Below are positions 1 to 64,000 of a stretch of DNA of 64,000 bases, one piece after another. Numbering within the stretch: position 1 is the first letter of the stretch; each line of letters starts with the position of its first letter. The stretch covers positions 12,214,001 to 12,278,000 of the forward strand of contig NC_092672.1 in NCBI RefSeq assembly GCF_964355755.1. The letters are read 5' to 3'. The stretch comes from Antedon mediterranea. Its lineage: Eukaryota; Animalia; Echinodermata. The translations under genes were made by a program, and so were the position numbers. The notes under the pieces were generated by a model. That model worked only from the letters and a program-made list of their open reading frames with translations. It had not been told where the DNA came from and searched no databases.

Positions 1-1031
1 ATATACGTACTGTCAGTAAGGCTGAGCTGTAATTAATTACTCATACATCTTGTACCATTGATTCATTAATGTACGTACTGCTGTCAGTAAAGCTGAGCTG
101 TAATTAATTACTCATACATGTTGTACCATTGATTCATTAATGTACGTACTGCTGTCAGTAAGGCTGAGCTGTAATTAATTACTCATACATCTTGTACCAT
201 TGATTCATTAATGTACGTACTGCTGTCAGTAAGGCTGAGCTGTAATTAATTACTCATACATGTTGTACCATTGATTCATTAATGTACGTACTGCTGTCAG
301 TAAGGCTGAGCTGTAATTAATTACTCGTACATCTTGTACCATTGATTCATTAATGTACGTACTGCTGTCAGTAAGGCTGCGCTGTAATTAATTACTCATA
401 CATCTTGTACCATTGATTCATTAATGTACGTACTGCTGTCAGTAAGGCTGAGCTGTAATTAATTACTCATACATCTTGTACCATTGATTCATTAATGTAC
501 GTACTGCTGTCAGTAAGGCTGAGCTGTAATTAATTACTCATACATGTTGTACCATTGATTCATTAATGTACGTACTGCTGTCAGTAAGGCTGCGCTGTAA
601 TTAATTACTCATACATCTTGTACCATTGATTCATTAATGTACGTACTGCTGTCAGTAAGGCTGAGCTGTAATTAATTACTCATACATCTTGTACCATTGA
701 TTCATTAATGTACGTACTGCTGTCAGTAAGGCTGAGCTGTAATTAATTACTCATACATGTTGTACCATTGATTCATTAATGTACGTACTGCTGTCAGTAA
801 GGCTGCGCTGTAATTAATTACTCATACATCTTGTACCATTGATTCATTAATGTACGTACTGCTGTCAGTAAGGCTGAGCTGTAATTAATTACTCATACAT
901 CTTGTACCATTGATTCATTAATGTACGTACTGCTGTCAGTAAGGCTAAGCTGTAATTAATTACTCATACATGTTGTACCATTGATTCATTAATGTACGTA
1001 CTGCTGTCAGTAAGGCTAAGCTGTAATTAAT
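1..1031. repeat. 71-bp tandem minisatellite, ~14.5 copies
   Basis: Unit gtacgtactgctgtcagtaaggctgagctgtaattaattactcatacatcttgtaccattgattcattaat recurs every 71 nt (71, 142, ...) with only point variants and no spacers. Confidence 0.95.
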
Positions 1032-2229
1032 TTCAGTCGCCATTGTTAAACCTTCCCATCATCTTCGTTTTTCATTTCAAGCACAAGATGGCGCACTACG
1101 ACTAATTAGAATAGTTATAATATAAGTAGGCGTCACTTACTTATCCCTCTACGTTCAAATATCTTCTGAACGATTCAGCCCGCAAGAGGGCTCTATATAA
1201 ATTTGATATACCATATGTACTTTATTCAAAATGGGTTTTTTGTCGCATAGCGTCTTTTTGTCGAATTCTTGAAATCTTTTGATATTCTTTAAACGGATAT
1301 TATTGCAACCTATTCAATAAGCTGGTGATAGCGTCGACAAAGAGGTTAAGCAAACAATGTGAAAGTAAATAATACAGTATCATACATACACATAAATTCT
1401 TACATTGTATTTTTATTACTGTAAGTTCCATTCTATATAGGATTTCAGAAATAATCGGTAAATGACATATCTTACTATTATGTTATGTGATATATTTTGT
1501 CGCAATCCGTATTAATAAACAATGAATAAGTGTGAAACCAAACCTGTTATAAGTTCAATCAGTTCATGGCTAAATAAGCAAAACCAGTTAATACTGTCAC
1601 CCATTCCATGTTTGAATCAATTATTGTGACCGCTATTATGATACAGATAGTATATTGACGCTTTTTAAATTATCAAATAAATAATGACATCACACTTTAT
1701 GTGGCATATTTATTTTCAAATCTAACATTATGCACATTTCTCGACAACATTGAATTTATATAACATAATTTTAGAACAACTGTAGATAATGTATGTCCTG
1801 TCATTAAACAAACATTTACATTTTACACAAAAAGAAGGTGATGCACTGTTGTCTAAATCTTCATTAAAAAAATAATAATTTTTATACAAGCTAGCCTTAG
1901 TTGCTTGTTAACATACTATACTATATATTAAACTATTTTACTACAATAAATCTAGTATTATAACATTACACTATGCAGACATGATATTAATTATATAGTA
2001 AATAATAATAATAATAGGATTATGATTAATTTACCGTACCGAATACCATAGGTATATTCTACAAAAAAAAACATTACTGTAATAAGTTTACAGTTAGCGT
2101 GAGTAAAACAAAAACGCGCATTTTAAACAACACATAGAAAAGCGCATCCAATATCATTGCAAGCAATACCACCAAGTGATAAGGAAATGCTTGTTTCAGA
2201 AATATAAAGTGAAGTGTTTTTAAAAAAAA

Positions 2230-2500
2230 TGAAAATGGTATCAGACTTGTTTTAACTAAGAAAATGAAATGGTATCAGACTTCTTTTAACTAAGAAAAAA
2301 ATGAAACAGTATCAGAATTCTTTTAACTAAGAACATGAATAGTATCAGACCTCTTTTAATGAAGAAAGTGAAATGGTATCAGACTTCTTTTAACTAAGAA
2401 AAAAATGAAACAGTATCAGAATTCTTTTAACTAAGAACATGAATAGTATCAGACCTCTTTTAATGAAGAAAGTGAAATGGTATCAGACCTCTTTTAAATA
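2230..2500. repeat. ~34-bp tandem repeat (~8 degenerate copies) downstream of the ROCO gene
   Basis: gaaatggtatcagac(c/t)tcttttaa(c/t)... units. The homologous array at 59920-60600 is longer. Confidence 0.85.
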
Positions 2501-3182
2501 AGATTTTGTATATACATTATTAGTTAAGCCTTTACGCATTCTTAAAAATTGCTTTTTACGCTGACATACAGTATACGAATTTTAAATACCATACCGATAC
2601 TACCCCGTATGTCTGTATCTCATCAAACTTGGCTACAATTATTGAATGAATACTACTAAGTTTAATAGTAAAGGAAATAGTGTTTATTAATAATTTCCAC
2701 CTATAAAGAACAGTATTTATCTGAATCTCGCCAAACTTACAACAATTATCAATGATCTAAGAGTACTTTTAAATGGAAGGACCAAACTGCTATTAACTAT
2801 GTAGGGCAATTATAGAGAAAAAACTTTTCTTTTAGTGGGATATTTTTTTTATGTAAGAGTAATACTGTAATAGTTATTGAATAATATTTCCTTGGCTTTT
2901 ATAACAGTTTTTTTTGCATTTGGTGGAAATTTAAATCAATTAATATAACTGGCTTCAAAGATCTATCTACATTATTAAACTTCATGCGTCAGCAAATTTG
3001 ATGTACCCATATATGGACATGATGATGTGATATCACTACCATATCTGGGCTTATTACATGTTTTTGGTCAAAATGCTGTGATAGTGTAGACGGAGCTTTA
3101 TATTGTTTACATTTAAAGATTGGAACCCAAACACTTGATTGACTTACCGACATTGAGTTTGGTAATATACTCGGCATCAATG

Positions 3183-3712
3183 CTAAGCATTGTATTCTAA
3201 CTTTTTAGCAGGAACAGTCATGTTATTCTGATTTAAAAATGCAATAAATGATTGCAAGTTATCCTCCTTTAGAATCCCCCTTTGTTCAAGATCTAATATC
3301 ACAGTCCATTGGTTGTTACTTTGTTTTTTTAGAACACTTTTCAAACGGATGAGATCTCTTGTATTTTCTTTCGAAAGTGCGTCACCAAACTGAATTAGGT
3401 GTTGTCGATATGTTGAGAAGGAGGTGATAAACTGGTTGGTTTTATCAAATTTCTCCTTTAAGAGTTTGTTGACCTCCAGAACACCATTTGTACCAGTGAC
3501 ATTAATTGCGTCAACAATAACTTTAACGTTTGTACTGGTAAGATGGCCAGATCGTTTCAATAGGTTGAAGAAACGTATGCAGTCAGCATCCTGCAAATCA
3601 TTGTAAGGTGTTATCAGATCTTTGCATAACACCTTCAGTTTATCAATTGAGCCATGTTCATCATACCAGCTCGATATGTTTACCACGATTTTTTCAAACT
3701 CTTCGGATGATC
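3183..3712 (-). CDS. Terminal exon encoding a tandem death-effector-domain (DED-DED)-like module
   Basis: Acceptor ttttacag|GA. Second half FSTYRQHLIQFGDALSKEN...LDLEQRGILKEDNL resembles the caspase-8/cFLIP DED2 pattern (SxYR..L..I.E.....LD....E....L...L). First half FEKIV..IS....IDKLKVLCKDLI...FFNLLKRSG.L resembles DED1. Judged by eye, no HMM run. Confidence 0.75.
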
Positions 3713-6700
3713 CTGTAAAAAAGAAAACCGAAAACAATTACATTTAGTAGGCCTGTTAAGTGACCCAATCCTTCAAATTGTGATAACATTCTGAGACTTT
3801 GCACAGTTATTCATTTTGGTGTCAAAAATATGAAATGGAAGGGTTGCACAAAATTTGGTCAGGGGAAAGCCGCCATTTTGGATTTCAAAATGGCGGACCC
3901 AAATTGTTCACTTTTCAGGTATATCTCTGCTAAATAGGCACCTAGAGTTCTGAATTTAGGTGCAAATTATATGGTAATGGGGTCACCAAACATATTGGTA
4001 TAACTAACATTTTAATTGCATGGCGGCCATTTTGGATTTCAAAATGGCGGACTTCAAATTTTCACTTTTTAGGTATATCTCTGCTAAAAAGGCTCCTAGA
4101 GTTCTGATTTTAGGTGCAAATTATATGGTAGTGGGGTAACCAAACATACTGGTATAACTAACATTTTGATTCCATGGCGGCCATGTTGGATTTCAAAATG
4201 GCGGATTTCAAATTTTTATTTTTCAGGTATATCTCTGCTAAAAAGGCACCTAGTGTTCTGATTTTAGGTGCAAATTATATGTTAATGGGGTCACCAAACA
4301 TATTGGTATAACTAACATTTTGATTGCATGGCGGCCATTTTGAATTTCATAATGGCGGACTTAAATTTTCACTTTTCAGGTATCTCTGCTAAAAAGGTAC
4401 ACAGAGTTCTGATTTTAGGTGCCAATTATATGGCACCTAAACATATTGGTATTTAACTGACAATTTTATTGCATGGCGGCCATTTTGAATTTCAAAATGG
4501 CGAACTCAAAATGTTTCAGTACGGTACCTACAGTTATAATTTTAGGTACAAAGTATAATATAGTTTTGAGGTCAACAAACATATTAGTATAACGTCTTTG
4601 ATTGCATGGCGGCCATTTTGAATGTAGCTCAACCCGTACTGGCTTTACACTATTTGTTTATGTTCATAATTACATGCATTTAACACGGACACTTATTGTA
4701 GGTCACAATTTCCCTGGCAACCACACAGCTCTGTACATCGTAAATCACTCTTTCTGCATTTACAGCATCCAAGATCACAGTCGGTGTGTCCACAGCGAAT
4801 TAAAACCTTTGTGACATCTGAAAGTTCCGGCAATGAACTCCAAGCTGGACTAAATTTGTTGCCGTCCTTTCTCGATCCCCAGTTCGCTGGGTCCTGCTCA
4901 ACCCTGAATGCATCTAGACAGTCGTACCACTTCCTGGCTTCCGTTTCACATGTTCTCTTAATGCCGCAGATGTTGGGGGATATTTTCAATAGTCTTTCTC
5001 TTGTTGTAAAAAGATATCGTCTTGCATCATAATGTTCTGCAGTAGACATAGTTACAACAAACTGTTCTAGATAATCTGTGTCTGTTTCACTAACATGCCC
5101 TACAGGCAATGACATCCTCTCAAAAACTGGAGTCATACATGGCATCTTTTTCAAGGTCTCGTTAAATGTAGCTTTACCTTTTCCTTAAACAGATGAAGTT
5201 CTATCACAACCGCTAATGGTATGAAAGAACAAGTAAGCGGCTGATGCATGTGATCCAAGAGAAGAAGCAATCTCGTGTATTGTGCTTTGTGCTTTCCCAC
5301 TCCAAACTCGATCCGAAGCTCGTGGATGCCAGGTATTCTGTGGAAAGCTGACAACAACATCACTGTGTACAGTCTTGACAATGCGTGGACAATTTCAGCG
5401 GGAAGTTTAACGTAAACAAACATACGTTCATCTGCCTCTTCTATGTTACATGGCATTAGCCATTGTATATTTACTGGTTTGTTACAGCTCTGTCTCCCAC
5501 AGACCCTACAAACATTCCGTGATTTGTGCCAATGTTCTCTACTACTTCAGTTACAATAAATGAAAACAACTCTGGTTTGTTGTCATCAAATCTAAAAAAT
5601 GTCGTCCAATTGTTGGGCATGCTCCCGCACGACCCTCCTCCTTACACCAGAGACTCGGTTTGAACGCGTACCAGACTTTAAACTGTCGTTAAAATAAAAA
5701 AACAAATCTAGTCGTGTCACTGATCGAAGTTGATGGTTGTATGACACTTGATATATACTCAACTCAATGAATGTCTTCGAATCATTTCGCCTGAGCATAT
5801 TGATTATTGCTGGTCCATCTAACACCTTGGCAGCAACTAATGGTGCTTCATTTTGTCATACAACCATATATAGACCATCAACTTCAATCAGTGAGGTGAC
5901 CAGATTCTGTTTTCGATAGATACTTTAACGACGGTTTAAAGTCTAGTACGCGTTCAAACCGCGGCTCTGGTGTAAGGAGGGGCGTCAAAGCCAGTGGGAG
6001 CATGCCCAACAATTGGACCACATATTCGAGATATGATGACAACAAATCAGAGTTGTTTCATTAATTGTAACTGAAGTAGTAGAGAACATTGACACAAATC
6101 ACGGAATGTTTGTAGGGTCTGAGAGAGACAGAGCTGTAGCAAACCTGTCTGTAAATATACAACCGCTGATGCCATGTAACATAGAAGAGGCAGATGAACG
6201 TATGTTTTTTCATGTTAAACATGCCGCTAAAATTTTTCCGCGCATTCTTGTCAAGACTGTAGACAGTGATGTTGTTGTTATTTCATTGTCAACTTTCCAC
6301 AGAATACCTGGCATCCACAAGATCGAGTTTGGAGTGGGGAAGCACTTGAAGTATATCTCAATACACAAGATTACTTCTCTTTGATCACAAGCATCAGCCG
6401 CTTACTTGTTCTTTCATTCCTTTAGCAGTTGTGATACAACTTCATCTGTTCAAAGAAAAAAATTTGAGACGATGTCATTGTCTGTAGGGGATGTTAGTGA
6501 CAGATTATCTAGAACAGTTTGTTTTAACTATGTAGAAAGAAGGTAAATGATGCAAGACGATATCTTTTTACTACAGACTGTTGAAAATATCCCCCCAACA
6601 TCTGCGGCATTAAGAGAACATCTGAAACGGTCTGTTCTACAAGCCAGAAAGTGGTAAAACTGTCTAGATGCATTCAGGGTTGAACAGGACCCAGCAAACT

Positions 6701-9700
6701 GGGGATGGAAGAAGGACGGCAACAAATTTAGTCCAGTTTGGAGTTCATTGCCGGAACATTCATATTTCACAAATTAGGTTTTAATTCGCTGTGACACACC
6801 GACTGTGATCTTGGACGCTGTAAATGCAGAAAGAGTGATTTATTTATTTATTTATTTATTTCGTTTTCTTTTGGTAGGGTAGCCCTCTCAGTAATAAAAT
6901 AAAATTGCTCTTCCGAGGGGCCCTACGGCACATTTAAACAAAATTTGAAAACAACTTAAACTAAACTTAAACTAAAACTTAAACTAAAACTAAACTTCAA
7001 TGCATGTTTTCATTATTATTATACTTTTATACCATATTTAAATATATTTCACTGGAACCATCCTAGACCACCGGCAACAATAAATGAATCTTAACAAGTG
7101 ATTTAAAACGGTTATAATTGTTTTGTTTTCTTAATTCATAAGGTAGGCCATTCCAGAGTGAACTTCCATAATAAACAAAACTACGTTTGTATATTTCGAG
7201 GTTACATCTGGGCAAATACAACAGATTATTTTCATAGTTTCTGGTTTGAATATTGTGTACACTACTAATATATTGCAAAACATTACATAAGTATGAAGGT
7301 ACAGATTCTTGTAAACATCTAAATATTGTACAAATTGTATGATATTCAATTCTTGTCTTAATTGTTAGCCAACCTAAATCATAATGCATTTGTCTAACAG
7401 GAGTTCGAATATCAGCACCTAGTATTAATCGTGCAGCTCTATTTTGTACCCTTTGCAATTTTAAAATATGGGCGTTTGAACCAGTACCCCAGACTGTTGA
7501 ACAATAGTCAATATGTGATAAAAATAGAGCATTGTATAATCTTTTAATAATTTTAGGAGATGTAAAACTTTTCAATCTATAAAATAGATGTAGAATTTTT
7601 GATAGTTTTGCACATATAGAATCAATATGTACTTTCCATGAGAGTTGTTCATCAAATGTAAGTCCCAAATATTTAAACGTTTCAACTTTCTCAATCGGAA
7701 TGTTATCAAAAATTACTGTTTCATCTGTTGTTTTATTAACACGTGCATGAGTACCAAAAAGCATGTATTTGGTTTTATCAATGTTTAGAGTTAATTTATG
7801 TTTATCTAACCATTGTTTTACATTTTCCAACTGTTCAGTTAAAACTGTTGTAAGCTCTTCATTTGATTTACATGCATAAAAAAGCGCAGTGTCGTCTGCA
7901 TTAGAGGACTGTTTTACAAATCCCATCAACACTATCATGTAAGTCATTTATGTATAAAATAAACAACAAAGGGCCAAGAATTGAGCCTTGTGGTACCCCA
8001 TAGTTGACATTTAAAATTTCAGATTTTTTTCCATTAAAATTAACAAATTGTTTGCGATTTTTTAAATAATTACTGAACCATGCAAGCTCAGTGCTTATCA
8101 TTCCAAAGGTGCATAATTTACGTAATAAAATATCGTGGTCTACCGTATCAAACGCCTTTTTTAGGTCAAGAAAAATTGCTCCAGTTACCAAGGCATTATC
8201 AATATTTTTATATATATAATTGCATACATCTATCAGTGTAGTAGAAGTTGAATGTAACGACCTAAAACCAGATTGATTTTTACATAATAAATTAAACTCA
8301 TTTATATGATTCATAACTTGATTATGGATGCATCTTTCAAAAACTTTCATAACAATAGGTATAACAGATATTGGACGGTAGTTGTTAAGTTCATGTTTAC
8401 ATCCTCCTTTATAAAGTGGAGTAACCTTAGCACATTTCCATTCACTTGGAATAACACCAGATCTTAATGACCAGTTAAACAAAAAGGCAAGACTTTGAGA
8501 AATTTGTGAAGATGCAATTTTAAGTAACCTAGCGGAAATCCCATCAATTCCAGTAGCTTTTCCAATTTCTAACTTTTCCAACAAAGCTTCAATTTCATTT
8601 CCATTAATATCTTTAAAGTTGAAACGTTGTTGAAATTGTGATAATGATTCAACGGTAATATCGTTTTGGTTGTCATTAAAATGGGATGCAAGTTCATTAG
8701 AAATTGAACAAAAATATTTATTAAAATGATTAGCAATATCAGTTGGATTGTTTATTTCATTACCGTTTACATTGAGAGTTGTTTTAGTTTGTTTCTTTTT
8801 ATTGGGTAAAAAGTCTTTCATGGTTTTCCATAATGTTTTAGTGTCATTAACATTATCTTTTAATTTATTATTTATATAGTCGCGTTTTAGTGATTTAGAC
8901 AAATTATTTAATTTATTTCTTGCCTTTTTGTAAGAATTCCAATCATCTATGTTCTTAGTTTTTTCGGCTTTTTGTTTTAAATAATCACGGTCACGAGAAA
9001 GGGAAACAAATTCGTCTGTAAGCCATGGAATATCAGTTCCCTTCCTCCTAACCGTCACCATAGGAGCATGAATATCACAAATATCAGTAAAAATGTGTTT
9101 CCAAATGTCCCAAGCCTCGTCAGCATCCTCGGACGCCTCACAAATACTCCACGGAGCAGATGCAAGATCAGAAATAAACAAATCTTCGTTAAATTTCCGG
9201 AAGGTTCTCGTATGTAAAATACGCGGGGAAATTTTATTTTAATTTTTTTACGTATTGCATATATCAATGAGTGATCGCTAATTCCAATTGGTACAACTCC
9301 AGTTTTGCTTATAAAGTCATCCCTATTTAAAAAAATTAAATCAATACAACTACTACTGTTTTCCGTTACGCGCGTTGGAGTTTTAATATACTGGTTTAAT
9401 TGGAAAATTTGGTGGAGGGTTTTAATGTTCCGAGAATGCTGTTTATCAAATATATTCCAATTTAAGTCACCAACAACAATAATCTCTCTTATACTATCTA
9501 GTATAAAAGATATTTGATCATGCATTATATCAACAAATCCAGTACACGAATTTGGTGGTCTATAAACATTACCGATGACGAACGGTTTAGTGTTAACCGG
9601 CTTAATTTTTATCCATACCGATTCAATTGTATTTTCACCAAAGTCAATGACATCAAAATCAACATTTTCGTTTACATAGATAGCCACCCCACCTCCGTGT

Positions 9701-12700
9701 CTATTCCTGTCTGTTCTAACTAATAGGTATCCTGGGATTGCAAGTTCACTATTATGTATATTTTGATCTAGCCAGGTTTCACTAATTCCTAAAACATGGA
9801 AACGGCATTCCGAAAGTAAACTCCGAACATGGTCCACCTTATTATAGAGACTTCTGAGATTTAAATGACCAATTTCAAAACCCTTTGTACAATCAATCTC
9901 GCATAATTTGCATAGTATGCCAAAAGCAGGATAAACAATAGAGTCGTTACGTAATTCAGCGTCGTCTACGTCGTTGTCTAAAAGGCTTCCCGTACGATGT
10001 TCGTTTAACAATTGAATTGGTTTAAATGGTTTATTACATGCGTTACAAATAAAATCTAAAATCATCTTATCTACATAAAATACAATACAGATTTAGGACA
10101 TTACAAATTCTTACACATTACCTTTTACATTTAGGTAATTGTTTAAGATCGGAAGTTCTGGATAAAACAACTTTCTCGTTACTGCCAGTGATTATGGTAT
10201 GTATGCGACCATCTTGTGTCCAAACTGCAGATACCACTGATGCATAGTTTTGCTTTACAGTACGTAGTAAACTTGATCTTTTGCTCGTAAGGTTTTCATG
10301 AATGTAGATATGGCTCCCCTTTAATTTTTTCTTTGCTCTATATACTTCATTTCTAACATTATACGAACTAAACTTTACTATTATTCCTCTTGCTCTTCCG
10401 TTTTTCTTAACTTTTGGCCCCAATCTATGACTCCTGTCTATGCATGTTTTATCTACTTCTACGCTTAGCTTTTTCTTAAACAAATCCAAAACTATATTGT
10501 CTGTTATCTCACCTTGTTTCTCTTCTATTCCTTGAATAATCAAACAGTTCCTTCTTGAATATTGTTCTGCTTCATCTAGCTCATATTGTAAGTTATCTAC
10601 CTGTTGTTCTACTTTGCTGAGACGATCTTTAGTATCGTCAAGTTCGAAACGTATTGCTTCAATTGCTGCATCCGTTACAATTTGTGTAATGCTTTCAATC
10701 AGCTGGTGTTTAACAATGCTCACAATTTCCTCGGCTAGGTCATTGAAAATACTCGTATTTCCTTTAATTATATTGGAAATTTCATTTTGTACAGTAATAG
10801 TAAGCGGTTCCACATCAATGACAGGTGCTGTATCAGTGTTCAGTTCGCAACACTCCTTACCACTGTCCTTTTTACCACCTTTCCTTGTATTCTTTCCGGC
10901 CATGATGGTGTATTAATACGTACATGTACAGCAGACAAAAACCGACAAGTAAATGCTAGGCTACAGGAGTGCCCTAACACAACAACTGTCCTGCGGGAAA
11001 TTTGAACTGTCACCGCGTAGTGAGGCTGAATGTAGTGAGGCTAGAGAGAGAGCGATTTAGGACACGTCTGCTCTTAACGACGACTACACTACACTTTTAT
11101 GATGTACAGAGCTGTGTGGTTACCAGGTTTGAGCTACATTCAAAATGGCCGTCGTGCAATCAAAGACGTTATACCAATATGTTTGTTGACCTCAATACCA
11201 TATTATACTTTGTACCTAAAATTATAACTGTAGGTACCGTACTGAAACATTTTGAGCTTGCCATTTTGAAATTCACAATGGCCGCCATGCAATCAAAATG
11301 TTAGTTAAATACCAATATATTTGATGACCCATTACCATATAATTTGCACCTAAAATCAGAGCACTGTGTACCTTTTTAGCAGAGATATACCTGAAAAGTG
11401 AACATTTGGGGTCCGCCATTTTGAAATCCATCATGGCCGCCATGCAATCAAAATTTTAGTTATACCAATATGTTTGTTGACCCCATTACCATAATTATAA
11501 TTTGCACCTAAAATCAGAATTCTAGGTGCCTTTTTAGCAGAGATATACATGAAAAGTGAAAATTTGAAGTCCACCATTTTGAAATCCAACATGGCCGCCA
11601 TGCAATCAAATGTTAATTATACCAATATGTTTGGTGACCCCACTACCATATAATTTGCATTTAAAATCAGAACTCTAGGTGCCTCTTTAGCAGAGATATA
11701 CCTGACAATTGAAAATTTGAGGTCCGCCATTTTGAAATACAAAATGGCGGCTTTACCCTGACCAAATTTTGTGCAACCCTTCCATTTCATATTTTTGACA
11801 CTCTAATGAATAACTGTGCAAAGTTTCAAAATGTTATCACAATTTGAAGGATTTGCCTAAAATTTGCACCTTAACATGCCTACTAATTCAGATTTTCAAG
11901 TTAAAAATTGTAATAAAAATATTGCGCAATATGATGAATACTATCAATTTGAATACATGCATTATTTGGTACACAGTGTATATCGTTTGAACACCATGGA
12001 CATAAACACATTCAATTCACTAGTATCATTCCTATTGTGGTGCGTTGGTATATTAGTTACCTGTATAAATTGGTGATGGCTCCACACTACTTCTGCCTGG
12101 AAATGAAATGATAATAAATGATGTTATATTTTAATATCTTCAAAAGTTGTGTAGATATACTTTATTATCATTACATAAATATTCACGTACATTTGTCACT
12201 GAAAGATATCATTGTTATTTATTTGTAGGTTAAATATGTATATAAGTAAATTACTTATATACTTATAAATATAGTTAGTTGTCATAAAATACATATTTAT
12301 TTTGTCATTAAACACAATATTGATGAATGTGTAATCCCACCTTCCAAAAATAAGCGCTTTAAGCGATCAGTTTTCATCGACTTCTCACCACATGGAACAG
12401 TGCTGTTGTCTTCTTTTAAACACTCTTCCAGATCGTGTAAATGAATGTGCTCTGGATAACAGGCGATACACAACACACGTAGGTTGTAACCAATTCCTTC
12501 ATTAGTTTTCAGCACAGTCTTTAGTTGAAGCTGTAAATAGCTTAGTATCTAAAACAAAAAATACATAATAAATATATTTGAATGAAACGTTTCTTATAAC
12601 TGCATTCAGATAAGCTATTACATTACAATATTAGAATCGTTACCTCAATGCATAAGCTCGGTTTTAGTTCAAATATTTCCTCTGTGTTATTTTCGTCAAC

Positions 12701-15700
12701 TTTAGTTCGACGGGATATTTCAAGCTGTTAAAAAAGATGTATTGATTTGTTGAATTATTTAACATATTCTATCTCACACTGCTTACGTCTACGTATATTC
12801 ATTACTGTACATTTATTTGGTGAATATAATGTATCATTTAATTTTTCAAATCTTTCACAGAATTACAAATACCCGTTGGGCAACCTAGATACCAAAACAT
12901 TAAAAACTGTAAAACAAAATAGCCTCTATATTAATTTAAATTATATTATTATAAAATTATTTGTTGTTTTATTGTCTAAGTTACTTTTATTCTAAGAATC
13001 TTAAATGAATACATATTATTAGAATACATAAATTATGTTGTAATCACAGCTAGTATTATTATCCATCTGTGTAGTCATGATTAGACGTACTTAGCTCTCA
13101 CTACTGCTATAACTGATTGAATGTTTAGGAGTCCAAATTTCTACATGCAGAGAATGATCGGAAATAATTGATAATTTGATATTTGTTTAAAATCTTTCTA
13201 AAGACATGCTAGCTAATCAACAGAAATAATAAATATTCAAATTATGGTAAATAATGAGTTAAATAAATGTTCGTACCTTCAACGCATACTTGTTTTCATT
13301 TTGATGGTCGATTTCCACGGGACCTAAACGAACCTCATGATCTCCAAAGTCAAAATCACTACGATTTTGAAATACAACTGGGTCCCGTCCTCTACCTTTA
13401 AGTTCCACCAGGTTCAGAAATGCAACAACCAATGTATTGTACACAGAATCAGGAAGGAAGTCTGTAGGTGTAAGATAAAGTGATACCTTCTGTTTCTTGT
13501 CCATTTCAACTTTAAGGCTTTCATCCTTAATTTTCATCCGACATGGAACCAGGAACATCCGGTTATCTTCGCTTTCATGCTAATGTAAAATAAGTATTTG
13601 TAGTGTTATGAACAATATAATATATAACATCGAACAATATTACTAAAATTATCTCAGATTTAGTTAAGAGCAAATTTGTTCAACTTACTTCTAATTTCTC
13701 ATAGAGCAAACCAAATGTTTTCATCACTTCAGTAAAAATATCAAAACGATTTGGATCTTCTTCTAATTCTCTTTTCCATAAATGCCGTAGCAATTTTTCC
13801 TCAAGTATCCCTTCCTTGTTAAGCTTTTTCCAAAGATTTCTTAGTTCTTTCTGTTACCAAATAATAGAGAAAAAACTAATGAATAATAACTTATACATGC
13901 ACTATAAAACTGCAATATATTTCATCAAAACAACTAAACAGTTTTATATTCACATTGTTTTGTAACAATTATTTTGTTAACCATATCTACTTACCACTTT
14001 TATAACTGGTCGTTTTACTGTGATCACTTTTGTCACTATTTCAAGCATCATGTAAAGATTTGTTATCACTGTGTTTCTTAATTTCTTGTTAGTACTTGAA
14101 TACATGATAACTCCAATGTCATTCAGATACGCTATGGCAGTAGATAGCCCGTCTTTTGAAATTCCACATTGAGTGCCGATTTTAGATGTCTAATGCAAAT
14201 TAATAAGAAAATAGAGTGTACTGAATTTGATGATTAAGTATTGTTATTTTCTTTTAAAATAATTGTAAAGATTTATTTTTGAATACACATTTTAGAAAGG
14301 GCATTGTCCGGAAGCCCTATTTCTGGTAAAATGTTACTGTTTCATTGCATTTTTAATCGCGTGGACGCGACTCTATAGTTCCCTATGTCGGTCGGTCGGT
14401 CGGTCGGTCTGTCGGTCGGTCCGGTATCACTATGCGTTTTATCGCTTTTCTGTACTTTTTGAACTGTTTTGATGTACAGAAAAGTTTTAAAGTACATTAC
14501 TTTTTGAAAGTTCATTTTTTTCTGAGAGCACGCGACTTATGGCTGTTGGCCTTGTTTATATTTATTTTACGTTATTTTTGTTCATTTTTTTAGGATAGTA
14601 AATAACTTTATTAACATTACGAAATAACCAATTCAATGTTTGATTTTATCAATAATCTGAGTTGTTCATGTTTTGCGAGAACAACTAAAACAAGAAAAAT
14701 AGTACAATAATGATGAAGATTTCCAAATACTAAAAAAATGACAAGACATCTATATTGACTATTGTAATATTAATTCAAATCGCTGGCTGAACAAAGAACT
14801 TGTCAATATTACATTGTAGACAGAAATGTGAACTTCAAATTATGACGTTATACATTATAATTGTTACCGTATAGTACACTATTTTAATAAGATAATAACA
14901 TTTTTTACCAGCGTTCATACTCTATAATGTTTTATGTGTTTACAGACGTTACAACATACAATTCACGGTTATACATTAAAAACCAAAATCTTACTTCAGT
15001 AAAAGTAATACACAGTGTTGTTTTTCCAATTCCTTGCAACTGTTCTTGCAAATCCCCCCATTTTAATGGAATACTTCTCACCATGGCCTTCATGTAACGA
15101 CCAACGTTTCTCCTTAGTTGTTTAATACCTTCATGCGATTTTACAGTGTTATCAACCATGTACATCTCACGATCTACATGATCGGCATATGGCATTCCTT
15201 CCATATTTTCAAACATTTTACGAAACTTATCCTCCACTTCCTTTAATAAAAAGTGTTTTCATAATTACATGCTATAACAACAACAAGAATGTAATTATTC
15301 TTACAAACTGTTATTTCATATTCTGATTTGAATAAGTATAACCGATAATTAAACTTAATACACGATTTAATTTGAGGACCGTAGGCTACGCTATTTATAT
15401 TTCATCACTGTATCGGTTTTAACTAATTCAGCCCTAATATCCTGTCCGTGTATACCACATACCGTTGCAAAATTGTAAGCTTATTTAATGTTAATGTACG
15501 TCTGTTACCTTGATCCAATTTTTTGATTTTGAATTTTTACGAAATGTGTCCATATGTGTAGCAACCAAACAGATAGGAGGTGACTCGATGATCTTGCCAT
15601 CAATTTCAATGGGACTTCCTGGACCATGTTGTTTCACAGTATGTTCATAAATGGACCTTATCCAGAACATATTCATTTCCAAATTAGTCATTCCTAGTAA

Positions 15701-18700
15701 ACTCTAAAATCATAAATAGATGCAATCTTACAAATTAAGCTAAAAATATTCTAAATATTAAACATTATTAGCAAATACAACGAACAATATGTGAGAAAAA
15801 CATATAATTGTCTACCAGTTTCCAGGAAGGTTCAAGAAGTCGGCAAATATACCACTTTCATCTAACGCCCGTATTCTTAAACCTGACTTTAGTCGTAGTA
15901 CGAGCTAAAACTAAAAAAATGACGTCATTTTAATTCATAAACCGAACTTCAACTAAATCACCGACTAAATCAGGCCAACCTCGACTAAATCGAGACGGAT
16001 TTTGATCGATTTTTTTAGTCCTGGAGGGGCAGGCTAAATTGTCGACTAAATGGTTTTTAAACGATGTTTATAAAAAACGTAACAGTCACTGAGTTGTTAT
16101 ATTGGCCAGATATTGAAGAATGAAATATCTATATTTATATTAGCTTAATTAAATATACATTGGTATAAGTTATAATAATGAAAATCATCTTTATTTACAA
16201 CTGTATACAAATTACATTATTTTCTTCGCGCAAGTCCGACTTGAACTACGTCACGCCATAGCGACAATGGGAGATGCGGCAATTCACCACGCGATGGAAT
16301 GTTTGGGAAATATGACCGTTATCGCGAAATTTTCGACTTCGCATGACGTCATTAATTTTAGAAGCCCTCTCTCGGCACAGAGGCATCAACGTTTCGCGCG
16401 AAAACATTAGCATAAAGTATACGTCATTTTATAGCTGTTTAATAAAAATTAATAGGCGAAAAATTAACCATATATGGTAAGATCAGTTCCTTATTATGTT
16501 TAAGATGTCGCTGGTCACCTAATTTTCGAAATAATTTGTTGGATTTGTTGTCAGTGACAGTTTCTTTCCAAAGTTCGTGTGCAGCCGTCAAAGCTGAAGT
16601 TTTCTAACTTGTGTTTGTTTACAAATTTTCCATTAGTGGGATTTGCATCCCATACAGTGAATTACCAAAAAATCGGCGTATATGGATAGAGTAAGTATCA
16701 ATAGTCTGTTTTACGTTAAAATTGGCTTGAAACCCTATTTAAGCTTCCTACAGCGAACATTTTAAAAAAGGTCCTCATTTCACATAATTGTTACGTCTCG
16801 CGGCACTAGTTCCGTCGTGTGTGGTGCATGGTGTGTTGATTGTGGTTGTTGCAGGTGTGGGTGTGTGCACAACCTGGTGGATCGTTGTCGTAATATCGGC
16901 CTAGGCTTAGCCTTAGTAACATGTTGATAATTAAAATACTTTAGTTACAATTTAGTATTATTAAAGTTTCGTTAATCCTACTCTATATTGAAGATGCGTT
17001 GGGAAGGTTTTAAAAAGATAATTAAGCCAATCGCAGCCTGACATATAGTTAAATATCCTAATTATTGGCAACTGATGGGTACAATTTATTTACTGTATTA
17101 ATAATTATACAATAAATATACAGACACAAGGAAGTTTTGTGTTTAGTGCTTTTTTATGGTAGGCCTACAGTACAGTCATATTTTATCTGAATATGTTTTC
17201 AGGTTGTGGAATAATTATATAATTATACAGTATTTAAGAAAATGTTTTCGTCATAGTGACAATTATTTAAATAGTTCTTTACATTTCAGCTATTCATTTT
17301 CATTTCAGGTTTTTTGTTGGTATCAAGATTTTCTATCTCGTTCTTCAATATGAGGTTGAAAGTGGTTTTCTCGATTTCAATATCATTGCTGATAGTTTTT
17401 CATTTTATTCGCTAATATAACATATAAATTTATATTCATTTAAGTTGTAGAAGTGTTTCAGATCAGTAAATTTTTATAAAGATATAAATTAAGTTGCAAT
17501 TGATTGATTTATTTACTTTATTAACCAGAGTCGCACAGATGCATACAATATAAACATAAAACAATCATAAAATCAGTACAACAGTAAGACTCAAGTAAAA
17601 ATGATATCTCAAAAAGTACATATGGTGGCATATTTTATATTTACAGTATTAGGCCTAGCTAGTTTGTTATGTCTGATGAACAAGGTGCTATTAGAAGTTT
17701 TTATATACAGTAGTATTTACTATTTGTATCAGTAATTGTTTGAAAGGTTGTATTTGTTCACATTCTGTATAAGTATACATAAAAAGAAAAAATGTATTGC
17801 TTGTGTGAAATGTAAGTTGTATCTAATAAAGTAATGTAAAGTGTAACATTTACTGCCAGATATTGATATACTTATAAGTACCAACCAATTAACAATACTC
17901 AAGTAAATGATGGGCTAATAATTATCTTTTTTAAAAACATGACCATATAAAAATACATGGTTGAGTCTCTCAAACAAAAGATGCCTGATTTTATAAATAA
18001 CATTCCCCACCATATTTATATATAAATTGAAAATGGGTTATCTTTTGGCACTTTGTTTTTCAATTTATTGTTTTTTAACAGTGTTTGTAATTTTTTTCTG
18101 GGCCTAGGTTCTTCTTCAGGCTTCTTCTTGCTTGGTATATGAGCTGGGATAGACCTACCAGCCTAGATTATGGAATACCCAGATTATGTCTACTTCTACT
18201 CCAGCTACTATAGGCCCTACTATAACACAAACTACTATCAGAATTACCTAGCCTAACTAGGCCTAGAAAATACTATTTTTAGGCCTAGCTAGGCTAGAAG
18301 TTAAGTAAGTAATTATAGTAGCTAGTCTAAGTAGGCCTTTCCTAGCTCAGAAACCAAATAGAACAATAATCGGGCAGCAGATTGAAACCTTAGGCCTGTG
18401 ACGCAGTACGCCTGCATGAACAACCGGATTAAACAGGGACACGATTCGGTCCGGGTCGATTCGTACCAGCTTCGTAAAACGTAAACAAAGTTTCAAAATG
18501 GCGGTTTTTCTATCGTAACTGAACAGAAATGTAGTAGGTTTGGTTTGATTAGTGGGAGTTGCATCCCAAGAAAGCTTAACATTAGATTTTTATTTTAATA
18601 GATAGCTTAATAGTTTATCTTGAAAGGATTTTAAATTCGCTTTGAAACCTTATCTAGAAAATATGAAATTTAATGATTTTTTACCATCATTTAAAAAAAA

Positions 18701-21700
18701 ATATAAATAAAAAAGTTTTTACACAAAATAATGATATTTCTCGAAACAAAAAAACTGTGGAATTTAGATCACAGTTTTTATCATTATTTACGCTTGCAGT
18801 TCAACTATTGAAATACGTTTATTGATTTCATCTAATATCAAAATTATACAATTTTCAAAGTGTACTAAAATAGCAAAAATTCTAACATTTTCCACAAAGC
18901 GCGCCCTCACAATGAATGAAATCAGTGATGCGTTACCAACGCGGCTTTCCGACTGTTTAGGGGGCCTAGCGCTTTCTTGTCACACTAGGAAGTGCGTGGT
19001 TCGTCGCGATCATACTTTGTTGGAGGCCTAGAAAATATGAAAGTTACCGTACCGCCATGGTTCCTAAATATATTTTGAAGATTTTGTTTGTTGTTAATCA
19101 AAAGTACTTCACTGTTAAATTAATACTGATCTTTTTCTACTAATTAACGATTAAAATTATTTTTCATGTATATAGTCCTGATGCGTAAAAAGTTTTGTAA
19201 GAAAATGGAAAGTGATATCAATGCGCAAAATTTCGTCTGCTCCTCAAATACTCTCTTGTCATTGGCCAATGTTTAGCCTTTGTTACCCAGACGTGTGCAA
19301 CTCGACTAAAAACTCGACTTCATTAAGTCGAACTGCAAACTTCGACTACTTCGATTTTGAATCGAATTTGAAGTAATAGCTCGAACTACGACTTTTTCAA
19401 GTCGAACTTTGAACTACGACTAAAGTCCGGTTTAAGAATACGGGCGTAAGTGTGTAACTGTATACAAATACTCTAGTGTATAATGTTAAAGTATAAAAAC
19501 CTATATCAAAATTAATTAAAAATAATAATATTGATGTCATTGTACTAGATTTACTAGGCCTAAATAAAAAAGGATAAAAATAAAATCATGCATTTACAAA
19601 TACAATTTATAGTCCATGGGCCGGAGGGGGTTACCGTGCACTCCCACCCCCCCCCCCCCCCCCACAGTTAAACTTCTTTGGTATCATTTTCTTTCCACGG
19701 ACATATAGAGTGAAAAAATCGATGTTAACAAGAAAAATATAGGGATGCATTGTATGTACTTGCGTCATTTGTAATGATCATCAGTGTTTTATCTTCTTCT
19801 TCTGGGGTAGGGGGTAACAATTATCTCAATAACCCAAGAATCCAACACCTAATTAGTATTATCTTGGTACCATTGTGTAGCATACATCTTTTAAAATCTT
19901 ATAAAATTTAAATAAAATTTATCGGACTATTAGTAGGGTCAGTAGAGGTCAAAAGGTCATTGACCTTTTACAAAAATGCACATTTTTGCTAAAATATAGA
20001 TAAATTTCAACATAGTATCTATAATTTTCAATATGTTTTATCTTAATTGTGTTTTACTTGTGCTTACTGACATATTGAATAAGAAAATATATGTTAACAA
20101 GATTAAAATTGCAGTTCATTATACACAAATTATCATTTTTTATTCTTAAAAATTGCAATAAAAATACATTTTTTGGGGTAGGGTGTAACATTAATAGCAA
20201 TAACCCAAGAATCAAACATCTAATTAGTATGATCTTGGTGTCGTTGTGTAGCATTCGTGTTTTTTAATCATATAGAATTTTAATAAAATTAATTGAACCA
20301 TGTTTAAGGTCAGTAGAGGTCAGAAAAGTCACTGACCTTTTGCAAAATTGCAAATATTTGCCATAATGAGATACATTTCAATATCAAATCTCCAATTTTT
20401 TCAATACTTTTCATTTTAATTGTGTTTTATTTGTGTTTACTGACATTGAATAACAAAATGTGTGTTAACATTAAAAAAATTGCAGTGCATTAATACCATT
20501 GTAATGTAATTTTATTATTCTTCAAAATTGCAATAGAAAGACATTTTTCGGGTAGGGGGTAGCATTAATACCAATAACCCAAGAATCAAACATCTAATTA
20601 GTACGATCTTGGTATCGATGTGTAGTATATATGTTTTCTTAATCATTTTTTATTGCAATTTATCTATATTTTGGGAAAAATTTGCATTTTGCAAAAGGTC
20701 AATGACCTCTTGACCTCTACTGACCTTAATAATCTTCCGATTAATTTTATTTAAATTTTAAAAGATTTTAAAAGATATATACTACACAATGTTACTAAGA
20801 TAATACTAATTAGATGTTGGATTCTTGAGTTATTTGAAGATAAAACACTGATGATCATTACAAATGACGCAAGTACATACAATGCATCCCTATATTTTTC
20901 TTGTTAACATCGATTTGTTTACTCTATATGTCCATGGAAAGAAAATGATACCAAAGAAGTTTAACTGTGGGGGGGGGGGGGGTGCACGGTAACCCCCTCC
21001 AGCCCATGGACTATTAGTTTATGTTTCGGCTATAGCTACAATTAGGTAAGTAAAATTATTTCTTAATGAAGATGGAAGTGCATCCCATAAACAACATAAT
21101 GAATTAACAATAATAGTCGTGAACTTACTGTGGTTAAATCTCGCGGATTAGCTGGTTCATCCAAGTTAGCACACGCTCGTGATGTAGCTGGTTCATCCAA
21201 GTTATCACATGCATTAAACGCAACACAGTACGATACTCTATTTGTGAGAAAGAACTAAACAAACCAAAGTTGATAATAATAACTGTTTTTCTATACTCCA
21301 ATAAATTCATCGGGGATGTCTTAGTCAATACATGTATACCATTTAAGCAAACATGTTATACTACCAAAACGTACTATCACTATGATCAATCCTATTATTT
21401 TCTTTAACTTATGAAATAAAAGCATGGACAAAAGCAATGTCTAATTTAAATATGAATCAAATTCAACTTAAAATAGCATTTAAACATATACGTGAATAAG
21501 CAAATGAAAAGAATGAAAGCCATTTCAGTTTATTTAGTGCGTAATCTTTAAGTTTGTGAGCATGAGGAAATACATATATTTTCATATGTCTAAGACAATT
21601 TTACAGAATAATAAACAACAAGATACGAACATACCCTATGCGTTATGTAGTAGTCCAGTTGACCTGCGTAGTCCCATATAGTAGTTACGTCACTTGAAAT

Positions 21701-24700
21701 ACTTTCTGAATCATCATTTTTTCTTTTTACAAATTTCCTATACATTTTTCTCAGCCAGCTTTTTTTCTGTCTCTTCTTTTTTATTTTAGCAACAACTTTT
21801 CTTTGAATTGAGTCGGGAAGAATTGTCTGATTATCTTTTGGTTGACTCTCTAAATTCAAATAATTACTACAATTCAATGGAGTGGATGTTGACAGATGTA
21901 TCAATTAAAAAGAAATTAGATATGCATGTATTGCATTGGATAAATTGACTTATCTGATTTGTTGTGACACTCAGTGGGTAGGCATAGTGATATATTATGT
22001 ATATCAAGTAAGTGTACAACAAAATGGATAAAAATCAGTCAGAATGATTTACAGAATATTTGGAGATTAGTGGGGTGAACGGGTTGCGAATATTATTGAT
22101 TGCTCAGTTGTAATATCATTGTAAAATTTGCATTGTATTAAATATATGTGATATTGTATGACCAATGAAGGAAATATCACGGTTGGTGTGAACAACATTT
22201 TTCTTTAGGAATAACTATTTCAAGATTGTTTCAAAATAAATGTGACATTAAATATGAAGAAAATTGTCTAACCTTTTCCGGTGGATTCCATTGTCAATAA
22301 CCTGTATTCAGGCTCTTTGGAATCCGATGTAGAAGCCACGGCTACAGGAACTTTTTTTGTTCTTTCTTTCATCTTTGAAGTGATTTCCTCCACTACAGCG
22401 TGTTTACATATTTGCTGGGTTTGCTTGAATCTCACGTTTTCTGCCGACGAAAATGTATAACTAAACATATCAATTTGATCCTATTAAATTTACCTTACCT
22501 TATATTCGGGCCGAGTGTCCTATTAAGTTTAGTACAATTAAATTCAGTGTAAACTGCAGTGCGCCCAGCTTTCACGCTCCAGCAGACTTCGCACGCGAGT
22601 TGCAGTTCTTTACCACTTGAAGATTTGGGCGCTTCCATTATTTATAGGGTAGTCACATTATATCGGTGCTCATGTAAACGAGATTAGATAATTCAAACAC
22701 AAATGTAATAGTACAGTGTTTTTAATGCATATCCTGTACAGATGGTAAATATGTGTTAAATGTTGTTACACAGAACCCTATGTGCACTAATAGTGTTACG
22801 ATTTCAATATGATATAATGGAAGTTACCAGGCATATGTCTGTACATCTAATCACACAGCAAAACCATGCGGATCTGTCTCGCTAGTCAATTTGCATTGAA
22901 ATAGCATGTTTGTTTAATTATATAAAACAAAATTAGACTTTTTAGTTTCCTCTATATTTTGACTTTAAAATTATATGTTATTTTAAATGTTCATTAGATG
23001 TGATAGTTGTATAGCCAATATTTATAATCTAGTCGCTCCTATCCTTTTTACAGGCTTCTAAAATCCTATTCATTAAATCATGTACAGTATACAAAAAAGG
23101 TTTTTCCGACGTCGTTTCTCAACCAATAGAAATAAGTTTTATATCATTTTCATAATATTCATTTAGAAATCTAATTCCGCTTCAAACAGTGAAATCCCAA
23201 AGTTTTCCAATTACAATGCTTTAAAATACATGCACTCTACGAAGTAGGGGTGGCTACACTGTAAACGGCAGCAACATTGTGATTAAAAACTGGATTTTCC
23301 AATGAGATAACACGATGTAAGTGATGTGATTTATGAGATAAGATGAAGCTTTCATTTCTATATATGTTACCGTTTCAACCAGGTAAATCCGACCGAATTT
23401 TGCAAGTATATAAAATAAAAAAATTATTGTATACTAGATCACAGGACAATTATTTATTTCCCGGTATAAAATTCACTGTTGATACTAGTAGCACTATTAA
23501 TAATTCGCAACTTTTGCTTCATAAAACATGCAACAGTTATTAATTTGCGTCAGCATGTTTAATACACTACATTATTATTATTTACATTAAGTTGGTTTAT
23601 TTACCCTTCACAAACCCTAAATAATTATCTATAATAATAACTTTTTATTTTCATTTTTTTTTTCAAATTAATCTGTTGCTATCATTCGCGTGATGTCATA
23701 GTATAAAGTGATTAAAATGCGACGACCGAACATTATTTATGCAAAATTGTCAGATGCATGATCGTCAATACTTTATACTGATGTTTATTCGAACACATTA
23801 ATAAATAATAAAACTAGAATTTAATTCGTCACTTTGACGAATTATAGGTGATAATTTTTATCATTTTAATGAAATTAATATTTTTTAAACATGCACGTAT
23901 GTTAACATACGATCGGAAAATGTTGATTTATACCATCCTATTATATGCTTATAGTGCTGAGTTTTGCCTATTATATGCAATATACATTATGTACAGTATT
24001 ATACTGTATATCTATATTCAGTGTAGCATAGGTGAAATTATGGGACCCACATCATGTTCTATTTTTTTGGTATGATGGAATTATCAAATTAAACTCGAAG
24101 ATGACAATTTCGAAAGATAATTAATTGAGCAAATAAATATAAGGATTGGAAGAGAATTTGACACGTAGAAGCGCAATGCGCGCTCTTTGAAATTTGTATA
24201 ACTTCGACTAAAGAAATTTAAAAACAACGTTTTAACTTCAACTAGCCATATGATAACATCACAACATCCGATAGGCTTAATTTTTATATGAATTCATATC
24301 TACATTTTATCAGCTTTCATAATAAATTATAATCATCAAGGTCACATTTAATTCGGAAGAGCTGTAAGATATTCAAATGTACGGTGTAGGTGAAATTACA
24401 CGACCTACGTTATTCAAGTTTTTACGGGTGATGACGTCATCAAAATGAAAATGTTGACAACTCCTGAGAAAGATAATTAAATGAGCAATCATATACAAAA
24501 AATTTAGCGAAAATCGGGCACAAAATAACCGAGATGCGCTCAGTTGAATGTGATAATCTATGACAAAAGAGAAAAAAACCTAATTTTTAAATTCGAGTGG
24601 CCATTTGGTGACCTCACAACATTTTGTACGTCAAATGTGTACATGAATTTATATCTAGAACTTAATGGCTTCCAGAATAATTAATAAAAATTGGGGGTCA

Positions 24701-27700
24701 TCGTGCATTCTGAAGAATGATTTTCATTTAAAAAATGCCTTATTTTTCATCATTTTCAGCACTTTTATGCAGTTAATATGCGCATTTTGTCATTTTTAAC
24801 ATGCTCGTATAGCGTTATTTTAAGTCGGAACGAACTCAAATTCGGTGAATGTACTAAGAATGGTGAGTAGAATGGGATTTCTACAAAAAATTTGTATTTT
24901 TACCCTTTTTAAGAATCGCGTGCTCAAAAACGCATTTTTGCGCAGTAATTTTTTGAAACACGCAAATGGCCTAAATTGATTAAAACTTGATTTTGAGCTT
25001 TTTAAATTTTGAACGCGCGATTTTACGCGCATGACCCTACGTGCGCGTGCGTTTTTACTTGCCAATATTTTTACCCTTGACCTGAAGTTTACGTGTAATA
25101 AATTTCATTAATATGTGATAAAGAATTATGGAGATATGATTGATAATGTGATTTCACAAAATGGCGTATAAATGACGTCACGGATGAGTGATCACGCTGA
25201 AAAGCTTATTAGGACTAAGTTAAAGTATTTGAAAGACATTGTGAAATTTTGGTAATCATTGACATTAAACTTTTTTAGATATTTGTTACACAAAATAGTG
25301 CCCAGAAACAATAATAACAATAAAGATTTGATACAATAACAATAGGTGATCATTTTATTCTAAATGATCGCCTAATAATCAAACCTTCCACTGAAGACAT
25401 AGAGTCAGAGGATATAGAACATTCGGAATCAGATATCGGTGAAGTTGAAACTGCATCATGTAAATGGAATTTGATTTCAGTTGACGTCATTGTTTCCACC
25501 TCTGTTGTGATTTGTTCAGGCGTTTTCGGGGATGTTCCTGCAATTCATTCAAATATATTTTTCAGACAAGTATGTAAATATATTAAGATGGCTATAATGT
25601 CACTATTAAGTCTGTTTCTTAACTTGGTTGCATTATATATCACCAATACACTTTGTTTAGTATTAAAAATACCCTTATAGTAATAAAAAATGTGGTTAAT
25701 ATTCATCATACCTGTTTTGTCTAGATCCAAGGAGGAGATTGCTGATGATTCCTGTATGGAATCAGATTTAGATGTTGACATATCTGTCCTTCCTTCACCT
25801 TCATGCATTTGTTCCTTTGTTACCTGTGTTGCAATTTTTTCTGCAAGTGTATCTTCCCGTATTTTCTTGTTAAGCTCTATAACTGTAAAAAAAAAGGTAA
25901 GTTGAAATAAGGTTGAACGGTACACATCATAGAGATAAATTAAAAGATTAAAATTAAAGAAATAAGATATATCATCAAATCATCATAATCACCTGTAAAT
26001 AACATACATATATGTATGTCATTTATAGACCAAATTATAGACCAAAATGAATTTTTATGTATCTAATAAAAATATTATTTCCAATGTACCTTACTGGTAC
26101 GATTTTACCTTTATTACTATTTTTATATAGATACTATTTAAATTGTATACACAAATGGGCCAAAGCAGGCATTAATGCGCATGTTGAAGGAAGAAGAAAG
26201 AAAGAGTTTCAGCACACTTTGAACGAAAAGTTAATGTGTCATTTGGTATGGTTGAATTCTTATTTTCAAACTTACCATCGATATCTTCCTTCTTCCACTT
26301 GTCACAGTCTTTTCCAATTGCTTGAAACAATGTCGTTGTAATAGCAATACCATCAGTAGAGGGTTCGTTGGATTTAAATCTATAATAATAAATAATGAAC
26401 TCCAAAAGGTTTAATGAAAGTAGAATATATCCAATAGTTCCTCTTAAAATATTAATATATTTCGAATAAAAACAAAGTGAAGATCACAAGTAAATTAATG
26501 AGCATATGCTTCATACTTCTTAGAGATATTTGAAACAAACTTGAAACTTCAGCAGCAGCATTTGCATCAGCATCGTGGTCGTCGTTCTCGCCGTCACCAT
26601 CACCCTCAATGTCACCGTTATCATCATCATCATCAATCGCCATTATAATCACCATCATTATTATTATTCGAAAAGGAATGACAACCCAAAACTTCAGGTA
26701 TCAACTATATATAATAAGAACCTCACTAATGTCAATTTCTGTATTTTAATGAATAATTATATATTTGAACACAAATAAGCACTTTATCTATTGTAATGGT
26801 AATGAACTCCAAAAGGTCGGATATAAAGAAAATAGAATGTATCCAATAGTTCATCTTAAAATATGAATATATTTAAAATAAAAACGAAGTAAAGATCACA
26901 AGTAAATAAGCAAATGCTTCATACTTCTTGGAGGTATTTAAAATAAACTGGAACCTTCAGCAGCAGAATTTGCATAAACAGCGTCGTCGTTCTCGCAGTC
27001 ACCATCACCATCATCTTTATAAGCATCAGCATCATCACCATCATCATCGCCATTATAATCATCATTATTATTCGAAAAGGAATGAAAACCCATTAATCAA
27101 AGATGAAACTTCAGGTATCATAAGAAGATAAAAACATCACTAATGCCAATTTCTGTATTTTTATGAATATTTATAGATTAAAATACTTAGCACCACACTT
27201 ACTATAAACAAGAAAACCAAGCAACTCTTTAAATGTTATCAGTTGCATTAGAGATACTTATGAAAAAAATATAAGGTTTTCAAAGAACAAAAGATTGATT
27301 TTAATATATATATCAGAAAATATTATTTTCTGATAAGGAATGTTATGCCATGACTATTATAGAGAACATGAATACACGATTAGAAATAAATGAGAACTCT
27401 ATTATATATAATATATTGTAATGGTAAAAACACCATTCAACTTGTATTACATGCTGTATATTGATGAAGACCATGTATATTTTATTGGTGCATCTTATAA
27501 AATAACTATGTTCTTTTGTTACCTTTGTCCAAGCATGGCCTTTACACAGCTAGTTTTTCCAGCACCTTCTTTCCCTAGAAACATACATCTTGAATTTACA
27601 ACTGCAATCTCACCATTTTCAAGTTCATTTTGAAATGATCTAATGGCGCTCTCACCTCTAGCTAATATTTCAACTGGAACTAAATTGCAATTAAAATAAG

Positions 27701-30700
27701 TGCAAAATATACAAAAACAAATACAAATATTTTGAATAAATTCAAAGCCATAGTTTTAAAAATGTCATTATGACAGCTAATCTTCGTCACATTCGTACAG
27801 TTCAAAGGTTCAGTACAATGTTAAATATGTGTCATTATTAATACACAGTTTAATATTCATGATGCAAAACTCAATCAAAGTGTATTAATACAAACTTACT
27901 GTCAAGTAACTTCAATATATTATTTTTCTTTTCTTTGGAGATATGACTATTATCCTTCAAAGCAGATGCTGGTGTTTGTCCTCGCTATACAAAAAATTGT
28001 ATTAAAGTATTATCCACTGTTACTTTACTAATCTATATATACATTTACGTAAGGGAAAAATCGGTAAATCTCGCCTTACTTCTAGAATTTTTACTCGATG
28101 GTATATAAAGTTGGTTCGTACTTTCGGTACTGATTTTAACCACCTTATGTAACTCTGTTTACTAATTTAAATTGAGTTAGATAATTATTTATTGATGATT
28201 AAAGCGAATTTACGATTTGCCCCGAATAGGTGTTTTTCACAAATTGTTTTACATTATATAAACACATATACAAATAAAATTTATTAATGACAGTTGCTTC
28301 TCAACGTTTGTATTAATTAATAATGTAATTACAAAAAAAATATAAACGTCGAGTGATGTATCGTTACATGTACTGTACTTCAATCGACTATGAGGGTGAC
28401 AGTTTCAACAAAGTATTAAATCGCAATGTTTTAATGTATTTAGTGGTATATTATTGTAAAACATGAAAACAATTAATATTTCGTTGCTAAATGGATAAAG
28501 AATATATTATAAAATTGTTCCTCTTTGCACTCATCCTCTTTTTCCATCCCTCAACCCTAATTTTACCTACAAAACACAAATTAAGTTTGTTTAAATTTGA
28601 CTCAAACAATTGGTCTCAATTTGTGACAAGTTTTTCTTTCGAAAGTAATTCACAGGGTGCTAATTTTAGTTGAGTACATAAATCACCGTTTTTATTTATT
28701 TCGTTATTATATTGTCCTGTGGTACGTACATTTGAAATCGCCAGTTTTTTTAACGCTGAAATTACTATGTATTCGAGAAGCATCTGTGGACGACCTAGAT
28801 GCGAGCGAAGCGAGTAAACTAGTAATTTACATAATCCGGATTGTAATAAACACATTCATAAGCTAATAGTGTGCACACGTTAATATGACACAATCTGAGT
28901 ACCTTTGCACTAACAAACAACAATACTAACTGCTCTACCATTTAATGTTTATTGTGATTGAATACACTTAGTCTTTAAAATCTCTCAAAACCCATATTTT
29001 GAATTTTTAATTGTCTAAATTTTTCTGTCTATGTAAAGCGCATTAAGGCTTTCAGCATAATGCGCTATATCAAGTACCAGTTATTATTATTATTATTAGT
29101 AGTAAAAATGCTATTGAAAAAAATATTATAAAAGAATAGTCGATACTGATTAAATGTACATGTTAATTATCGCATCTATGAGAATTTACCACCACTAGCA
29201 GCAACCCGTGCTCCGCATTGTCTTTGTCGACTTTAATATATGATTATATACTAATTCGCATGGGATGAGTAAGTATCATATAAGCGCACTCTTCCCTCAT
29301 AAAACGCCATGGATTTTGTTATACACCAAGTATTCCTTCAATTTTAAGTAACTATGAGCTACAAAATGAAAGCAATACTGGATATGGGACTTTACGAAAA
29401 TGGAAAAATTGTGCTGTGTGAATAAGATGATGCGCGCAATAACATAACAAAAGTATAAAATGGCGAACTATATTATTTTGGGTGTTTTTCGTGGTGTATT
29501 AATTATTATTTTGATACATTGAAATAAAAAGTGAACAAAAATGGACGGAGTAGAAAGTGCATGAGATTAAAAGATTTTAATGAAGTATTGGAATAAATCA
29601 ACACAAAAAGTAGTCGAAATTTGACGATGCGCTGACACAAACTATTACTTTTTGGGTGTATTTTTTCTTTGAGACGTCAATTACTGCTATTGTTTGCCTT
29701 TTTTAGTGTTTATCCTTAAAATTCAGGAAAGTGACATAGCCTATCGTGTGCGGCCCATCAATAAACATCAGTGTGCCAAATGTGAGCACTTACCGTTCAG
29801 TGGTTTTGGAAGAGATACATAAAATAAAAAAATTTAGTAGCATTAATGTAGATGCTAACATAATGGCTTTAAACAATTGGCGCCCTTTCTGATATTATTT
29901 GTCTCCATCAAGATAATGGTTACTGTGTATTAGTTAACACAAGATGTGTAATATTTTAAGTTGATAGATACTCCTAATCAAAATAAGAGTATACCTTGGA
30001 TATAGGGGTAATGGTTTGCTTAATAAGCACAATTTAAAAATGCAAATGCAATGTTGCTGCATTAATTGACGGTACCTTGTTTCTTGCTTTAAGTGATGCT
30101 CCGTGGGCTATGAGACTGTTCACTATTTCTATATTACCACTCGTGCCAGTCCTAACGTGTTCATGTAGCGGTGTGTTTCCCTTCTGGAAAGCAGAAAGTT
30201 GTATGTATAATAATATACATTTAACACTTTAGATACTAGAACTAAAGTTTAAACAAATTTAATATTGTATTCGTATCCTACAATTATAACAAGCAATTAA
30301 CTACTACATCTAATGTATTGTATATTTTGCTTCTCGTGGGCTACTCGTCTTTCAGTAGGTAACTTCGATGATCATCCCTGCCAAATTGCCAGGACTTGCG
30401 ATTATACAAGTACAATTATTTAAACTCTGGTGGCAACTGGAAATGCGTCTGGCAGATGGACAGCCGGGAATGAGTCCAACGGATGTGAAGCATATATGTC
30501 TATCGATTATAGAATGAAAGTTAGATGATAAATCTGAATTAGGGTAAAAAATTGACTTCAGTAATGTAAACGGGGTCCCATCGTTTTATTACTTTTTATG
30601 AAATCATACACATAAGGGCCATTATTGGTTCGGCATCATAGTCCGCAAGGTCTATGGTCAAGAAATTGTTAAGTAAATGGAGTATTTTGTTAATTGTCTA

Positions 30701-33700
30701 CGATAGACCACATTATAACAGTACTGTAAATAATACAACTAGTTGATTTCAATTGGGACGTGGAGAGGTGTTAGCAATGAACATACTTTTGAAAGTATTG
30801 GTATTACCGTCTTTGATAAATAAATAACTTTTTACACAATGAAAATAAATTAAACAAACACAAGGTTTGTTTATACGGGAGCTCATTTAGATTAACTTGT
30901 ATTGCTAACTAAAACGAAATAATAACATTAATAATTGTTTTAATCATTATAAGAGCAATTTACATTGTTTGTTGCTGTGATGAATGCTCCGTGGGCTAGG
31001 AGCCTGTTCAATATCTCTATATTACCACTGCCAACCTGAACGTGTCCATGTAGCGGTGTGTTTCCATCCTGGAAAGAAGAAAGTTAGATTAAACTTGACG
31101 CATTTTTTTTAAAGAATACATAGTATTATATTACATATTTATCCTTTTCTATATTTCATTTTGTAGTTTATTGAGAGTGACTGTAAATCATAAAGAAGAC
31201 ATGGTTTTAAGAAAATAATACAACTTGCTAATTTTAATTATTATAATACAGAAGGGTTAGCAATGAACACATTTTAAAAGTATTGATTTAGCGTATTGTT
31301 CAATCTAAAATGCTACAGCTACACTATTTTTAATATATTTTAAATTATATTTTTGGTTTGATAATAACTATACATTTTTTCCAATGAAAAACACATTAAA
31401 TAAACGAATCTAGGGTTTGTTTATAATGGTAGGTAATTTAGATTAATTTATAGTAACTAAAGCGAATAATTACGTTAATAATTTTTAAATCATTTTAAAA
31501 GAGTAATTTACATTGTTTGTTGCTGTGATTGATGCTCCGTGAGCTATGAGACTGTTCACTATCTCTACATTACCACAACCATGCATAACGTGTGCATCTA
31601 GCGGTGTGGCTCCATGCTGGAAAGAAGAAATTAGATTAAACTTGACGCATTTTTTTAAAGAATACAGGTAGTATTATATTACATATTTATCCTTTTCTAC
31701 ATTCATTTTGTAATTATTTAATAGTGACTGTAAATTATAATAAGGTAATAAGAAAATAAGAAGAAAATAATACAATTTGCTGAGTTTAATTATTATAATA
31801 CAGATGGGTTAGTATTGAACACATTTTAAGAAAATAATAATACAACTTGTACTATACCCTGGAAAGAAGAAAGTTAGATTAAACTTGACGCATTTCTTTT
31901 AAAGAATACAGGTAGTATTATATTACATATTTATCCTTTTCTATATTTCATTTTGTAGTTTATTGAGAGTGACTGTAAATTATAAAGACATGGTTTTAAG
32001 AAAATAATATACTTGCTGATTTTAATTACTATAATACAGAAGGGTTAGCAATGAACACATTTTAAAAGTATTGATTTAGCGTCTTGTTCAATCTAAAATG
32101 CTACAGCTACACTATTTTTAATATATTTTAAATTGTATTTTTGGTTTGATAATAACTATACATTTTTTCCAATGAAAAACACATTAAACGAATCTAGGGT
32201 TTGTTTATAATGGTAGGTAATTTAGATTAATTTATAGTGTTAACTAATGCGAATAATTACGTTAATGATTTTTAAATCATTTTAAAAGAGTAATTTACAT
32301 TGTCTGTTGCTGTGATTGATGCTCCGTGAGCTATGAGCCTGTTCAATATCTCTATATTACCACTGCCAACCTGAACGTGTTCATGTAGCGATGTGTTTCC
32401 ATTCTGGAAAGAAGAAATTAGATTAAACTTGACGCATTTTTTTAAAGAATACAGGTATTATTATATTACATATTTATCCTTTTCTATATTTCATTTTGCA
32501 GTTTATTGAGAGTGACTGTAAATTATAAAGAAGACATGGTTTTAAGAAAATAATACAACTTGCTGATTTTAATTATTATAATACAGAGGGGTTAGCAATG
32601 AAAACATTTTAAAAGTATTGATTTAGCGTCTTGTTCAATCTAAAATGCTACAGCTACACTATTTTTAATATATTTTAAATTGTATTTTTGGTTTGATAAT
32701 AACTATACATTTTTTCCATGAAAAACATATTAAACGAATCTAGGGTTTGTTTATAATGGTAGGTAATTTAGATTAATTTATAGTGTTAACTAATGCGAAT
32801 AATTACGTTAATGATTTTTAAATCATTGTAAGAGTAATTTACATTGTTTGTTGCTGTGATTGATGCTCCGTGAGCTATGAGACTGTTCAATATCTCTACA
32901 TTACCACGGCCAAGCCAAACGTATACATGTAGCGGTGTGTTTCCATCCTGGAAAGAAGAAATTAGATTAAACTTGATACATTTTTTTAAAGAATACAGGT
33001 AGTATTATATTACATATTTATCCTTTTCTACATTCATTTTGTAATTATTTAATAGTGACTGTAAATTATAATAAGGTAATAAGAAAATAAGAAGAAAATA
33101 ATACAATTTGCTGAGTTTAATTATTATAATACAGATGGGTTAGCATTGAACACATTTTAAGAAAATAATAATACAACTTGTACTATACCCTGGAAAGAAG
33201 AAAGTTAGATTAAACTTGACGCATTTTTTTTAAAGAATACAGGTAGTATTATATTACATATTTATCCTTTTCTATATTTCATTTTGTAGTTTATTGAGAG
33301 TGACTGTAAATTATAAAGACATGGTTTTAAGAAAATAATACAACTTGCTGATTTTAATTATTATAATACAGAAGGGTTAGCAATGAATACATTTTAAAAG
33401 TATTAATTTAGCGTCTTGTTCAATCTAAAACGCTACAGCTACACGATTTTCAATATATTTTAAATTGTATTTTTGCTTTGATAATAACTATACATTTTTT
33501 CTACTAAAGAAAAACACAATAAACGAATCTAGAGTTTGCTTATAACGGGGGACAATTTAAATTCACTTGTAATGTTAACTAATACGAATAATTACGTTTC
33601 GATTTTTAAATCATTGTAAAAGAGTAATTTACATTGTTTGTTGCTGTGATTGATGCTCCGTGGGCTATGAGACTGTTCACTATCTCTACATTACCCTGGG

Positions 33701-36700
33701 CAGACCTAAAGTGTGTATGTAGCGGTGTGTTTCCAATCTGAAAAGAAGAAAGTTAGATTAAACTTGACGCATTTTTAAAGAATACAGGTATTATTATATT
33801 ACATATTTATCCTTTTCTATATTCATTTTGTAATTCATTAAGAGTGAATGTAAATTATATAGAAAAATCTAGTATTAAGAAAATAATAAAACTTGTTTAA
33901 AAAGTATTGATTTAGCGTCTTTTTCGATCTAAAACCCTACAGCTACACGATTTTCAATATATTTAAAATTGTATTTTTGCTTTGATAATAACTATATATA
34001 CAATGTTTCCAATGAAAAACACATTAAACGAATCTAGGGTTTGCTTATAACGGGAGATAATTTAAAATGACTTGTATGTTAAGTAATACAAATAATTACG
34101 TTAATGTTTTTTAAATCACTGTCAGTATAAGAGTAATTTACATTGTTTGTTGCTTTGACTGATGCTCCGTAAGCTATGAGATTGTTCACTATCTCTAAAT
34201 TACCACGGCCATACATAACGTGTTCATGTAGCGGTGTGTTTCCATCCTGAAAAGAAGAAAGTTAGTATTATTATATTTCATATTTATTCTTTTCTACATT
34301 CATTTTCTAATTCTAAGAGTGAATGTAAATTATATAGAAATACCTGGTATTAAAAAATGACTAACTGATTTCAATTAAGACATGCAGAGGATTTAGCAAT
34401 GAACATCATTTTGAAAGTATTGATTTTAGCGTCTTATTTAATCTAAAATTCGACAGCTGTACATGATGTTTAAATATCGTAAATTATATGGTGATGGTTA
34501 ATAACTATAAATAATATAATTTATTAAATTAATAAACATATTCCTACGCCTAGACATTTCGTTTAGATTCAAGTAAACTTTCATGAGTACTGAATTTGTA
34601 GATATTAGTCCGGTGGCAGGAGGGGGGAATCACCACCCGAAAGGGGACAAATTGCCATCCAACTTTTCTAGACTCGAATTTTCCGTAGATTACGAATATG
34701 GAAGGTAATCGATCAGGATAGGAAGCGTTTTCGAGATATAAGGGGTCAAAGTTCAAAATTGACCAATTACAACAATGTATTATGTATATGTATTATAACA
34801 AATTTATTGAAGCACAATTTGGTCTTTTATTACATTTTTATGATTATAAGTGTCTATTCAATCACCTTATGAAAAAAAAAATCCTTTGTGATTAAGGGTC
34901 AAATGTCAATATTGACCAATCATAGAACGTACCTATAAAACCAAATAAAAACTAATATTTAATCAAAATTGGATGTTTTCTCATTCTATTAATCAATCAT
35001 ACGCAATGTAAAAGAGCGAATACATCATTTCATCAGTTGACATAAGGTCAATTTCATCAGTTGACATAAGGTCAAACGTCAACATTTTAATACGCGTATT
35101 AGTTAACAAATAAATGCAAAGTTGTCCAAACTAGTATGATATTGATGGTTTTACAAGTAATCAAATTATTTGATTAGTAAAGTTATGTTATTTCATTATA
35201 ATTTTGATTAATATAATTATAATACTGTATTTAATCAAATCAGACTTCGATCAGGATAGGAAGCGAATAGGAAGAGATAAGGGGTCAAAGTTTAAAATTG
35301 ACCAATTATAACAATGTATTATATACATATGTATTATTAACCAGTTTATTAAAGTTCAATTTGGTCTTTTAATATATTTGTATGGTTATAGGTATTGTAT
35401 GGTGTTATTCAGTCGCCTTATAAAACAAATACTTTGCAATTAATGGTCAAATGTCAATATTAACCAATCACACAATTTGCATTTAAAACCAAATAAAAAC
35501 TAACATTTAAGACAAAATGTTATGTTTTATCATTCTGTTAAGACATCTATCAATCATACACAATCAAAAGAGCACATTTATCATTACACAAGTTGACATG
35601 GGTCAAAGGTCAACATTTGAACAAATGATATACTAAATAATGCAACTTTTCAAACTATGAGATCGATGTTCATAAATGTAATCACGTTATTTGATCAGTG
35701 AAGTTATGGTATTTTTATATTTTTTCTAGTGCGCATTATTTTAAATGTATTAATATAATACTGTAAAATAAATAATAAAATTAATATTATGACGATTAAA
35801 ATGTTATGATGTTAAAATGTTGCGCTGACCTTCAATGATTTGCCACTATACAGTTGCATTTATTAGGGCTACAATATTCGTCTTTGGAAAATAAACTACT
35901 ATTCATCAGAACCAGAGAATACAAATTCGTACAGGGTAGGGCATAGGCAGATCCAGGTGGCCAAACTCAATCCACAACTCACTACACAGACAGACCACAA
36001 TTTTTATATAGTTGTGCCCATACAGGAAAGAGTTTCCTGTATACAAAGGATTCTAAAATAACCCATGTGGATTTGCCCGAATGAACCCTCTAAGGACCCT
36101 TTTGGGATCTATATGTGGTGTGCTACATAAGGCCCTGTATTAGAAATTAGTATGGGGTAAATAGTTCATAGATGAACTATGGAATAAAACTAAATGTGCA
36201 CCCTCAATCTTTAAATAACATTTATGGATTTTCCCAAATGAACCCAAGGGCCGATCCTTCATGGACCTTTCGGGGTTCTCTATGTGGGGCTACAAGAAAC
36301 CCTATATTGGAAATAATGTATGTGGGGTGAAAATGTGGGTTCATAGAGATATAATAAATCCCTGTGCACCCTCGATCATCCATAAGGAATATTTTATGGA
36401 TTTGCCCAAATTAACCCAAGGGCCGGTCGTTCTCCATGGATGGACATTAAGCCCCATAATGGAAATATAAGGGGTGACACTGTGAGTTCATATAGACAGG
36501 CGTGGCCCATGAATTAAGCTGCCTGTGCACTCTCGATCCTTAAGAAAAATTTATGGATTTGCCCAAATTAACCAAAGGGCCGGTCCTCCATGGACATTAA
36601 GCCCCATAATGGATATTAATGGATGACACTGTGGGTTTATATAGACAGGCACAACCATGGAATAAAGCTGCCTGTGCACTCTCGATCCTTAAGGAACACT

Positions 36701-39700
36701 TATGGATTTTCCCAAATTAACCCAAGGGCCGGTCCTCCATGGATGGACATTAAGCCCCATAATGGACATTAAGGGGTGACACTGTGGGTTCATAATAGAC
36801 AGGCGGGGCCCATGGAATAAAGCTACCTTGCACTCTCGATCCTTAAGGAACACTTATGGATTTGCCCAAATTAACCCAAGGGCCGGTCATCCATGGACAT
36901 TAAGCCTCATAATGGAAATATAAGGGGTGCCAATGTGGGTTTATATAGACAGGCACATGGAATAAAGCTGCCTGTGCACTCTCGATCCTTAAGGAACCGA
37001 TTTGGATTTTGCCTAAAATGAAACAACAGCAGGTCATCTATTTAAACCCTTCTGTGGTTCTCTAATGTATGTTCAGTTCTACATTTGGCTCCTGTATCGG
37101 ATCAATGCATTTGGCTACATAAGTTACTGTGTTAGAAATATATCGGGTAACTAAAACTGTAGGTTCCAATATTAAGCCATGGGAAAAGCCTGTCTGTGCA
37201 CTCTCAATCCTTTTAAAAGGAACCCATATGGATTTGCCAAAATGAACCAAGTGTAACTTCTGAATTCGCTATGAGCCGTACATTCCGTTTATTGGAGATT
37301 CGTGGATACCTGATTGAAATTGCTCAAATATTTCTGAAAGACATTGTACTGTATAGTAATAGTATTATTCCCCTTCCACACCTCTTTGAATTAAATCCGC
37401 CCTGATAGGCTCTTAGGTACAGGATTTAAAAGCAATAATCACACTTGTATTTTTCAAACAGTATAATCTATTAGATTGAATAAAAATATCTATTATAAAC
37501 AATTTGCCGTTAGAAATCTCTGTGCCATGTCGTTATTTAGATGAGAAAAACAGGTCAAAGGTTAAAATTACAGAAAAATAGGTGTTTCAGTCACTTTTTG
37601 AAAAAAAGCTGCATTATGGCAAGTATAAACATATATATTGTGAACAATTTGACACCACAATTGGCTCCTTACGACAATTATTTATTAATTTATGTTTTTA
37701 TGACCTTATTCAATTATGTCAAAGGTTAATAACCACACTTTCGGTCATTTTCAAGCAATATCATCTGTTATACTGAATATAAATGTATATCTTGGGAACA
37801 ATTTGCTCCTATTTTTAATTCTCTCCGACCTGCCGTTACTTAGATATAGCAAAAAGAAAGAGGTCAAAGTTCAAAATTGCTAACAATGGAGTTTCCGGTC
37901 AATTTTTCAAAGAAATTTCTGTTAGAGCTAATATAAACATATACATTGTGAACAATTTGACACCAAAATTATCTCACTACGCCCAGAATTTCCAGAGATA
38001 TAGCATGTTTTTATATTGGTCAATTTTGAACTTTGACCCCTTATATCTCGAAAACGCTTCCTATCCTGATCGATTACCTTCCATATTCGTAATCTACGGA
38101 AAATTCTGGTCTAGAAAAGTTGGATGGTAATTTGTCCCTTTTCGGGTGGTGATATCCCCCCCTCCTGCCACCGGACTATATGTATGTATTACCAAACCGC
38201 CTTCAAAACATAATTGCAAATTCCAACAATACACTCTACGGTGAATTCAATAAATATTTTGTTATATTATTAATCTACTATCCATCCCACCTTCATCCTA
38301 CAATAAATAAAAATATTACGTAATTCGTTTCTCCCATTTGCTATGAGGCTTTTGAATGCAAGTGTAGTGAATTTATCTTAGTTGGTTCCGAGCTTTCTCA
38401 GGCGTATATATTTCCACGCGACGTACACAGCTGTCACTGAATGATAACTCATACAAAAAGTATATTTAACTCAACTAGAACTTGTATTCCTTGTAATTCG
38501 ATTAATACATCTTTCTACCACTACCAGTCAAGCCTTAATATTTTCTTTATCAACTTTCCGTTTATCTACTCTGATCTTATTCTCTCTTCTCTTCTAATAT
38601 CTATTACATTCTACTTTTATACTGCATAACTGTATGCAAATTTTAGGCTTCAGAGGAGGATAACATTTTCCCTCCAAAAATTATACGATTTTGATTGGCT
38701 AATAATAAGGCGGACCTGGTCTAAAACATCCTTCTCTAAACACAGAGAATCACAACATTTAATATGACAGCAAGGTATGTGTATGTATTGAGTTATATGA
38801 CATTTGCCTTTTTGTTATATTTGTTGCATTTGTATTTTATCCTATATGTGACGTACTGTCTGTAGTTTACCATTTTTTTTTCTACTAGGAATAATAACGT
38901 TAATGATTTAAATAATAGTAAATCTCTGTCAAACGCTACCAAACTGCATCAATAAAGTGTCGTACTTTCTGTATTTTACCAATTTTATCATATCTTTGCT
39001 ATATTTATTTAATATGTGACAAGCAGGACAATTTGTTTTACATTTCTCAGAGCTTGTTGGTATTTCATCATAATTACATTTTTCACAAATTAAAATATTG
39101 TGGTTTAGGGCCTGCATAGTTATTATCAAACATTCTCATATACAGTACTTCATTGCCTCTTTGTACTGTATTTCACCTTTCCTAGCTGTGGATGCTTGCC
39201 ATCGTCGCATAACATGCTCGTTTAACTAACAAATAAACAAGTAGCAAAATCAGTTTTACCACATTTGACCAGTGTCATAAAAAACTTCTTGGAAGAGAGA
39301 TTAGGATCTCAAAATCACAATAAATGCGTAAAAATTGAATCAAACAACAATAATAACAAACTACTATTTATCAACTGTGAGATTTAACAACAACAATGTA
39401 TCTCGTCTCGTTCCCTCAAGCAAGCTTGCCGTTAAATAATTATAGAGGGGGTAGTTTCAATAAACTTTGGCAGACGGCAAACATACAATGTATAGAGTGC
39501 GTTTAAATATGTTATGAGCTTACTAATGAGATCAGTATTTGTAGTAGTAGACATAATGACAATATATTTTAATTTAGATGGATTATTTGTGTAATAGGAT
39601 CGAAAACATATACTTAGTTCTACTATCTGAATAAACTAAAAGGAATTCATCTTCAATTGATTGTAGAGAGCATAATTTGCATAGTCTATCATTTCTATTA

Positions 39701-42700
39701 GGCCTAATACGATTCCATCTTCCTTTTTCTAGTTATAATATTCCTACCTAGTCTTAGTTTAGTCACAATGTGTCTATGTTTCTAATTTTAATTAAGTATT
39801 CTTCCATAATTCCAACATAATTTATATTGAATGCGTGTGAAATATTGGAGTTTATAGAGAGTGTATTAACCTATTATCTCATAGAATTGTGTCGTTCAAT
39901 AAGCCTCGCCTTTGTTTAAATTTTGAAATAAAAAATATTGTTGACCTGTTGAGCATGCCATGTTGCCAAATCCATTTATAGGCCTACATAATAAGTTTTA
40001 CATCATTCACCCAATTCGCTCATTTTGTTACGCTTTTCTATGTTGAAAATCGTAAAATTGTTTAATGATTTTTTTATAATCTATTTGGCTTACTCTCAGC
40101 CACTAACGAATTCAATTAATGATACTTTGAGTTTGGATAGGGAATTTTCGATATTCTCCTCTCACTGCATCACTTGGTGCAAAATTTTCTATTCCTAAAA
40201 GATATTTTTATTCTAAAATCAAAATATAATCCAAGTGGTATGAAGACATTGTTCATCTGCTGGAAAACTACAAGTCAGTCGATGCTACAAACTACAAGGG
40301 TTCGGAGAAGTCAAGCAGGCAGAAATGCATTATATCTCAGATGCTAGTGAAGTAGTATGTGGTCAATGCATGTATTTAAGATTGATGCCCTCATGATAAT
40401 ATTTCTTCTATTTCGATATCAAGTGTATGTAGCTAACCGGGTATACAGCAAATCAACGATGTACCTTCCATAGAAAACATCTTCTAATCCGAGTGATATA
40501 GTCAGTAGAGCCGTGCGTGCTAACAGTAAGCAATTGATTTGAGATACCGGATGGGTGAGTAGTTCTACACTTCTTCACCAGGTAGTTCTTAACAAACAAA
40601 GGCGGTTGGCCGAAATCGATGACGAATCGCGTATAACGTTGTTGCTTCAGAACTAAAATATATTCGCTCATTCCACACTAATGTTGACAAAGTTACTTCA
40701 GAATGGGTTTATGACAGATAAAATGAACTATAAATCACATTAAATGTATTGAATGTTCATTCCCCTTAGAGGAACCAACACGTAGTAAGGCATATTTTTT
40801 AGATATGCCTATCAAAGGTAAACTTAACAGTGATACAAAACACATGCAATAATTTAATATGAAAAGATTGGTGTAAATATTGCGAGGAGCCATGTACCGG
40901 CAGTATGTGTAACTGAGTTAATGATTATGTAATTGTTGTTGAAGATTATGCTCATCGGGAATAATTTGCATAAAATACCATGTTAGCCTACGTATATTAG
41001 AAATCTCACTAGCTAGTGTAGTTAGTTGAGACGATGCTATCGTCAGCTGCACGATTTTTAATATATTTTAAATTGTAGTTTTGCTTTGATAATAATTGAT
41101 TTTAATTATTATAATACAGAAGGGTTAGCAATGAACACATTTTAAAAATACTACTTTAGGCTCTTGTTCAATCTAAAACGCTACAGCTACACAATTTTTA
41201 ATATATTTTAAATTGTATTTTTCCTTTGATAATAACTATACACTTTTCCAAAGAAAAACACATTAAACAAATCTAGGATTTGCTTATAACGGGAGATAAT
41301 TCAAATAATTACGCTATGGATTTTTAAATAATTGTATAAGAGTAATTTACAATGTTTGTTGCTGTGACTGAGGCTCCGTTGGCTATGAGACTGTTGACTA
41401 TCTTTACATTATTCCTGCCAGACTCAAGGTGTTCATGTAGCGGTGTGTATCCATCCTGGAAAGAAGAAAGTTAGTATTATTATATTTCATATTTTTCTTT
41501 TCTACATTCATTTTCTAATTCATTAAGAGGGAATATAAATTATATAGAAATACCTGGTATTAAGAAAATAATGACTAACTGATTTCAATTAAGACATGCA
41601 GATTATTTAGCAATGATCATCAACAGCGTCTTGTTTAATCGAAAATTCGACAGCTGTACATGATGTTTAAATATCGTAAATTATATGGTGATGGTTAATA
41701 ACTTTAAATAATATAATTTATTAAATTAATAAACATATTCCTACGCCTAGACATCTCGTTTAGATTCAAGTAAACTTTAATGAATACTGAATTTGTAGAT
41801 CTGTATGTATTACCAAACCACCTTCAAAACATAATTGCAAATTCCAACAATACACTCTACGGTGAATTCTATAAATATTTTGTTATATTATTAATCTACT
41901 ATCCATCCCACCTTCATCCTACAATGAAAAAAAAAGTTACGTAATTCGTTTCTCCCATTTGCTATGAGGCTTTTGAATGCAAGCTATGTGTATGTATCGA
42001 GTTATATGACATTTGCCTTTTTATTATATTTGATGCATTTGTATTTTATCCTATAGGTGTCGTACTGTCTGTATTTTACCAATTTTGTTTTAACTACTAC
42101 GAATAATATCGTTAATGATTTTAAATAATAGTAAATCTCTTTCAACGCTACCAAACTGTATCAATAAAGTGTCGTACTGTCTGTATTTTACCAATTTTAT
42201 CATATGAAAAGATTGGTGTAAATATTGCAAGGAGTCATGTAACGGCAGTATATATTATATAATTCGCTGTCAGATGATACTTCACACTTGAAGTATCTAG
42301 GCATGATGAAGTGACCCCTAGACTTGACCTTAGCAATAAAATAAACTAAAGTGACTGATATGAAACACAGACTCTGTAACAAAAAAATAATATTTGTATT
42401 TGTAAAAAAATAAAAGAAACGTTTAATTATAACTCAAAAACCATTGTCTGACAGACAATTTAAGTATTGTTTGCTTTAAATTACATTTTTTCAGGTAAAA
42501 TAACTATTATGTGACAATAAAATGACACATATTCAAACACAAATTTGAAATAAAAAATATTTTTCAGAGGGACAATATATCTTTAAAACTGTTACGTCAA
42601 TAAGCGAGCAGCGTTTTTTGTAAGAAATATTTCTTGTAGATATGCCTATCAATGGTAAGCTTAACAGTGATATAAGACAACAAAACACATACAATAATTT

Positions 42701-43397
42701 AATATAAAAAGATTGGTGTAACTATTGCAAGGAGCCATGTAACGGCAGTATGTGTAACTGAGTTAATGATTATGTAATTGTTGTTGAAGATAAAAACCAT
42801 GTTAGCCTACGTATATTAGAAATCTCACTAGCTAGTGTAGTTAGTTGAGACGATTCATCGTTATTAAATGTATGTTATGTCATACTATTATACAAAAAAT
42901 TATCTCCATTGTGGCATGATTACACGCAATCTGTCTTTCTATTACGTTTTATCTCAACTCAAAGAAGTGGCAAGTGAGACCGTAGTTATAGTATAGAGTA
43001 GATTGTCTGTTTGTTATTGGTTCTTAGTAATGTTGTCATACATTATATAAACGTTTTCGTGTTTTTCACCCTTGAGGTTACCGTAAACATGGTGATTATT
43101 TATATCATATTCAAATTCAAATAAATATAGTTTCTATACCTTATCTACAGAGTTCACAAGATGTGGATATGTTTTACATATTTCTTCAATTTCTTCCAAA
43201 TCTCCATATCTTACAGTTCTTAGCAATACGTTTCTGGAAATAAAGAAGATAAAAATGAATCATGGCAAGAATACTCGGTCGATGATGTTAATATGTTTAT
43301 TTGTCATGTTTCTAAACAATAATAAATACAATTTTCTTTGAACTATTTAACATATTATACGTTTGTTGGATATAAAATATAAAGCTTACTTTGGCAT
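3183..43397 (-). CDS. Multi-exon ROCO-family gene: ANK repeats - Roc - COR - tandem DED (~1359 aa, 27 coding exons, no kinase)
   Basis: Hand-spliced exons in transcript order (+ coordinates): 43390-43397, 43140-43233, 41351-41455, 34142-34246, 33633-33737, 32843-32947, 32299-32403, 31512-31616, 30964-31068, 30076-30183, 27900-27984, 27523-27679, 26276-26379, 25712-25882, 25385-25537, 22273-22440, 21635-21849, 21129-21254, 15509-15703, 14995-15240, 13995-14189, 13689-13850, 13277-13579, 12644-12724, 12341-12548, 12061-12096, 3183-3712. All junctions are GT-AG, phases are compatible, total is 4080 nt with no internal stop. Motifs: TPLH ankyrins; PVEILARG; P-loop GKEGAGKTS; STDGI; WDYAGQ; LVATHMD; COR IPLKW/YLNDIGVIMY/FLVP; tandem DED. 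Small exons could be missed, and there is no transcript support. Confidence 0.85.
4693..5830 (-). pseudogene. Frameshifted C-terminal fragment of Academ protein (left arm)
   Basis: ORF pieces 5592-5825 (LDG.AII..L...SKTF; RLDL.F.....SLKSGTRSNR), 5151-5456 (EEADERMF) and 4693-5154 (P.NWG; Cys8). Confidence 0.75.
5924..6838 (+). pseudogene. Inverted second copy of the same Academ C-terminal fragment (right arm)
   Basis: Reverse complement of ~4740-5695, with deletions. ORF 6106-6384 reads EEADERMFFHVKHAA...VKTVDSDVVVI. Confidence 0.75.
7063..10065 (-). pseudogene. LINE ORF2 (AP endonuclease + reverse transcriptase), split by two frameshifts
   Basis: APE motifs HLNLRSL, ISETWL, GGGVAIY, VYRPP, VGDLN, PTR, IDLIF, SDH. 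RT motifs NYRPIS, NQSGFR, FLDLKKAFDTVDH, GVPQGSILGPLLF. One extra base breaks YADD (ctc ta[a]t gca gac gac, ~7902). A second frameshift lies near 9200. Confidence 0.92.
10118..10903 (-). CDS. LINE ORF1 protein (coiled-coil + L1-type RRM/CTD)
   Basis: Intact 261 aa with EQYSRRNCLIIQGI, IDRSHRLG, R.IIVKF, IYIHENLT and VWTQDGRI motifs, directly upstream of ORF2. Confidence 0.88.
   Translation of the reverse strand: MAGKNTRKGGKKDSGKECCELNTDTAPVIDVEPLTITVQNEISNIIKGNTSIFNDLAEEIVSIVKHQLIESITQIVTDAAIEAIRFELDDTKDRLSKVEQQVDNLQYELDEAEQYSRRNCLIIQGIEEKQGEITDNIVLDLFKKKLSVEVDKTCIDRSHRLGPKVKKNGRARGIIVKFSSYNVRNEVYRAKKKLKGSHIYIHENLTSKRSSLLRTVKQNYASVVSAVWTQDGRIHTIITGSNEKVVLSRTSDLKQLPKCKR
12341..15240 (-). CDS. 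COR-domain exons of the ROCO gene (14995-15240, 13995-14189, 13689-13850, 13277-13579, 12644-12724, 12341-12548)
   Basis: IPLKW...; AIAYLNDIGVIMY...V; LWKKL..EGILEEKLL.HLW; MKTFGLL; FLVPC; FLPDSVYNTLVV. These are typical COR-A/B motifs following Roc. Confidence 0.8.
14351..14557 (+). mobile_element. Short non-autonomous Helentron/HINE (DINE-1-like) element
   Basis: ttttaatcgcgtggacgcgactctata 5' palindrome, (GTCG)n microsatellite, subterminal cacgcgact, and ggccttgttt 3' end in T-rich flanks. Confidence 0.7.
15509..27679 (-). CDS. Roc GTPase-domain exons (G1 27523-27679; G2 26276-26379; G3 21635-21849; 21129-21254; G4 15509-15703) with a long low-complexity insertion
   Basis: SRCMFLGKEGAGKTSCVKAMLG; PSTDGI; TIWDYAGQLDYYITHR|FFLTNRVSYCVAFN; MFWIRSI...PPICLVATHMD. 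Confidence 0.9.
15866..19446. mobile_element. Non-autonomous PIF/Harbinger-like TIR element (~3.6 kb), probably with nested sequence
   Basis: TIR cgcccgtattcttaaacc.gactttagtcgtagt / actacgactaaagtccggtttaagaatacgggcg, flanked by TAA on both sides. No convincing ORF. Confidence 0.75.
19610..21013. mobile_element. Non-autonomous Academ-type element with long TIRs
   Basis: TAGTCCATGGG...CCCATGGACTA termini, 3-bp TSD TTA, TIRs of several hundred bp, and internal repeats of the arm sequence. Confidence 0.75.
23812..25376 (+). mobile_element. Non-autonomous Helentron-like element
   Basis: Starts aactagaatttaattcgtcactttgacgaatt (hairpin) followed by ataggtgat. Ends aataggtgatcattt...aaatgatcgcctaat (hairpin reusing the subterminal repeat). 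Confidence 0.55.
26390..27170. repeat. Intronic ~410-bp tandem duplication containing (CAT)n-rich microsatellite
   Basis: aatgaactccaaaaggt occurs at ~26393 and ~26801, and the following sequence stays collinear in both copies. Confidence 0.8.
28960..29098 (+). mobile_element. 3' end fragment of an L2-type LINE or related SINE
   Basis: tgtaaagcgcatt...aatgcgctatat stem-loop followed by a (TTA)n tail. Confidence 0.5.
29195..29852 (-). mobile_element. Non-autonomous Helitron
   Basis: Minus strand begins A|TC (29852) and ends gcggagcacgggttgctgCTAG|T (29195). This gives TC...CTAG termini inserted between A and T. Confidence 0.6.
30076..30183 (-). CDS. Ankyrin exon A8: KGNTPLHEHVRTGTSGNIEIVNSLIAHGASLKARNK
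   Basis: 108 nt, phase 0-0, ttccag| ... |gtaccg. Confidence 0.9.
30964..31068 (-). CDS. Ankyrin exon A7: DGNTPLHGHVQVGSGNIEILNRLLAHGAFITATNN
   Basis: 105 nt, phase 0-0, canonical splice sites. Confidence 0.9.
31512..31616 (-). CDS. Ankyrin exon A6: HGATPLDAHVMHGCGNVEIVNSLIAHGASITATNN
   Basis: 105 nt, phase 0-0. Confidence 0.9.
32299..32403 (-). CDS. Ankyrin exon A5: NGNTSLHEHVQVGSGNIEILNRLIAHGASITATDN
   Basis: 105 nt, phase 0-0. Confidence 0.9.
32843..32947 (-). CDS. Ankyrin exon A4: DGNTPLHVYVWLGRGNVEILNSLIAHGASITATNN
   Basis: 105 nt, phase 0-0. Confidence 0.9.
33633..33737 (-). CDS. Ankyrin exon A3: IGNTPLHTHFRSAQGNVEIVNSLIAHGASITATNN
   Basis: 105 nt, phase 0-0. Confidence 0.9.
34142..34246 (-). 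CDS. Ankyrin exon A2: DGNTPLHEHVMYGRGNLEIVNNLIAYGASVKATNN
   Basis: 105 nt, phase 0-0. Confidence 0.9.
34606..38178. mobile_element. Non-autonomous Academ-type element inside the ankyrin array, with an internal ~120-bp tandem repeat (~36050-37250)
   Basis: TAGTCCGGTGGCAGGAGGGG...CCTCCTGCCACCGGACTA termini, ~160-bp TIR, 3-bp TSD TAT. The duplicated intron at ~41795-41810 shows the empty site. Confidence 0.8.
38363..38769. mobile_element. Solo LTR (407 bp, 5-bp TSD GCAAG)
   Basis: TG...CA termini. Empty site ttttgaatGCAAGctatgtg at ~41971-41990. Confidence 0.75.
40230..40390 (+). mobile_element. Decayed BEL/Pao retrotransposon pol (RNase H) fragment
   Basis: Translates EMHYISDASEVVCGQCMYLRL, matching the BEL/Pao ELH.FSDAS..GYG.C.YLR motif. 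Confidence 0.55.
41351..41455 (-). CDS. Ankyrin exon A1: DGYTPLHEHLESGRNNVKIVNSLIANGASVTATNI
   Basis: 105 nt, phase 0-0. Flanking introns are homologous to those of A2. Confidence 0.88.
43140..43397 (-). CDS. First coding exons: MPK|NVLLRTVRYGDLEEIEEICKTYPHLVNSVDK (ankyrin N-cap)
   Basis: Exons 43390-43488 (ATG at 43397, preceded in frame by TAA) and 43140-43233. The sequence fits an N-capping ankyrin (L...V..GDLE.I......P.LVN..DK) and joins A1 in phase 0. Confidence 0.7.
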
Positions 43398-46300
43398 TTA
43401 AAAAATGCAGCCCCCCTCAGTTTGAAGATATAACTTATTCATCCATTGAAAGAAGTGCACTCTGTAGTTGCCAATCATTTTGTGGTTGCTGAAAAATGAA
43501 ACATAAACTTTAAGCATAATGTATTTTTATTATTTTATTTTCTGTTCATTTTTCAATATTTCAATATTTTGCAATACTAGAAGTTCTTCTTCTAATATTT
43601 CATATTAAATTGAAAAATGAAGAGTAAACAAAAATGAAATACATTTGTATATTTTAGGCCTAATTGTCTTAGAAGAATTTACAAGAATTGATATTTATTC
43701 GAGCAGACCAACCATAAACGGCTTTGTTCTAGTATATCATTTACTGTCAATATTCGTATTGTTGTCAAAGCATTGTACCAATCATTTAATAAAAACATGT
43801 TAGGATTTATATACATGTTTCAAGTTTGTATTTTAACATAAATTATATAATTCCCGGTGGGAGCTAATAGATAAACTGCCGATATCAGATATAAGAAGTT
43901 TCTTCCCAAAGGTAAGAAACATATCATCTCTTCTCGCCTTAAGTGAAGTAAGACACTGCCTTGGTCCTGCCAGACCCCAAAATAAAAGTTCGACTATAAA
44001 CCCAATTACATTGTAATTAATTACAAATGACCTAAAAGATCTATACATATACACTGCTTTGGTTCTTCCGACAACCACACTCCAACAGATAGACATCCCC
44101 TACCTATTGCTGATAGAATGATCTAGCACATTGTAAGGAATATAAAATAAGCTATTACTAACTACCTACTTTGCATAGTACTGCCTTAGTTCTATCATCC
44201 CCATGTGAATATAGGCTACAATATCTCATCTGAGCTATCTTTTGGTACCAGAATATAAATACCAATATTCCCGCAAGAAATAAAAACAAATTTAATTGTT
44301 TAAAGTTTATGTATATTAGTACATTCATCTATTTGCAAATTAGAGTCATCAAAATTATCATAAACAAAAATAGATTAAAACCATTATAAAGGGAAACTTT
44401 AACAGTTTCTTTTAAAATATATAAGCTAATAATAAAATCTCACTTTTCAAAGTATGATGAGGTTGGAATCCACAATCTAACATATTTACTGACCAAACTC
44501 AATTTTACAGAAAATAACTTAAAAATAATAGTTGTGTTTAGGTACAGTATATATATATTTATATTAAACCGATGGCAACCATAAAATCGGTGAGAAAAAT
44601 ATGGATTATTCTGTAAATTTACACGATTAGATGGTTACCTAAAAACAGTATATTTTTACATTTAAAGTTTACTGTCCTAGTCATTGCTCCACTCAGACCC
44701 AGAACTTGTATCATCTTTACTGTTTTCGGTCACAGATACATCTTCAAAAAGGTTGTCTGAATGCCTATTTAGGAAACCAGTCAGACATATAAGCGAAATA
44801 GAAAGCTGTATTTTACAGTATTGAAACAACTAGTATTTACTAGAACTTTAATTTTTTATTTCTAAATAGTAAACAGTATACAAAATAATTATAAATAGTA
44901 GAAACTCACACACGTCACTGCATTATAGTAAATGTAGTGTACTATTCATTATGTATTCATGTGCAAAATCCTAACATTGGTAGCCGGTGGCATATGCAAT
45001 ACTGTATCTAATGTACAGTAGGCTCCATGGATCCGGGGGTTTGTAATCGAAATTTAGCGGGCTCTTTGGTATTCCAATGTGCTAGATCATATGGTTGCTG
45101 ATGGTATCTACAATAGAATAGCTTAGTTGGGAGAAAGGGGGTCTCTATAGTCAAATTTTAGAGCGTCTGGTACTTGCGGTGCCGTGGACAATTAGTCTGT
45201 TGTTACCCATTTAGTACTGTATGAACTCTACTTATTTATTTTACATTGATTGTGAGTGGTATCTCACTCATATATACTGCCCATTCTTTAGGTCCTCCTT
45301 AGGGGATCTGGAAGGCTAATTGCAAGAGATAAAATATCTGTCGTTTGTGAATTTGGTAGGAGAATGTCATAGTATATAGTGATGAAATTACAGTAGGTGG
45401 TATCCCACGTCTATACGCAGCAGAGGGATACCCGACAGGGCATAGGGAAATACGTAATAAAAAAAAATAGATATACAAAAAAAAAAGTTAATTGTCTACA
45501 ATGTATTTGACAAATTTGCACATAGCAAGATACGATACCTACCCAACCATGTAGCATAGCATTAGCAATAAAATAAATTTAGCGATTCAATATTTAATAA
45601 CAATAGCAATTTTAAGCTATGGATACGAAACTGCATTATGGAATATTTAGATTATTTTTTATACCAAAATAGTAATATTTGGAAATTTGATTTCGTATTA
45701 TTTACATAATAAGTAGTGTTTACTTATTTACTACATAAAAAACTTGGTCGGAGATTTTTTGGCGGTTTTCCCCCTCTAAATCTCTTTTCTTTATCTCTCA
45801 AGTTATTCTGCATTTGAGCCTATTTTATTGGATTGTCATAATCTTTTTCCATTGTATTTATTTTATTTAGTTTTATTATTGATGTTTTATTTGTTTTTGT
45901 AATTAGCTATCGTTCTAAACGGTAGTATCCTAAATGTATGCATAAATAAATCAAGAAATCGATGAGCACCATGTTGCAATAAGCAGAATTCGTTTCTTCT
46001 TCGACTTAATTTAATTCAATATTTGGATTCAATTCTGTCGATATGTCATTGCCACAGTGACAATTATATTAAATGACTACATATCAACATCATGCCTGTA
46101 TCTGTCATTCTATGTGGACGAATGTATCTAACATTTATTTTCAAAGTTGTGAGAACATCTGTGGGTACTTAACAAAGTTATTTTTAATTTCGTAAACATT
46201 CCAAAACCTTTAGGGCAGCCTAAGAATTGGGCGATGATGTAGGCATAAATGTACCCCAATTTTTAATATGTTGCAAATCTATAGTAGATTTTAACTGTTT

Positions 46301-49300
46301 AGTGTAATTCATCATTACATTTTAAAAACAAATAATTATAAATCATACATTTAACATTATAAGTAACTAAATTATTCAACCAACCGTACCAATTGCTATA
46401 TTTAATGGACTACATCAGTTACAATCAATTATATGTATTTTAGAAACAATTTAATAATTATAATTTAACTCTAAACTATAACGAATATCCTGTGTGATAA
46501 TTTAAAGGTCATCTACTGTAAAATTGAATATAATATTGTGATTTATTTATCATTATAAAATTGTTTATAAAATATATTGATTTAGTGTTTTGAGAAATGT
46601 TTTCGTTTAACGAATCTGTAAAAATTACACGGTCCGCTAAGAAAAATTTTAGGCTTACCAATCTATAATAGAAAATGTAATTTTTATTTTTATGTCCGTT
46701 ATCTGTTTATGAGAAGTTTCAACAATTAGGTCTACTTGTCTACTAAGTAATACATTGTTTTGCTCTATTTTGAATTTAGTAGGCCTATAACATTATGTTC
46801 AAAACAGGTGGAAATTCATTTAGTAATGTTCCAGTATATTTTATAAACAATTAAATTACGTTTATTCATTCTTTGAAAACGTAATATATAATGTATTGAT
46901 GTGTTCGTTGTCTTCGCATCCTGTCTTTATCTTCTTACAAAGGAATGCAAAACAAAATGGCTAGCGTATTCCGAATTTAGGTCAACATTAAGACTTGTTA
47001 TCGTACATTTACAATAGAGTGTGTAATCTTACAGTAATCTCTCATGATTATATGTTTACGGTAATACAGTATTTCAATAAAATAAATACTTACAATTCAT
47101 CTTATAAGTAAATATGATTATTCCTTAATTTAAATCTTTTATTTCTCTCGTGTTGCCGTGTATGTGTACGACTAGTACAATATCAATAACATTGTTTGTG
47201 ACTAGATTGGTACAGAGAATACCGAGTCATTTGTTCTTGATCTGAAGTACAAGTCTAGTCTAGTAACGAAATGTGTACATGACCTTCAAACTCTAACTGT
47301 TCTTTACGCCCTAAAACACTCAATTACATCCGGGGTTTTAACGGCATTGCATTACCATTCGCACTTTATAGAAACAGATCAGAGATCAGCTGAAAGTAGG
47401 AAAAAAGCCACCCCTGTAAAAAGCCACCACTGTTAAAAGCCACCCAACAATGGACTATACCATTTCAAAATGGGGGTGCTATGTAATCAACTTGTATTTA
47501 ATTGTGTGTTATGAATAGGAATGTAGCATGACTTACAACATTTTCTTAAATATAAATTTGGAATACTTAGGACTGACAAATGTAAACAAACGACACAAAA
47601 ATAAGAATCAATTTTTAATCAACATTTATTCAATTTAATTTGAAATCTCCAAATAAAAAATATCACATAGTCCTTATACAATGAATAAGTATTGATATTA
47701 TAAACATTCTGTCTAACTAAAAACATTACATTAAATTGATTGAATAAATAAATAAAGTACACAAAATTATATTTAATTATATCAGTTTAACAGTTTTGAG
47801 AGATAATAATTGTTTTATATTTGCAAACACTGTACATTAAATACAAGACGTGGCATTGGTCGCAAGTTACTTTAATCGTATGGCATGCATAACCTAGTGC
47901 AGTCATAGTTTGATATAATGTTTTGGCCTGTCGGTTGTACTTAGAAATTATGTTATAGAGTTGCTCCTGGTGTTTAACTGTTGATTTGGTAATGCGTTTA
48001 GATGGCACTGGTTGTCATCGCCTTACAAGTTCAATTAAAGTCGCTGAAGATGCTTCATCTCTTTTGACTGCATTGATTGATCACCAGATAGATGGGTTTG
48101 TATGACCAGTGTTGTTAAGATGCTTTCTATTCTAGGATTCACAAATGTTGTTTGTCCTCGGTTCACAGTTTTTAATGTCAGGTGATAAACATTCCATAGG
48201 TCTATGTCAAACATTGGTGGGATCCTTCTGAATATGTGTTGTTCGCCTGGTTGTGCCATGTGATGCGAATATGTTCCGTTGACATAAGTTGTATCAAAGT
48301 AGTCAAGAAAGTCCTCTAATACTTCAGGTGAATTTTCCCGTAGGTGCTGCATACTGTACCTTCTTTGACCTAGATAAAACAAAGATTATTTATGAGTAAA
48401 GTAGAATGATCAATGTTCCAGATAATTCTTAATTTGAAATCATGTAAGAGTCATTTTTATGTTTTAAAGTTATGGTGCTACAGTACGAATAAATGTTCAA
48501 ATTAAATTGATAAAAGAAATCAAATAAAGGGACATGACAACATAGCTTGTAGAACAATTAGATAGAAAAAAGTTATTAAATCAATTATTAAAGCAGTAAA
48601 ATTATAAAGAAACATTATAGGCTAAATGAACAAGTAAAAAATCACCATCTTGAAATGCATAATTCTATGTGAACGGAAGGTGGAAATTAAACAAATAAAT
48701 ATAAATAAATATATTGTAAAGATAACATACCAGCCTTATCTGAAGGCAGGAAAGCGAGACCATCTACCGTTCCACAGAAGTGCTGCATTTGCTCGTCTTC
48801 CATGTACATTGAAGCAAGGCCGAGAGTCTGCAGCTTTCTCCATGAAATTGTGTCAAGTGGTAAAAACATCCGTGAATGTTGGTGTTCTCTCCAAAAACTG
48901 AATAAATTTCCCCCATCATGCTAACTTCAAAGTCCATATTTATTAAGGTTGGGTTTGGTACATAACCTAGTAGTCTACATTGATCAACAATGGCAGTAAG
49001 AAATTGTTTGTAATGTTCTTGCAATTTTGATGTAAGTAGCGCATATACAGTTGTTATCGAATTGTCTTCTAACTCAACGCGAATCACATACAATTGCTTA
49101 TAGAGTTTTGGGCTGGTTTTAAATGTTCCATCCATAAACCAGGTTGTTGAATTGCATAGGTTACGCAAACCATCCGAAGAAGTCAATATCATACTATCTT
49201 ATCAAGACTATTTTTACTTGAATCAAGATTCGCAATATTCTTAAAAATACTTATTTTGAGAAATGTTTTACTTAAAATAAGAAGTCAATATCATACTATC

Positions 49301-49551
49301 TTATCAAGACTATTTTTGCTTAAATTGAGATTCGCAATATTTTTAAAAATACTTATTTTGAAAAATGTTTTAATAATTTAACTAAAAATAATAGATACAG
49401 CCAGGCCTGTCTTTGGGATCGGTATAAACAGGGCAAAGTTTGTGATTAAAAAGTTCAAATGCATATTCCACCCACCCTTATGTCTTATAATGTAAAATTA
49501 TTCTTACCACCGTTCTAATATTGCGTGTTTTTGTGTTTACCGCCCCAGATA

Positions 49552-50370
49552 AGCCCCTTTCTCACAGAGCTGAGTGCCAGGAATATTGCGGGAATATACC
49601 ATTACCATGCCGGTATGGTTTTCTGTGAGAACGGGTCGTCTTGGCATCATGCCGGCACCATGCCGGCATCGACATGACCTGCTTTAGACCTAGTAATATT
49701 CTAGGGATATTCCCCGCAATGCCAGACGGGCATTCTGTGAGAACGTAACGCCGTTATATTCCGGGGTTCCCTGTCGAGGCTTCAGACACCTTGCGCGGTC
49801 AAGTGTATCACTTTGGCGCCGATTCAATTCAATTAACAAAAATAATGTCGAACTGGAGGGATAATGAGATAAGAGAGCTGCTTAAAATAAGGGGACAAGA
49901 AGAAATTTGTAGCATAATCTATAGCAGGCCTAGGCCATATAGGCCTAGCTCTTTGTTGGTTAGCCTGACCCTTCGTCGCCTTGTAAATTGTACAGCCTTC
50001 TAAGGTGTTTTACAGATTGCCGATGACGGCTAATTAATTGCTGTACCTGTATAATATATGCACAATATACTGTACATAGCATGTATTGCATAAATATGCT
50101 ATAAAGGAAGATAATAATCTGTAACCTAACATTCGCCGCCATATATCCCTAGACAAAAATAATAACAATAAAGGACGCCCTCAATAATTATTTTGTCAGA
50201 GACTTTTTATTGGACGAATATGCCCGACTCCTTTCTCACAGAAAGCCGGTATATACCGGTTATATTTCCGGCACGATAGTCTGATGAGAATGGGTATATG
50301 CCGGTAACGATACCGGCACGACGCCAGCACTGTACCGGTATATTGCAGACACATCTGTGAGAAAGGGGCT
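49552..50370 (+). mobile_element. Non-autonomous Harbinger element with a Myb/SANT-like remnant
   Basis: TIR agcccctttctcacaga / tctgtgagaaaggggct, 3-bp TSD ATA. Internal MSNWRDNEIRELLKIRGQEEI resembles the start of the Harbinger Myb/SANT protein. Confidence 0.75.
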
Positions 50371-51239
50371 ATATAGGACTCTAAAACCAAACCGTACCCA
50401 ATTAGTTGATGATGTTACACATATTTTAAATACAGTAATAACTAAAACTATATTAATCTCTTTTCATGTTTAGGAACATGAATAAAGATCCAGAATCCTG
50501 GTCTTCACGCCGATCAGGTAATATGCCGGTATTGCTTTTGGACACAGAAATGGCCTACATTAAAGTTTAGCAAACAATTCTAACTACAAAGAAAGCAAAA
50601 TTAGATGAGGCTCTAGTTACTCTCCTCTCCACTTTTTACCTTCTAGATTTTGATTATCCAAAATGAAAAGAAGTAGGCCTCACTATCCTTTAATTTTAGT
50701 GATTTGTGATGAAGACACACCTGTACACTTGACAAAGGCTGTTGAATCATCATTAGTATACATTAATAAATTTAAAGACACCTAATAGTTTAAAGCCCAG
50801 GTGCGGGAGAAGAATTTTACGAAATTTGTATTTTACCATTTTAATGTTTTTAAGTTTTCTTTTGATGGCATTTTATTATTAATAAAAACAAGTTTGTTTT
50901 AAAGAAGTTGTATATATTATTGTACCTAATGTCATGTAAATTGTAGTTCTTAATGAAAATAACAGTATTGTTAATATTATGTTTTATAACATTCTTGAAT
51001 TTATTTGTTTAAGTAAAATATTACTTAAAATGAGTATTCATTTATCGTTCTTAAAATAAATTTTTAATGATTTATATTTTATAGAATTGTTGTTTCAAGC
51101 AATTTTTTTTCCAATATAAGTAAGAATTTACGAATTTTAATTTGATAGAATTCTTGTTTCAAGCAATACTTTTCTTAAAATAAGTAAACATTTACTGGTT
51201 TTTATTTGATAGACTTCTTGTTTACTTATTTTAAAAAAA

Positions 51240-52400
51240 GTTTTGCTTGAAACAAGAATTCTACAAATAAAAATCGGAATATTCTTACTTATTTAAAGAA
51301 ATATATTGCTTGAAACAAGAAAACTAAAAATATAAATCGGAATATTCTTACTTATTTTAAGAAAAATATTGCTTAAAACAAGAATTCTAAAAAATACAAA
51401 CCGGAATATTCTTACTTATTTTAAGAAAAATATTGCTTGAAACAAGAATTCTACAAATAAAAATCGAAATATTCTTACTTATTTTAAGAAATATATTGCT
51501 TGAAACAAGAATTCAAAAAATACAAATCGGAATATTCTTACTTATTTTAAGAAAAATATTGCTTGAAACAAGAATTCAAAAAATACAAATCGGAATATTC
51601 TTACTTATTTTAAGAAATATATTGCTTGAAACAAGAATATTAAAATTAAAAATCGGAATATTCTTACTTATTTTAAGAAAAATATTGCTTAAAACAAGAA
51701 TTCTAAAAAATACAAATCGGAATATTCTTACTTATTTTAAGAAAAATATTGCTTGAAACAAGAATTCTAAAAAATAAAAATCGGAATATTCTTACTTATT
51801 TTAAGAAATATTTTGCTTGAAACAAGAATTCAAAAAATACAAATCGGAATATTCTTACTTATTTTAAGAAAAATATTGCTTGAAACAAGAATTAAAGAAA
51901 TACAAATCGGAATATTCTTACTTATTTTAAGAAAAATATTGCTTGAAACAAGAATTCAAAAAATACAAATCGGAATATTCTTACTTATTTTAAGAAAAAT
52001 ATTGCTTGAAACAAGAATTCAAAAAATAAAAATCGGAATATTCTTACTAATTTTAAGAAATATCTTGCTTGAAACAAGAATTCAAAAAAATACAAATCGG
52101 AATATTCTTACTTATTTTAAGAAATATATTGCTTGAAACAAGAATTCTATAAAATACAAATCGGAATATTCTTACTTATTTTAAGAAATATCTTGCTTGA
52201 AACAAGAATTCAAAAAAATACAAATCGGAATATTCTTACTTATTTTAAGAAATATATTGCTTGAAACAAGAATTCTATAAAATACAAATCGGAATATTCT
52301 TACTTATTTTAAGAAATATCTTGCTTGAAACAAGAATTCTATTTTAAAAAATCGATAAATTGTTACTTATTTTAAGGCAGATACTGCTTAAAACAAGAAT
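51240..52400. repeat. 63-bp tandem repeat (~18 copies), preceded by inverted copies at ~51080-51230
   Basis: Unit ttgcttgaaacaagaattcaaaaaatacaaatcggaatattcttacttattttaagaaaaata. Confidence 0.92.
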
Positions 52401-53305
52401 GAAAAAAGCAAATAAATTCTTTGTAAGAATATTGTTCTTAAAGTATTATTTCTTGGTAAGAATAATTTTCTTGATAAGAATTTGTGTGATTCTTGTTAAG
52501 AATTTTACGATTCTTGGTAAGCCAAAAAGTATTGAAATACGGACAAGTCAAAATTTACTTGTTTCAAGAAATATTTTGCTTGAAACAAGTTTTTTTTTTC
52601 TTAAAACAAGAATCAGAATTTTGCTGTGTAGCATCATGGATTAGAAAGTCTCTGTCATCAACAGTTTTTATCCATTCACCATCAATGACTAGGTCTTCTA
52701 GCGATTGTGGCTGACCAGGATGACTTTTACTTCTTTTGATTCTGATGTTTCTCTTTAGACTTTCTGCACAAGTCATAGTAACACGAACATTGAGCGGTTG
52801 TTTGACTATCTGAGTTGGAGTTGCTCTACACGTTGTGGCTTTATCCATAATACTATGTATTGCTTTATCTGCATGAGCCTTCATGATGTTAACTGCATGA
52901 TTGTGTTCAGATACATACTGCACTTCGGCCATATCGATGAATGTCCGTAGTACACCTTTGCAAGCAAACTTTCTACGTGAAGAACACTCCCAAATTATCG
53001 AACTTCTGTTAGACTTACGTTTAGTATAAAGATAACCATCATAGCATAATTTTGCGACCTCCCTTATTATTTGTAATGAACTCCATTTTGAAATGATTTG
53101 TATTTGATAACGTGCCTTATTTAAACATAAGATTACAATGGCATAAAATGTATTATGAATCTTAACTAAGTAGGAAGTGTTTGATGTTTTGGCAGTGGCA
53201 TTTGGAAGAGGTAACATGAAAAGTGTAGGCATCCCTTTGATTAGCTTTGATATTGTTTCTAAATAACACCTACACCCAAATTGCTATTCACAATAACACA
53301 ATTAA

Positions 53306-53900
53306 ATTACCATTCGCACTTTATAGAAACAGATCAGAGATCAGCTAACAGGTATTTTGTGCCAATACAAAAGGCAGCAAAACAAATAATATAGGTGAAA
53401 TCTCAGTGAATCGAAACACACTATTACTGTGGAATATATTAATTTCAACTCAATGGGTTTAACAAATGACTAAGCTGATATTGTAAAGACCAACATATAC
53501 AGGAAAAGAAACACAACTGTTTTTATAGGTATATTGTTGAAATAAGCACCGTTAAATTAAAAGTTTGATAAATTTTCTAAGAACATCTATGAAAAACAAG
53601 AGATATATAGCATTACCATTCGCACTTTATAGAAACAGATCAGAGATCAGCTAACAGGTATTTTGTGCCAATACAAAAGGCAGCAAAACAAATAATATAG
53701 GTGAAATCTCAGTGAATCGAAACACACTATTACTGTGGAATATATTAATTTCAACTCAATGGGTTTAACAAATGACTAAGCTGATATTGTAAAGACCAAC
53801 ATATACAGGAAAAGAAACACAACTGTTTAGGTATATTGTTAAATAAGCACCGTTAAATTAAATGTTTGATAAATTTTCTAAGAACATCTATGAAAAACAA
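53306..53900. repeat. ~305-bp direct tandem duplication
   Basis: attaccattcgcactttatagaaacagatcagagatcagctaacagg... at 53306 and 53612, near-identical. Its first ~42 bp also occur at 47351. Confidence 0.9.
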
Positions 53901-55591
53901 AACAATTATTGTGTGTCGGGCGTTAACGTACTATAATCGATTGTCATTATCGTTTTATGTGTCAAGTGGTTAAAATAAGAAATTGACATTTAGTTTAGGT
54001 TCAAGTTTAATTTTAATTTTCAAGTAAAAAGCAATTGTTCTTCAAAATGATTCTTCATTTGTTTGAAATACATACCATATATTTTAAATATAATATAATA
54101 ATAAATAGATATGTGTATATTTATTGAACATAATTTCCAGACAAATTTTATTTAGTTAAAAAATTCTAAAATTTAATGAAGAGTTGGCCATAAACCTACT
54201 GTTGTAGGTGTGAGTTATCGTAAAGTTAATCAATTACAATAACTACACTGTAGTCACGAGTCAGAGAAAAGATGTTAAATGGAAATGGTCCGTTAAATGG
54301 TTAAAGTTATTCTGCTCTACAATGTATACATGTAGGAATTTACTAGTATTCATATGTCTCATTTTTAAAACGTGTGTTGCACTACAATTTCTTCTAGAAC
54401 CAGTAGACAGAGGTGCAGTGGAGGATGAAAACAATTATGAACCACTCAAACCGAAGAAGCAAAAACAAACAATTAACAGAACAAGCCTGGAAATACACCA
54501 GATTAATAGAATACTTAATTAGTTACTCCATTTAACATAATTTAGTATTCACATATTAAATCCCTATTTCAACAAACATTGTTATGATAAATAGTGTATA
54601 ACATTATAACGTAATATATCAGTGTACACTGTTACTATAATAAACACACTATTTGCAGCCGTGACATTACAAGAAGGCACTGATGCCTTATTACAAATAA
54701 TAAGCCCACATGCAATACGTCAATCCTCTTCGTAACGATAATTATGATTAATTCAAAACTTTAATACAATTTATCAAATTATTAATTAATAATAATTTGT
54801 TTTCTCTTTTTTATATTAAACAATTCCTAAACATTCGAAGCACATGATTAAAACTATATTCCAATGGTTTATAATTATTTAATTCTACTGTTTTAACTGG
54901 TTTATATAATGCATTTTATAATCTGATTTGAATTAATTAAATGGACTAATGGATTTATAAAGGTTGCTATAATTTAAATTCGAATGCTAACATTTTTATC
55001 ATTCTTGTAATAATCAAACTATCAGCCTATTATTAAATGTACTACGTAAAATTGTATGTACAGAACCAAGAGTAATGTCTTTGGATATTGGTTACCGTCA
55101 GTATACAGCATAATATTATGATATGTGGGTGCAATCAACCTTACTAAGATGTTTCATGTTAAAAATAAAACCGTTAAGTAATTGAAATCGGGTAAAAAAG
55201 TAACATAATACTATTATTTTGCACACTAAAACTTACATTGGTCCTCGGTTGTAACCCGTTATCGATTGTTTGTCGCCTCAAATAATATCATGTGTTACAT
55301 TTTGTGTTTTACTTACTGTTGAATTTTGTTAACATTAACATTATTAAGCCTATCATCGACCACCTTTTCTTAGTTTATTTTTTTTTAACATAGCGTTGAT
55401 ATATGTCCGATAAATATGTTTAAATATTATGTTTAAATATTAACAATTGTGATGTTAATTATGAATTCGTATTATAATAAGTATTATGAATTCATAATAT
55501 ATAACAATGACATTTCGATGCATATCAATGGCAATAATGGACATAATGATGTTTTGTTTATTAAATAAATAAAATAAAAAAATTATTAACG

Positions 55592-56268
55592 AATTCAATT
55601 CAATTCAATTCAATAAACTTTATTGTCAAACTCATAAATTGCTTGAAACTTTGGCTGAAAGTACACACAATAAAATTGTCTAAAAACATTGTCGCACTAA
55701 CAGTAAAAAAGAATAAAATCACATAAAACAGAGAACAAGATGTTATATAAAAAAGTTAAAAGAGGACACAAAAAGAACAAAATGAGTTAAAAATACAGAT
55801 TTAAAATACTTATTGCAGTTATCGTTTCCACCTTAAATTAAAATGCCTCATAGCAGATGGGAGAAAGGATCTACGTAGGCGTTCAGTGTTCCAGCGAGGA
55901 TATGTAATGCGCCCAGACCGGCTTAACGTAATGTACTGGTTAAGGGGGTGGCTAACATCTGACATAATAATTTTAAGCTTATTTGTAAGTGCGTTGTTAA
56001 CAACTTCATCTGATTTCTTAATATCGTTTCCTATTATCTTTTTGGCAGATTTACTTATTCTTTGTACTTTTTTCATGCATTGCTGGTTTAAATTGTTGAA
56101 CCAAACTATTGCATTAAAAGTTAAAACAGATAAAAATAACAGATTCATAAAATAAAGTCAAGATCCTATTGCACACATGACATTTCTTCAATCTTCTCAA
56201 AAAGTACAGTCGTTTATAACAATTTGTGGTAACTAACTTAGTGTTTTCCTTCCAATTAAGATTATTCA
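55592..56268 (-). mobile_element. 5'-truncated LINE (Rex1/Babar- or CR1/L2-like 3' end)
   Basis: ORF 55819-56148 reads SVLTFNAIVWF...SHPL...SGR...TERLRRSFLPSAMRHFN. (TTGAA)n tail at ~55592-55612. Confidence 0.75.
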
Positions 56269-56763
56269 GAGGTAAATTATAACAAAACATTGTGTATAAT
56301 TGGTACTGTACACTTGGTAAAAATAATGTGTGTGTATCACCTATTGTTTATAGAAGATGTATTTTAAAACAAACATTACACTTAAAATAATATAAAAAGA
56401 TACACCTAAACGTAAAAATAATGTTATGTTTGTTATTAAAATGTTATACACCAAAAGGTGACAAGAATGAGGACAAAGAGAGCTCAATATCATCATGTGC
56501 ATTCTTCTTTTTTAAATTACGGTCATATCAAGCAGGCGGTCCGAGTTCGAGTCTCGGTTGGTCCAACTTTTTCTCATTCTCACAGATTTCCTCATCTTTA
56601 TCGTTTCAAATTAATTAATTAAATTTCAGTATATCACCGGGCGGTTTCGAATTAATGTTCATTGCCTAATGTGTTTATATATATATATGTTTAGAATTAA
56701 TGTTCTGTGCCTGATTTGTTAATATATATATAGATATACGCCATGGCTAAAGATACGGTACTG

Positions 56764-57495
56764 TATTCTAATTTCTGTTCACTAAAGGTACGGTAAAATT
56801 GCATTGCGTCATAACCAGCTGGTACTTGTGTGACGTCATCGTATAAGACTTTGGATTTTTTTCATATCGCGAAAACAGTGATCAACTGCATTTTCTTTAT
56901 GCTTCATTTATCGCTATTATCGCCGTCGTGTGTGACAAAAACTAAATATAGCCTACGTCTGTTATTATTATTGAAAAGCCAAAACATGTTGATTTTAATT
57001 CTAGAATACAGAAACCCGTTTCAAAAGAGGCCTAGGCCTACTTACTACGTACTATAACCTCATTATATGAGTTTGTTTGTGTACGGAAAGCGATGCCAGG
57101 CTGGGGCCAGCTGCATGTTGTACGTGTACGTGTGCGCCGATTTCTGTAACTCAGCCCCCTGGGGCTACTGTCTAAATCATAGTATTCGTAGGCCCCTTTA
57201 TTGTCCGCATTTGCTTGTTGTTTATGGTCGCCATTGTAAACAAAGTTTAATAAAAAAATACAGGCCTAAATAGGCCATTTGGAATCAAAATAAAACCCTC
57301 ATCAGCGCACACACATCCATGCAGCCTGGCGCCGCCGACAGGAATTTCTCTACATACATACAAAACAGACACGATATGAAAAAAAATCCAAAGTCCTAAT
57401 ACGATGACGGCACACACGTAACAGCACCCCATTGGCTGATTATGACGTAATGCAATTTTTACCGTACCTTTAGTAAACAGACAGAAGTTAGAATA
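56764..57495. mobile_element. MITE with ~55-bp TIRs
   Basis: tattctaatttctgttcactaaaggtacggtaaaattgcattgcgtcataa / ttatgacgtaatgcaatttttaccgtacctttagtaaacag...aagttagaata. Confidence 0.7.
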
Positions 57496-57730
57496 AAGGT
57501 TTTTGTTAAAATAATAAACAAATTATAAAGTTACTGCGAACATGATTTAAAACAACAAAAATAACAATTTCGGAACGACTCTGGTTGGGCGCTTCATGCA
57601 CGCTCTACGCGTGCGCGTTTAGTTTGTACAGCGATTCTCTATAGTAATGCATTGTTTTTACATTTTGTTGTTTAAAATCATGTTCGCAGTAATTTTATGA
57701 TTTCGTTATTATCTTAACAAAAACCTTTAA
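57494..57730. mobile_element. Short palindromic MITE
   Basis: taaaggtttttgttaa...ttactgcgaacatgatttaaaacaacaaaa is mirrored by ttttgttgtttaaaatcatgttcgcagtaa...ttaacaaaaacctttaa. Confidence 0.7.
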
Positions 57731-59024
57731 ACAAATTGATTGTTTTGATATTAAATTCGATATTTAAAGCCTTGTGAATGTTATACATTTTTTAAGCAAA
57801 TGACTCGACTCCATACGCTACATATAGGCATAGTTTGACACAAACATGGCCGGCGTGCACACCACGTGACTTTCTAAAATCCGTGAACGCAAAGTCGTAA
57901 CTCTCTCTATATATGGCTCTGAATTAGAGTCGTTATAATAAGTACGCGTGGCTTACTAATCCCTATACGTTCAAATATCTTCTGAACGATTCAGCCCGCA
58001 AGAGGGCTCTATATATATATTTGATATACCATTATGAACTTCGATCAAAATGTATTTTTGTTGTCGCATAGCGTCTTTTTGTCGAATTTTTAAAACCGTT
58101 TGATATTATTTAACGGATATTAACGGATATTATAGCATCATATTCAATAAGCTGGTGATAGCGTCGGCAAAGAGGTTAAGCAAACAATGTGAAAGTAAAT
58201 AATACAGTATCATACATACACATACATTCTTACATTGTATTTATTACTGTAAGTTCCATTCTATATAGGATTTCACAAATAATCGGTAACTGACATATCT
58301 TACTATTAAGTTATGTGATATAATAATAATGTGTAATTTATTAAATAATACAATTAATTGATTATAATGATAACTAGAAGAAAAAATTTTGTCTCAATCC
58401 GTATTAATAAACAATCAATAGGTGTGAAACCGAACCTGTTATAAGTTCAATCAGTTCATTGCTAAATAAGCAAAACCAGTTTATATTGTTACCCATTCCA
58501 TGTTTGAATCAATTGTTATGACCGCTATTATTTGCAGATAGTATATTGAAGCAAAGAAGAAGAAGAAGAAAATAAATAATGACATCACACTTTATGTGGC
58601 AGATTTATTTTCAAATCTAACATTATGTAGATTTTTGACATTGAATTTCTATAAGATAATTTTAGAACAGCAGATAATGTATGTTTTGTCATTTAAAAAC
58701 AGTTATTTCACACAATAGGAAAGTGATGCACTGTTGTTTAAATCTTTATTTAGAAAAAGAAATAATTTATATATAAGCTATCCTCAGTTGCTTGTTAATG
58801 TTCATGATTTAACATGAGTTATTACAATAAATCTTTTCTTATAACATTTTACTATGAAAACATGATATTAATTATATAGTAAATAATAATATGATTATGA
58901 TTAATTTATCATACCGAATACCGTAGGCATATTCTACAAAAATAACATTACTGTATCGAGTTTACATTAGCATGAGTAAAACAAAAACGCACATTTTAAA
59001 CAACACATAGAAAAACGCATACAA

Positions 59025-59880
59025 CAACATTGCAAGCAATACCACCAAGTGATAAGAAAATATCAACATTGCAAGCAATACCACCAAGTGATAAGGAAAT
59101 ATCAACATTGCAAGCAATACCACCAAGTGATAAGGAAATATCAACATTGCAAGCAATACCACCAAGTGATAAGGAAATATCAACATTGCAAGCAATAGCA
59201 CCAAGTGATAAGGAAATATCAACATTGCAAGCAATACCACCAAGTGATAAGGAAATATCAACATTGCAAGCAATAGCACCAAGTGATAAGGAAATATCAA
59301 CATTGCAAGCAATACCACCAAGTGATAAGGAAATATCAACATTGCAAGCAATACCACCAAGTGATAAGGAAATGTCAACATTGCAAGCAATACCACCAAG
59401 TGATAAGGAAATATCAACATTGCAAGCAATACCACCAAGTGATAAGGAGATATCAACATTGCAAGCAATACCACCAAGTGATAAGGAAATATCAACATTG
59501 CAAGCAATACCACCAAGTGATAAGGAAATATCAACATTGCAAGCAATACCACCAAGTGATAAGGATATATCAACATTGCAAGCAATACCACCAAGTGATA
59601 AGGAGATATCAACATTGCAAGCAATAGCACCAAGTGATAAGGAAATATCAACATTGCAAGCAATACCACCAAGTGATAAGGAAATATCAACATTGCAAGC
59701 AATACCACCAAGTGATAAGGAAATATCAACATTGCAAGCAATACCACCAAGTGATAAGGAAATATCAACATTGCAAGCAATACCACCAAGTGATAAGAAA
59801 ATATCAACATTGCAAGCAATACCACCAAGTGATAAGGAAATATCAACATTGCAAGCAATACCACCAAGTGATAAGGAAAT
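59025..59880. repeat. 39-bp minisatellite, ~22 copies
   Basis: Unit caacattgcaagcaataccaccaagtgataaggaaatat. Present once at ~2150-2190. Confidence 0.95.
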
Positions 59881-59919
59881 GTTTGTTTCAAAAGTCAAGT
59901 GAAGTGTTTTAATTAATAA

Positions 59920-60600
59920 GAAAATGAAAATGGTATCCGACTTATTTTAACTAAGAAAAAGAAATGGTATCATACTTCTTTAAACTAAGAAAATGAAATG
60001 GTATCAGACTTCTTTTAACTAAGAAAATAAAATGGTATCAGACTTCTTTTAACTAAGAACATGAATAGTATCATACTTCTTTTAATGAAGAAAGTGACAT
60101 GGTATCAGACCTCTTTTAATGAAGAAGGTGAAATGGTATCAGACCTCTTTTAATGAAGAAAGTGAAATGGTATCAGACCTCTTTTAATGAAGAAGGTGAA
60201 ATGGTATCAGACCTCTTTTAATGAAGAAGGTGAAATGGTATCAGACCTCTTTTAATGAAGAAGGTGAAATGGTATCAGACTTCTTTTAATGAAGAAGGTG
60301 AAATGGTATCAGACCTCTTTTAATGAAGAAGGTGAAATGGTATCAGACCTCTTTTAATGAAGAAGGTGAAATGGTATCAGACCTCTTTTAATGAAGAAGG
60401 TGAAATGGTATCAGACCTCTTTTAATGAAGAAGGTGAAATGGTATCAGACCTCTTTTAATGAAGAAGGTGAAATGGTATCAGACCTCTTTTAATGAAGAA
60501 GGTGAAATGGTATCAGACCTCGTTTAATGTAGAAGGTGAAATGGTATCAGACCTCTTTTAATGAAAAAGGTGACATGGTATCAGACCTCTTTTAATTAAG
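59920..60600. repeat. 34-bp minisatellite, ~20 copies
   Basis: Unit gaaatggtatcagacctcttttaatgaagaaggt. Confidence 0.92.
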
Positions 60601-61350
60601 ATTTTGTATATAAATTATTAGTTAGGCCTTTACGCATTCTTAAAAATTGCTTTTCCGCTGACATACAGTATACGAATTTTAAATACCATACCGATACTAC
60701 CCCGTATGCCTGTATCTCATCAAACTTGGCTACAATTGAATGAATACTAAGTTTAATATTAAAGGAAATCGTGTTTCTTAATAATTTCCACCTATAAACA
60801 ACGGTCTGAATCTCGCCAAACTTACCACAATTACCAATGACCTAAGGGTACTTTCAAATGGAAAGACCAAACTGCTATTAACTATGTAGTGCGATTATAG
60901 AGAAAAACCTTTTCTTTTAGTTGGATATTTTTATGTAAGAAAATAATACTGTAGGCGGTGGTATACACTCTCGGAGAACCTCTAGTTTGCTTTACAATCA
61001 GCCCCGGAATGTTTGTCGAAAGTTATTGAATAATTTTTCCTTGGCTTTTATAACAGTTTTTCTTTTTTTTTGTTGCTTTTGGTGGAAATTTAAATCAATT
61101 AATATAACATTTACTGGCTTCAAATATCTATCTACATTATTAAACTTTATGTGTCAACAAATTTGATGTACCCATATATGGACATGATGATGTGATATCA
61201 CTACCATATCTGGGCTTATTACACTTTTTTTTTTCAAAAAATACTTTGATAGTGTAGACAGAGCTTTATATTGTTTATATTTAAATATTGAAACCCAAAC
61301 AGGTGATTGATTTAACGACATTAAGTTTGGTAATATACTCGGCATCAATG

Positions 61351-63827
61351 CTAAGCATTATATTCTAACTTTTCAGCAGGAACAGTCATGTTATTCTCCT
61401 TTAAAAATGCAATAAATGATTGCAAGTTATCCTCCCTTAGAATCCCCTTTTGTTCAAGATCTAATATCACAGTCCATTGGTTGTTACTTTGTTTTTTTAG
61501 AACACTTTTCAAACGGATGAGATCTCTTGTATTTTCTTCCGAAAGTGCGTCACCGAACTGAATTAGTTGTTGTCGATATGTTGAAAAGGATGTGATACAC
61601 TGGTTGGTTTTATCAAATGTCTCCTTTAACAGTTTGTTGACCTCCAGAACACCATTGGTACCAGTGACATTAATTGCGTCAACAAGAACTTTAACGTTTG
61701 TACTGGTAAGATGGCCAGATCGTTTCAATAGGTTGAAGAAACGTATGCAGTCAGCATCCTGCAAATCATTGTAAGGTGTTATCAGATCTTTGCATAACAC
61801 CTTTAGTTTATCAATTGAGCCATGTTCATCATACCAGCTTGATATGTTTACCACGATTTTTTCAAACTCTTCGGATGATCCTGTAAAAAAGAAAACCGAA
61901 AACAATTACATTCAGATTTTCAAGTTAAAAATTGTAATAATCATATTGCGCAATATGATGAATACTATCAATTGAATACATGCATTATTTGGTACACAGT
62001 GTATATCGTTTGAACACCATGGACATAAACACATTCAATTCACTAGTATTATTCCTATTGTGGTGCGTTGGTATATTAGTTACCTGGATAAATTGGTGAT
62101 GGCTCCACACTACTTCTGCCTGGAAATGAAATGATAATAAATGATGTTATATTTTAATATCTTCAAAAGTTGTGTAGATATTTTTATTATCATTACATAA
62201 ATATTCACGTACATTTGTCACTGAAAGATATCATTGTTATTTATTTGTAGGTTAAATATGTGTGGGGATTAATCTAATCATGTGATAATTAAATACTGCC
62301 CCCTATAGGTGTTGCTGCCCCCTATAATTGTAACAGTCTTTTTCAAATGATTTGCTTTCTTTTGTATTCATGAACCGGTCAAGGAAGCAGATAGTTTTGT
62401 CTCTTATTTAATTAAAGATCTGATTAAAAGGTAATTACTCTACTTTATACATATATTACTTTGTTATACATTTATAAGATTCTGTTATGTTTAAGAAACA
62501 TTAATGTTGTATTTTAAGATGATTGCATTCATAGGCCTAGACATTTGTTTTGGGTTAACCTTGACTCATGGAATGTGCAGTTAGGAAGCCTATTGAATAG
62601 TATTGTGTTACAATCTTTGAACTAGGATTTTATGCCATATAATGTTATAATATATACTTTTGTGATAAACCTTCTTTGTATTAACAAAATATGTTTAGAT
62701 AGATTTAGTAATGTTTAGTTTATAGAAGATAGTTTCTAGTTAACAGTTTGTATAAAATAGTTCATCCTACAGTTCACACTTGATTAATTTGTATACACGA
62801 GGCTACCATGCTCGTGATAGATCGTCATGTAGTGCGCCCTCTATTTATCATACAAAATGGCTGCGCCCATGGATTTGTTATTGTTTATATATTTTACACA
62901 AACCTAAGATTATAACTCCTTGATTCAATGAATAGACTAAGTTTAGTATTCAAATAGTGTGAGTAAATTCCAACATGCATTTATTCTAGTAATATAATAG
63001 TAATATTCAGGCACTTACGATGCAATTGTGTAGGTAATTAATTAGGTATTTGTATACTCTAACAAAGTATACAGAGGCTGTTTAGGTAGACGTGCCGTTT
63101 GACGTAATAGTCGCAGTCCTCAGAGAGAATCCTTTTTATTAGAGTCGCCTGTTAAGTGAGGTCGTTACTAAGAATTGGCTTGTATTTTAGAATATTATTT
63201 ACTTTTGTTTCTTATTGTATTTATTTTGTGGTTTTCAGGACCATACTGATCTCTATTGTTATGCTAAAAACAAATTAAAACCAAATACACCACCGGACCG
63301 TGGTAAAAGTGAGAAAAGGCGTGTTTTTCCTTTTGTGTTGTCGTCCACATCCTTACATATGTATATAAGTAATATAGTTAGTTGTCATAAAATACATATT
63401 TATTTTGTCATTAAACACAATATTGATGAATGTGTAATCCCACCTTCCAAAAATAAGCGCTTTAAGCGATCAGTTTTCATCGACTTCTCACCACATGGAA
63501 CAGTGCTGTTGTCTTCTTTTAAACACTCTTCCAGATCGTGTAAATGAATGTGCTCTGGATAACAGGCGAAACACAACACACGTAGGTTATAACCGATTCC
63601 TTCATTAGTTTTCAGGACAGTCTTTAGTTGAAGCTGTAAATAGCTTAGTATCTAAAACAAAAAATACACAATAAATAAATTTGAATGAAACGTTTCTTAT
63701 AACTGCATTCAGATAAGCTATTACATTACAATATTAGAATCTTTACCTCAATGCATAAGCTCGGTTTTAGTTCAAATATTTCCTCTGTGTTATTTTCGTC
63801 AACTTTAGTTCGACGGGATATTTCAAG
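61351..63827 (-). CDS. 3' exons of a second, tandem ROCO-tDED paralogue (continues beyond the window)
   Basis: Exons 63747-63827, 63444-63651, 62084-62119 and 61351-61880 have the same sizes (81/208/36/530 nt) and splice sites as copy 1, and the frame is open. Confidence 0.9.
62261..63357. mobile_element. Solo LTR (1097 bp, 4-bp TSD TATG; Gypsy-like)
   Basis: TGTGGGGAT...ATCCTTACA termini. Empty site gttaaaTATGtatataag at ~12229-12247. Confidence 0.8.
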
Positions 63828-64000
63828 CTGTTAAAAAAGATGTATTGATTTGTTGAATTATTTAACATATTCTATCTCACACTGCTTACGTCTACGTATA
63901 TTCATTACTGTACATTTATTTGGTGAATATAATGTATCATTTAATTTTTAGAATCTTTCAGAGAATTACAAATACCCGTTGGGCAACCTAGATACCAAAA

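Follow-up and report, generated by a model that had tools for sequence, protein, structure and literature searches.

In DAPK1, a Roc-COR unit is preceded by ankyrin repeats and followed by a death-fold module; this death domain acts chiefly in regulation and docking. The available text of PMC4104024 counts DAPK1 among the ROCO proteins, and the members of the ROCO family are listed in the accessible portion of PMC3995007. The available sections of Civiero et al. (2014, PMC4104024) report 17 or more ROCO genes from Trichoplax, bearing CARD and death domains, and, as far as the accessible text of the sources goes, kinase-less ROCOs with death-fold tails have been published from Trichoplax (PMC4104024) and Aplysia (PMC9334734). 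Roc-COR has been proposed, in the available part of Kaur et al. (2021, PMC8195603), as a switch that links a rapidly evolving sensor made of repeats to an effector or adaptor position that varies, and the accessible sections of Teng et al. (2024, PMC11378527) describe brown-algal LRR-ROCO candidate immune receptors in which each repeat has an exon to itself, with signs of exon shuffling and diversifying selection. ROCOs that lack a kinase and end in a death fold have been described before, as has the notion of Roc-COR as a switch of NLR type. A sequence-only reading of the locus described here was overstated where it proposed Roc-COR in place of NACHT, an idea published in the parts available of PMC8195603 and PMC11378527.

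Results

The window, a stretch of 64,000 nucleotides from Antedon mediterranea contig NC_092672.1, carries on its minus strand, from 43397 to 3183, a gene whose independent rebuild gave 27 exons and a single open frame of 1359 aa (CDS 4080 nt), with a predicted start ATG at 43397, a stop codon at 3183-3185 and introns that are all GT...AG. The exons, the coordinates and the ~1359-aa frame of the sequence-only reading were thereby reproduced exactly. Read in frame, the spliced CDS contains no internal stop, whereas its two alternative frames contain 108 and 132, and 1359 stop-free codons would be expected by chance with a probability of ~1e-48 at the local base composition. An N-cap is followed by 8 one-repeat ankyrin exons, Roc, COR and a 175-aa last exon (Table 1), and full-length ANK, Roc, COR and DED architectures are also present in the paralogue models P0006 and P0008; P0006 likewise starts ~9 aa ahead of the capping helix encoded by exon 2. 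Domain searches found no kinase families in the exons or in the full-length paralogue P0006, and no NACHT or NB-ARC; together with the rebuilt frame, they agree with the kinase-less order of ankyrin repeats, Roc-COR and tandem death effector domain (tDED) read earlier from the DNA. A second gene copy begins at 61354 within the window.

Table 1. Features of the rebuilt gene, with positions in the window
Feature	Position	Strand	Remark
Whole gene: 27 coding exons, ANK x8 + Roc + COR + tandem DED	3183..43397	-	
Exon 1: predicted start codon + 5 nt, GTAAGC donor	43390..43397	-	Phase fits exon 2
Exon 2: N-terminal capping helix pair of ankyrin array, residues 3-34	43140..43233	-	Resembles P0006 N-terminus
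Exon 3: ankyrin repeat 1, 105 nt, phase 0-0	41351..41455	-	Pfam Ank 23.0 bits
Exon 4: ankyrin repeat 2	34142..34246	-	Pfam Ank 28.0 bits
Exon 5: ankyrin repeat 3	33633..33737	-	Pfam Ank 27.0 bits
Exon 6: ankyrin repeat 4	32843..32947	-	Pfam Ank 32.6 bits
Exon 7: ankyrin repeat 5	32299..32403	-	Pfam Ank 21.7 bits
Exon 8: ankyrin repeat 6	31512..31616	-	Pfam Ank 20.4 bits, slightly below the 21.1 cut-off
Exon 9: ankyrin repeat 7	30964..31068	-	Pfam Ank 24.6 bits
Exon 10: ankyrin repeat 8, 108 nt	30076..30183	-	Pfam Ank 24.5 bits; 97% identity to P0002 16-50
Exon 11: C-terminal ankyrin cap + linker	27900..27984	-	P0002 residues 51-78, 86% identity
Exon 12: pre-Roc linker + Roc G1 P-loop	27523..27679	-	Not in NCBI model
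Exon 13: Roc switch I region	26276..26379	-	P0002 residues 131-165, 97% identity
Exons 14-16 (25712-25882, 25385-25537, 22273-22440): most of Roc insert	22273..25882	-	
Exon 17: insert end + Roc G3	21635..21849	-	
Exon 18: Roc core	21129..21254	-	
Exon 19: Roc G4	15509..15703	-	
Exons 20-22 (14995-15240, 13995-14189, 13689-13850): Roc end + COR-A	13689..15240	-	COR-A also partial on single exons
Exons 23-25 (13277-13579, 12644-12724, 12341-12548): COR-B-like region	12341..13579	-	
Exon 26: 36-nt micro-exon, linker ahead of tDED	12061..12096	-	
Exon 27: tandem death effector domain, residues 1185-1359, + stop codon	3183..3712	-	

The NCBI protein P0001 corresponds to the last 798 aa of the predicted product and matches the last 12 exons of our model letter for letter, starting at a Met within exon 16 (22372) and therefore lacking the ankyrin and P-loop exons. 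This start, and the N-terminally short paralogue models P0003 and P0004, would fit a model that is in part an artefact, in which the ankyrin and P-loop exons are remnants or part of a different transcript and the product is the 798-aa protein, or in which the gene is a decaying paralogue; we hold this to be very improbable. The 15 extra exons (538 codons) have canonical splice sites and phases that match, and they stay free of stops, which would occur by chance with a probability of ~1e-19 at the local base composition; each of them aligns to paralogue P0002 or P0006, and single exons are 60-97% identical to P0002. The short NCBI models seem to be errors of annotation: an ankyrin exon, read in a different frame, matches residues 1-15 of P0002, and the first residues of P0004 match an intron-derived part of the open frame immediately before exon 13. 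A protein begun at 22372 would moreover be left without G1 and switch I. A weak hint of a transcript comes from a contig of run X1, which is RNA by guess only and was compared over a stretch including the adjoining intron: it matches 27523-27644, and its agreement with the genome stops at 27523, precisely where the P-loop exon has its predicted donor.

Each ankyrin repeat occupies its own phase-0 exon, and 7 of the 8 repeat exons pass the Pfam Ank cut-off (21.1 bits). The sequence-only reading had called the array variable, and the repeats do differ mostly by amino-acid-changing substitutions, with a dN/dS among the 8 exons of 2.27, a ratio that, taken across repeats within one protein, is no clean selection test. 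It reaches 5.77 for the 'hypervariable' codons, a partition picked after inspection of the data. Variability is enriched (permutation p = 0.00125) at the six positions chosen for randomisation in designed ankyrin binders, as we presume these positions to map onto the repeats of this gene.

In the Roc region, G1 (GKEGAGKT, residues 379-386), G3 (DYAGQ, 654-658) and G4 (THMD, 757-760) are present in the sequence, whereas G2, the remaining motif of the G1-G4 set claimed earlier, is a guess, placed at the Thr of STDGI (403-407). Between switch I and G3 lies an insert of 217 aa, rich in Ser, Lys, Glu and Thr, which is probably disordered judging from the model of P0002, where the part homologous to insert exons 14-16 has pLDDT < 50. 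On P0001, the Pfam Roc profile scores 19 bits, below its 27-bit cut-off, and COR-B gives no match at E<=0.01; COR-A reaches 57.9 bits against a cut-off of 35.3 on residues 270-426 (831-987 of our model), in support of the COR domain that had been placed after Roc. The linker and P-loop of paralogue P0010, the counterpart of exon 12, align to M. barkeri Roco2, and P0010 matches M. barkeri Roco, C. tepidum Roco and LRRK2 by sequence. When the AF2 model of P0002, which is 74% identical to P0001, was searched with Foldseek, the best 40 ranks were all ROCO structures, including LRRK2 (8fo9_A, E 9e-14), and the fold matched the entire COR of C. tepidum Roco (3dpt, TMt 0.71). These models show a predicted Roc-COR fold of the LRRK2 type, as taken from paralogue P0002 and not from the gene's own full protein.

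The last exon is, in its predicted fold, a true tandem DED. Its AF2 model has a pLDDT of 91 and a pTM of 0.86, and the best VIA match is the caspase-8 tDED (Z 17.2, rmsd 2.6 A, 165 aligned residues). Tandem DEDs (caspase-8, cFLIP, vFLIP and MC159; Z 12.5-17.2, residues 3-175) fill the first 20 rows of the VIA list, in which single death-fold domains stay at Z <= 7.2. Comparison by Foldseek, a check suggested with the original interpretation, likewise supported the tandem-DED fold. By sequence, the profile of the tDED family matches the caspase-8 tDED over both DEDs (E 1.5e-5), and the caspase-8/cFLIP-like identity first assigned to this exon holds; Pfam DED scores 31.5-31.8 bits, below the curated cut-off of 35.9. 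The E-x-R-x-I-L stretch of DED2 aligns with its caspase-8 counterpart, and the R-x-D-L stretch of caspase-8 DED1 is not conserved in DED1 of this gene.

Matches to the Roc-COR unit are crinoid in 28 of 32 cases (14 Antedon and 14 Anneissia) and show the gene to be a member of a crinoid-only, lineage-specific expansion. This expansion is tandemly arrayed, with 10 members on the 38.96-Mb contig that carries the gene, and its C-terminal modules differ (tDED/DED, Death, HEPN_DZIP3, ZU5); the tails thus include a HEPN RNase-type domain. In paralogue P0005 the first tDED is followed by ZU5 and another tDED. Cluster matches to the tDED module number 147, and 29 of the 30 looked up are crinoid, showing a crinoid-restricted adaptor family whose module also stands at the front of NACHT-LRR receptors and of RIG-I-like, Rel, TIR and caspase-8-like proteins. 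Among 44 long tDED matches, 22 have NACHT, 3 have Roc/COR, and one each has a caspase, RIG-I-like helicase, Rel homology, TIR, ZU5 or UCH domain; Antedon P0187 is a canonical tDED caspase-8-like protein. Outside crinoids, brittle-star P0249 has COR-A fused directly to a caspase domain, and Mytilus P0031 and P0032 combine ANK, Roc, COR-A and Death, their relation to the gene family being remote (E ~1e-7, 23-24% identity). In the Atlas, Death occurs in 56-63% of the members of mollusc Roc-COR clusters, and CARD in 26% of those of a sponge cluster.

Discussion

Our analysis gives roughly even odds (about 0.5) that this intact 27-exon gene of Antedon mediterranea encodes a kinase-less ROCO serving as a GTPase-based, NLR-like switch in immunity or cell death. 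As judged from sequence, the NLR-like reading is plausible because the tDED is common to immune-type proteins and because the crinoid Roc-COR expansion has varied tails. The ankyrin array, whose repeats vary mainly at the predicted binding surface, would recognise a ligand or a host protein that it guards, and binding would shift Roc to another nucleotide state and change the dimerisation or oligomerisation mediated by COR. Clustered tDEDs could then seed DED assemblies with the tDED caspase-8-like protease of the species or with other tDED proteins, and such assemblies may lead to death or NF-kB-type signalling. We found no description of Roc-COR combined with a tDED in the literature searched, in line with the earlier statement that characterised animal ROCOs have no tandem DED; of the first interpretation as a whole, the tDED, the domain order and the lack of a prior Roc-COR-tDED report stand, whereas the switch idea was already in print.

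Signalling could also run in the opposite direction, with the tDED taking the input and bringing the protein to tDED platforms of crinoid NLRs, RIG-I-like helicases or caspase-8; there it would serve as a scaffold under GTP control or would modulate DED filaments in the manner of FLIP, while the ankyrin array would hold downstream cytoskeletal or trafficking partners, as in DAPK1 and LRRK2. Tail-first signalling is consistent with the same data as the explanation that we prefer, and several observations suit it: the tDED has no catalytic partner domain, like the cFLIP/vFLIP-type regulators that are among the best fold matches of the last exon; the ZU5 and second tDED of P0005 form a typical scaffold layout; the DAPK1 death domain offers a precedent for docking; and tDED-only crinoid proteins are numerous (e.g., 172-227 aa), so that a layered adaptor network is likely. 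We nevertheless regard it as unlikely. Repeats diversified by non-synonymous change beside an NTPase switch are the usual signature of a sensing end, and the tail is the variable position of the family, like the effector or adaptor ends of bacterial Roc-COR proteins in the available text of PMC8195603.

A non-immune role as a DAPK1-like housekeeping or developmental regulator (in apoptosis, autophagy or regeneration) would take the expansion as a matter of crinoid biology, such as arm regeneration. The order of ankyrin repeats, Roc-COR and death fold is indeed that of DAPK1 minus the kinase, but we consider such a role distinctly improbable given the lineage-specific, tandemly arrayed expansion (with the copy at 61354 and 10 members on one contig), swappable tails with an RNase-type domain among them, an adaptor common to NLR, RLR, TIR and Rel proteins, and a dN/dS above 1 among the repeat exons.

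Compared with DAPK1, which is linked to cell death, the crinoid protein shares the ankyrin repeats before Roc-COR and the death fold after COR. Unlike DAPK1, it has no kinase or calmodulin-binding segment, its frame starting 34 aa before the first ankyrin repeat, and it ends in a tandem DED instead of a single death domain; it also has the 217-aa Roc insert and belongs to a multi-copy crinoid expansion. With the kinase-less invertebrate ROCOs it has in common the logic of repeat domain, Roc-COR and death-fold domain, but those proteins carry a single Death or CARD domain, whereas the crinoid gene has a caspase-8-type tandem DED of a crinoid-specific subfamily. With caspase-8, cFLIP, KSHV vFLIP and MC159 it shares two death-effector domains in the same rigid packing, at 13-20% identity between the tDEDs; theirs lies N-terminal to a caspase or caspase-like domain, and that of this gene C-terminal to a GTPase.

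Animal NLRs show the same tripartite design of repeat sensor, NTPase switch and death-fold adaptor, and crinoid tDED-NACHT-LRR proteins (e.g., P0034, P0054 and P0099) even draw their adaptor from the tDED family of this gene (E 2e-91 to 1e-12 against the last exon). The switch here is, however, a Ras-like Roc GTPase with COR and not a STAND ATPase, the tDED stands at the C-terminus, which reverses the order, and the repeats are ankyrin rather than LRR. The placing of Roc-COR between repeats and effector or adaptor recalls the prokaryotic LRR-AP-GTPase(Roc)-COR counter-invader proteins, as presented in the available text of Kaur, Iyer, Burroughs, Aravind (2021), and the phase-0 exon for each ankyrin repeat recalls the one exon per repeat of brown-algal LRR-ROCOs in the accessible part of their description. 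In contrast to both, the crinoid protein has ankyrin repeats and not LRR, and an animal death-fold adaptor and not an enzymatic effector.

Results

Used as a query, the last exon of the gene matched NCBI protein P0001 (798 aa, 'uncharacterized protein', Antedon mediterranea) at 100% identity, together with six paralogues. P0001, which is the product of the last 12 exons in the window, maps exactly to 12 minus-strand exons from 22372 to 3183, and the model was extended upstream from open frames and splice sites. The outcome is a gene of 27 exons, with introns that are all GT...AG and a CDS of 4080 nt (ATG at 43397, stop at 3183-3185); our independent rebuild thus gives the same single open frame of 1359 aa that the sequence-only reading had drawn. 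The spliced CDS has no internal stops in frame, versus 108 and 132 in the other two frames, and lies in AT-rich animal DNA (GC 0.28-0.37 across the window). With the local composition, 1359 codons would stay open by chance with a probability of about 1e-48, and the 538 codons absent from the NCBI model with one of about 1e-19. Each upstream exon aligns with one of two crinoid ROCO paralogues, P0002 (60-97% identity) or P0006. The model is least certain at its first coding exon, which has 8 nt. The features of the protein and of the surrounding DNA are collected in the table.

Features of the ROCO protein and of the surrounding DNA (residues refer to the 1359-aa product; positions refer to the window)
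Feature	Residues	Position	Strand	Remarks
N-terminal cap	1-34
Eight ankyrin repeats	35-315			one exon each, 105 nt (last 108 nt), phase 0-0
C-terminal ankyrin cap	316-343
Pre-Roc linker	344-378
Roc G1, GKEGAGKT	379-386			read directly
Insert in Roc, 217 aa	about 431-647	21635-25882		between switch I and G3; exons 14-17
Roc G3, DYAGQ	654-658			read directly
Roc G4, THMD	757-760			read directly
COR-A	831-987			P0001 residues 270-426; Pfam 57.9 vs cut-off 35.3 bits
COR-B-like region				after COR-A, then 12-aa micro-exon linker
Tandem DED	1185-1359			last exon
154-nt (approx.) repeat array		3872-4518		4.3 copies; 86-88% matches; flanks LINE in last intron
LINE-type retroelement		7066-10912	minus	inside last intron; Exo_endo_phos E 9e-17, RVT_1 E 2e-25
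154-nt (approx.) repeat array		11260-11748		3.1 copies; 86-88% matches; flanks LINE in last intron
Separate 149-nt array		36361-36997
MULE transposase-like open frame		48767-49198	minus	between two ROCO genes; E 1e-8
Minisatellite, 63 nt		51222-52400		18.6 copies
FLYWCH zinc finger open frame, transposase-like		52567-53283	minus	between two ROCO genes; E 1e-10
Minisatellite, 39 nt		59025-59880		21.9 copies; 98% matches
Minisatellite, 34 nt		59913-60601		20.3 copies
Second paralogue, 3' end		61354-61905, about 62082-62132, 63403-63651, 63744-63830	minus

That the long model is an artefact, or the gene a decaying copy, seems to us very improbable, as it is the short NCBI models of the family that look like annotation failures. 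Several of them (P0002, P0003 and P0004, all crinoid paralogues) have first residues that come from an intron or from the wrong frame of an ankyrin exon: in P0002, residues 1-15 align out of frame to an ankyrin exon (32902-32946 in the window, for comparison), and the start of P0004 corresponds to an intron-derived stretch of open frame directly before exon 13. Because of such starts, the annotated N-termini of this family are unreliable. Read contigs over 27100-34300 cover introns as well as exons in all four sequencing runs, which therefore behave like DNA, and no exon-exon junction was found among the 15 joints listed of 32, so that these data speak neither for nor against the ankyrin-to-Roc junctions. 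Among the runs recorded as RNA, none was found to cover the locus. One contig of run X1, which is RNA only by guess, matches 27523-27644, and its break coincides with the donor predicted for the P-loop exon; its remaining 159 letters do not continue into the adjoining intron, though this intron was included in the comparison, and the break is no more than a weak transcript hint. The ORF list shows no kinase exon upstream of 43397, the two MULE/FLYWCH-type frames scanned there being transposase-like, and the only plus-strand frames seen within introns were repeat- or transposon-derived. No Rfam family reached the gathering score within the window.

Behind its N-terminal cap the protein has the proposed ankyrin array, which Pfam Ank recovers as tandem repeats of the 33-aa type. 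The repeats are 35-36 aa long, the splice-site flanks of their exons are near-identical, and seven of the eight exons pass the Pfam cut-off (the eighth scores 20.4 vs 21.1 bits). Among the eight repeat exons, dN/dS (Nei-Gojobori) is 2.27 overall, a comparison between repeats within one protein that does not amount to a formal test of selection. The ratio rises to 5.77 at positions 1 and 8-15 vs 1.32 elsewhere, a partition picked after viewing the data. At six positions chosen a priori, those randomised in designed ankyrin binders, there are on average 4.0 residue types vs 1.97 elsewhere (permutation p = 0.00125). The pattern of variation is as a diversifying binding surface would give. Symmetric exons of one repeat each also allow duplication, shuffling and exon skipping, and such behaviour is reported for the LRR exons of brown-algal ROCOs (PMC11378527).

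On its sequence, the gene is a member of the ROCO family. The expected Roc GTPase and COR-A are present, as the G1, G3 and G4 motifs can be read and COR-A stands above its Pfam cut-off. The Roc domain is split by a low-complexity insert rich in Ser, Lys, Glu and Thr; the part of P0002 homologous to it has a pLDDT below 50 in the AlphaFold2 (AF2) model, and by eye the matching stretch of P0006 looks clearly shorter. Pfam Roc scores 41.2 bits on P0002 (cut-off 27) vs only 19 on P0001, which has no P-loop. In another paralogue, P0010, the pre-Roc linker and P-loop align with Methanosarcina barkeri Roco2, and the sequence matches that protein (E 1.8e-8), Chlorobaculum tepidum Roco and the Roc of LRRK2. 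COR-B is the dimerisation half of COR, and Pfam COR-B was not reported on P0001 at E<=0.01. P0002 is 74% identical to P0001 over their common part, and its AF2 model (mean pLDDT 67; 70-90 outside the insert) gives alignments of 520-590 columns with LRRK2, LRRK1 and C. tepidum Roc-COR. ROCO structures occupy all of the top 40 places in its Foldseek list (LRRK2, 8fo9_A, E 9e-14; LRRK1), with a TMt of 0.62 for C. tepidum RocCOR (3dpu) and of 0.71 for the COR entry 3dpt, followed by the tandem DEDs (tDEDs) of caspase-8 and cFLIP for its tail (TMt 0.72-0.73). Since the model aligns to Roc-COR structures, the COR fold is predicted to be present in P0002, as known from this paralogue's model alone. 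A PDB search with P0006 was dominated by ankyrin matches and uninformative on Roc-COR.

At the other end of the protein, the last exon scores 31.5-31.8 bits with Pfam DED, short of the curated cut-off of 35.9, and the match covers the first DED alone; the same family is found at E<=0.01 in 26 of the 33 members of the tDED family (best 5.4e-15). As a single-sequence search of the PDB gave chance-level matches alone (best E 0.26, EB3), a profile was needed for the tail. An exhaustive phmmer search with the last exon returned 147 clusters at E<=1e-3, of which 102 reached E<=1e-10; with few exceptions, the match spans the entire unit of 160-170 aa. The profile of the 33 members (alignment A1) matches the tDED of caspase-8 (E 1.5e-5; profile positions 10-175, caspase-8 residues 3-170) and both DEDs of cFLIP (about 1e-3). 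AlphaFold2 on A1 gives an all-helical model (pLDDT 91, pTM 0.86) whose listed Foldseek matches are all tandem DEDs (caspase-8, cFLIP, KSHV vFLIP and MC159) at a TMq of 0.61-0.71, with the exception of two domain-swapped caspase-8 entries near 0.5. VIA-align superposes 165 of 175 residues on the caspase-8 tDED (Z 17.2, rmsd 2.6 A); its best 20 rows are tDEDs (Z 12.5-17.2) and single death-fold domains follow at Z 7.2 or lower. In a language-model atlas the last exon adjoins DED and v-FLIP-like clusters (scores 0.91-0.93). A charged motif of the R-x-D-L type is a hallmark of DEDs; in the alignment of A1 with caspase-8, the E-x-R-x-I-L of DED2 is kept and the R-x-D-L of caspase-8 DED1 faces non-matching residues. 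Because the profile and the fold matches of the model all give a tandem DED, the last exon is predicted to fold as the death-fold pair that had been read from it, and the objection that it might not be one falls away.

In the protein databases, from which all gene counts were taken, the Roc-COR-tDED part of P0002 had 32 matches: 14 from Antedon, 14 from Anneissia japonica, the other sequenced feather star, one further, and three from Mytilus that are remote (E about 1e-7) and have an ANK-Roc-COR-Death architecture. The crinoid family has either ankyrin repeats or nothing at the N-terminus, and a variable module at the C-terminus. This is a tDED in P0001-P0008, P0014, P0018, P0021 and P0024 (in P0005, as tDED-ZU5-tDED), a single Death domain in P0025 and HEPN_DZIP3 in P0019; none was detected in P0009, P0010, P0011 and P0020. 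For P0006 and P0008 there are models of full length, with ANK+Roc+COR+DED. As the 3' end of a second copy also lies in the window, ROCO genes are tandemly arrayed. This paralogue has a tDED exon (61354-61905) 93% identical to that of the gene studied, a micro-exon and COR exons, one of them at 63403-63651, and its last intron measures about 0.2 kb vs 8.3 kb in the gene studied. Much of the long intron is made up by the LINE, which is split over four overlapping open frames and is thus probably decayed, and the consensus units of the two arrays that flank it look related. The 39-nt minisatellite is open for about 300 codons in several frames, an effect of the repeat and not a gene.

The tDED itself belongs to a wider crinoid set, with 29 of the 30 tDED clusters looked up coming from the two crinoids. 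A profile search found 210 full modules in 166 proteins, up to five of them in tandem. According to a Pfam scan of 44 long members, 22 carry NACHT, mostly with an N-terminal tDED and often with LRRs, three carry Roc/COR, and single members carry a caspase (P0045, 'caspase-8-like'), a RIG-I-like helicase (P0098), Rel homology (P0127), TIR (P0065), ZU5 (P0129) or UCH (P0138); OTU also occurs in one NACHT protein (P0105). Antedon has a canonical tDED-Death-caspase protein, P0187 (DED 112.5 bits), the tDED of which is 25% identical to the last exon of the gene studied. In Antedon P0127, the crinoid module stands ahead of the NF-kB-type Rel homology domain; for a Rel protein, such an N-terminal tDED seems unusual. 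In Anneissia, P0098 has a tDED ahead of its helicase, in place of the CARDs of vertebrate RIG-I, and P0034 has five in tandem ahead of NACHT-LRR. COR-A is joined directly to a caspase domain in P0249, from the brittle star Amphiura filiformis, and in Antedon P0166 TAZ and KIX domains (CBP/p300-type) are joined to COR-A and a C-terminal tDED; each could be either a real fusion or a merged gene model. A FastTree phylogeny of 202 modules places the tDED of the gene studied in a starred clade of ten rows, eight of them from ROCO proteins. The ROCO label changes at least 11 times on this tree, a count on which we do not build because of the many partial gene models among the rows and of long branches that meet.

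Discussion

The analysis shows an open frame, the order of its domains, their folds, and that the gene belongs to two crinoid expansions. From them we infer, at a probability of about 0.5, a route from ankyrin through Roc-COR to tDED that ends in death or NF-kB-type signalling. First, the ankyrin array would bind a ligand or a guarded protein. Second, Roc-COR would change its nucleotide and oligomer state. Third, clustered tDEDs would seed DED assemblies with the caspase-8-like protease or with other tDED proteins, and the outcome would be death or NF-kB-type signalling. The main rival to this route, which we consider unlikely, reverses its direction: the protein would dock through its tDED and serve as a scaffold or as a FLIP-like modulator.

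The ankyrin to tDED route may be part of something larger. It is a tentative proposal, to which we give distinctly less credence than to the route itself, that the whole cytosolic innate-immune network of crinoids is wired around one divergent tDED adaptor, carried by at least a dozen ROCOs as well as by NACHT-LRR, RIG-I-like, Rel/NF-kB and TIR proteins, deubiquitinases and a caspase-8-like protease. These ROCOs, with their hypervariable ankyrin arrays of one exon per repeat, would then form a second class of cytosolic immune receptors in animals, based on a GTPase and seeding tDED filaments, with Roc-COR replacing the STAND ATPase. The crinoid tDED network illustrates how a single adaptor can be shuffled across sensors, transcription factors and proteases. 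Our results suggest that the immune receptors of animals, like those of bacteria and brown algae, may employ Roc-COR in place of STAND ATPases.

Roc-COR is the module mutated in LRRK2 Parkinson's disease and its cellular job is still debated; we know of no function for most kinase-less ROCOs. With a caspase-8-type tDED as its sole output module, a ROCO of this kind offers a simple read-out, in which the nucleotide state and dimerisation of Roc-COR can be set against DED filaments and caspase activation. A smaller but concrete gain is practical, as the truncated N-termini of the NCBI models can be corrected for the gene studied and several paralogues.

DAPK1 has a comparable layout of ankyrin repeats, Roc and COR with a death-fold tail. 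The kinase and calmodulin-regulated segment of DAPK1 are absent here, as 34 aa of the frame precede the first ankyrin repeat and neither the exon scan nor the full-length paralogues P0006 and P0008 showed a kinase family; whereas DAPK1 ends in a single death domain, our protein ends in a tandem DED. Without kinase and without single death domain, the gene is not a DAPK1 orthologue, and a non-immune role like that of DAPK1 appears to us quite improbable, more so than the reversed direction. Nor is it an NLR, since it has no STAND ATPase: NACHT/NB-ARC had no match in any exon or in P0001 and its paralogues P0002, P0005 and P0006. The interpretation given by the sequence-only reading is supported in part, and at most the protein may be NLR-like in its working.

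The architecture also has relatives. Published passages describe at least 17 ROCO genes in Trichoplax, some with CARD or death domains (PMC4104024), and ROCO modules on TIR and MyD88-like proteins of Aplysia (PMC9334734), and the atlas has Roc-COR-Death/CARD clusters in molluscs and a sponge. Kaur et al. 2021 (PMC8195603) describe for bacteria, and note for animals, Roc-COR ('AP-GTPase') as a switch that parallels STAND NTPases and has variable effector positions. In amphioxus and sea urchin, DED is known to be combined with NACHT, from a paper that makes no mention of Roc (PMC2575513). Roc-COR with DED or tDED, or a crinoid tDED network, was not found in openly licensed PMC papers and bioRxiv, though the source data behind the figures of PMC8195603 might include architectures of this kind. 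Kinase-less invertebrate ROCOs with a death-fold tail were already published, and the gene studied is one of these. What distinguishes it is a tandem DED of the caspase-8 type, an ankyrin array of one exon per repeat, and an adaptor common to the NLR, RLR, Rel and caspase-8 repertoire of crinoids.

Follow-up and report, generated by a model that had tools for sequence, protein, structure and literature searches.

Animal ROCO proteins such as DAPK1 and LRRK1/2 are built around a ROC-COR core; DAPK1 also has ankyrin (ANK) repeats and a death-fold domain, and the N-terminal repeats of LRRK1/2 can be autoinhibitory. Brown-algal LRR-ROCO genes (Ectocarpus, Saccharina), for which an immune role has been proposed, combine a ROC-COR core with one repeat per symmetric exon and clustered paralogues; in each repeat, positive selection acts on a few sites of the binding face (PMC3341825, PMC11378527). 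In fungal NLRs with ANK, TPR or WD repeats (Podospora Pa_3_8560, het-e/het-d), the repeats are linked with a nucleotide switch as well as a death effector; the ankyrin scaffold is homogenised, five positions of the inner helix and hairpin are under selection, and repeats of this pattern act in allorecognition (PMC4986451). Synthetic DARPin and ANK-N5C libraries stack consensus repeats between caps and vary them in the turn and in helix 1 (PMC9611651, PMC4308713); in ANK-N5C, positions 3, 10 and 13 are randomised as a continuous binding surface (PMC4308713). ROCO-TIR proteins have been noted in Aplysia (PMC9334734), and our literature searches found no animal case of an ANK-exon ROCO-DED protein.

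We analysed a 64,000-nt window of the Antedon mediterranea genome (GCF_964355755.1, NC_092672.1 positions 12,214,001 to 12,278,000); all feature coordinates below are window positions. An exon model on the minus strand comprised 27 exons encoding 1359 aa without internal stops and with GT-AG introns throughout, in the domain order capped ANK array, ROC, COR and tandem DED:

43439..43446, minus strand: probable ancestral start, Met-Asp-Glu (MDE), phase 2; in-phase match to the MDE start of paralogue P0012
43390..43397, minus strand: putative fallback start, ATG followed by a GTAAGC donor whose phase fits the N-cap exon; the start adopted in the model
43140..43233, minus strand: N-capping ankyrin exon; resembles the P0012 N-terminus, contig of run X7
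41351..41455, minus strand: ANK exon A1, 35 codons; Pfam Ank 24.5 bits
34142..34246, minus strand: ANK exon A2; Pfam Ank 30.1 bits
33633..33737, minus strand: ANK exon A3; exon alignment, nhmmer
32843..32947, minus strand: ANK exon A4; exon alignment, nhmmer
32299..32403, minus strand: ANK exon A5; Pfam Ank 23.8 bits
31512..31616, minus strand: ANK exon A6, TPLD replacing TPLH; exon alignment, gene model
30964..31068, minus strand: ANK exon A7; exon alignment, gene model
30076..30183, minus strand: ANK exon A8, 36 codons, final internal repeat; Pfam Ank 26.5 bits, run X7 contig at its border
30964..33632, minus strand: recent two-exon higher-order duplication (A7-A6 / A5-A4) of ~1.33 kb; intron and exon differences
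27900..27984, minus strand: C-capping ankyrin exon; junction common to RefSeq paralogues P0002, P0011 and P0012
27523..27679, minus strand: ROC exon with P-loop GKEGAGKT; gene model, Pfam Roc on paralogue P0002
21129..26379, minus strand: six exons with ROC switch I, a long Ser/Thr/charged insert, WDYAG (G3) and the next strand; residue 562 onward identical to P0001
12061..15703, minus strand: eight exons with ROC G4 (THMD), COR and linker; Pfam COR-A 57.9 bits
3183..3712, minus strand: last exon, tandem DED and stop; Pfam DED below cut-off, predicted fold
61351..63827, minus strand: 3' end of a neighbouring paralogue, four exons, fits RefSeq P0009; 284 codons compared

The receptor logic of this gene is already known from the brown-algal LRR-ROCO and fungal ANK NLR systems, and the analogy drawn in the first-pass annotation agrees with the published accounts (PMC3341825, PMC11378527, PMC4986451). 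With the algal genes the locus shares the ROC-COR core, one repeat per exon, the few selected sites per repeat, the clustered paralogues and a proposed immune role; with the fungal NLRs it shares the homogenised ankyrin scaffold, five selected positions per repeat and the link to a nucleotide switch and a predicted death effector. It differs from the algal genes in having ankyrin repeats rather than LRRs, 105-nt phase-0 exons rather than 72-nt phase-2 ones, a C-terminal tandem DED and an animal host; its window introns hold no reversed or spare exons, with two exon-less units instead. Unlike in the fungal NLRs, the switch is a ROC GTPase rather than NACHT or NB-ARC (neither gave a Pfam match on P0001, P0002, P0006, P0009, P0012 or P0069), the sensor is N-terminal and the effector C-terminal, the repeats are intron-separated exons, and repeat identity is lower than in the fungal high-conservation class (>=85% identity, PMC4986451). 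Compared with DAPK1 and LRRK1/2, the Antedon protein lacks a kinase and carries a tandem DED and near-identical hypervariable repeats.

The model bears the ROC motifs G1 GKEGAGKT, G3 WDYAG and G4 THMD, and its C-terminal 798 residues (from residue 562) are identical to RefSeq protein P0001, the RefSeq model of the locus, which begins at that residue and omits the ANK and P-loop exons. Pfam Roc scored 41.2 bits on P0002 (cut-off 27) and only 19 bits on the truncated P0001, while COR-A, directly following ROC, scored 57.9 bits on P0001 (cut-off 35.3). The gene model and these matches bear out the proposal that the array forms the N-terminal part of a ROCO gene. Two C-terminal stretches matched Pfam DED at 31.2 bits, under the cut-off of 35.9. 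The predicted structure of this region (pLDDT 92.7) aligned with the tandem DEDs of caspase-8 and cFLIP at TM 0.71–0.73, and all 22 Foldseek matches listed were caspase-8, cFLIP or viral FLIP DEDs (best E 1.3e-4, TM 0.71); the C-terminus is thus predicted to fold like the caspase-8 tandem DED.

The eight one-repeat ANK exons of the first-pass annotation were recovered on the minus strand with intact frames and splice sites. A1–A7 measure 105 nt each and A8 108 nt, and all eight are phase 0/0 exons flanked by a CAG acceptor and a GT donor. The four exons scanned (A1, A2, A5 and A8) all passed the Pfam Ank cut-off of 21.1 bits. In the window, nhmmer found exactly eight exon copies and no reversed or pseudo copies; two further 24-nt matches (E 6–7) were noise. 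Two other readings, a plain scaffold ankyrin and a chance frame in a tandem repeat, were rejected.

Across the eight exons, the residues reported for codons 1, 3, 8, 11 and 12 match exactly, and the third base is invariant at codons 8, 11 and 12; the codon 14 list holds except for A8, whose residue there is T or S according to the placement of its extra codon. Extra alleles at codon positions 1, 2 and 3 numbered 29, 17 and 11. The description of the scaffold as "almost invariant" does not stand: invariant residues number just 11 of 35, columns average 77% identity, and A2–A8 are 54–69% identical to A1. Since pN equals pS in scaffold codons 16–35 (0.116 versus 0.117), these codons look homogenised, and purifying constraint on them is unsupported. 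In the C-terminal exons, pN/pS of 0.3 indicates purifying selection, and the 3' end of the neighbouring paralogue (P0009) showed 23 differences over its 284 codons, no stops, pN 0.018 and pS 0.061.

Diversifying selection at a few ankyrin codons, as the first-pass annotation had proposed, was recovered by site models, a hot-spot comparison, simulations and replication in a paralogue. On the eight exons, M2a was preferred over M1a under three topologies (LRT 24–45, p 2e-10 to 5e-6), with a positively selected class of 15–17% of sites at omega 10–13, as against the dN/dS <=1 expected without such selection; the dataset of 8 exons x 35 codons holds few synonymous changes, so that dS is poorly measured, and even the background class lies above 1 (omega 1.1–2). 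The selected codons are 1, 8, 11, 12 and 14. The predicted set of 1, 3, 11 and 12 therefore stands for 1, 11 and 12 and fails for codon 3, which shows just three residues and is unselected in the site model, while codons 8 and 14 are additions. The first site set (1, 3, 8, 11, 12) gave p 2.5e-5 in the window, and a stricter six-position DARPin set (33, 35, 1, 3, 11, 12), read from DARPin chains, gave p 0.0014 for the window and p 0.010 for P0012.

A neutral artefact, in which tandem duplication, gene conversion from paralogues or local hypermutation produced the pattern, would have to draw on the scarcity of synonymous sites, on the capacity of recombination to inflate site tests and on the disagreement between exon and intron trees. 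Neutral simulations, 1500 each under a star, one tree, a new tree every five codons and a new tree at every codon, with total divergence matched, argue against it: 0 of 6000, with or without recombination, reached four codons with at least five residues. A mutational hot spot also fits worse than selection, as a fast class with nonsynonymous change only beat a hot-codon class by 7–10 log-likelihood units, and the free model was preferred over the hot-codon one (p 4e-6 to 6e-5). Together with the unchanged third bases and the recurrence of the same five sites in an independent paralogue, this already largely refutes the neutral account, which we regard as very improbable. Judged from these comparisons, the five codons change far faster than neutral drift explains.

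The recent two-exon duplication offers a further view of the process. Its introns carry 12/434 and 31/681 differing sites, its exons 8/105 and 12/105. Between A4 and A6, the exon difference of 12/105 bases, 11 of them nonsynonymous, exceeds the 9/403 of the flanking introns (Fisher p 2e-4); for A5 and A7 the same contrast was non-significant (p 0.15).

Paralogues were compared as RefSeq proteins. P0012 carries six repeats to the eight of the window locus; its majority residues match those of the window at 31 of 35 positions, the exceptions being 8, 11, 12 and 14, and variability again peaks at the five sites of the window (p 4.6e-5). Codon 8 swaps charge, from mostly E in the window to R/K in P0012. 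In the pooled repeats, all 18 have a distinct five-site combination, with 7–11 residue types per site versus at most five elsewhere. The predicted P0012 structure reached a pLDDT of about 90 in five of six repeats (repeat 5 is low, 43–69) and superposed on 6moi and 4o60 at 2.2–2.5 A. The selected sites are predicted to lie on the surface, facing the binding groove. Codons 1, 8 and 11 map to the randomised positions 3, 10 and 13 of ANK-N5C. In contrast to the synthetic libraries, the Antedon repeats are natural, germline-encoded and 34–36 residues long, and helix 1 is followed by a two-residue insertion, absent from DARPins, that holds selected codon 14. They show little variation at library positions 33, 2 and 5, and the library-randomised codons 3, 33 and 35 likewise vary little in the window repeats.

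The same sequence signal would be left if selection were real and served escape, the groove binding a host partner or folding back on ROC-COR while evading parasite inhibitors (guard or decoy), or if it served self/non-self or gamete compatibility. Autoinhibition by LRRK1/2 repeats and allorecognition by fungal repeats of this pattern (PMC4986451) lend this some weight. With each of the 18 repeats carrying its own combination, and with charge swaps at codon 8 between genes, a binder repertoire suits the data better than one conserved self partner, and we think the escape or compatibility account unlikely.

ANK-ROC relatives occur in Anneissia, Glandiceps and Branchiostoma, and separate expansions of the family are seen in two crinoids. 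Of 137 more distant representatives, only five carry at least two TPLH-type motifs before the P-loop under a strict pattern. None of the 12 Anneissia models listed has near-identical repeat runs, which is weak evidence because gene models drop such exons. In Antedon, the 57 matches of an ANK-profile search included only two proteins of this species and no model with A1–A8 of the window locus. RefSeq models P0002, P0011 and P0105 are likewise truncated inside the array, which suggests an annotation problem.

The 5' end of the window copy requires more caution. The six bases after the MDE start read ATAAGT, with AT where a GT donor is expected, so a defective first splice donor may impair this copy; the matching site of P0012 presumably carries GT. 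Three 8-mers of the MDE-start kind occur on the minus strand of the 64 kb, and in-frame fallback start codons and donors are present near the 5' end. Spliced exons of the family were found in contigs of run X7, which we take to be RNA-like, its RNA nature being a guess. One contig matched the end of the N-cap exon at 28/30 bases and continued into an ANK exon; another stopped matching at the A8 border and continued as the C-cap exon. The contigs differ from the window exons by 4–9 bases and thus represent other alleles or paralogues. One N-cap-to-ANK join, seen on short contigs only, was placed on A2 and may belong to a paralogue's first repeat. No ANK-to-ANK junction occurred among the X7 matches listed. 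Contigs were mapped outside the C-cap-to-ROC stretch and the N-cap/A1 region, and joints among intron repeats were left out because repeat misplacement can create them. Run X1 is probably the assembly's own sample and hence non-independent.

The ANK exons of this copy might accordingly no longer be spliced in, leaving a damaged allele or a repeat reservoir that yields only a truncated ROC-COR-DED protein within a functional family. The AT at the first donor and the RefSeq model starting at residue 562 fit such a state, as do the 7.1-kb and 8.3-kb introns carrying inserted elements, the TSLH motif of A5 and TPLD of A6, the equal pN and pS of the scaffold and the two units without their exon. 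The eight exons all keep their frame and both splice sites, fallback starts and donors are in frame, and the truncation of other RefSeq models points to annotation; damage would also concern the copy and leave the selection signal in place. We consider this quite improbable.

Overall, the locus is probably an exon-per-repeat ANK array of an expanded crinoid ANK-ROC-COR-tandem-DED family, in which five predicted groove codons diversify and which likely acts as a cytosolic sensor. As a variable ANK surface is joined to a GTPase and a predicted death domain, the protein is likely a variable sensor of invaders, and we infer an immune function for the family. Ligand binding to the groove would switch the ROC-COR GTPase; the tandem DED would then cluster and recruit caspase-8/FADD-type partners, with cell death or immune signalling as the output. 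The ligand would be a fast-changing non-self molecule. Unequal crossing-over and gene conversion between the intron-flanked phase-0 units would copy, delete and homogenise repeats, and selection would keep resetting the contact residues. A bolder version, which we hold to be rather unlikely, is a natural DARPin library: clustered paralogues would recombine, skip or exchange their phase-0 exons, perhaps inside a single animal, giving a large cytosolic binder repertoire wired to a caspase-8-type death filament. If true, an invertebrate deuterostome would possess an anticipatory intracellular receptor system.

For the sensor reading, the five sites give experiments a direct way to test ligand specificity, and the loop marked by selected codon 14 goes unused in synthetic ankyrin libraries. 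An animal ROCO that combines ankyrin exons with a tandem DED would extend the reach of the design of a homogenised scaffold with a hypervariable face; automatic annotation drops the ANK exons, which may explain why they went unnoticed. Expanded invertebrate ROCO families, hitherto listed as "uncharacterized proteins", may include NLR-like sensors in which a GTPase replaces the STAND ATPase.

Re-reading the window DNA, we recovered the eight one-repeat ankyrin (ANK) exons A1–A8 at the positions proposed by the first-pass annotation (30076–41455, minus strand). The exons measure 105 nt in A1–A7 and 108 nt in A8, are bordered by a CAG acceptor and a GT donor with phase 0 at both ends, and passed the Pfam Ank cut-off in all four cases scanned. 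A DNA profile search of the whole window returned eight ANK exon copies, namely A1–A8, and no further one. Our codon table reproduced the residues reported for codons 1, 3, 8, 11 and 12 of the repeat; the codon 14 list stands apart from A8, whose residue varies with gap placement.

Across all 28 exon pairs, pN was 0.180 and pS 0.085 (0.266 and 0.045 in codons 1–15; 0.116 and 0.117 in codons 16–35); in a same-window control, the four C-terminal exons of both neighbouring gene copies, the values were 0.018 and 0.061 (284 codons). Site models, run with purpose-written codon-model code rather than PAML, favoured M2a over M1a on the exon tree (LRT 28.5 and 24.4) and on two intron trees (44.7 and 32.9), with a selected-class omega of 10–13 for A1–A8; codons 1, 8, 11, 12 and 14 were picked in all four fits, and codon 20 in one. 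A class of codons fast only in amino-acid change outperformed one with a joint synonymous and nonsynonymous rise (p 4e-6 to 6e-5, three trees), and the background omega in this comparison was 1.1–2, so purifying selection on the scaffold lacks support. Neutral simulations matched for total divergence, in settings with and without recombination, yielded at least four codons with at least five residues in 0 of 1500 runs in each of four settings. As a model-free check, exon differences were compared with those of the flanking introns among recently duplicated units: between A4 and A6, 12/105 exon bases are changed (11 nonsynonymous) vs 9/403 intron bases (p 2e-4), and between A4 and A5, 11/105 vs 2/227 (p 9e-5); for A5 and A7 the excess was not significant (8/105 vs 6/178, p 0.15).

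The pattern is replicated in a paralogue. An ANK-profile protein search gave 57 matches, two of them from Antedon, and the RefSeq protein P0012 comprises an N-cap, six repeats, a C-cap and the beginning of the ROC domain. Its per-site diversity correlates with that of the window (Spearman 0.50, permutation p 5e-5), and the window's five sites also rank at the top of its variability, only 15 of 324632 site sets being equally high. The majority residue is the same at 31/35 positions and differs at 8, 11, 12 and 14. Pooling the eight window exons with ten repeats of P0012 and the related proteins P0105, P0002 and P0011 gave 18 distinct five-site combinations, although the first residue in the three truncated protein models is perhaps a model artefact. 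Contigs of sequencing run X1 added further variants of the exon, altered at codons 1, 3, 7, 8 and 12–14 (40 of 300 matches listed).

The predicted P0012 model is a regular ankyrin stack apart from repeat 5, and superposes on DARPins and gankyrin at 2.2–2.9 Å. Codon 12 equals consensus position 14, which is variable among the DARPin chains compared and was presumably randomised in the original DARPin library; codon 14 falls in a two-residue insertion behind helix 1. Codons 1, 3, 8, 11, 33 and 35 align with positions 3, 5, 10, 13, 33 and 2 of the ANK-N5C consensus, which, in the accessible text of PMC4308713, are randomised and form one continuous binding surface of turn and helix 1; the accessible part of PMC9611651 mentions six randomised positions without their numbers. 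By this mapping, four of the five selected sites coincide with positions randomised in the libraries; three other such positions vary little here. The selected sites are thus probably exposed on the surface.

Splicing of the family is documented by contigs of run X7, a different sample and study, possibly of RNA. They span the full length of A8, A4 and A2; the contig on A8 continues into the C-cap exon start (30/30 bases), and that on A2 is preceded by the N-cap exon end (28/30 bases). Since they differ from the window exons by 4–9 bases, and the A8-like contig has the 6-nt gap expected for P0012's last repeat, they document the family and not the window allele. Among the X7 matches listed, beyond which lie 164 loose ends, no ANK-to-ANK junction occurred. 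The exon–intron unit is also present in runs X5 and X6, which carry the label of a second organism.

The gene model comprises 27 exons, has GT-AG introns throughout and is free of internal stops; its predicted product of 1357 aa (1359 aa if spliced at the ROC acceptor further upstream that paralogues use) is ordered as N-cap, A1–A8, C-cap, ROC, COR, linker and last exon. The ROC carries GKEGAGKT, a long insert, WDYAG and THMD. RefSeq protein P0001 (XP_071944621.1) is identical to the model from residue 562 through the end, so RefSeq leaves out the ANK and P-loop exons of the locus. COR-A scored above the Pfam cut-off on P0001, as did Roc on the paralogue P0002. The last exon, which as a query matched 7 of 863 candidate proteins, all from the feather star Antedon mediterranea, has a predicted fold (pLDDT 92.7) whose top structural matches are the tandem death effector domains (DEDs) of caspase-8/cFLIP (TM 0.71–0.73); its sequence scored under the Pfam DED cut-off. 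The first coding donor appears to be damaged in the window haplotype, judging from P0012, known as a protein only: its N-terminus is MDE-K, and 43446–43439 reads ATG GAT GA in the correct phase, followed by ATAAGT. Alternative in-frame starts are ATG 43397, which has a GTAAGC donor, and ATG 43442 or 43478, for which the donor, GTTATA, is weak. Other features of the window are as follows.

61351–63827: end of the second gene copy
7066–10912: minus-strand LINE carrying an ORF1-like frame plus endonuclease and reverse-transcriptase sequence, spread over several frames, inside the model's 8.3-kb last intron (~200 bp in the neighbouring copy)
34247–41350: A1–A2 intron, 7.1 kb, with a 150-bp satellite near 36000–37250 and one element twice in opposite orientation (near 34600–34750 and 37990–38180)
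48038–49198 and 52567–53283: minus-strand fragments of MULE transposase and FLYWCH, lying between the two gene copies
10–1161, 51073–52513 and 58882–60737: satellite arrays of 71, 63/64, 39 and 34 bp; in the 39-bp array, long open frames arise from the period alone
4696–6773: broken frames in both orientations, resembling a decayed, partly inverted transposon; no Pfam match in the one frame scanned

A ROC-COR search matched 43 of 3090 candidates (14 Antedon, 23 Anneissia japonica, 6 other), the Antedon models being spread over at least five large contigs and, since many are fragments, not equalling a gene count. A wide search returned 3141 proteins at E 0.001, with Glandiceps and Branchiostoma among the ANK-ROC relatives. 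The family tree of 35 rows, with 15 Antedon, 19/23 Anneissia and 3/6 other sequences as input and P0072 and P0100 left out for want of an anchor, united the 14 Antedon rows on one branch (support 96/100). Other Antedon subfamilies (P0069, P0006, P0068, P0070 and P0124), seen as protein models only, have near-identical repeat runs, each with its own scaffold, and by eye the P0069 repeats vary right behind helix 1; the 12 Anneissia models listed have divergent repeats only. Within one cluster, P0001, P0004, P0008, P0009 and P0105 differ from P0002, P0003 and P0011 in COR type, and both groups have closely similar ANK/ROC starts and DEDs (DED identity 89–91%), which suggests mosaic paralogues. 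In P0177 of the brittle star Amphiura filiformis, several closely similar repeats, named FN3-like by eye, precede ROC in place of ankyrins; this is possibly the same design built on another repeat.

The Antedon gene is a ROCO member, and neither an NLR nor an LRR-ROCO. In the accessible parts of PMC3341825 and PMC11378527, brown-algal ROCO genes likewise have one repeat per exon and selected sites, on the concave face, although theirs are LRRs and ours ankyrins. Podospora NLRs, in the portion of PMC4986451 available, show repeat-number polymorphism and ANK repeats with five selected positions, the same count as in A1–A8. PMC8195603 and PMC9334734, as far as their accessible text goes, deal with invertebrate expansions of other kinds, death-fold and ROCO-TIR, that are distinct from the Antedon system. 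Our literature search, with few subscription journals covered, found no description of an animal ANK-ROCO-DED system with one exon per repeat; the figures and supplements of PMC11378527, with their coverage of about forty animal ROCO architectures, may include this one.

Near 31860 and 33191 (minus strand), repeat units retain an ANK acceptor, have lost the exon and continue into intron-derived sequence; they are footprints of exon deletion. Because of these two exon-less units and a 1.33-kb two-exon repeat, we propose that unequal crossing-over would duplicate and delete intron-flanked phase-0 units. Gene conversion would hold the scaffold alike between repeats, and selection would reset the contact residues. 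The predicted protein would bring together a variable surface for binding, a nucleotide switch and a tandem DED, which are the components of an NLR-like sensor in death or immune signalling; ROC-COR would stand where NLRs have the STAND ATPase.

Follow-up and report, generated by a model that had tools for sequence, protein, structure and literature searches.

The window analysed here, a 64,000-nucleotide (64-kb) stretch of the feather star Antedon mediterranea genome, carries a minus-strand gene in which eight exons with one ankyrin repeat each (A1 to A8) are followed by exons assigned to a Roc GTPase and a COR domain and by a DED-like tail (Table 1). The tail of a second gene also lies in the window, at 61354-63651. 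The nearest proteins were uncharacterised and came from the same species. When proteins were searched with exon A4, 10 candidates came up, of which 1 was significant, and searches with protein P0001 were dominated by generic ankyrins. When the related protein P0003 was compared with 1.84 billion representatives, 103 matches were obtained at E<=1e-30; with this number of representatives, the ankyrin-Roc-COR family is expanded.

Table 1. Features of the ankyrin-Roc-COR gene and its repeat array in the window
Feature	Position	Strand	Basis or detail
Exon preceding the repeats (...EEIEEICKTYPHLVNSVDK)	43140..43229	(-)	tblastn with P0001 residues 5-35, 84% identity
Exon A1	41351..41455	(-)	frame and splice sites
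Exon A2	34142..34246	(-)	frame and splice sites
Exon A3	33633..33737	(-)	frame and splice sites
Higher-order repeat copy 2: exon A5, a-type intron, exon A4, b-piece, recombinant a/old intron	32299..33632	(-)	alignment
Recombinant intron, a-type until ~33405, older type beyond	33192..33632	(-)	23 sites private to this copy
b-piece adjoining A4	32948..33191	(-)	3/244 differences from A6 b-piece
Exon A4 (DGNTPLHVYVWLGRGNVEILNSLIAHGASITATNN)	32843..32947	(-)	105 nt, AG/GT flanks
A4 variable patch, codons 1-20	32888..32947	(-)	exon alignment
a-type intron, A5 to A4	32404..32842	(-)	intron comparison
Exon A5 (QVGS patch)	32299..32403	(-)	105 nt, AG/GT flanks
Higher-order repeat copy 1: exon A7, a-type intron, exon A6, b-piece, a-type intron	30964..32298	(-)	alignment with copy 2
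a-type intron part, b-piece to A5	31861..32298	(-)	intron comparison
b-piece adjoining A6	31617..31860	(-)	244 nt
Exon A6 (HGATPLDAHVMHGCGNVEIVNSLIAHGASITATNN)	31512..31616	(-)	105 nt, phase 0, AG/GT flanks
A6 variable patch, codons 1-20	31557..31616	(-)	exon alignment
a-type intron, A7 to A6	31069..31511	(-)	intron comparison
Exon A7 (QVGS patch)	30964..31068	(-)	105 nt, AG/GT flanks
Exon A8, last full repeat	30076..30183	(-)	108 nt, 36 codons; 97% identity to P0003 residues 16-50
Capping half-repeat exon (RGQTPASALKDN...)	27901..27984	(-)	tblastn and splice sites
Roc GTPase P-loop exon (GKEGAGKTS)	27510..27680	(-)	91% identity to P0003 residues 79-135
Further Roc/COR exons	26277-26381, 25692-25883, 25386-25538, 22283-22450, 21602-21850, 21129-21254	(-)	tblastn with P0003
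Further Roc/COR exons	15509-15703, 14992-15246, 13674-14189, 13265-13570, 12345-12548	(-)	tblastn with P0003
Last exon, 182-residue DED-like tail	3186..3731	(-)	Pfam DED 31.5 bits, cut-off 35.9

We assigned the domains by Pfam searches of the window and of related proteins. The ankyrin profile (PF00023) scored 32.6 bits on the A4-holding open reading frame at 32789-33004(-) (cut-off 21.1) and 103.8 bits on P0001. The repeat is 35 residues long (36 in A8), compared with the 33-residue ankyrin unit with its G-x-TPLH motif; TPLH is present in 6/8 exons, with TPLD in A6 and TSLH in A5. The 35-residue unit is a length variant and gives no ground for exclusion from the ankyrin family; among the 316 fetched proteins, only P0001 has this repeat type. 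For Roc, the window's single exons gave no Pfam match, and P0003, which aligned with the window exons at 40-97% identity across residues 15-1110, gave 41.2 bits (cut-off 27); the motifs GKEGAGKTS and DYAGQ were seen in window open reading frames. COR-A scored 26.5 bits on window exon 13980-14189, below the cut-off of 35.3, and 55.6, 63.5 and 62.2 bits in the related proteins P0003, P0014 and P0015, respectively. The DED profile (PF01335) scored 24.9-32.6 bits, below its cut-off of 35.9, in 5/5 family tails. A profile search of the PDB with the tail returned nothing relevant (best match calmodulin, E 0.71), and an AlphaFold2 model of the tail from a 5-row alignment was unusable (mean pLDDT 45.9). 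No kinase domain was found in the Pfam searches of window open reading frames and related proteins, and a NACHT or NB-ARC central NTPase was absent, with Roc-COR in its place.

The array is built uniformly, with one repeat per exon, phase 0 and AG/GT flanks in 8/8 ankyrin exons, seven of which are 105 nt and one 108 nt long. Because the repeat exons are symmetric, gain or loss of a unit can leave the reading frame intact. The introns of the array are all mutually homologous. The four a-type introns are 5-7/235 apart (about 2-3%); for the donor-side introns of A6, A5 and A4, the distances are 2-5/195. The b-piece, 244 nt long, copies the acceptor-side intron in an older form that has 84-86% identity to the a-type. 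As low intron divergence is shared beyond the A6/A4 pair, the introns serve as a built-in control for six exon pairs rather than one.

To the initial annotation, A7 with A6 and A5 with A4 were the halves of a recent duplication of a block of about 1334 bp. Copies 1 and 2 indeed aligned as 1335 and 1334 nt, and global alignment gave 69 substitutions over 1326 ungapped columns. The block is a mosaic and is young only at ~31009-32070 and 32343-33405; the right-hand ~230 nt of copy 2 are older, as is A7 in its scaffold half. The A7 scaffold half (30964-31008) is taken as older than the rest because it differs from A5 at 5/45 sites. In the intron at 33192-33632, the private sites all lie at or past alignment column 219, and the older part has states in common with the A3-A2 intron; by this comparison, the young block ends on the right at the type switch near 33405. 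The older right end of copy 2 and the older A7 scaffold half ruled out one clean duplication of 1334 nt. On sequence grounds, the array is demonstrably recombinogenic.

Within the young block, exons A6 and A4 differ far more than their surroundings. The counts of the initial annotation were reproduced exactly: 12/105 nt differ, 11 of them non-synonymous and altering 9 residues (H/D, A/N, D/H, A/V, H/Y, M/W, H/L, C/R and V/L), with 11 falling in codons 1-14 (42 nt; A6 31575-31616). None of the 12 differences falls outside codons 1-20 (60 nt, the variable patch), and the scaffold codons 21-35 show 0/45. The abutting b-pieces, for which about 3 of 244 differences had been claimed, align without gaps and differ at 3/244. 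Comparable divergence of intron and exon, the outcome that would speak against the earlier reading, was not observed: the patch exceeded the abutting intron significantly (12/60 vs 3/244, Fisher P = 3.7e-7). It also exceeded the remaining young-block columns (12/60 vs 28/994, Fisher P = 6.2e-7), and in 20000 shuffles of the young block a maximum 60-nt window reaching 12 had P = 0.00015. Introns and scaffold codons of the young block are ~2-3% divergent, compared with 20% in the A6/A4 patch. Exons A7 and A5 share HVQVGSG, as claimed for their QVGS patch; their patches, of the same apparent age as those of A6 and A4, differ at 3/60, significantly less than the 12/60 of A6/A4 (P = 0.025).

We then considered the changes by codon. 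For A6/A4, the Nei-Gojobori method gave 11.0 non-synonymous and 1.0 synonymous differences (pN 0.242, pS 0.069), with pS in agreement with the intron level (P = 0.29); the comparison within the patch, 11/45.5 non-synonymous vs 1/14.5 synonymous, was not significant alone (P = 0.26). Minimum changes at codon positions 1/2/3 were 11/7/1 in codons 1-14 of A7-A4 (chi-square P = 0.018) and 17/11/2 across all seven 105-nt exons (P = 0.003). Pairwise pN/pS analysis gave pN > pS in the patch for 21/21 exon pairs. Exon DNA identity to A4 is 82-90%, and residue identity between repeats averages 0.77 over positions 15-35 and 0.54 over positions 1-14. In a set of 14 repeats, of which the window supplied 7, P0001 6 and P0003 1, entropy peaked at 2.5-2.8 bits at repeat positions 1, 8, 11, 12 and 14, with other positions at or below 1.6 bits. 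The repeats are thus highly alike except at a few hypervariable codons that map to the predicted binding surface, and the A6/A4 excess falls on the positions most variable among the family's other repeats. A6 carries the single synonymous A6/A4 change, and it is also altered at otherwise invariant scaffold residues, namely at N3A, which takes two base changes, and in TPLH, whose H is replaced by D.

Sequence from other samples was drawn from 8 public runs of 3 studies, which match 0.09-0.42 of sampled words; their contigs (31-480 nt) were placed on the window at 92% and 98% likeness, with summed contig depths that are not copy numbers. A run X6 contig over 29982-30218 has 11 other letters, 6 of them in 30142-30153, which are codons 11-14 of exon A8; this is a second case of patch variation. 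At 98% likeness, the X5, X6 and X8 contigs listed end at 31569-31576, the scaffold/patch border, and are uninformative on patch presence, age and copy number. In the A4 patch bin (32880-32928), the X6 and X8 depth is the spill-over of one neighbouring contig, and X1 is ambiguous at the A4 patch, with only some pieces among the matches listed. Separately, joints in X5 contigs at the exon borders 31068/32299, 30180/32844 and 30182/33632 fit spliced RNA; that X5 is an RNA run is a guess, and the conserved exon ends blur which exons are joined.

The initial annotation had offered positive selection or short-tract gene conversion as causes of the excess, and as a pair these readings are supported by the confinement to codons 1-20, the dependence on reading frame and the coincidence with family-variable positions. 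The account we favour, to which we give an even chance, is that the A6/A4 differences arose after the duplication, with selection favouring new residues on the face predicted to bind a ligand. Under this account, units would multiply through unequal crossing-over in near-identical introns and exons, and new copies would diverge at predicted ligand-contacting helix-1/loop and beta-turn positions, while the scaffold would be held under purifying selection. The protein would act as a cytosolic sensor, in which recognition by the ankyrin repeats may set a Roc-COR GTPase switch leading to a death-fold output. Against selection in situ stands the rate it needs, ~10x that of the intron over 14 codons, which is extreme for stepwise fixation.

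A patch swapped by recombination is the strongest alternative, and we hold it to be quite possible while giving it less than an even chance. A conversion tract of ~40-90 nt from a paralogous or allelic exon, or a crossover joining alleles that already differed, would have introduced the differences; selection would still maintain diversity at the family level, and no local burst of substitution would be required. The differences, including an intronic CG>TA, form one contiguous 89-nt cluster (31559-31647), with identical stretches of 61 nt and 166 nt on its two sides, and this cluster looks like an imported tract. It holds the synonymous change and the two conserved scaffold changes as well as the CG>TA, which is private to the A4 b-piece (32977-32978, 30 nt into the intron) and is CG in six other window copies. 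The mosaic structure of the array also favours recombination: besides the intron that switches type, A5 combines an A7-like patch with a non-A7 scaffold, and the three donor-side introns are close to each other whatever their place in the higher-order repeat. The lower patch divergence of A7/A5 points the same way, as does the nearness of paralogues, with the second gene's tail in the window and related proteins from a 39-Mb contig. We searched for a patch donor in the 64-kb window and a small set of annotated proteins. No 11-mer of the A6 or A4 variable core occurred elsewhere in the window, which ruled out its other exons as donors, and the MHGC and WLGR patches, which the initial annotation had proposed to look up, were both absent from the 316 fetched proteins. 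This lack of a donor among the 8 window exons and the fetched proteins tells against recombination, but not strongly; the same holds for two further points: starting from an A2-like patch, single-base steps suffice to reach all 12 differences, and A6 and A4 have both changed at a shared set of codons, those variable across the family.

In a further alternative, which we consider unlikely, the patches are old and their flanks young, with concerted evolution homogenising introns and scaffold and selection removing any overwriting of the patch. The introns show a star-like similarity across the four units that does not follow the higher-order repeat, and old and young exons have few synonymous differences, with 0/~25 synonymous sites changed in A4/A2 and A5/A2 and their introns 12-16% apart; both fit this history. 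However, the 244-nt b-piece and its junction are common to the A6 and A4 units only, which is explained more simply by duplication of a unit bearing the b-piece, and sparing a 42-60-nt patch between homogenised flanks needs several precisely placed tracts.

A cause blind to the reading frame, either a local mutational hot spot or the decay of a disused exon, is very improbable: the TPLD of A6 and a run X5 contig that joins 32299 to 31068 (A5-A7 without A6, possibly of paralogue origin) would suit it, but neutral decay cannot outpace introns and the patch changes 7-10 times faster, third codon positions are avoided, and A6 and A4 both keep open frames and intact AG/GT. Least probable of all is an assembly or polishing artefact, in which collapse of the tandem repeat or mis-polishing made the intron identity or the patch differences; the tandem repetition here, with stretches that are 97-99% identical, would suit this, but the young-block copies differ at 28 sites outside the patch, the patch differences are structured by codon, and a 173-nt X5 contig from a second sample matches the A4 b-piece at 33012-33183 exactly, with 0 other letters.

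We compared the gene with known repeat-bearing receptors, among which brown-algal LRR-ROCO genes and fungal NLRs came nearest. DAPK1-type ROCO proteins have ankyrin repeats, Roc, COR and a death domain, and the Pfam title of PF08477 is 'Roc, domain of DAPkinase'. The present gene likewise has ankyrin repeats N-terminal of Roc-COR and a putative C-terminal death-fold module (DED-like, below the Pfam cut-off), but differs in that the domain searches detected no kinase, its tail is of a DED-like and not a death-domain type, and the family is expanded. In brown algae, Zambounis et al. 2012 reportedly described LRR-ROCO genes with exon shuffling. Teng et al. (2024; PMC11378527) describe in-phase one-repeat exons of these genes that duplicate and shuffle, with a few binding-face sites under diversifying selection, in proposed immune receptors. 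Both systems, ours as judged from P0003, combine Roc-COR with an N-terminal array in which each repeat is a short in-phase exon; the exons are ankyrin, 105 nt and phase 0 here, whereas the algal LRR exons are 72 nt and phase 2. The present gene, too, is proposed to encode an immune receptor, with exons that duplicate and shuffle and a few binding-face sites probably under diversifying selection. It further differs in its animal host and in the DED-like tail after COR.

Fungal NLRs provide a second comparison. As described in PMC11761791, the WD40 repeats of HNWD het-d/het-e, and also ANK and TPR NLRs, consist of highly similar repeats with a few hypervariable codons on the interaction surface. 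According to the same paper, unequal crossing-over and inter-paralogue recombination are invoked there, as here; the central domain is NACHT/NB-ARC in place of Roc-COR, and repeat-number polymorphism is documented for the fungal repeats. The fungal repeats, as described there, offer no intron control because they all lie within one exon.

An HMMER alignment of P0001 with the DARPin 6mol_A placed repeat positions 1, 3 and 11-12 on positions that differ between the 6mol_A repeats, and put 2-residue gaps between P0001-type repeats and DARPin or ankyrin repeats. The variable positions of DARPins are numbered 2, 3, 5, 13, 14 and 33. In DARPins, as set out in PMC8683736, the scaffold is constant and variation in the beta-turn and helix 1 forms the paratope. 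Variation in the present repeats is likewise confined to predicted beta-turn/helix-1 positions, with only partial overlap; these are natural 35-residue repeats with two extra residues after helix 1, and positions 8 and 14 are also variable.

Our literature search found no paper on crinoid ankyrin-ROCO families or one-repeat-per-exon ankyrin arrays. As a tentative and rather doubtful generalisation, feather stars may have a large tandem family of ankyrin-Roc-COR-death-fold receptors with one-repeat-per-exon cassettes that are duplicated, lost and recombined through near-identical introns and a 14-codon paratope with ~10x neutral turnover. Recognition diversity from repeat cassettes would then have been invented independently for a third time, after the fungal NLR repeats and the brown-algal LRR-ROCOs, and for the first time in an animal on ankyrin repeats and a ROCO switch; alternative splicing of the symmetric exons could widen the diversity. 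Returning to selection on the predicted binding face, the diversity is probably a product of selection for novel specificities of binding, to which short-tract recombination may have contributed. With every repeat encoded by a separate exon, the introns supply a neutral clock within a few bases of the codons being tested. To our knowledge, such a clock is rare for repeat-based receptors and absent in the fungal and most plant examples. Here it reveals a 7- to 10-fold excess of change in ~14 codons of an otherwise frozen repeat, and the locus is tractable for measuring point substitution against short-tract conversion in the creation of new specificities. Should the family serve as a sensor in innate immunity or cell death, a role to which its Roc-COR and DED-like parts point, an ankyrin-based, ROCO-driven type of receptor would join the expanded immune repertoires of echinoderms, and it would be a natural counterpart of DARPin libraries.

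On the minus strand of the window, an AT-rich stretch of animal DNA (GC 0.26-0.40), a 40-kb gene carries an ankyrin array, Roc, COR and a last exon. A polypyrimidine tract, AG and GT were present at all eight repeat exons (A1-A8), each in phase 0, so any unit could be gained or lost without a frame break. Against Pfam, the A4-bearing ORF matched Ank (32.6 bits; cut-off 21.1), and, with gene fragments as queries, exon 13980-14189 (COR-A, 26.5 bits) and the last exon (DED, 31.5 bits) scored below cut-off. A6 reads GATPLD, and six of the seven other repeat exons read G(N/Y)TPLH. A contig from the public sequencing run X5, which we guessed to be RNA, joined an A5-type exon end (32299) directly to an A7-type exon start (31068); this could be A6 skipping, a different allele or a paralogue.

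Features of the ankyrin-ROCO gene and the retrotransposon within it
Feature	Position	Strand	Remark
Exon before repeats	43140-43229	minus	ends ...EEIEEICKTYPHLVNSVDK
A1, one ankyrin repeat	41351-41455	minus	105 nt
A2, one ankyrin repeat	34142-34246	minus	105 nt
A3, one ankyrin repeat	33633-33737	minus	105 nt
A4, one ankyrin repeat	32843-32947	minus	105 nt
A5, one ankyrin repeat	32299-32403	minus	105 nt
A6, one ankyrin repeat	31512-31616	minus	105 nt
A7, one ankyrin repeat	30964-31068	minus	105 nt
A8, one ankyrin repeat	30076-30183	minus	108 nt
Capping half-repeat exon	27901-27984	minus	
P-loop exon	27510-27680	minus	
Further Roc and COR exons	as far as 12345	minus	
Last exon	3186-3731	minus	182 residues
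Non-LTR retrotransposon	7066-10912	minus	inside the gene's last long intron

With the A4 exon as query, one of ten candidate proteins was significant, the feather-star protein P0001 ('uncharacterized protein [Antedon mediterranea]'), in which the 35-residue repeats and P-loop exon sequence are the same as in the window gene. Further protein searches yielded same-species relatives (P0003, P0014, P0015, P0122, P0129 and P0131) as well as relatives in Anneissia japonica. Window exons from A8 to the last aligned with P0003 at 40-97% identity, and P0003 scored 55.6 bits for COR-A, 41.2 bits for Roc and 24.9 bits for DED. Searched against 1.84 billion representative proteins, it gave 3141 matches at E<=0.001, of which 698 reached E<=1e-10 and 103 reached E<=1e-30. 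P0014 and P0015 exceeded the cut-offs for ankyrin, Roc and COR-A and fell below that for DED (26.7 and 31.6 bits); DED was sub-threshold in all five family tails in Pfam, and a predicted fold model of the tail was unusable. Tail exons of a second gene lie at 61354-61899 and 63448-63651 (minus), with a 184-residue last-exon ORF 95% identical to 3186-3737, indicating that the family is tandemly arrayed. The A-exons are thus part of a tandem family whose proteins run from ankyrin repeats through Roc and COR to a DED-like tail. Judged by protein identity, the window probably derives from Antedon or a near relative.

The same 34-nt satellite (2226-2503 and 59913-60601) lies downstream of both DED-like exons. 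The retrotransposon encodes an Exo_endo_phos endonuclease (61.9 bits) and an RVT_1 reverse transcriptase (90.2 bits) spread across three overlapping ORFs and is therefore frameshifted; its upstream 264-residue ORF had no Pfam match. Between the two ROCO genes, ORFs at 48767-49198 and 52567-53283 (minus) matched MULE transposase (35.8 bits) and FLYWCH zinc finger (41.6 bits). Tandem repeats comprise units of 71 nt (x14.4, 97% matches, 10-1032), 63 nt (x18.6, 51222-52400) and 39 nt (x21.9, 98% matches, 59025-59880), and intronic arrays of three to four 149-154-nt units (3872-4518, 11260-11748 and 36361-36997; 85-88% matches) are probably dispersed repeats.

To compare the two copies of the higher-order repeat, we aligned 30964-32298 (A7 and A6) with 32299-33632 (A5 and A4), which gave 69 substitutions in 1326 ungapped columns. 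The initial annotation had described a recent ~1334-bp block duplication; the duplication was borne out by the alignment, and its recency as one block was not, as only ~31009-32070 and 32343-33405 are young. Divergence in a sliding 60-nt window peaked twice, at the A6/A4 patch (the variable codons 1-20; up to 12 differences per 60 nt) and at 32172-32261 (12-13 per 60 nt). As first counted, A6 and A4 differ at 12 of 105 nt, 11 of them within codons 1-14; all 12 lie in codons 1-20, and the scaffold codons 21-35 differ at 0/45. Of these, 11.0 count as non-synonymous and 1.0 as synonymous, and they produce the nine residue changes originally reported. The adjoining introns (31617-31860 vs 32948-33191) differ at 3/244, so the claim of coding divergence far above that of the adjacent intron stands (12/60 patch vs 3/244, Fisher p=3.7e-7). 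The patch excess was also significant against the remaining 28/994 columns of the young block (p=6.2e-7), against 21/959 in piecewise multiple alignments (p=7.8e-8) and on permutation of differences within the young block (p=0.00015). The sister pair A7/A5, which does share the QVGS patch, differed there at 3/60, which does not exceed background (p=0.16) and is less than in A6/A4 (p=0.025).

When the a-type introns, four in number (31069-31511, 31861-32298, 32404-32842 and 33192-33632), were put into a multiple alignment with the A3-A2 intron, 23 sites proved private to 33192-33632, all at or beyond column 219 (~33405 in the window), many matching the A3-A2 state. Intron 33192-33632 is thus a recombinant of a young left part and an old right part, which explains the second divergence peak. 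At the other end, A7 and A5 differ at 5/45 in the scaffold half, and together these two boundaries delimit the young block (1054 columns, 40 substitutions, 12 of them in the A6/A4 patch). This block does not span the full 1334-nt period, which calls for one or more additional events; a conversion of at least ~230 nt over the A5 donor-side intron and scaffold may be an example. The a-type introns are mutually 5-7/235 apart and the A6, A5 and A4 donor-side introns 2-5/195 apart, so the pattern of similarity is a star and does not follow the higher-order repeat. A 244-nt piece, an older copy of acceptor-side intron 84-86% like the a-type, is confined to the A6 and A4 units, where it stands head-to-tail with a complete a-type intron (31617-31860/31861 and 32948-33191/33192). 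Such a composite intron would be explained most simply if an exon had been lost, leaving this scar, and the unit carrying it had then been duplicated. All array introns from A8-A7 to A2-A1 are homologous (71-96%), indicating that the whole array grew by serial duplication of exon-plus-intron units. Between A4 and A2 and between A5 and A2, 0 of ~25 synonymous sites changed, compared with 12-16% in introns; this low synonymous divergence of old and young repeats may reflect homogenisation of the exons or constraint acting on their sequence.

In codons 1-14, minimum changes at positions 1/2/3 were 11/7/1 in the four young exons (chi-square p=0.018) and 17/11/2 in all seven 105-nt exons (p=0.003). 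In the patch, pN exceeded pS in 21/21 exon pairs, and scaffold pN and pS were similar. Within the A6/A4 patch alone the non-synonymous versus synonymous comparison was not significant (p=0.26), and the case for a protein-level excess rests on introns as the neutral class. Across 14 repeats, of which seven came from the window, six from P0001 and one from P0003, entropy was maximal at repeat positions 1, 8, 11, 12 and 14 (2.5-2.8 bits, with later columns inflated by length differences in the last two rows). In HMMER, P0001 aligned to ankyrin-1/2 and DARPins (E 1e-64 and below), and repeat positions 1, 3 and 11-12 corresponded to sites where the repeats of the DARPin 6mol_A themselves differ. 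Window-type repeats have two extra residues after helix 1 relative to 6mol_A. In DARPins the paratope is built from the variable positions (PMC8683736). Other subfamilies behave alike: the units of P0014 average 74% identity, with differences, including length changes, clustered directly after TPLHxYL. A contig from run X6 (organism B; orthologue or paralogue), aligned at >=92% likeness to 29982-30218, departs from the window at 11 letters, six at 30142-30153 (A8 codons 11-14) and five in the remaining 225 nt, four of these listed in flanking introns; A8 appears to be a second case of patch-focused divergence.

We give about an even chance to the A6/A4 patch differences having arisen by divergence in situ. 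This is favoured by single-base steps at family-variable codons in both exons, by the absence of any 11-mer of either variable core elsewhere in the 64-kb window, and by the absence of the MHGC and WLGR patches from all 316 fetched proteins. A substantial though less probable alternative, against which the same observations count, though not strongly, is import of the patch by conversion, or an allelic origin in which a crossover joined already different alleles. Consistent with import, only A6 alters two otherwise invariant scaffold residues, N3A (two bases) and H7D, and it also holds the sole synonymous change; in the A4 unit, 30 nt into the intron, a private CG>TA stands in place of the CG of the six other copies; the 14 differences form a single 89-nt cluster flanked by long identical stretches; the implied in-situ rate is ~10x neutral; and the array is visibly recombinogenic. 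If the origin was allelic, the 2-3% flank divergence would be heterozygosity. Old patches with homogenised flanks are improbable. Frame-blind causes are more improbable still, as the sparing of third codon positions is not what a hot spot, sequencing error or neutral decay would produce. Least probable is an assembly artefact, given that 28 differences outside the patch in the young block show the absence of collapse, and that a 173-nt X5 contig from a second sample equals 33012-33183 with 0 other letters. In-situ divergence, import and allelic origin differ in where the changes happened, and all require selection favouring or keeping patch diversity somewhere in the family.

Our literature search, thin on subscription journals, found no paper on a crinoid ankyrin-ROCO family of this kind or on one-repeat-per-exon ankyrin arrays. 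Brown-algal ROCO genes have one 72-bp phase-2 exon per LRR; they undergo exon shuffling and alternative splicing, and four of their concave-face sites are under positive selection (PMC11378527). Fungal NLRs of high internal conservation have WD40, ANK or TPR repeats 80-100% alike save a few hypervariable codons, for which unequal crossing-over is invoked, and one sea urchin LRR NLR of this kind is mentioned (PMC11761791). The feather-star array works like both, but it repeats ankyrin rather than LRR, its central module is Roc-COR rather than NACHT/NB-ARC, and its host is an animal; the A-exon gene is a member of neither system. Death-fold proteins show lineage-specific expansions in marine invertebrates including echinoderms (PMC8195603). 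Judging from domain content, the feather-star protein would be a sensor inside the cell that passes its signal to a GTPase switch and a death-fold adaptor.
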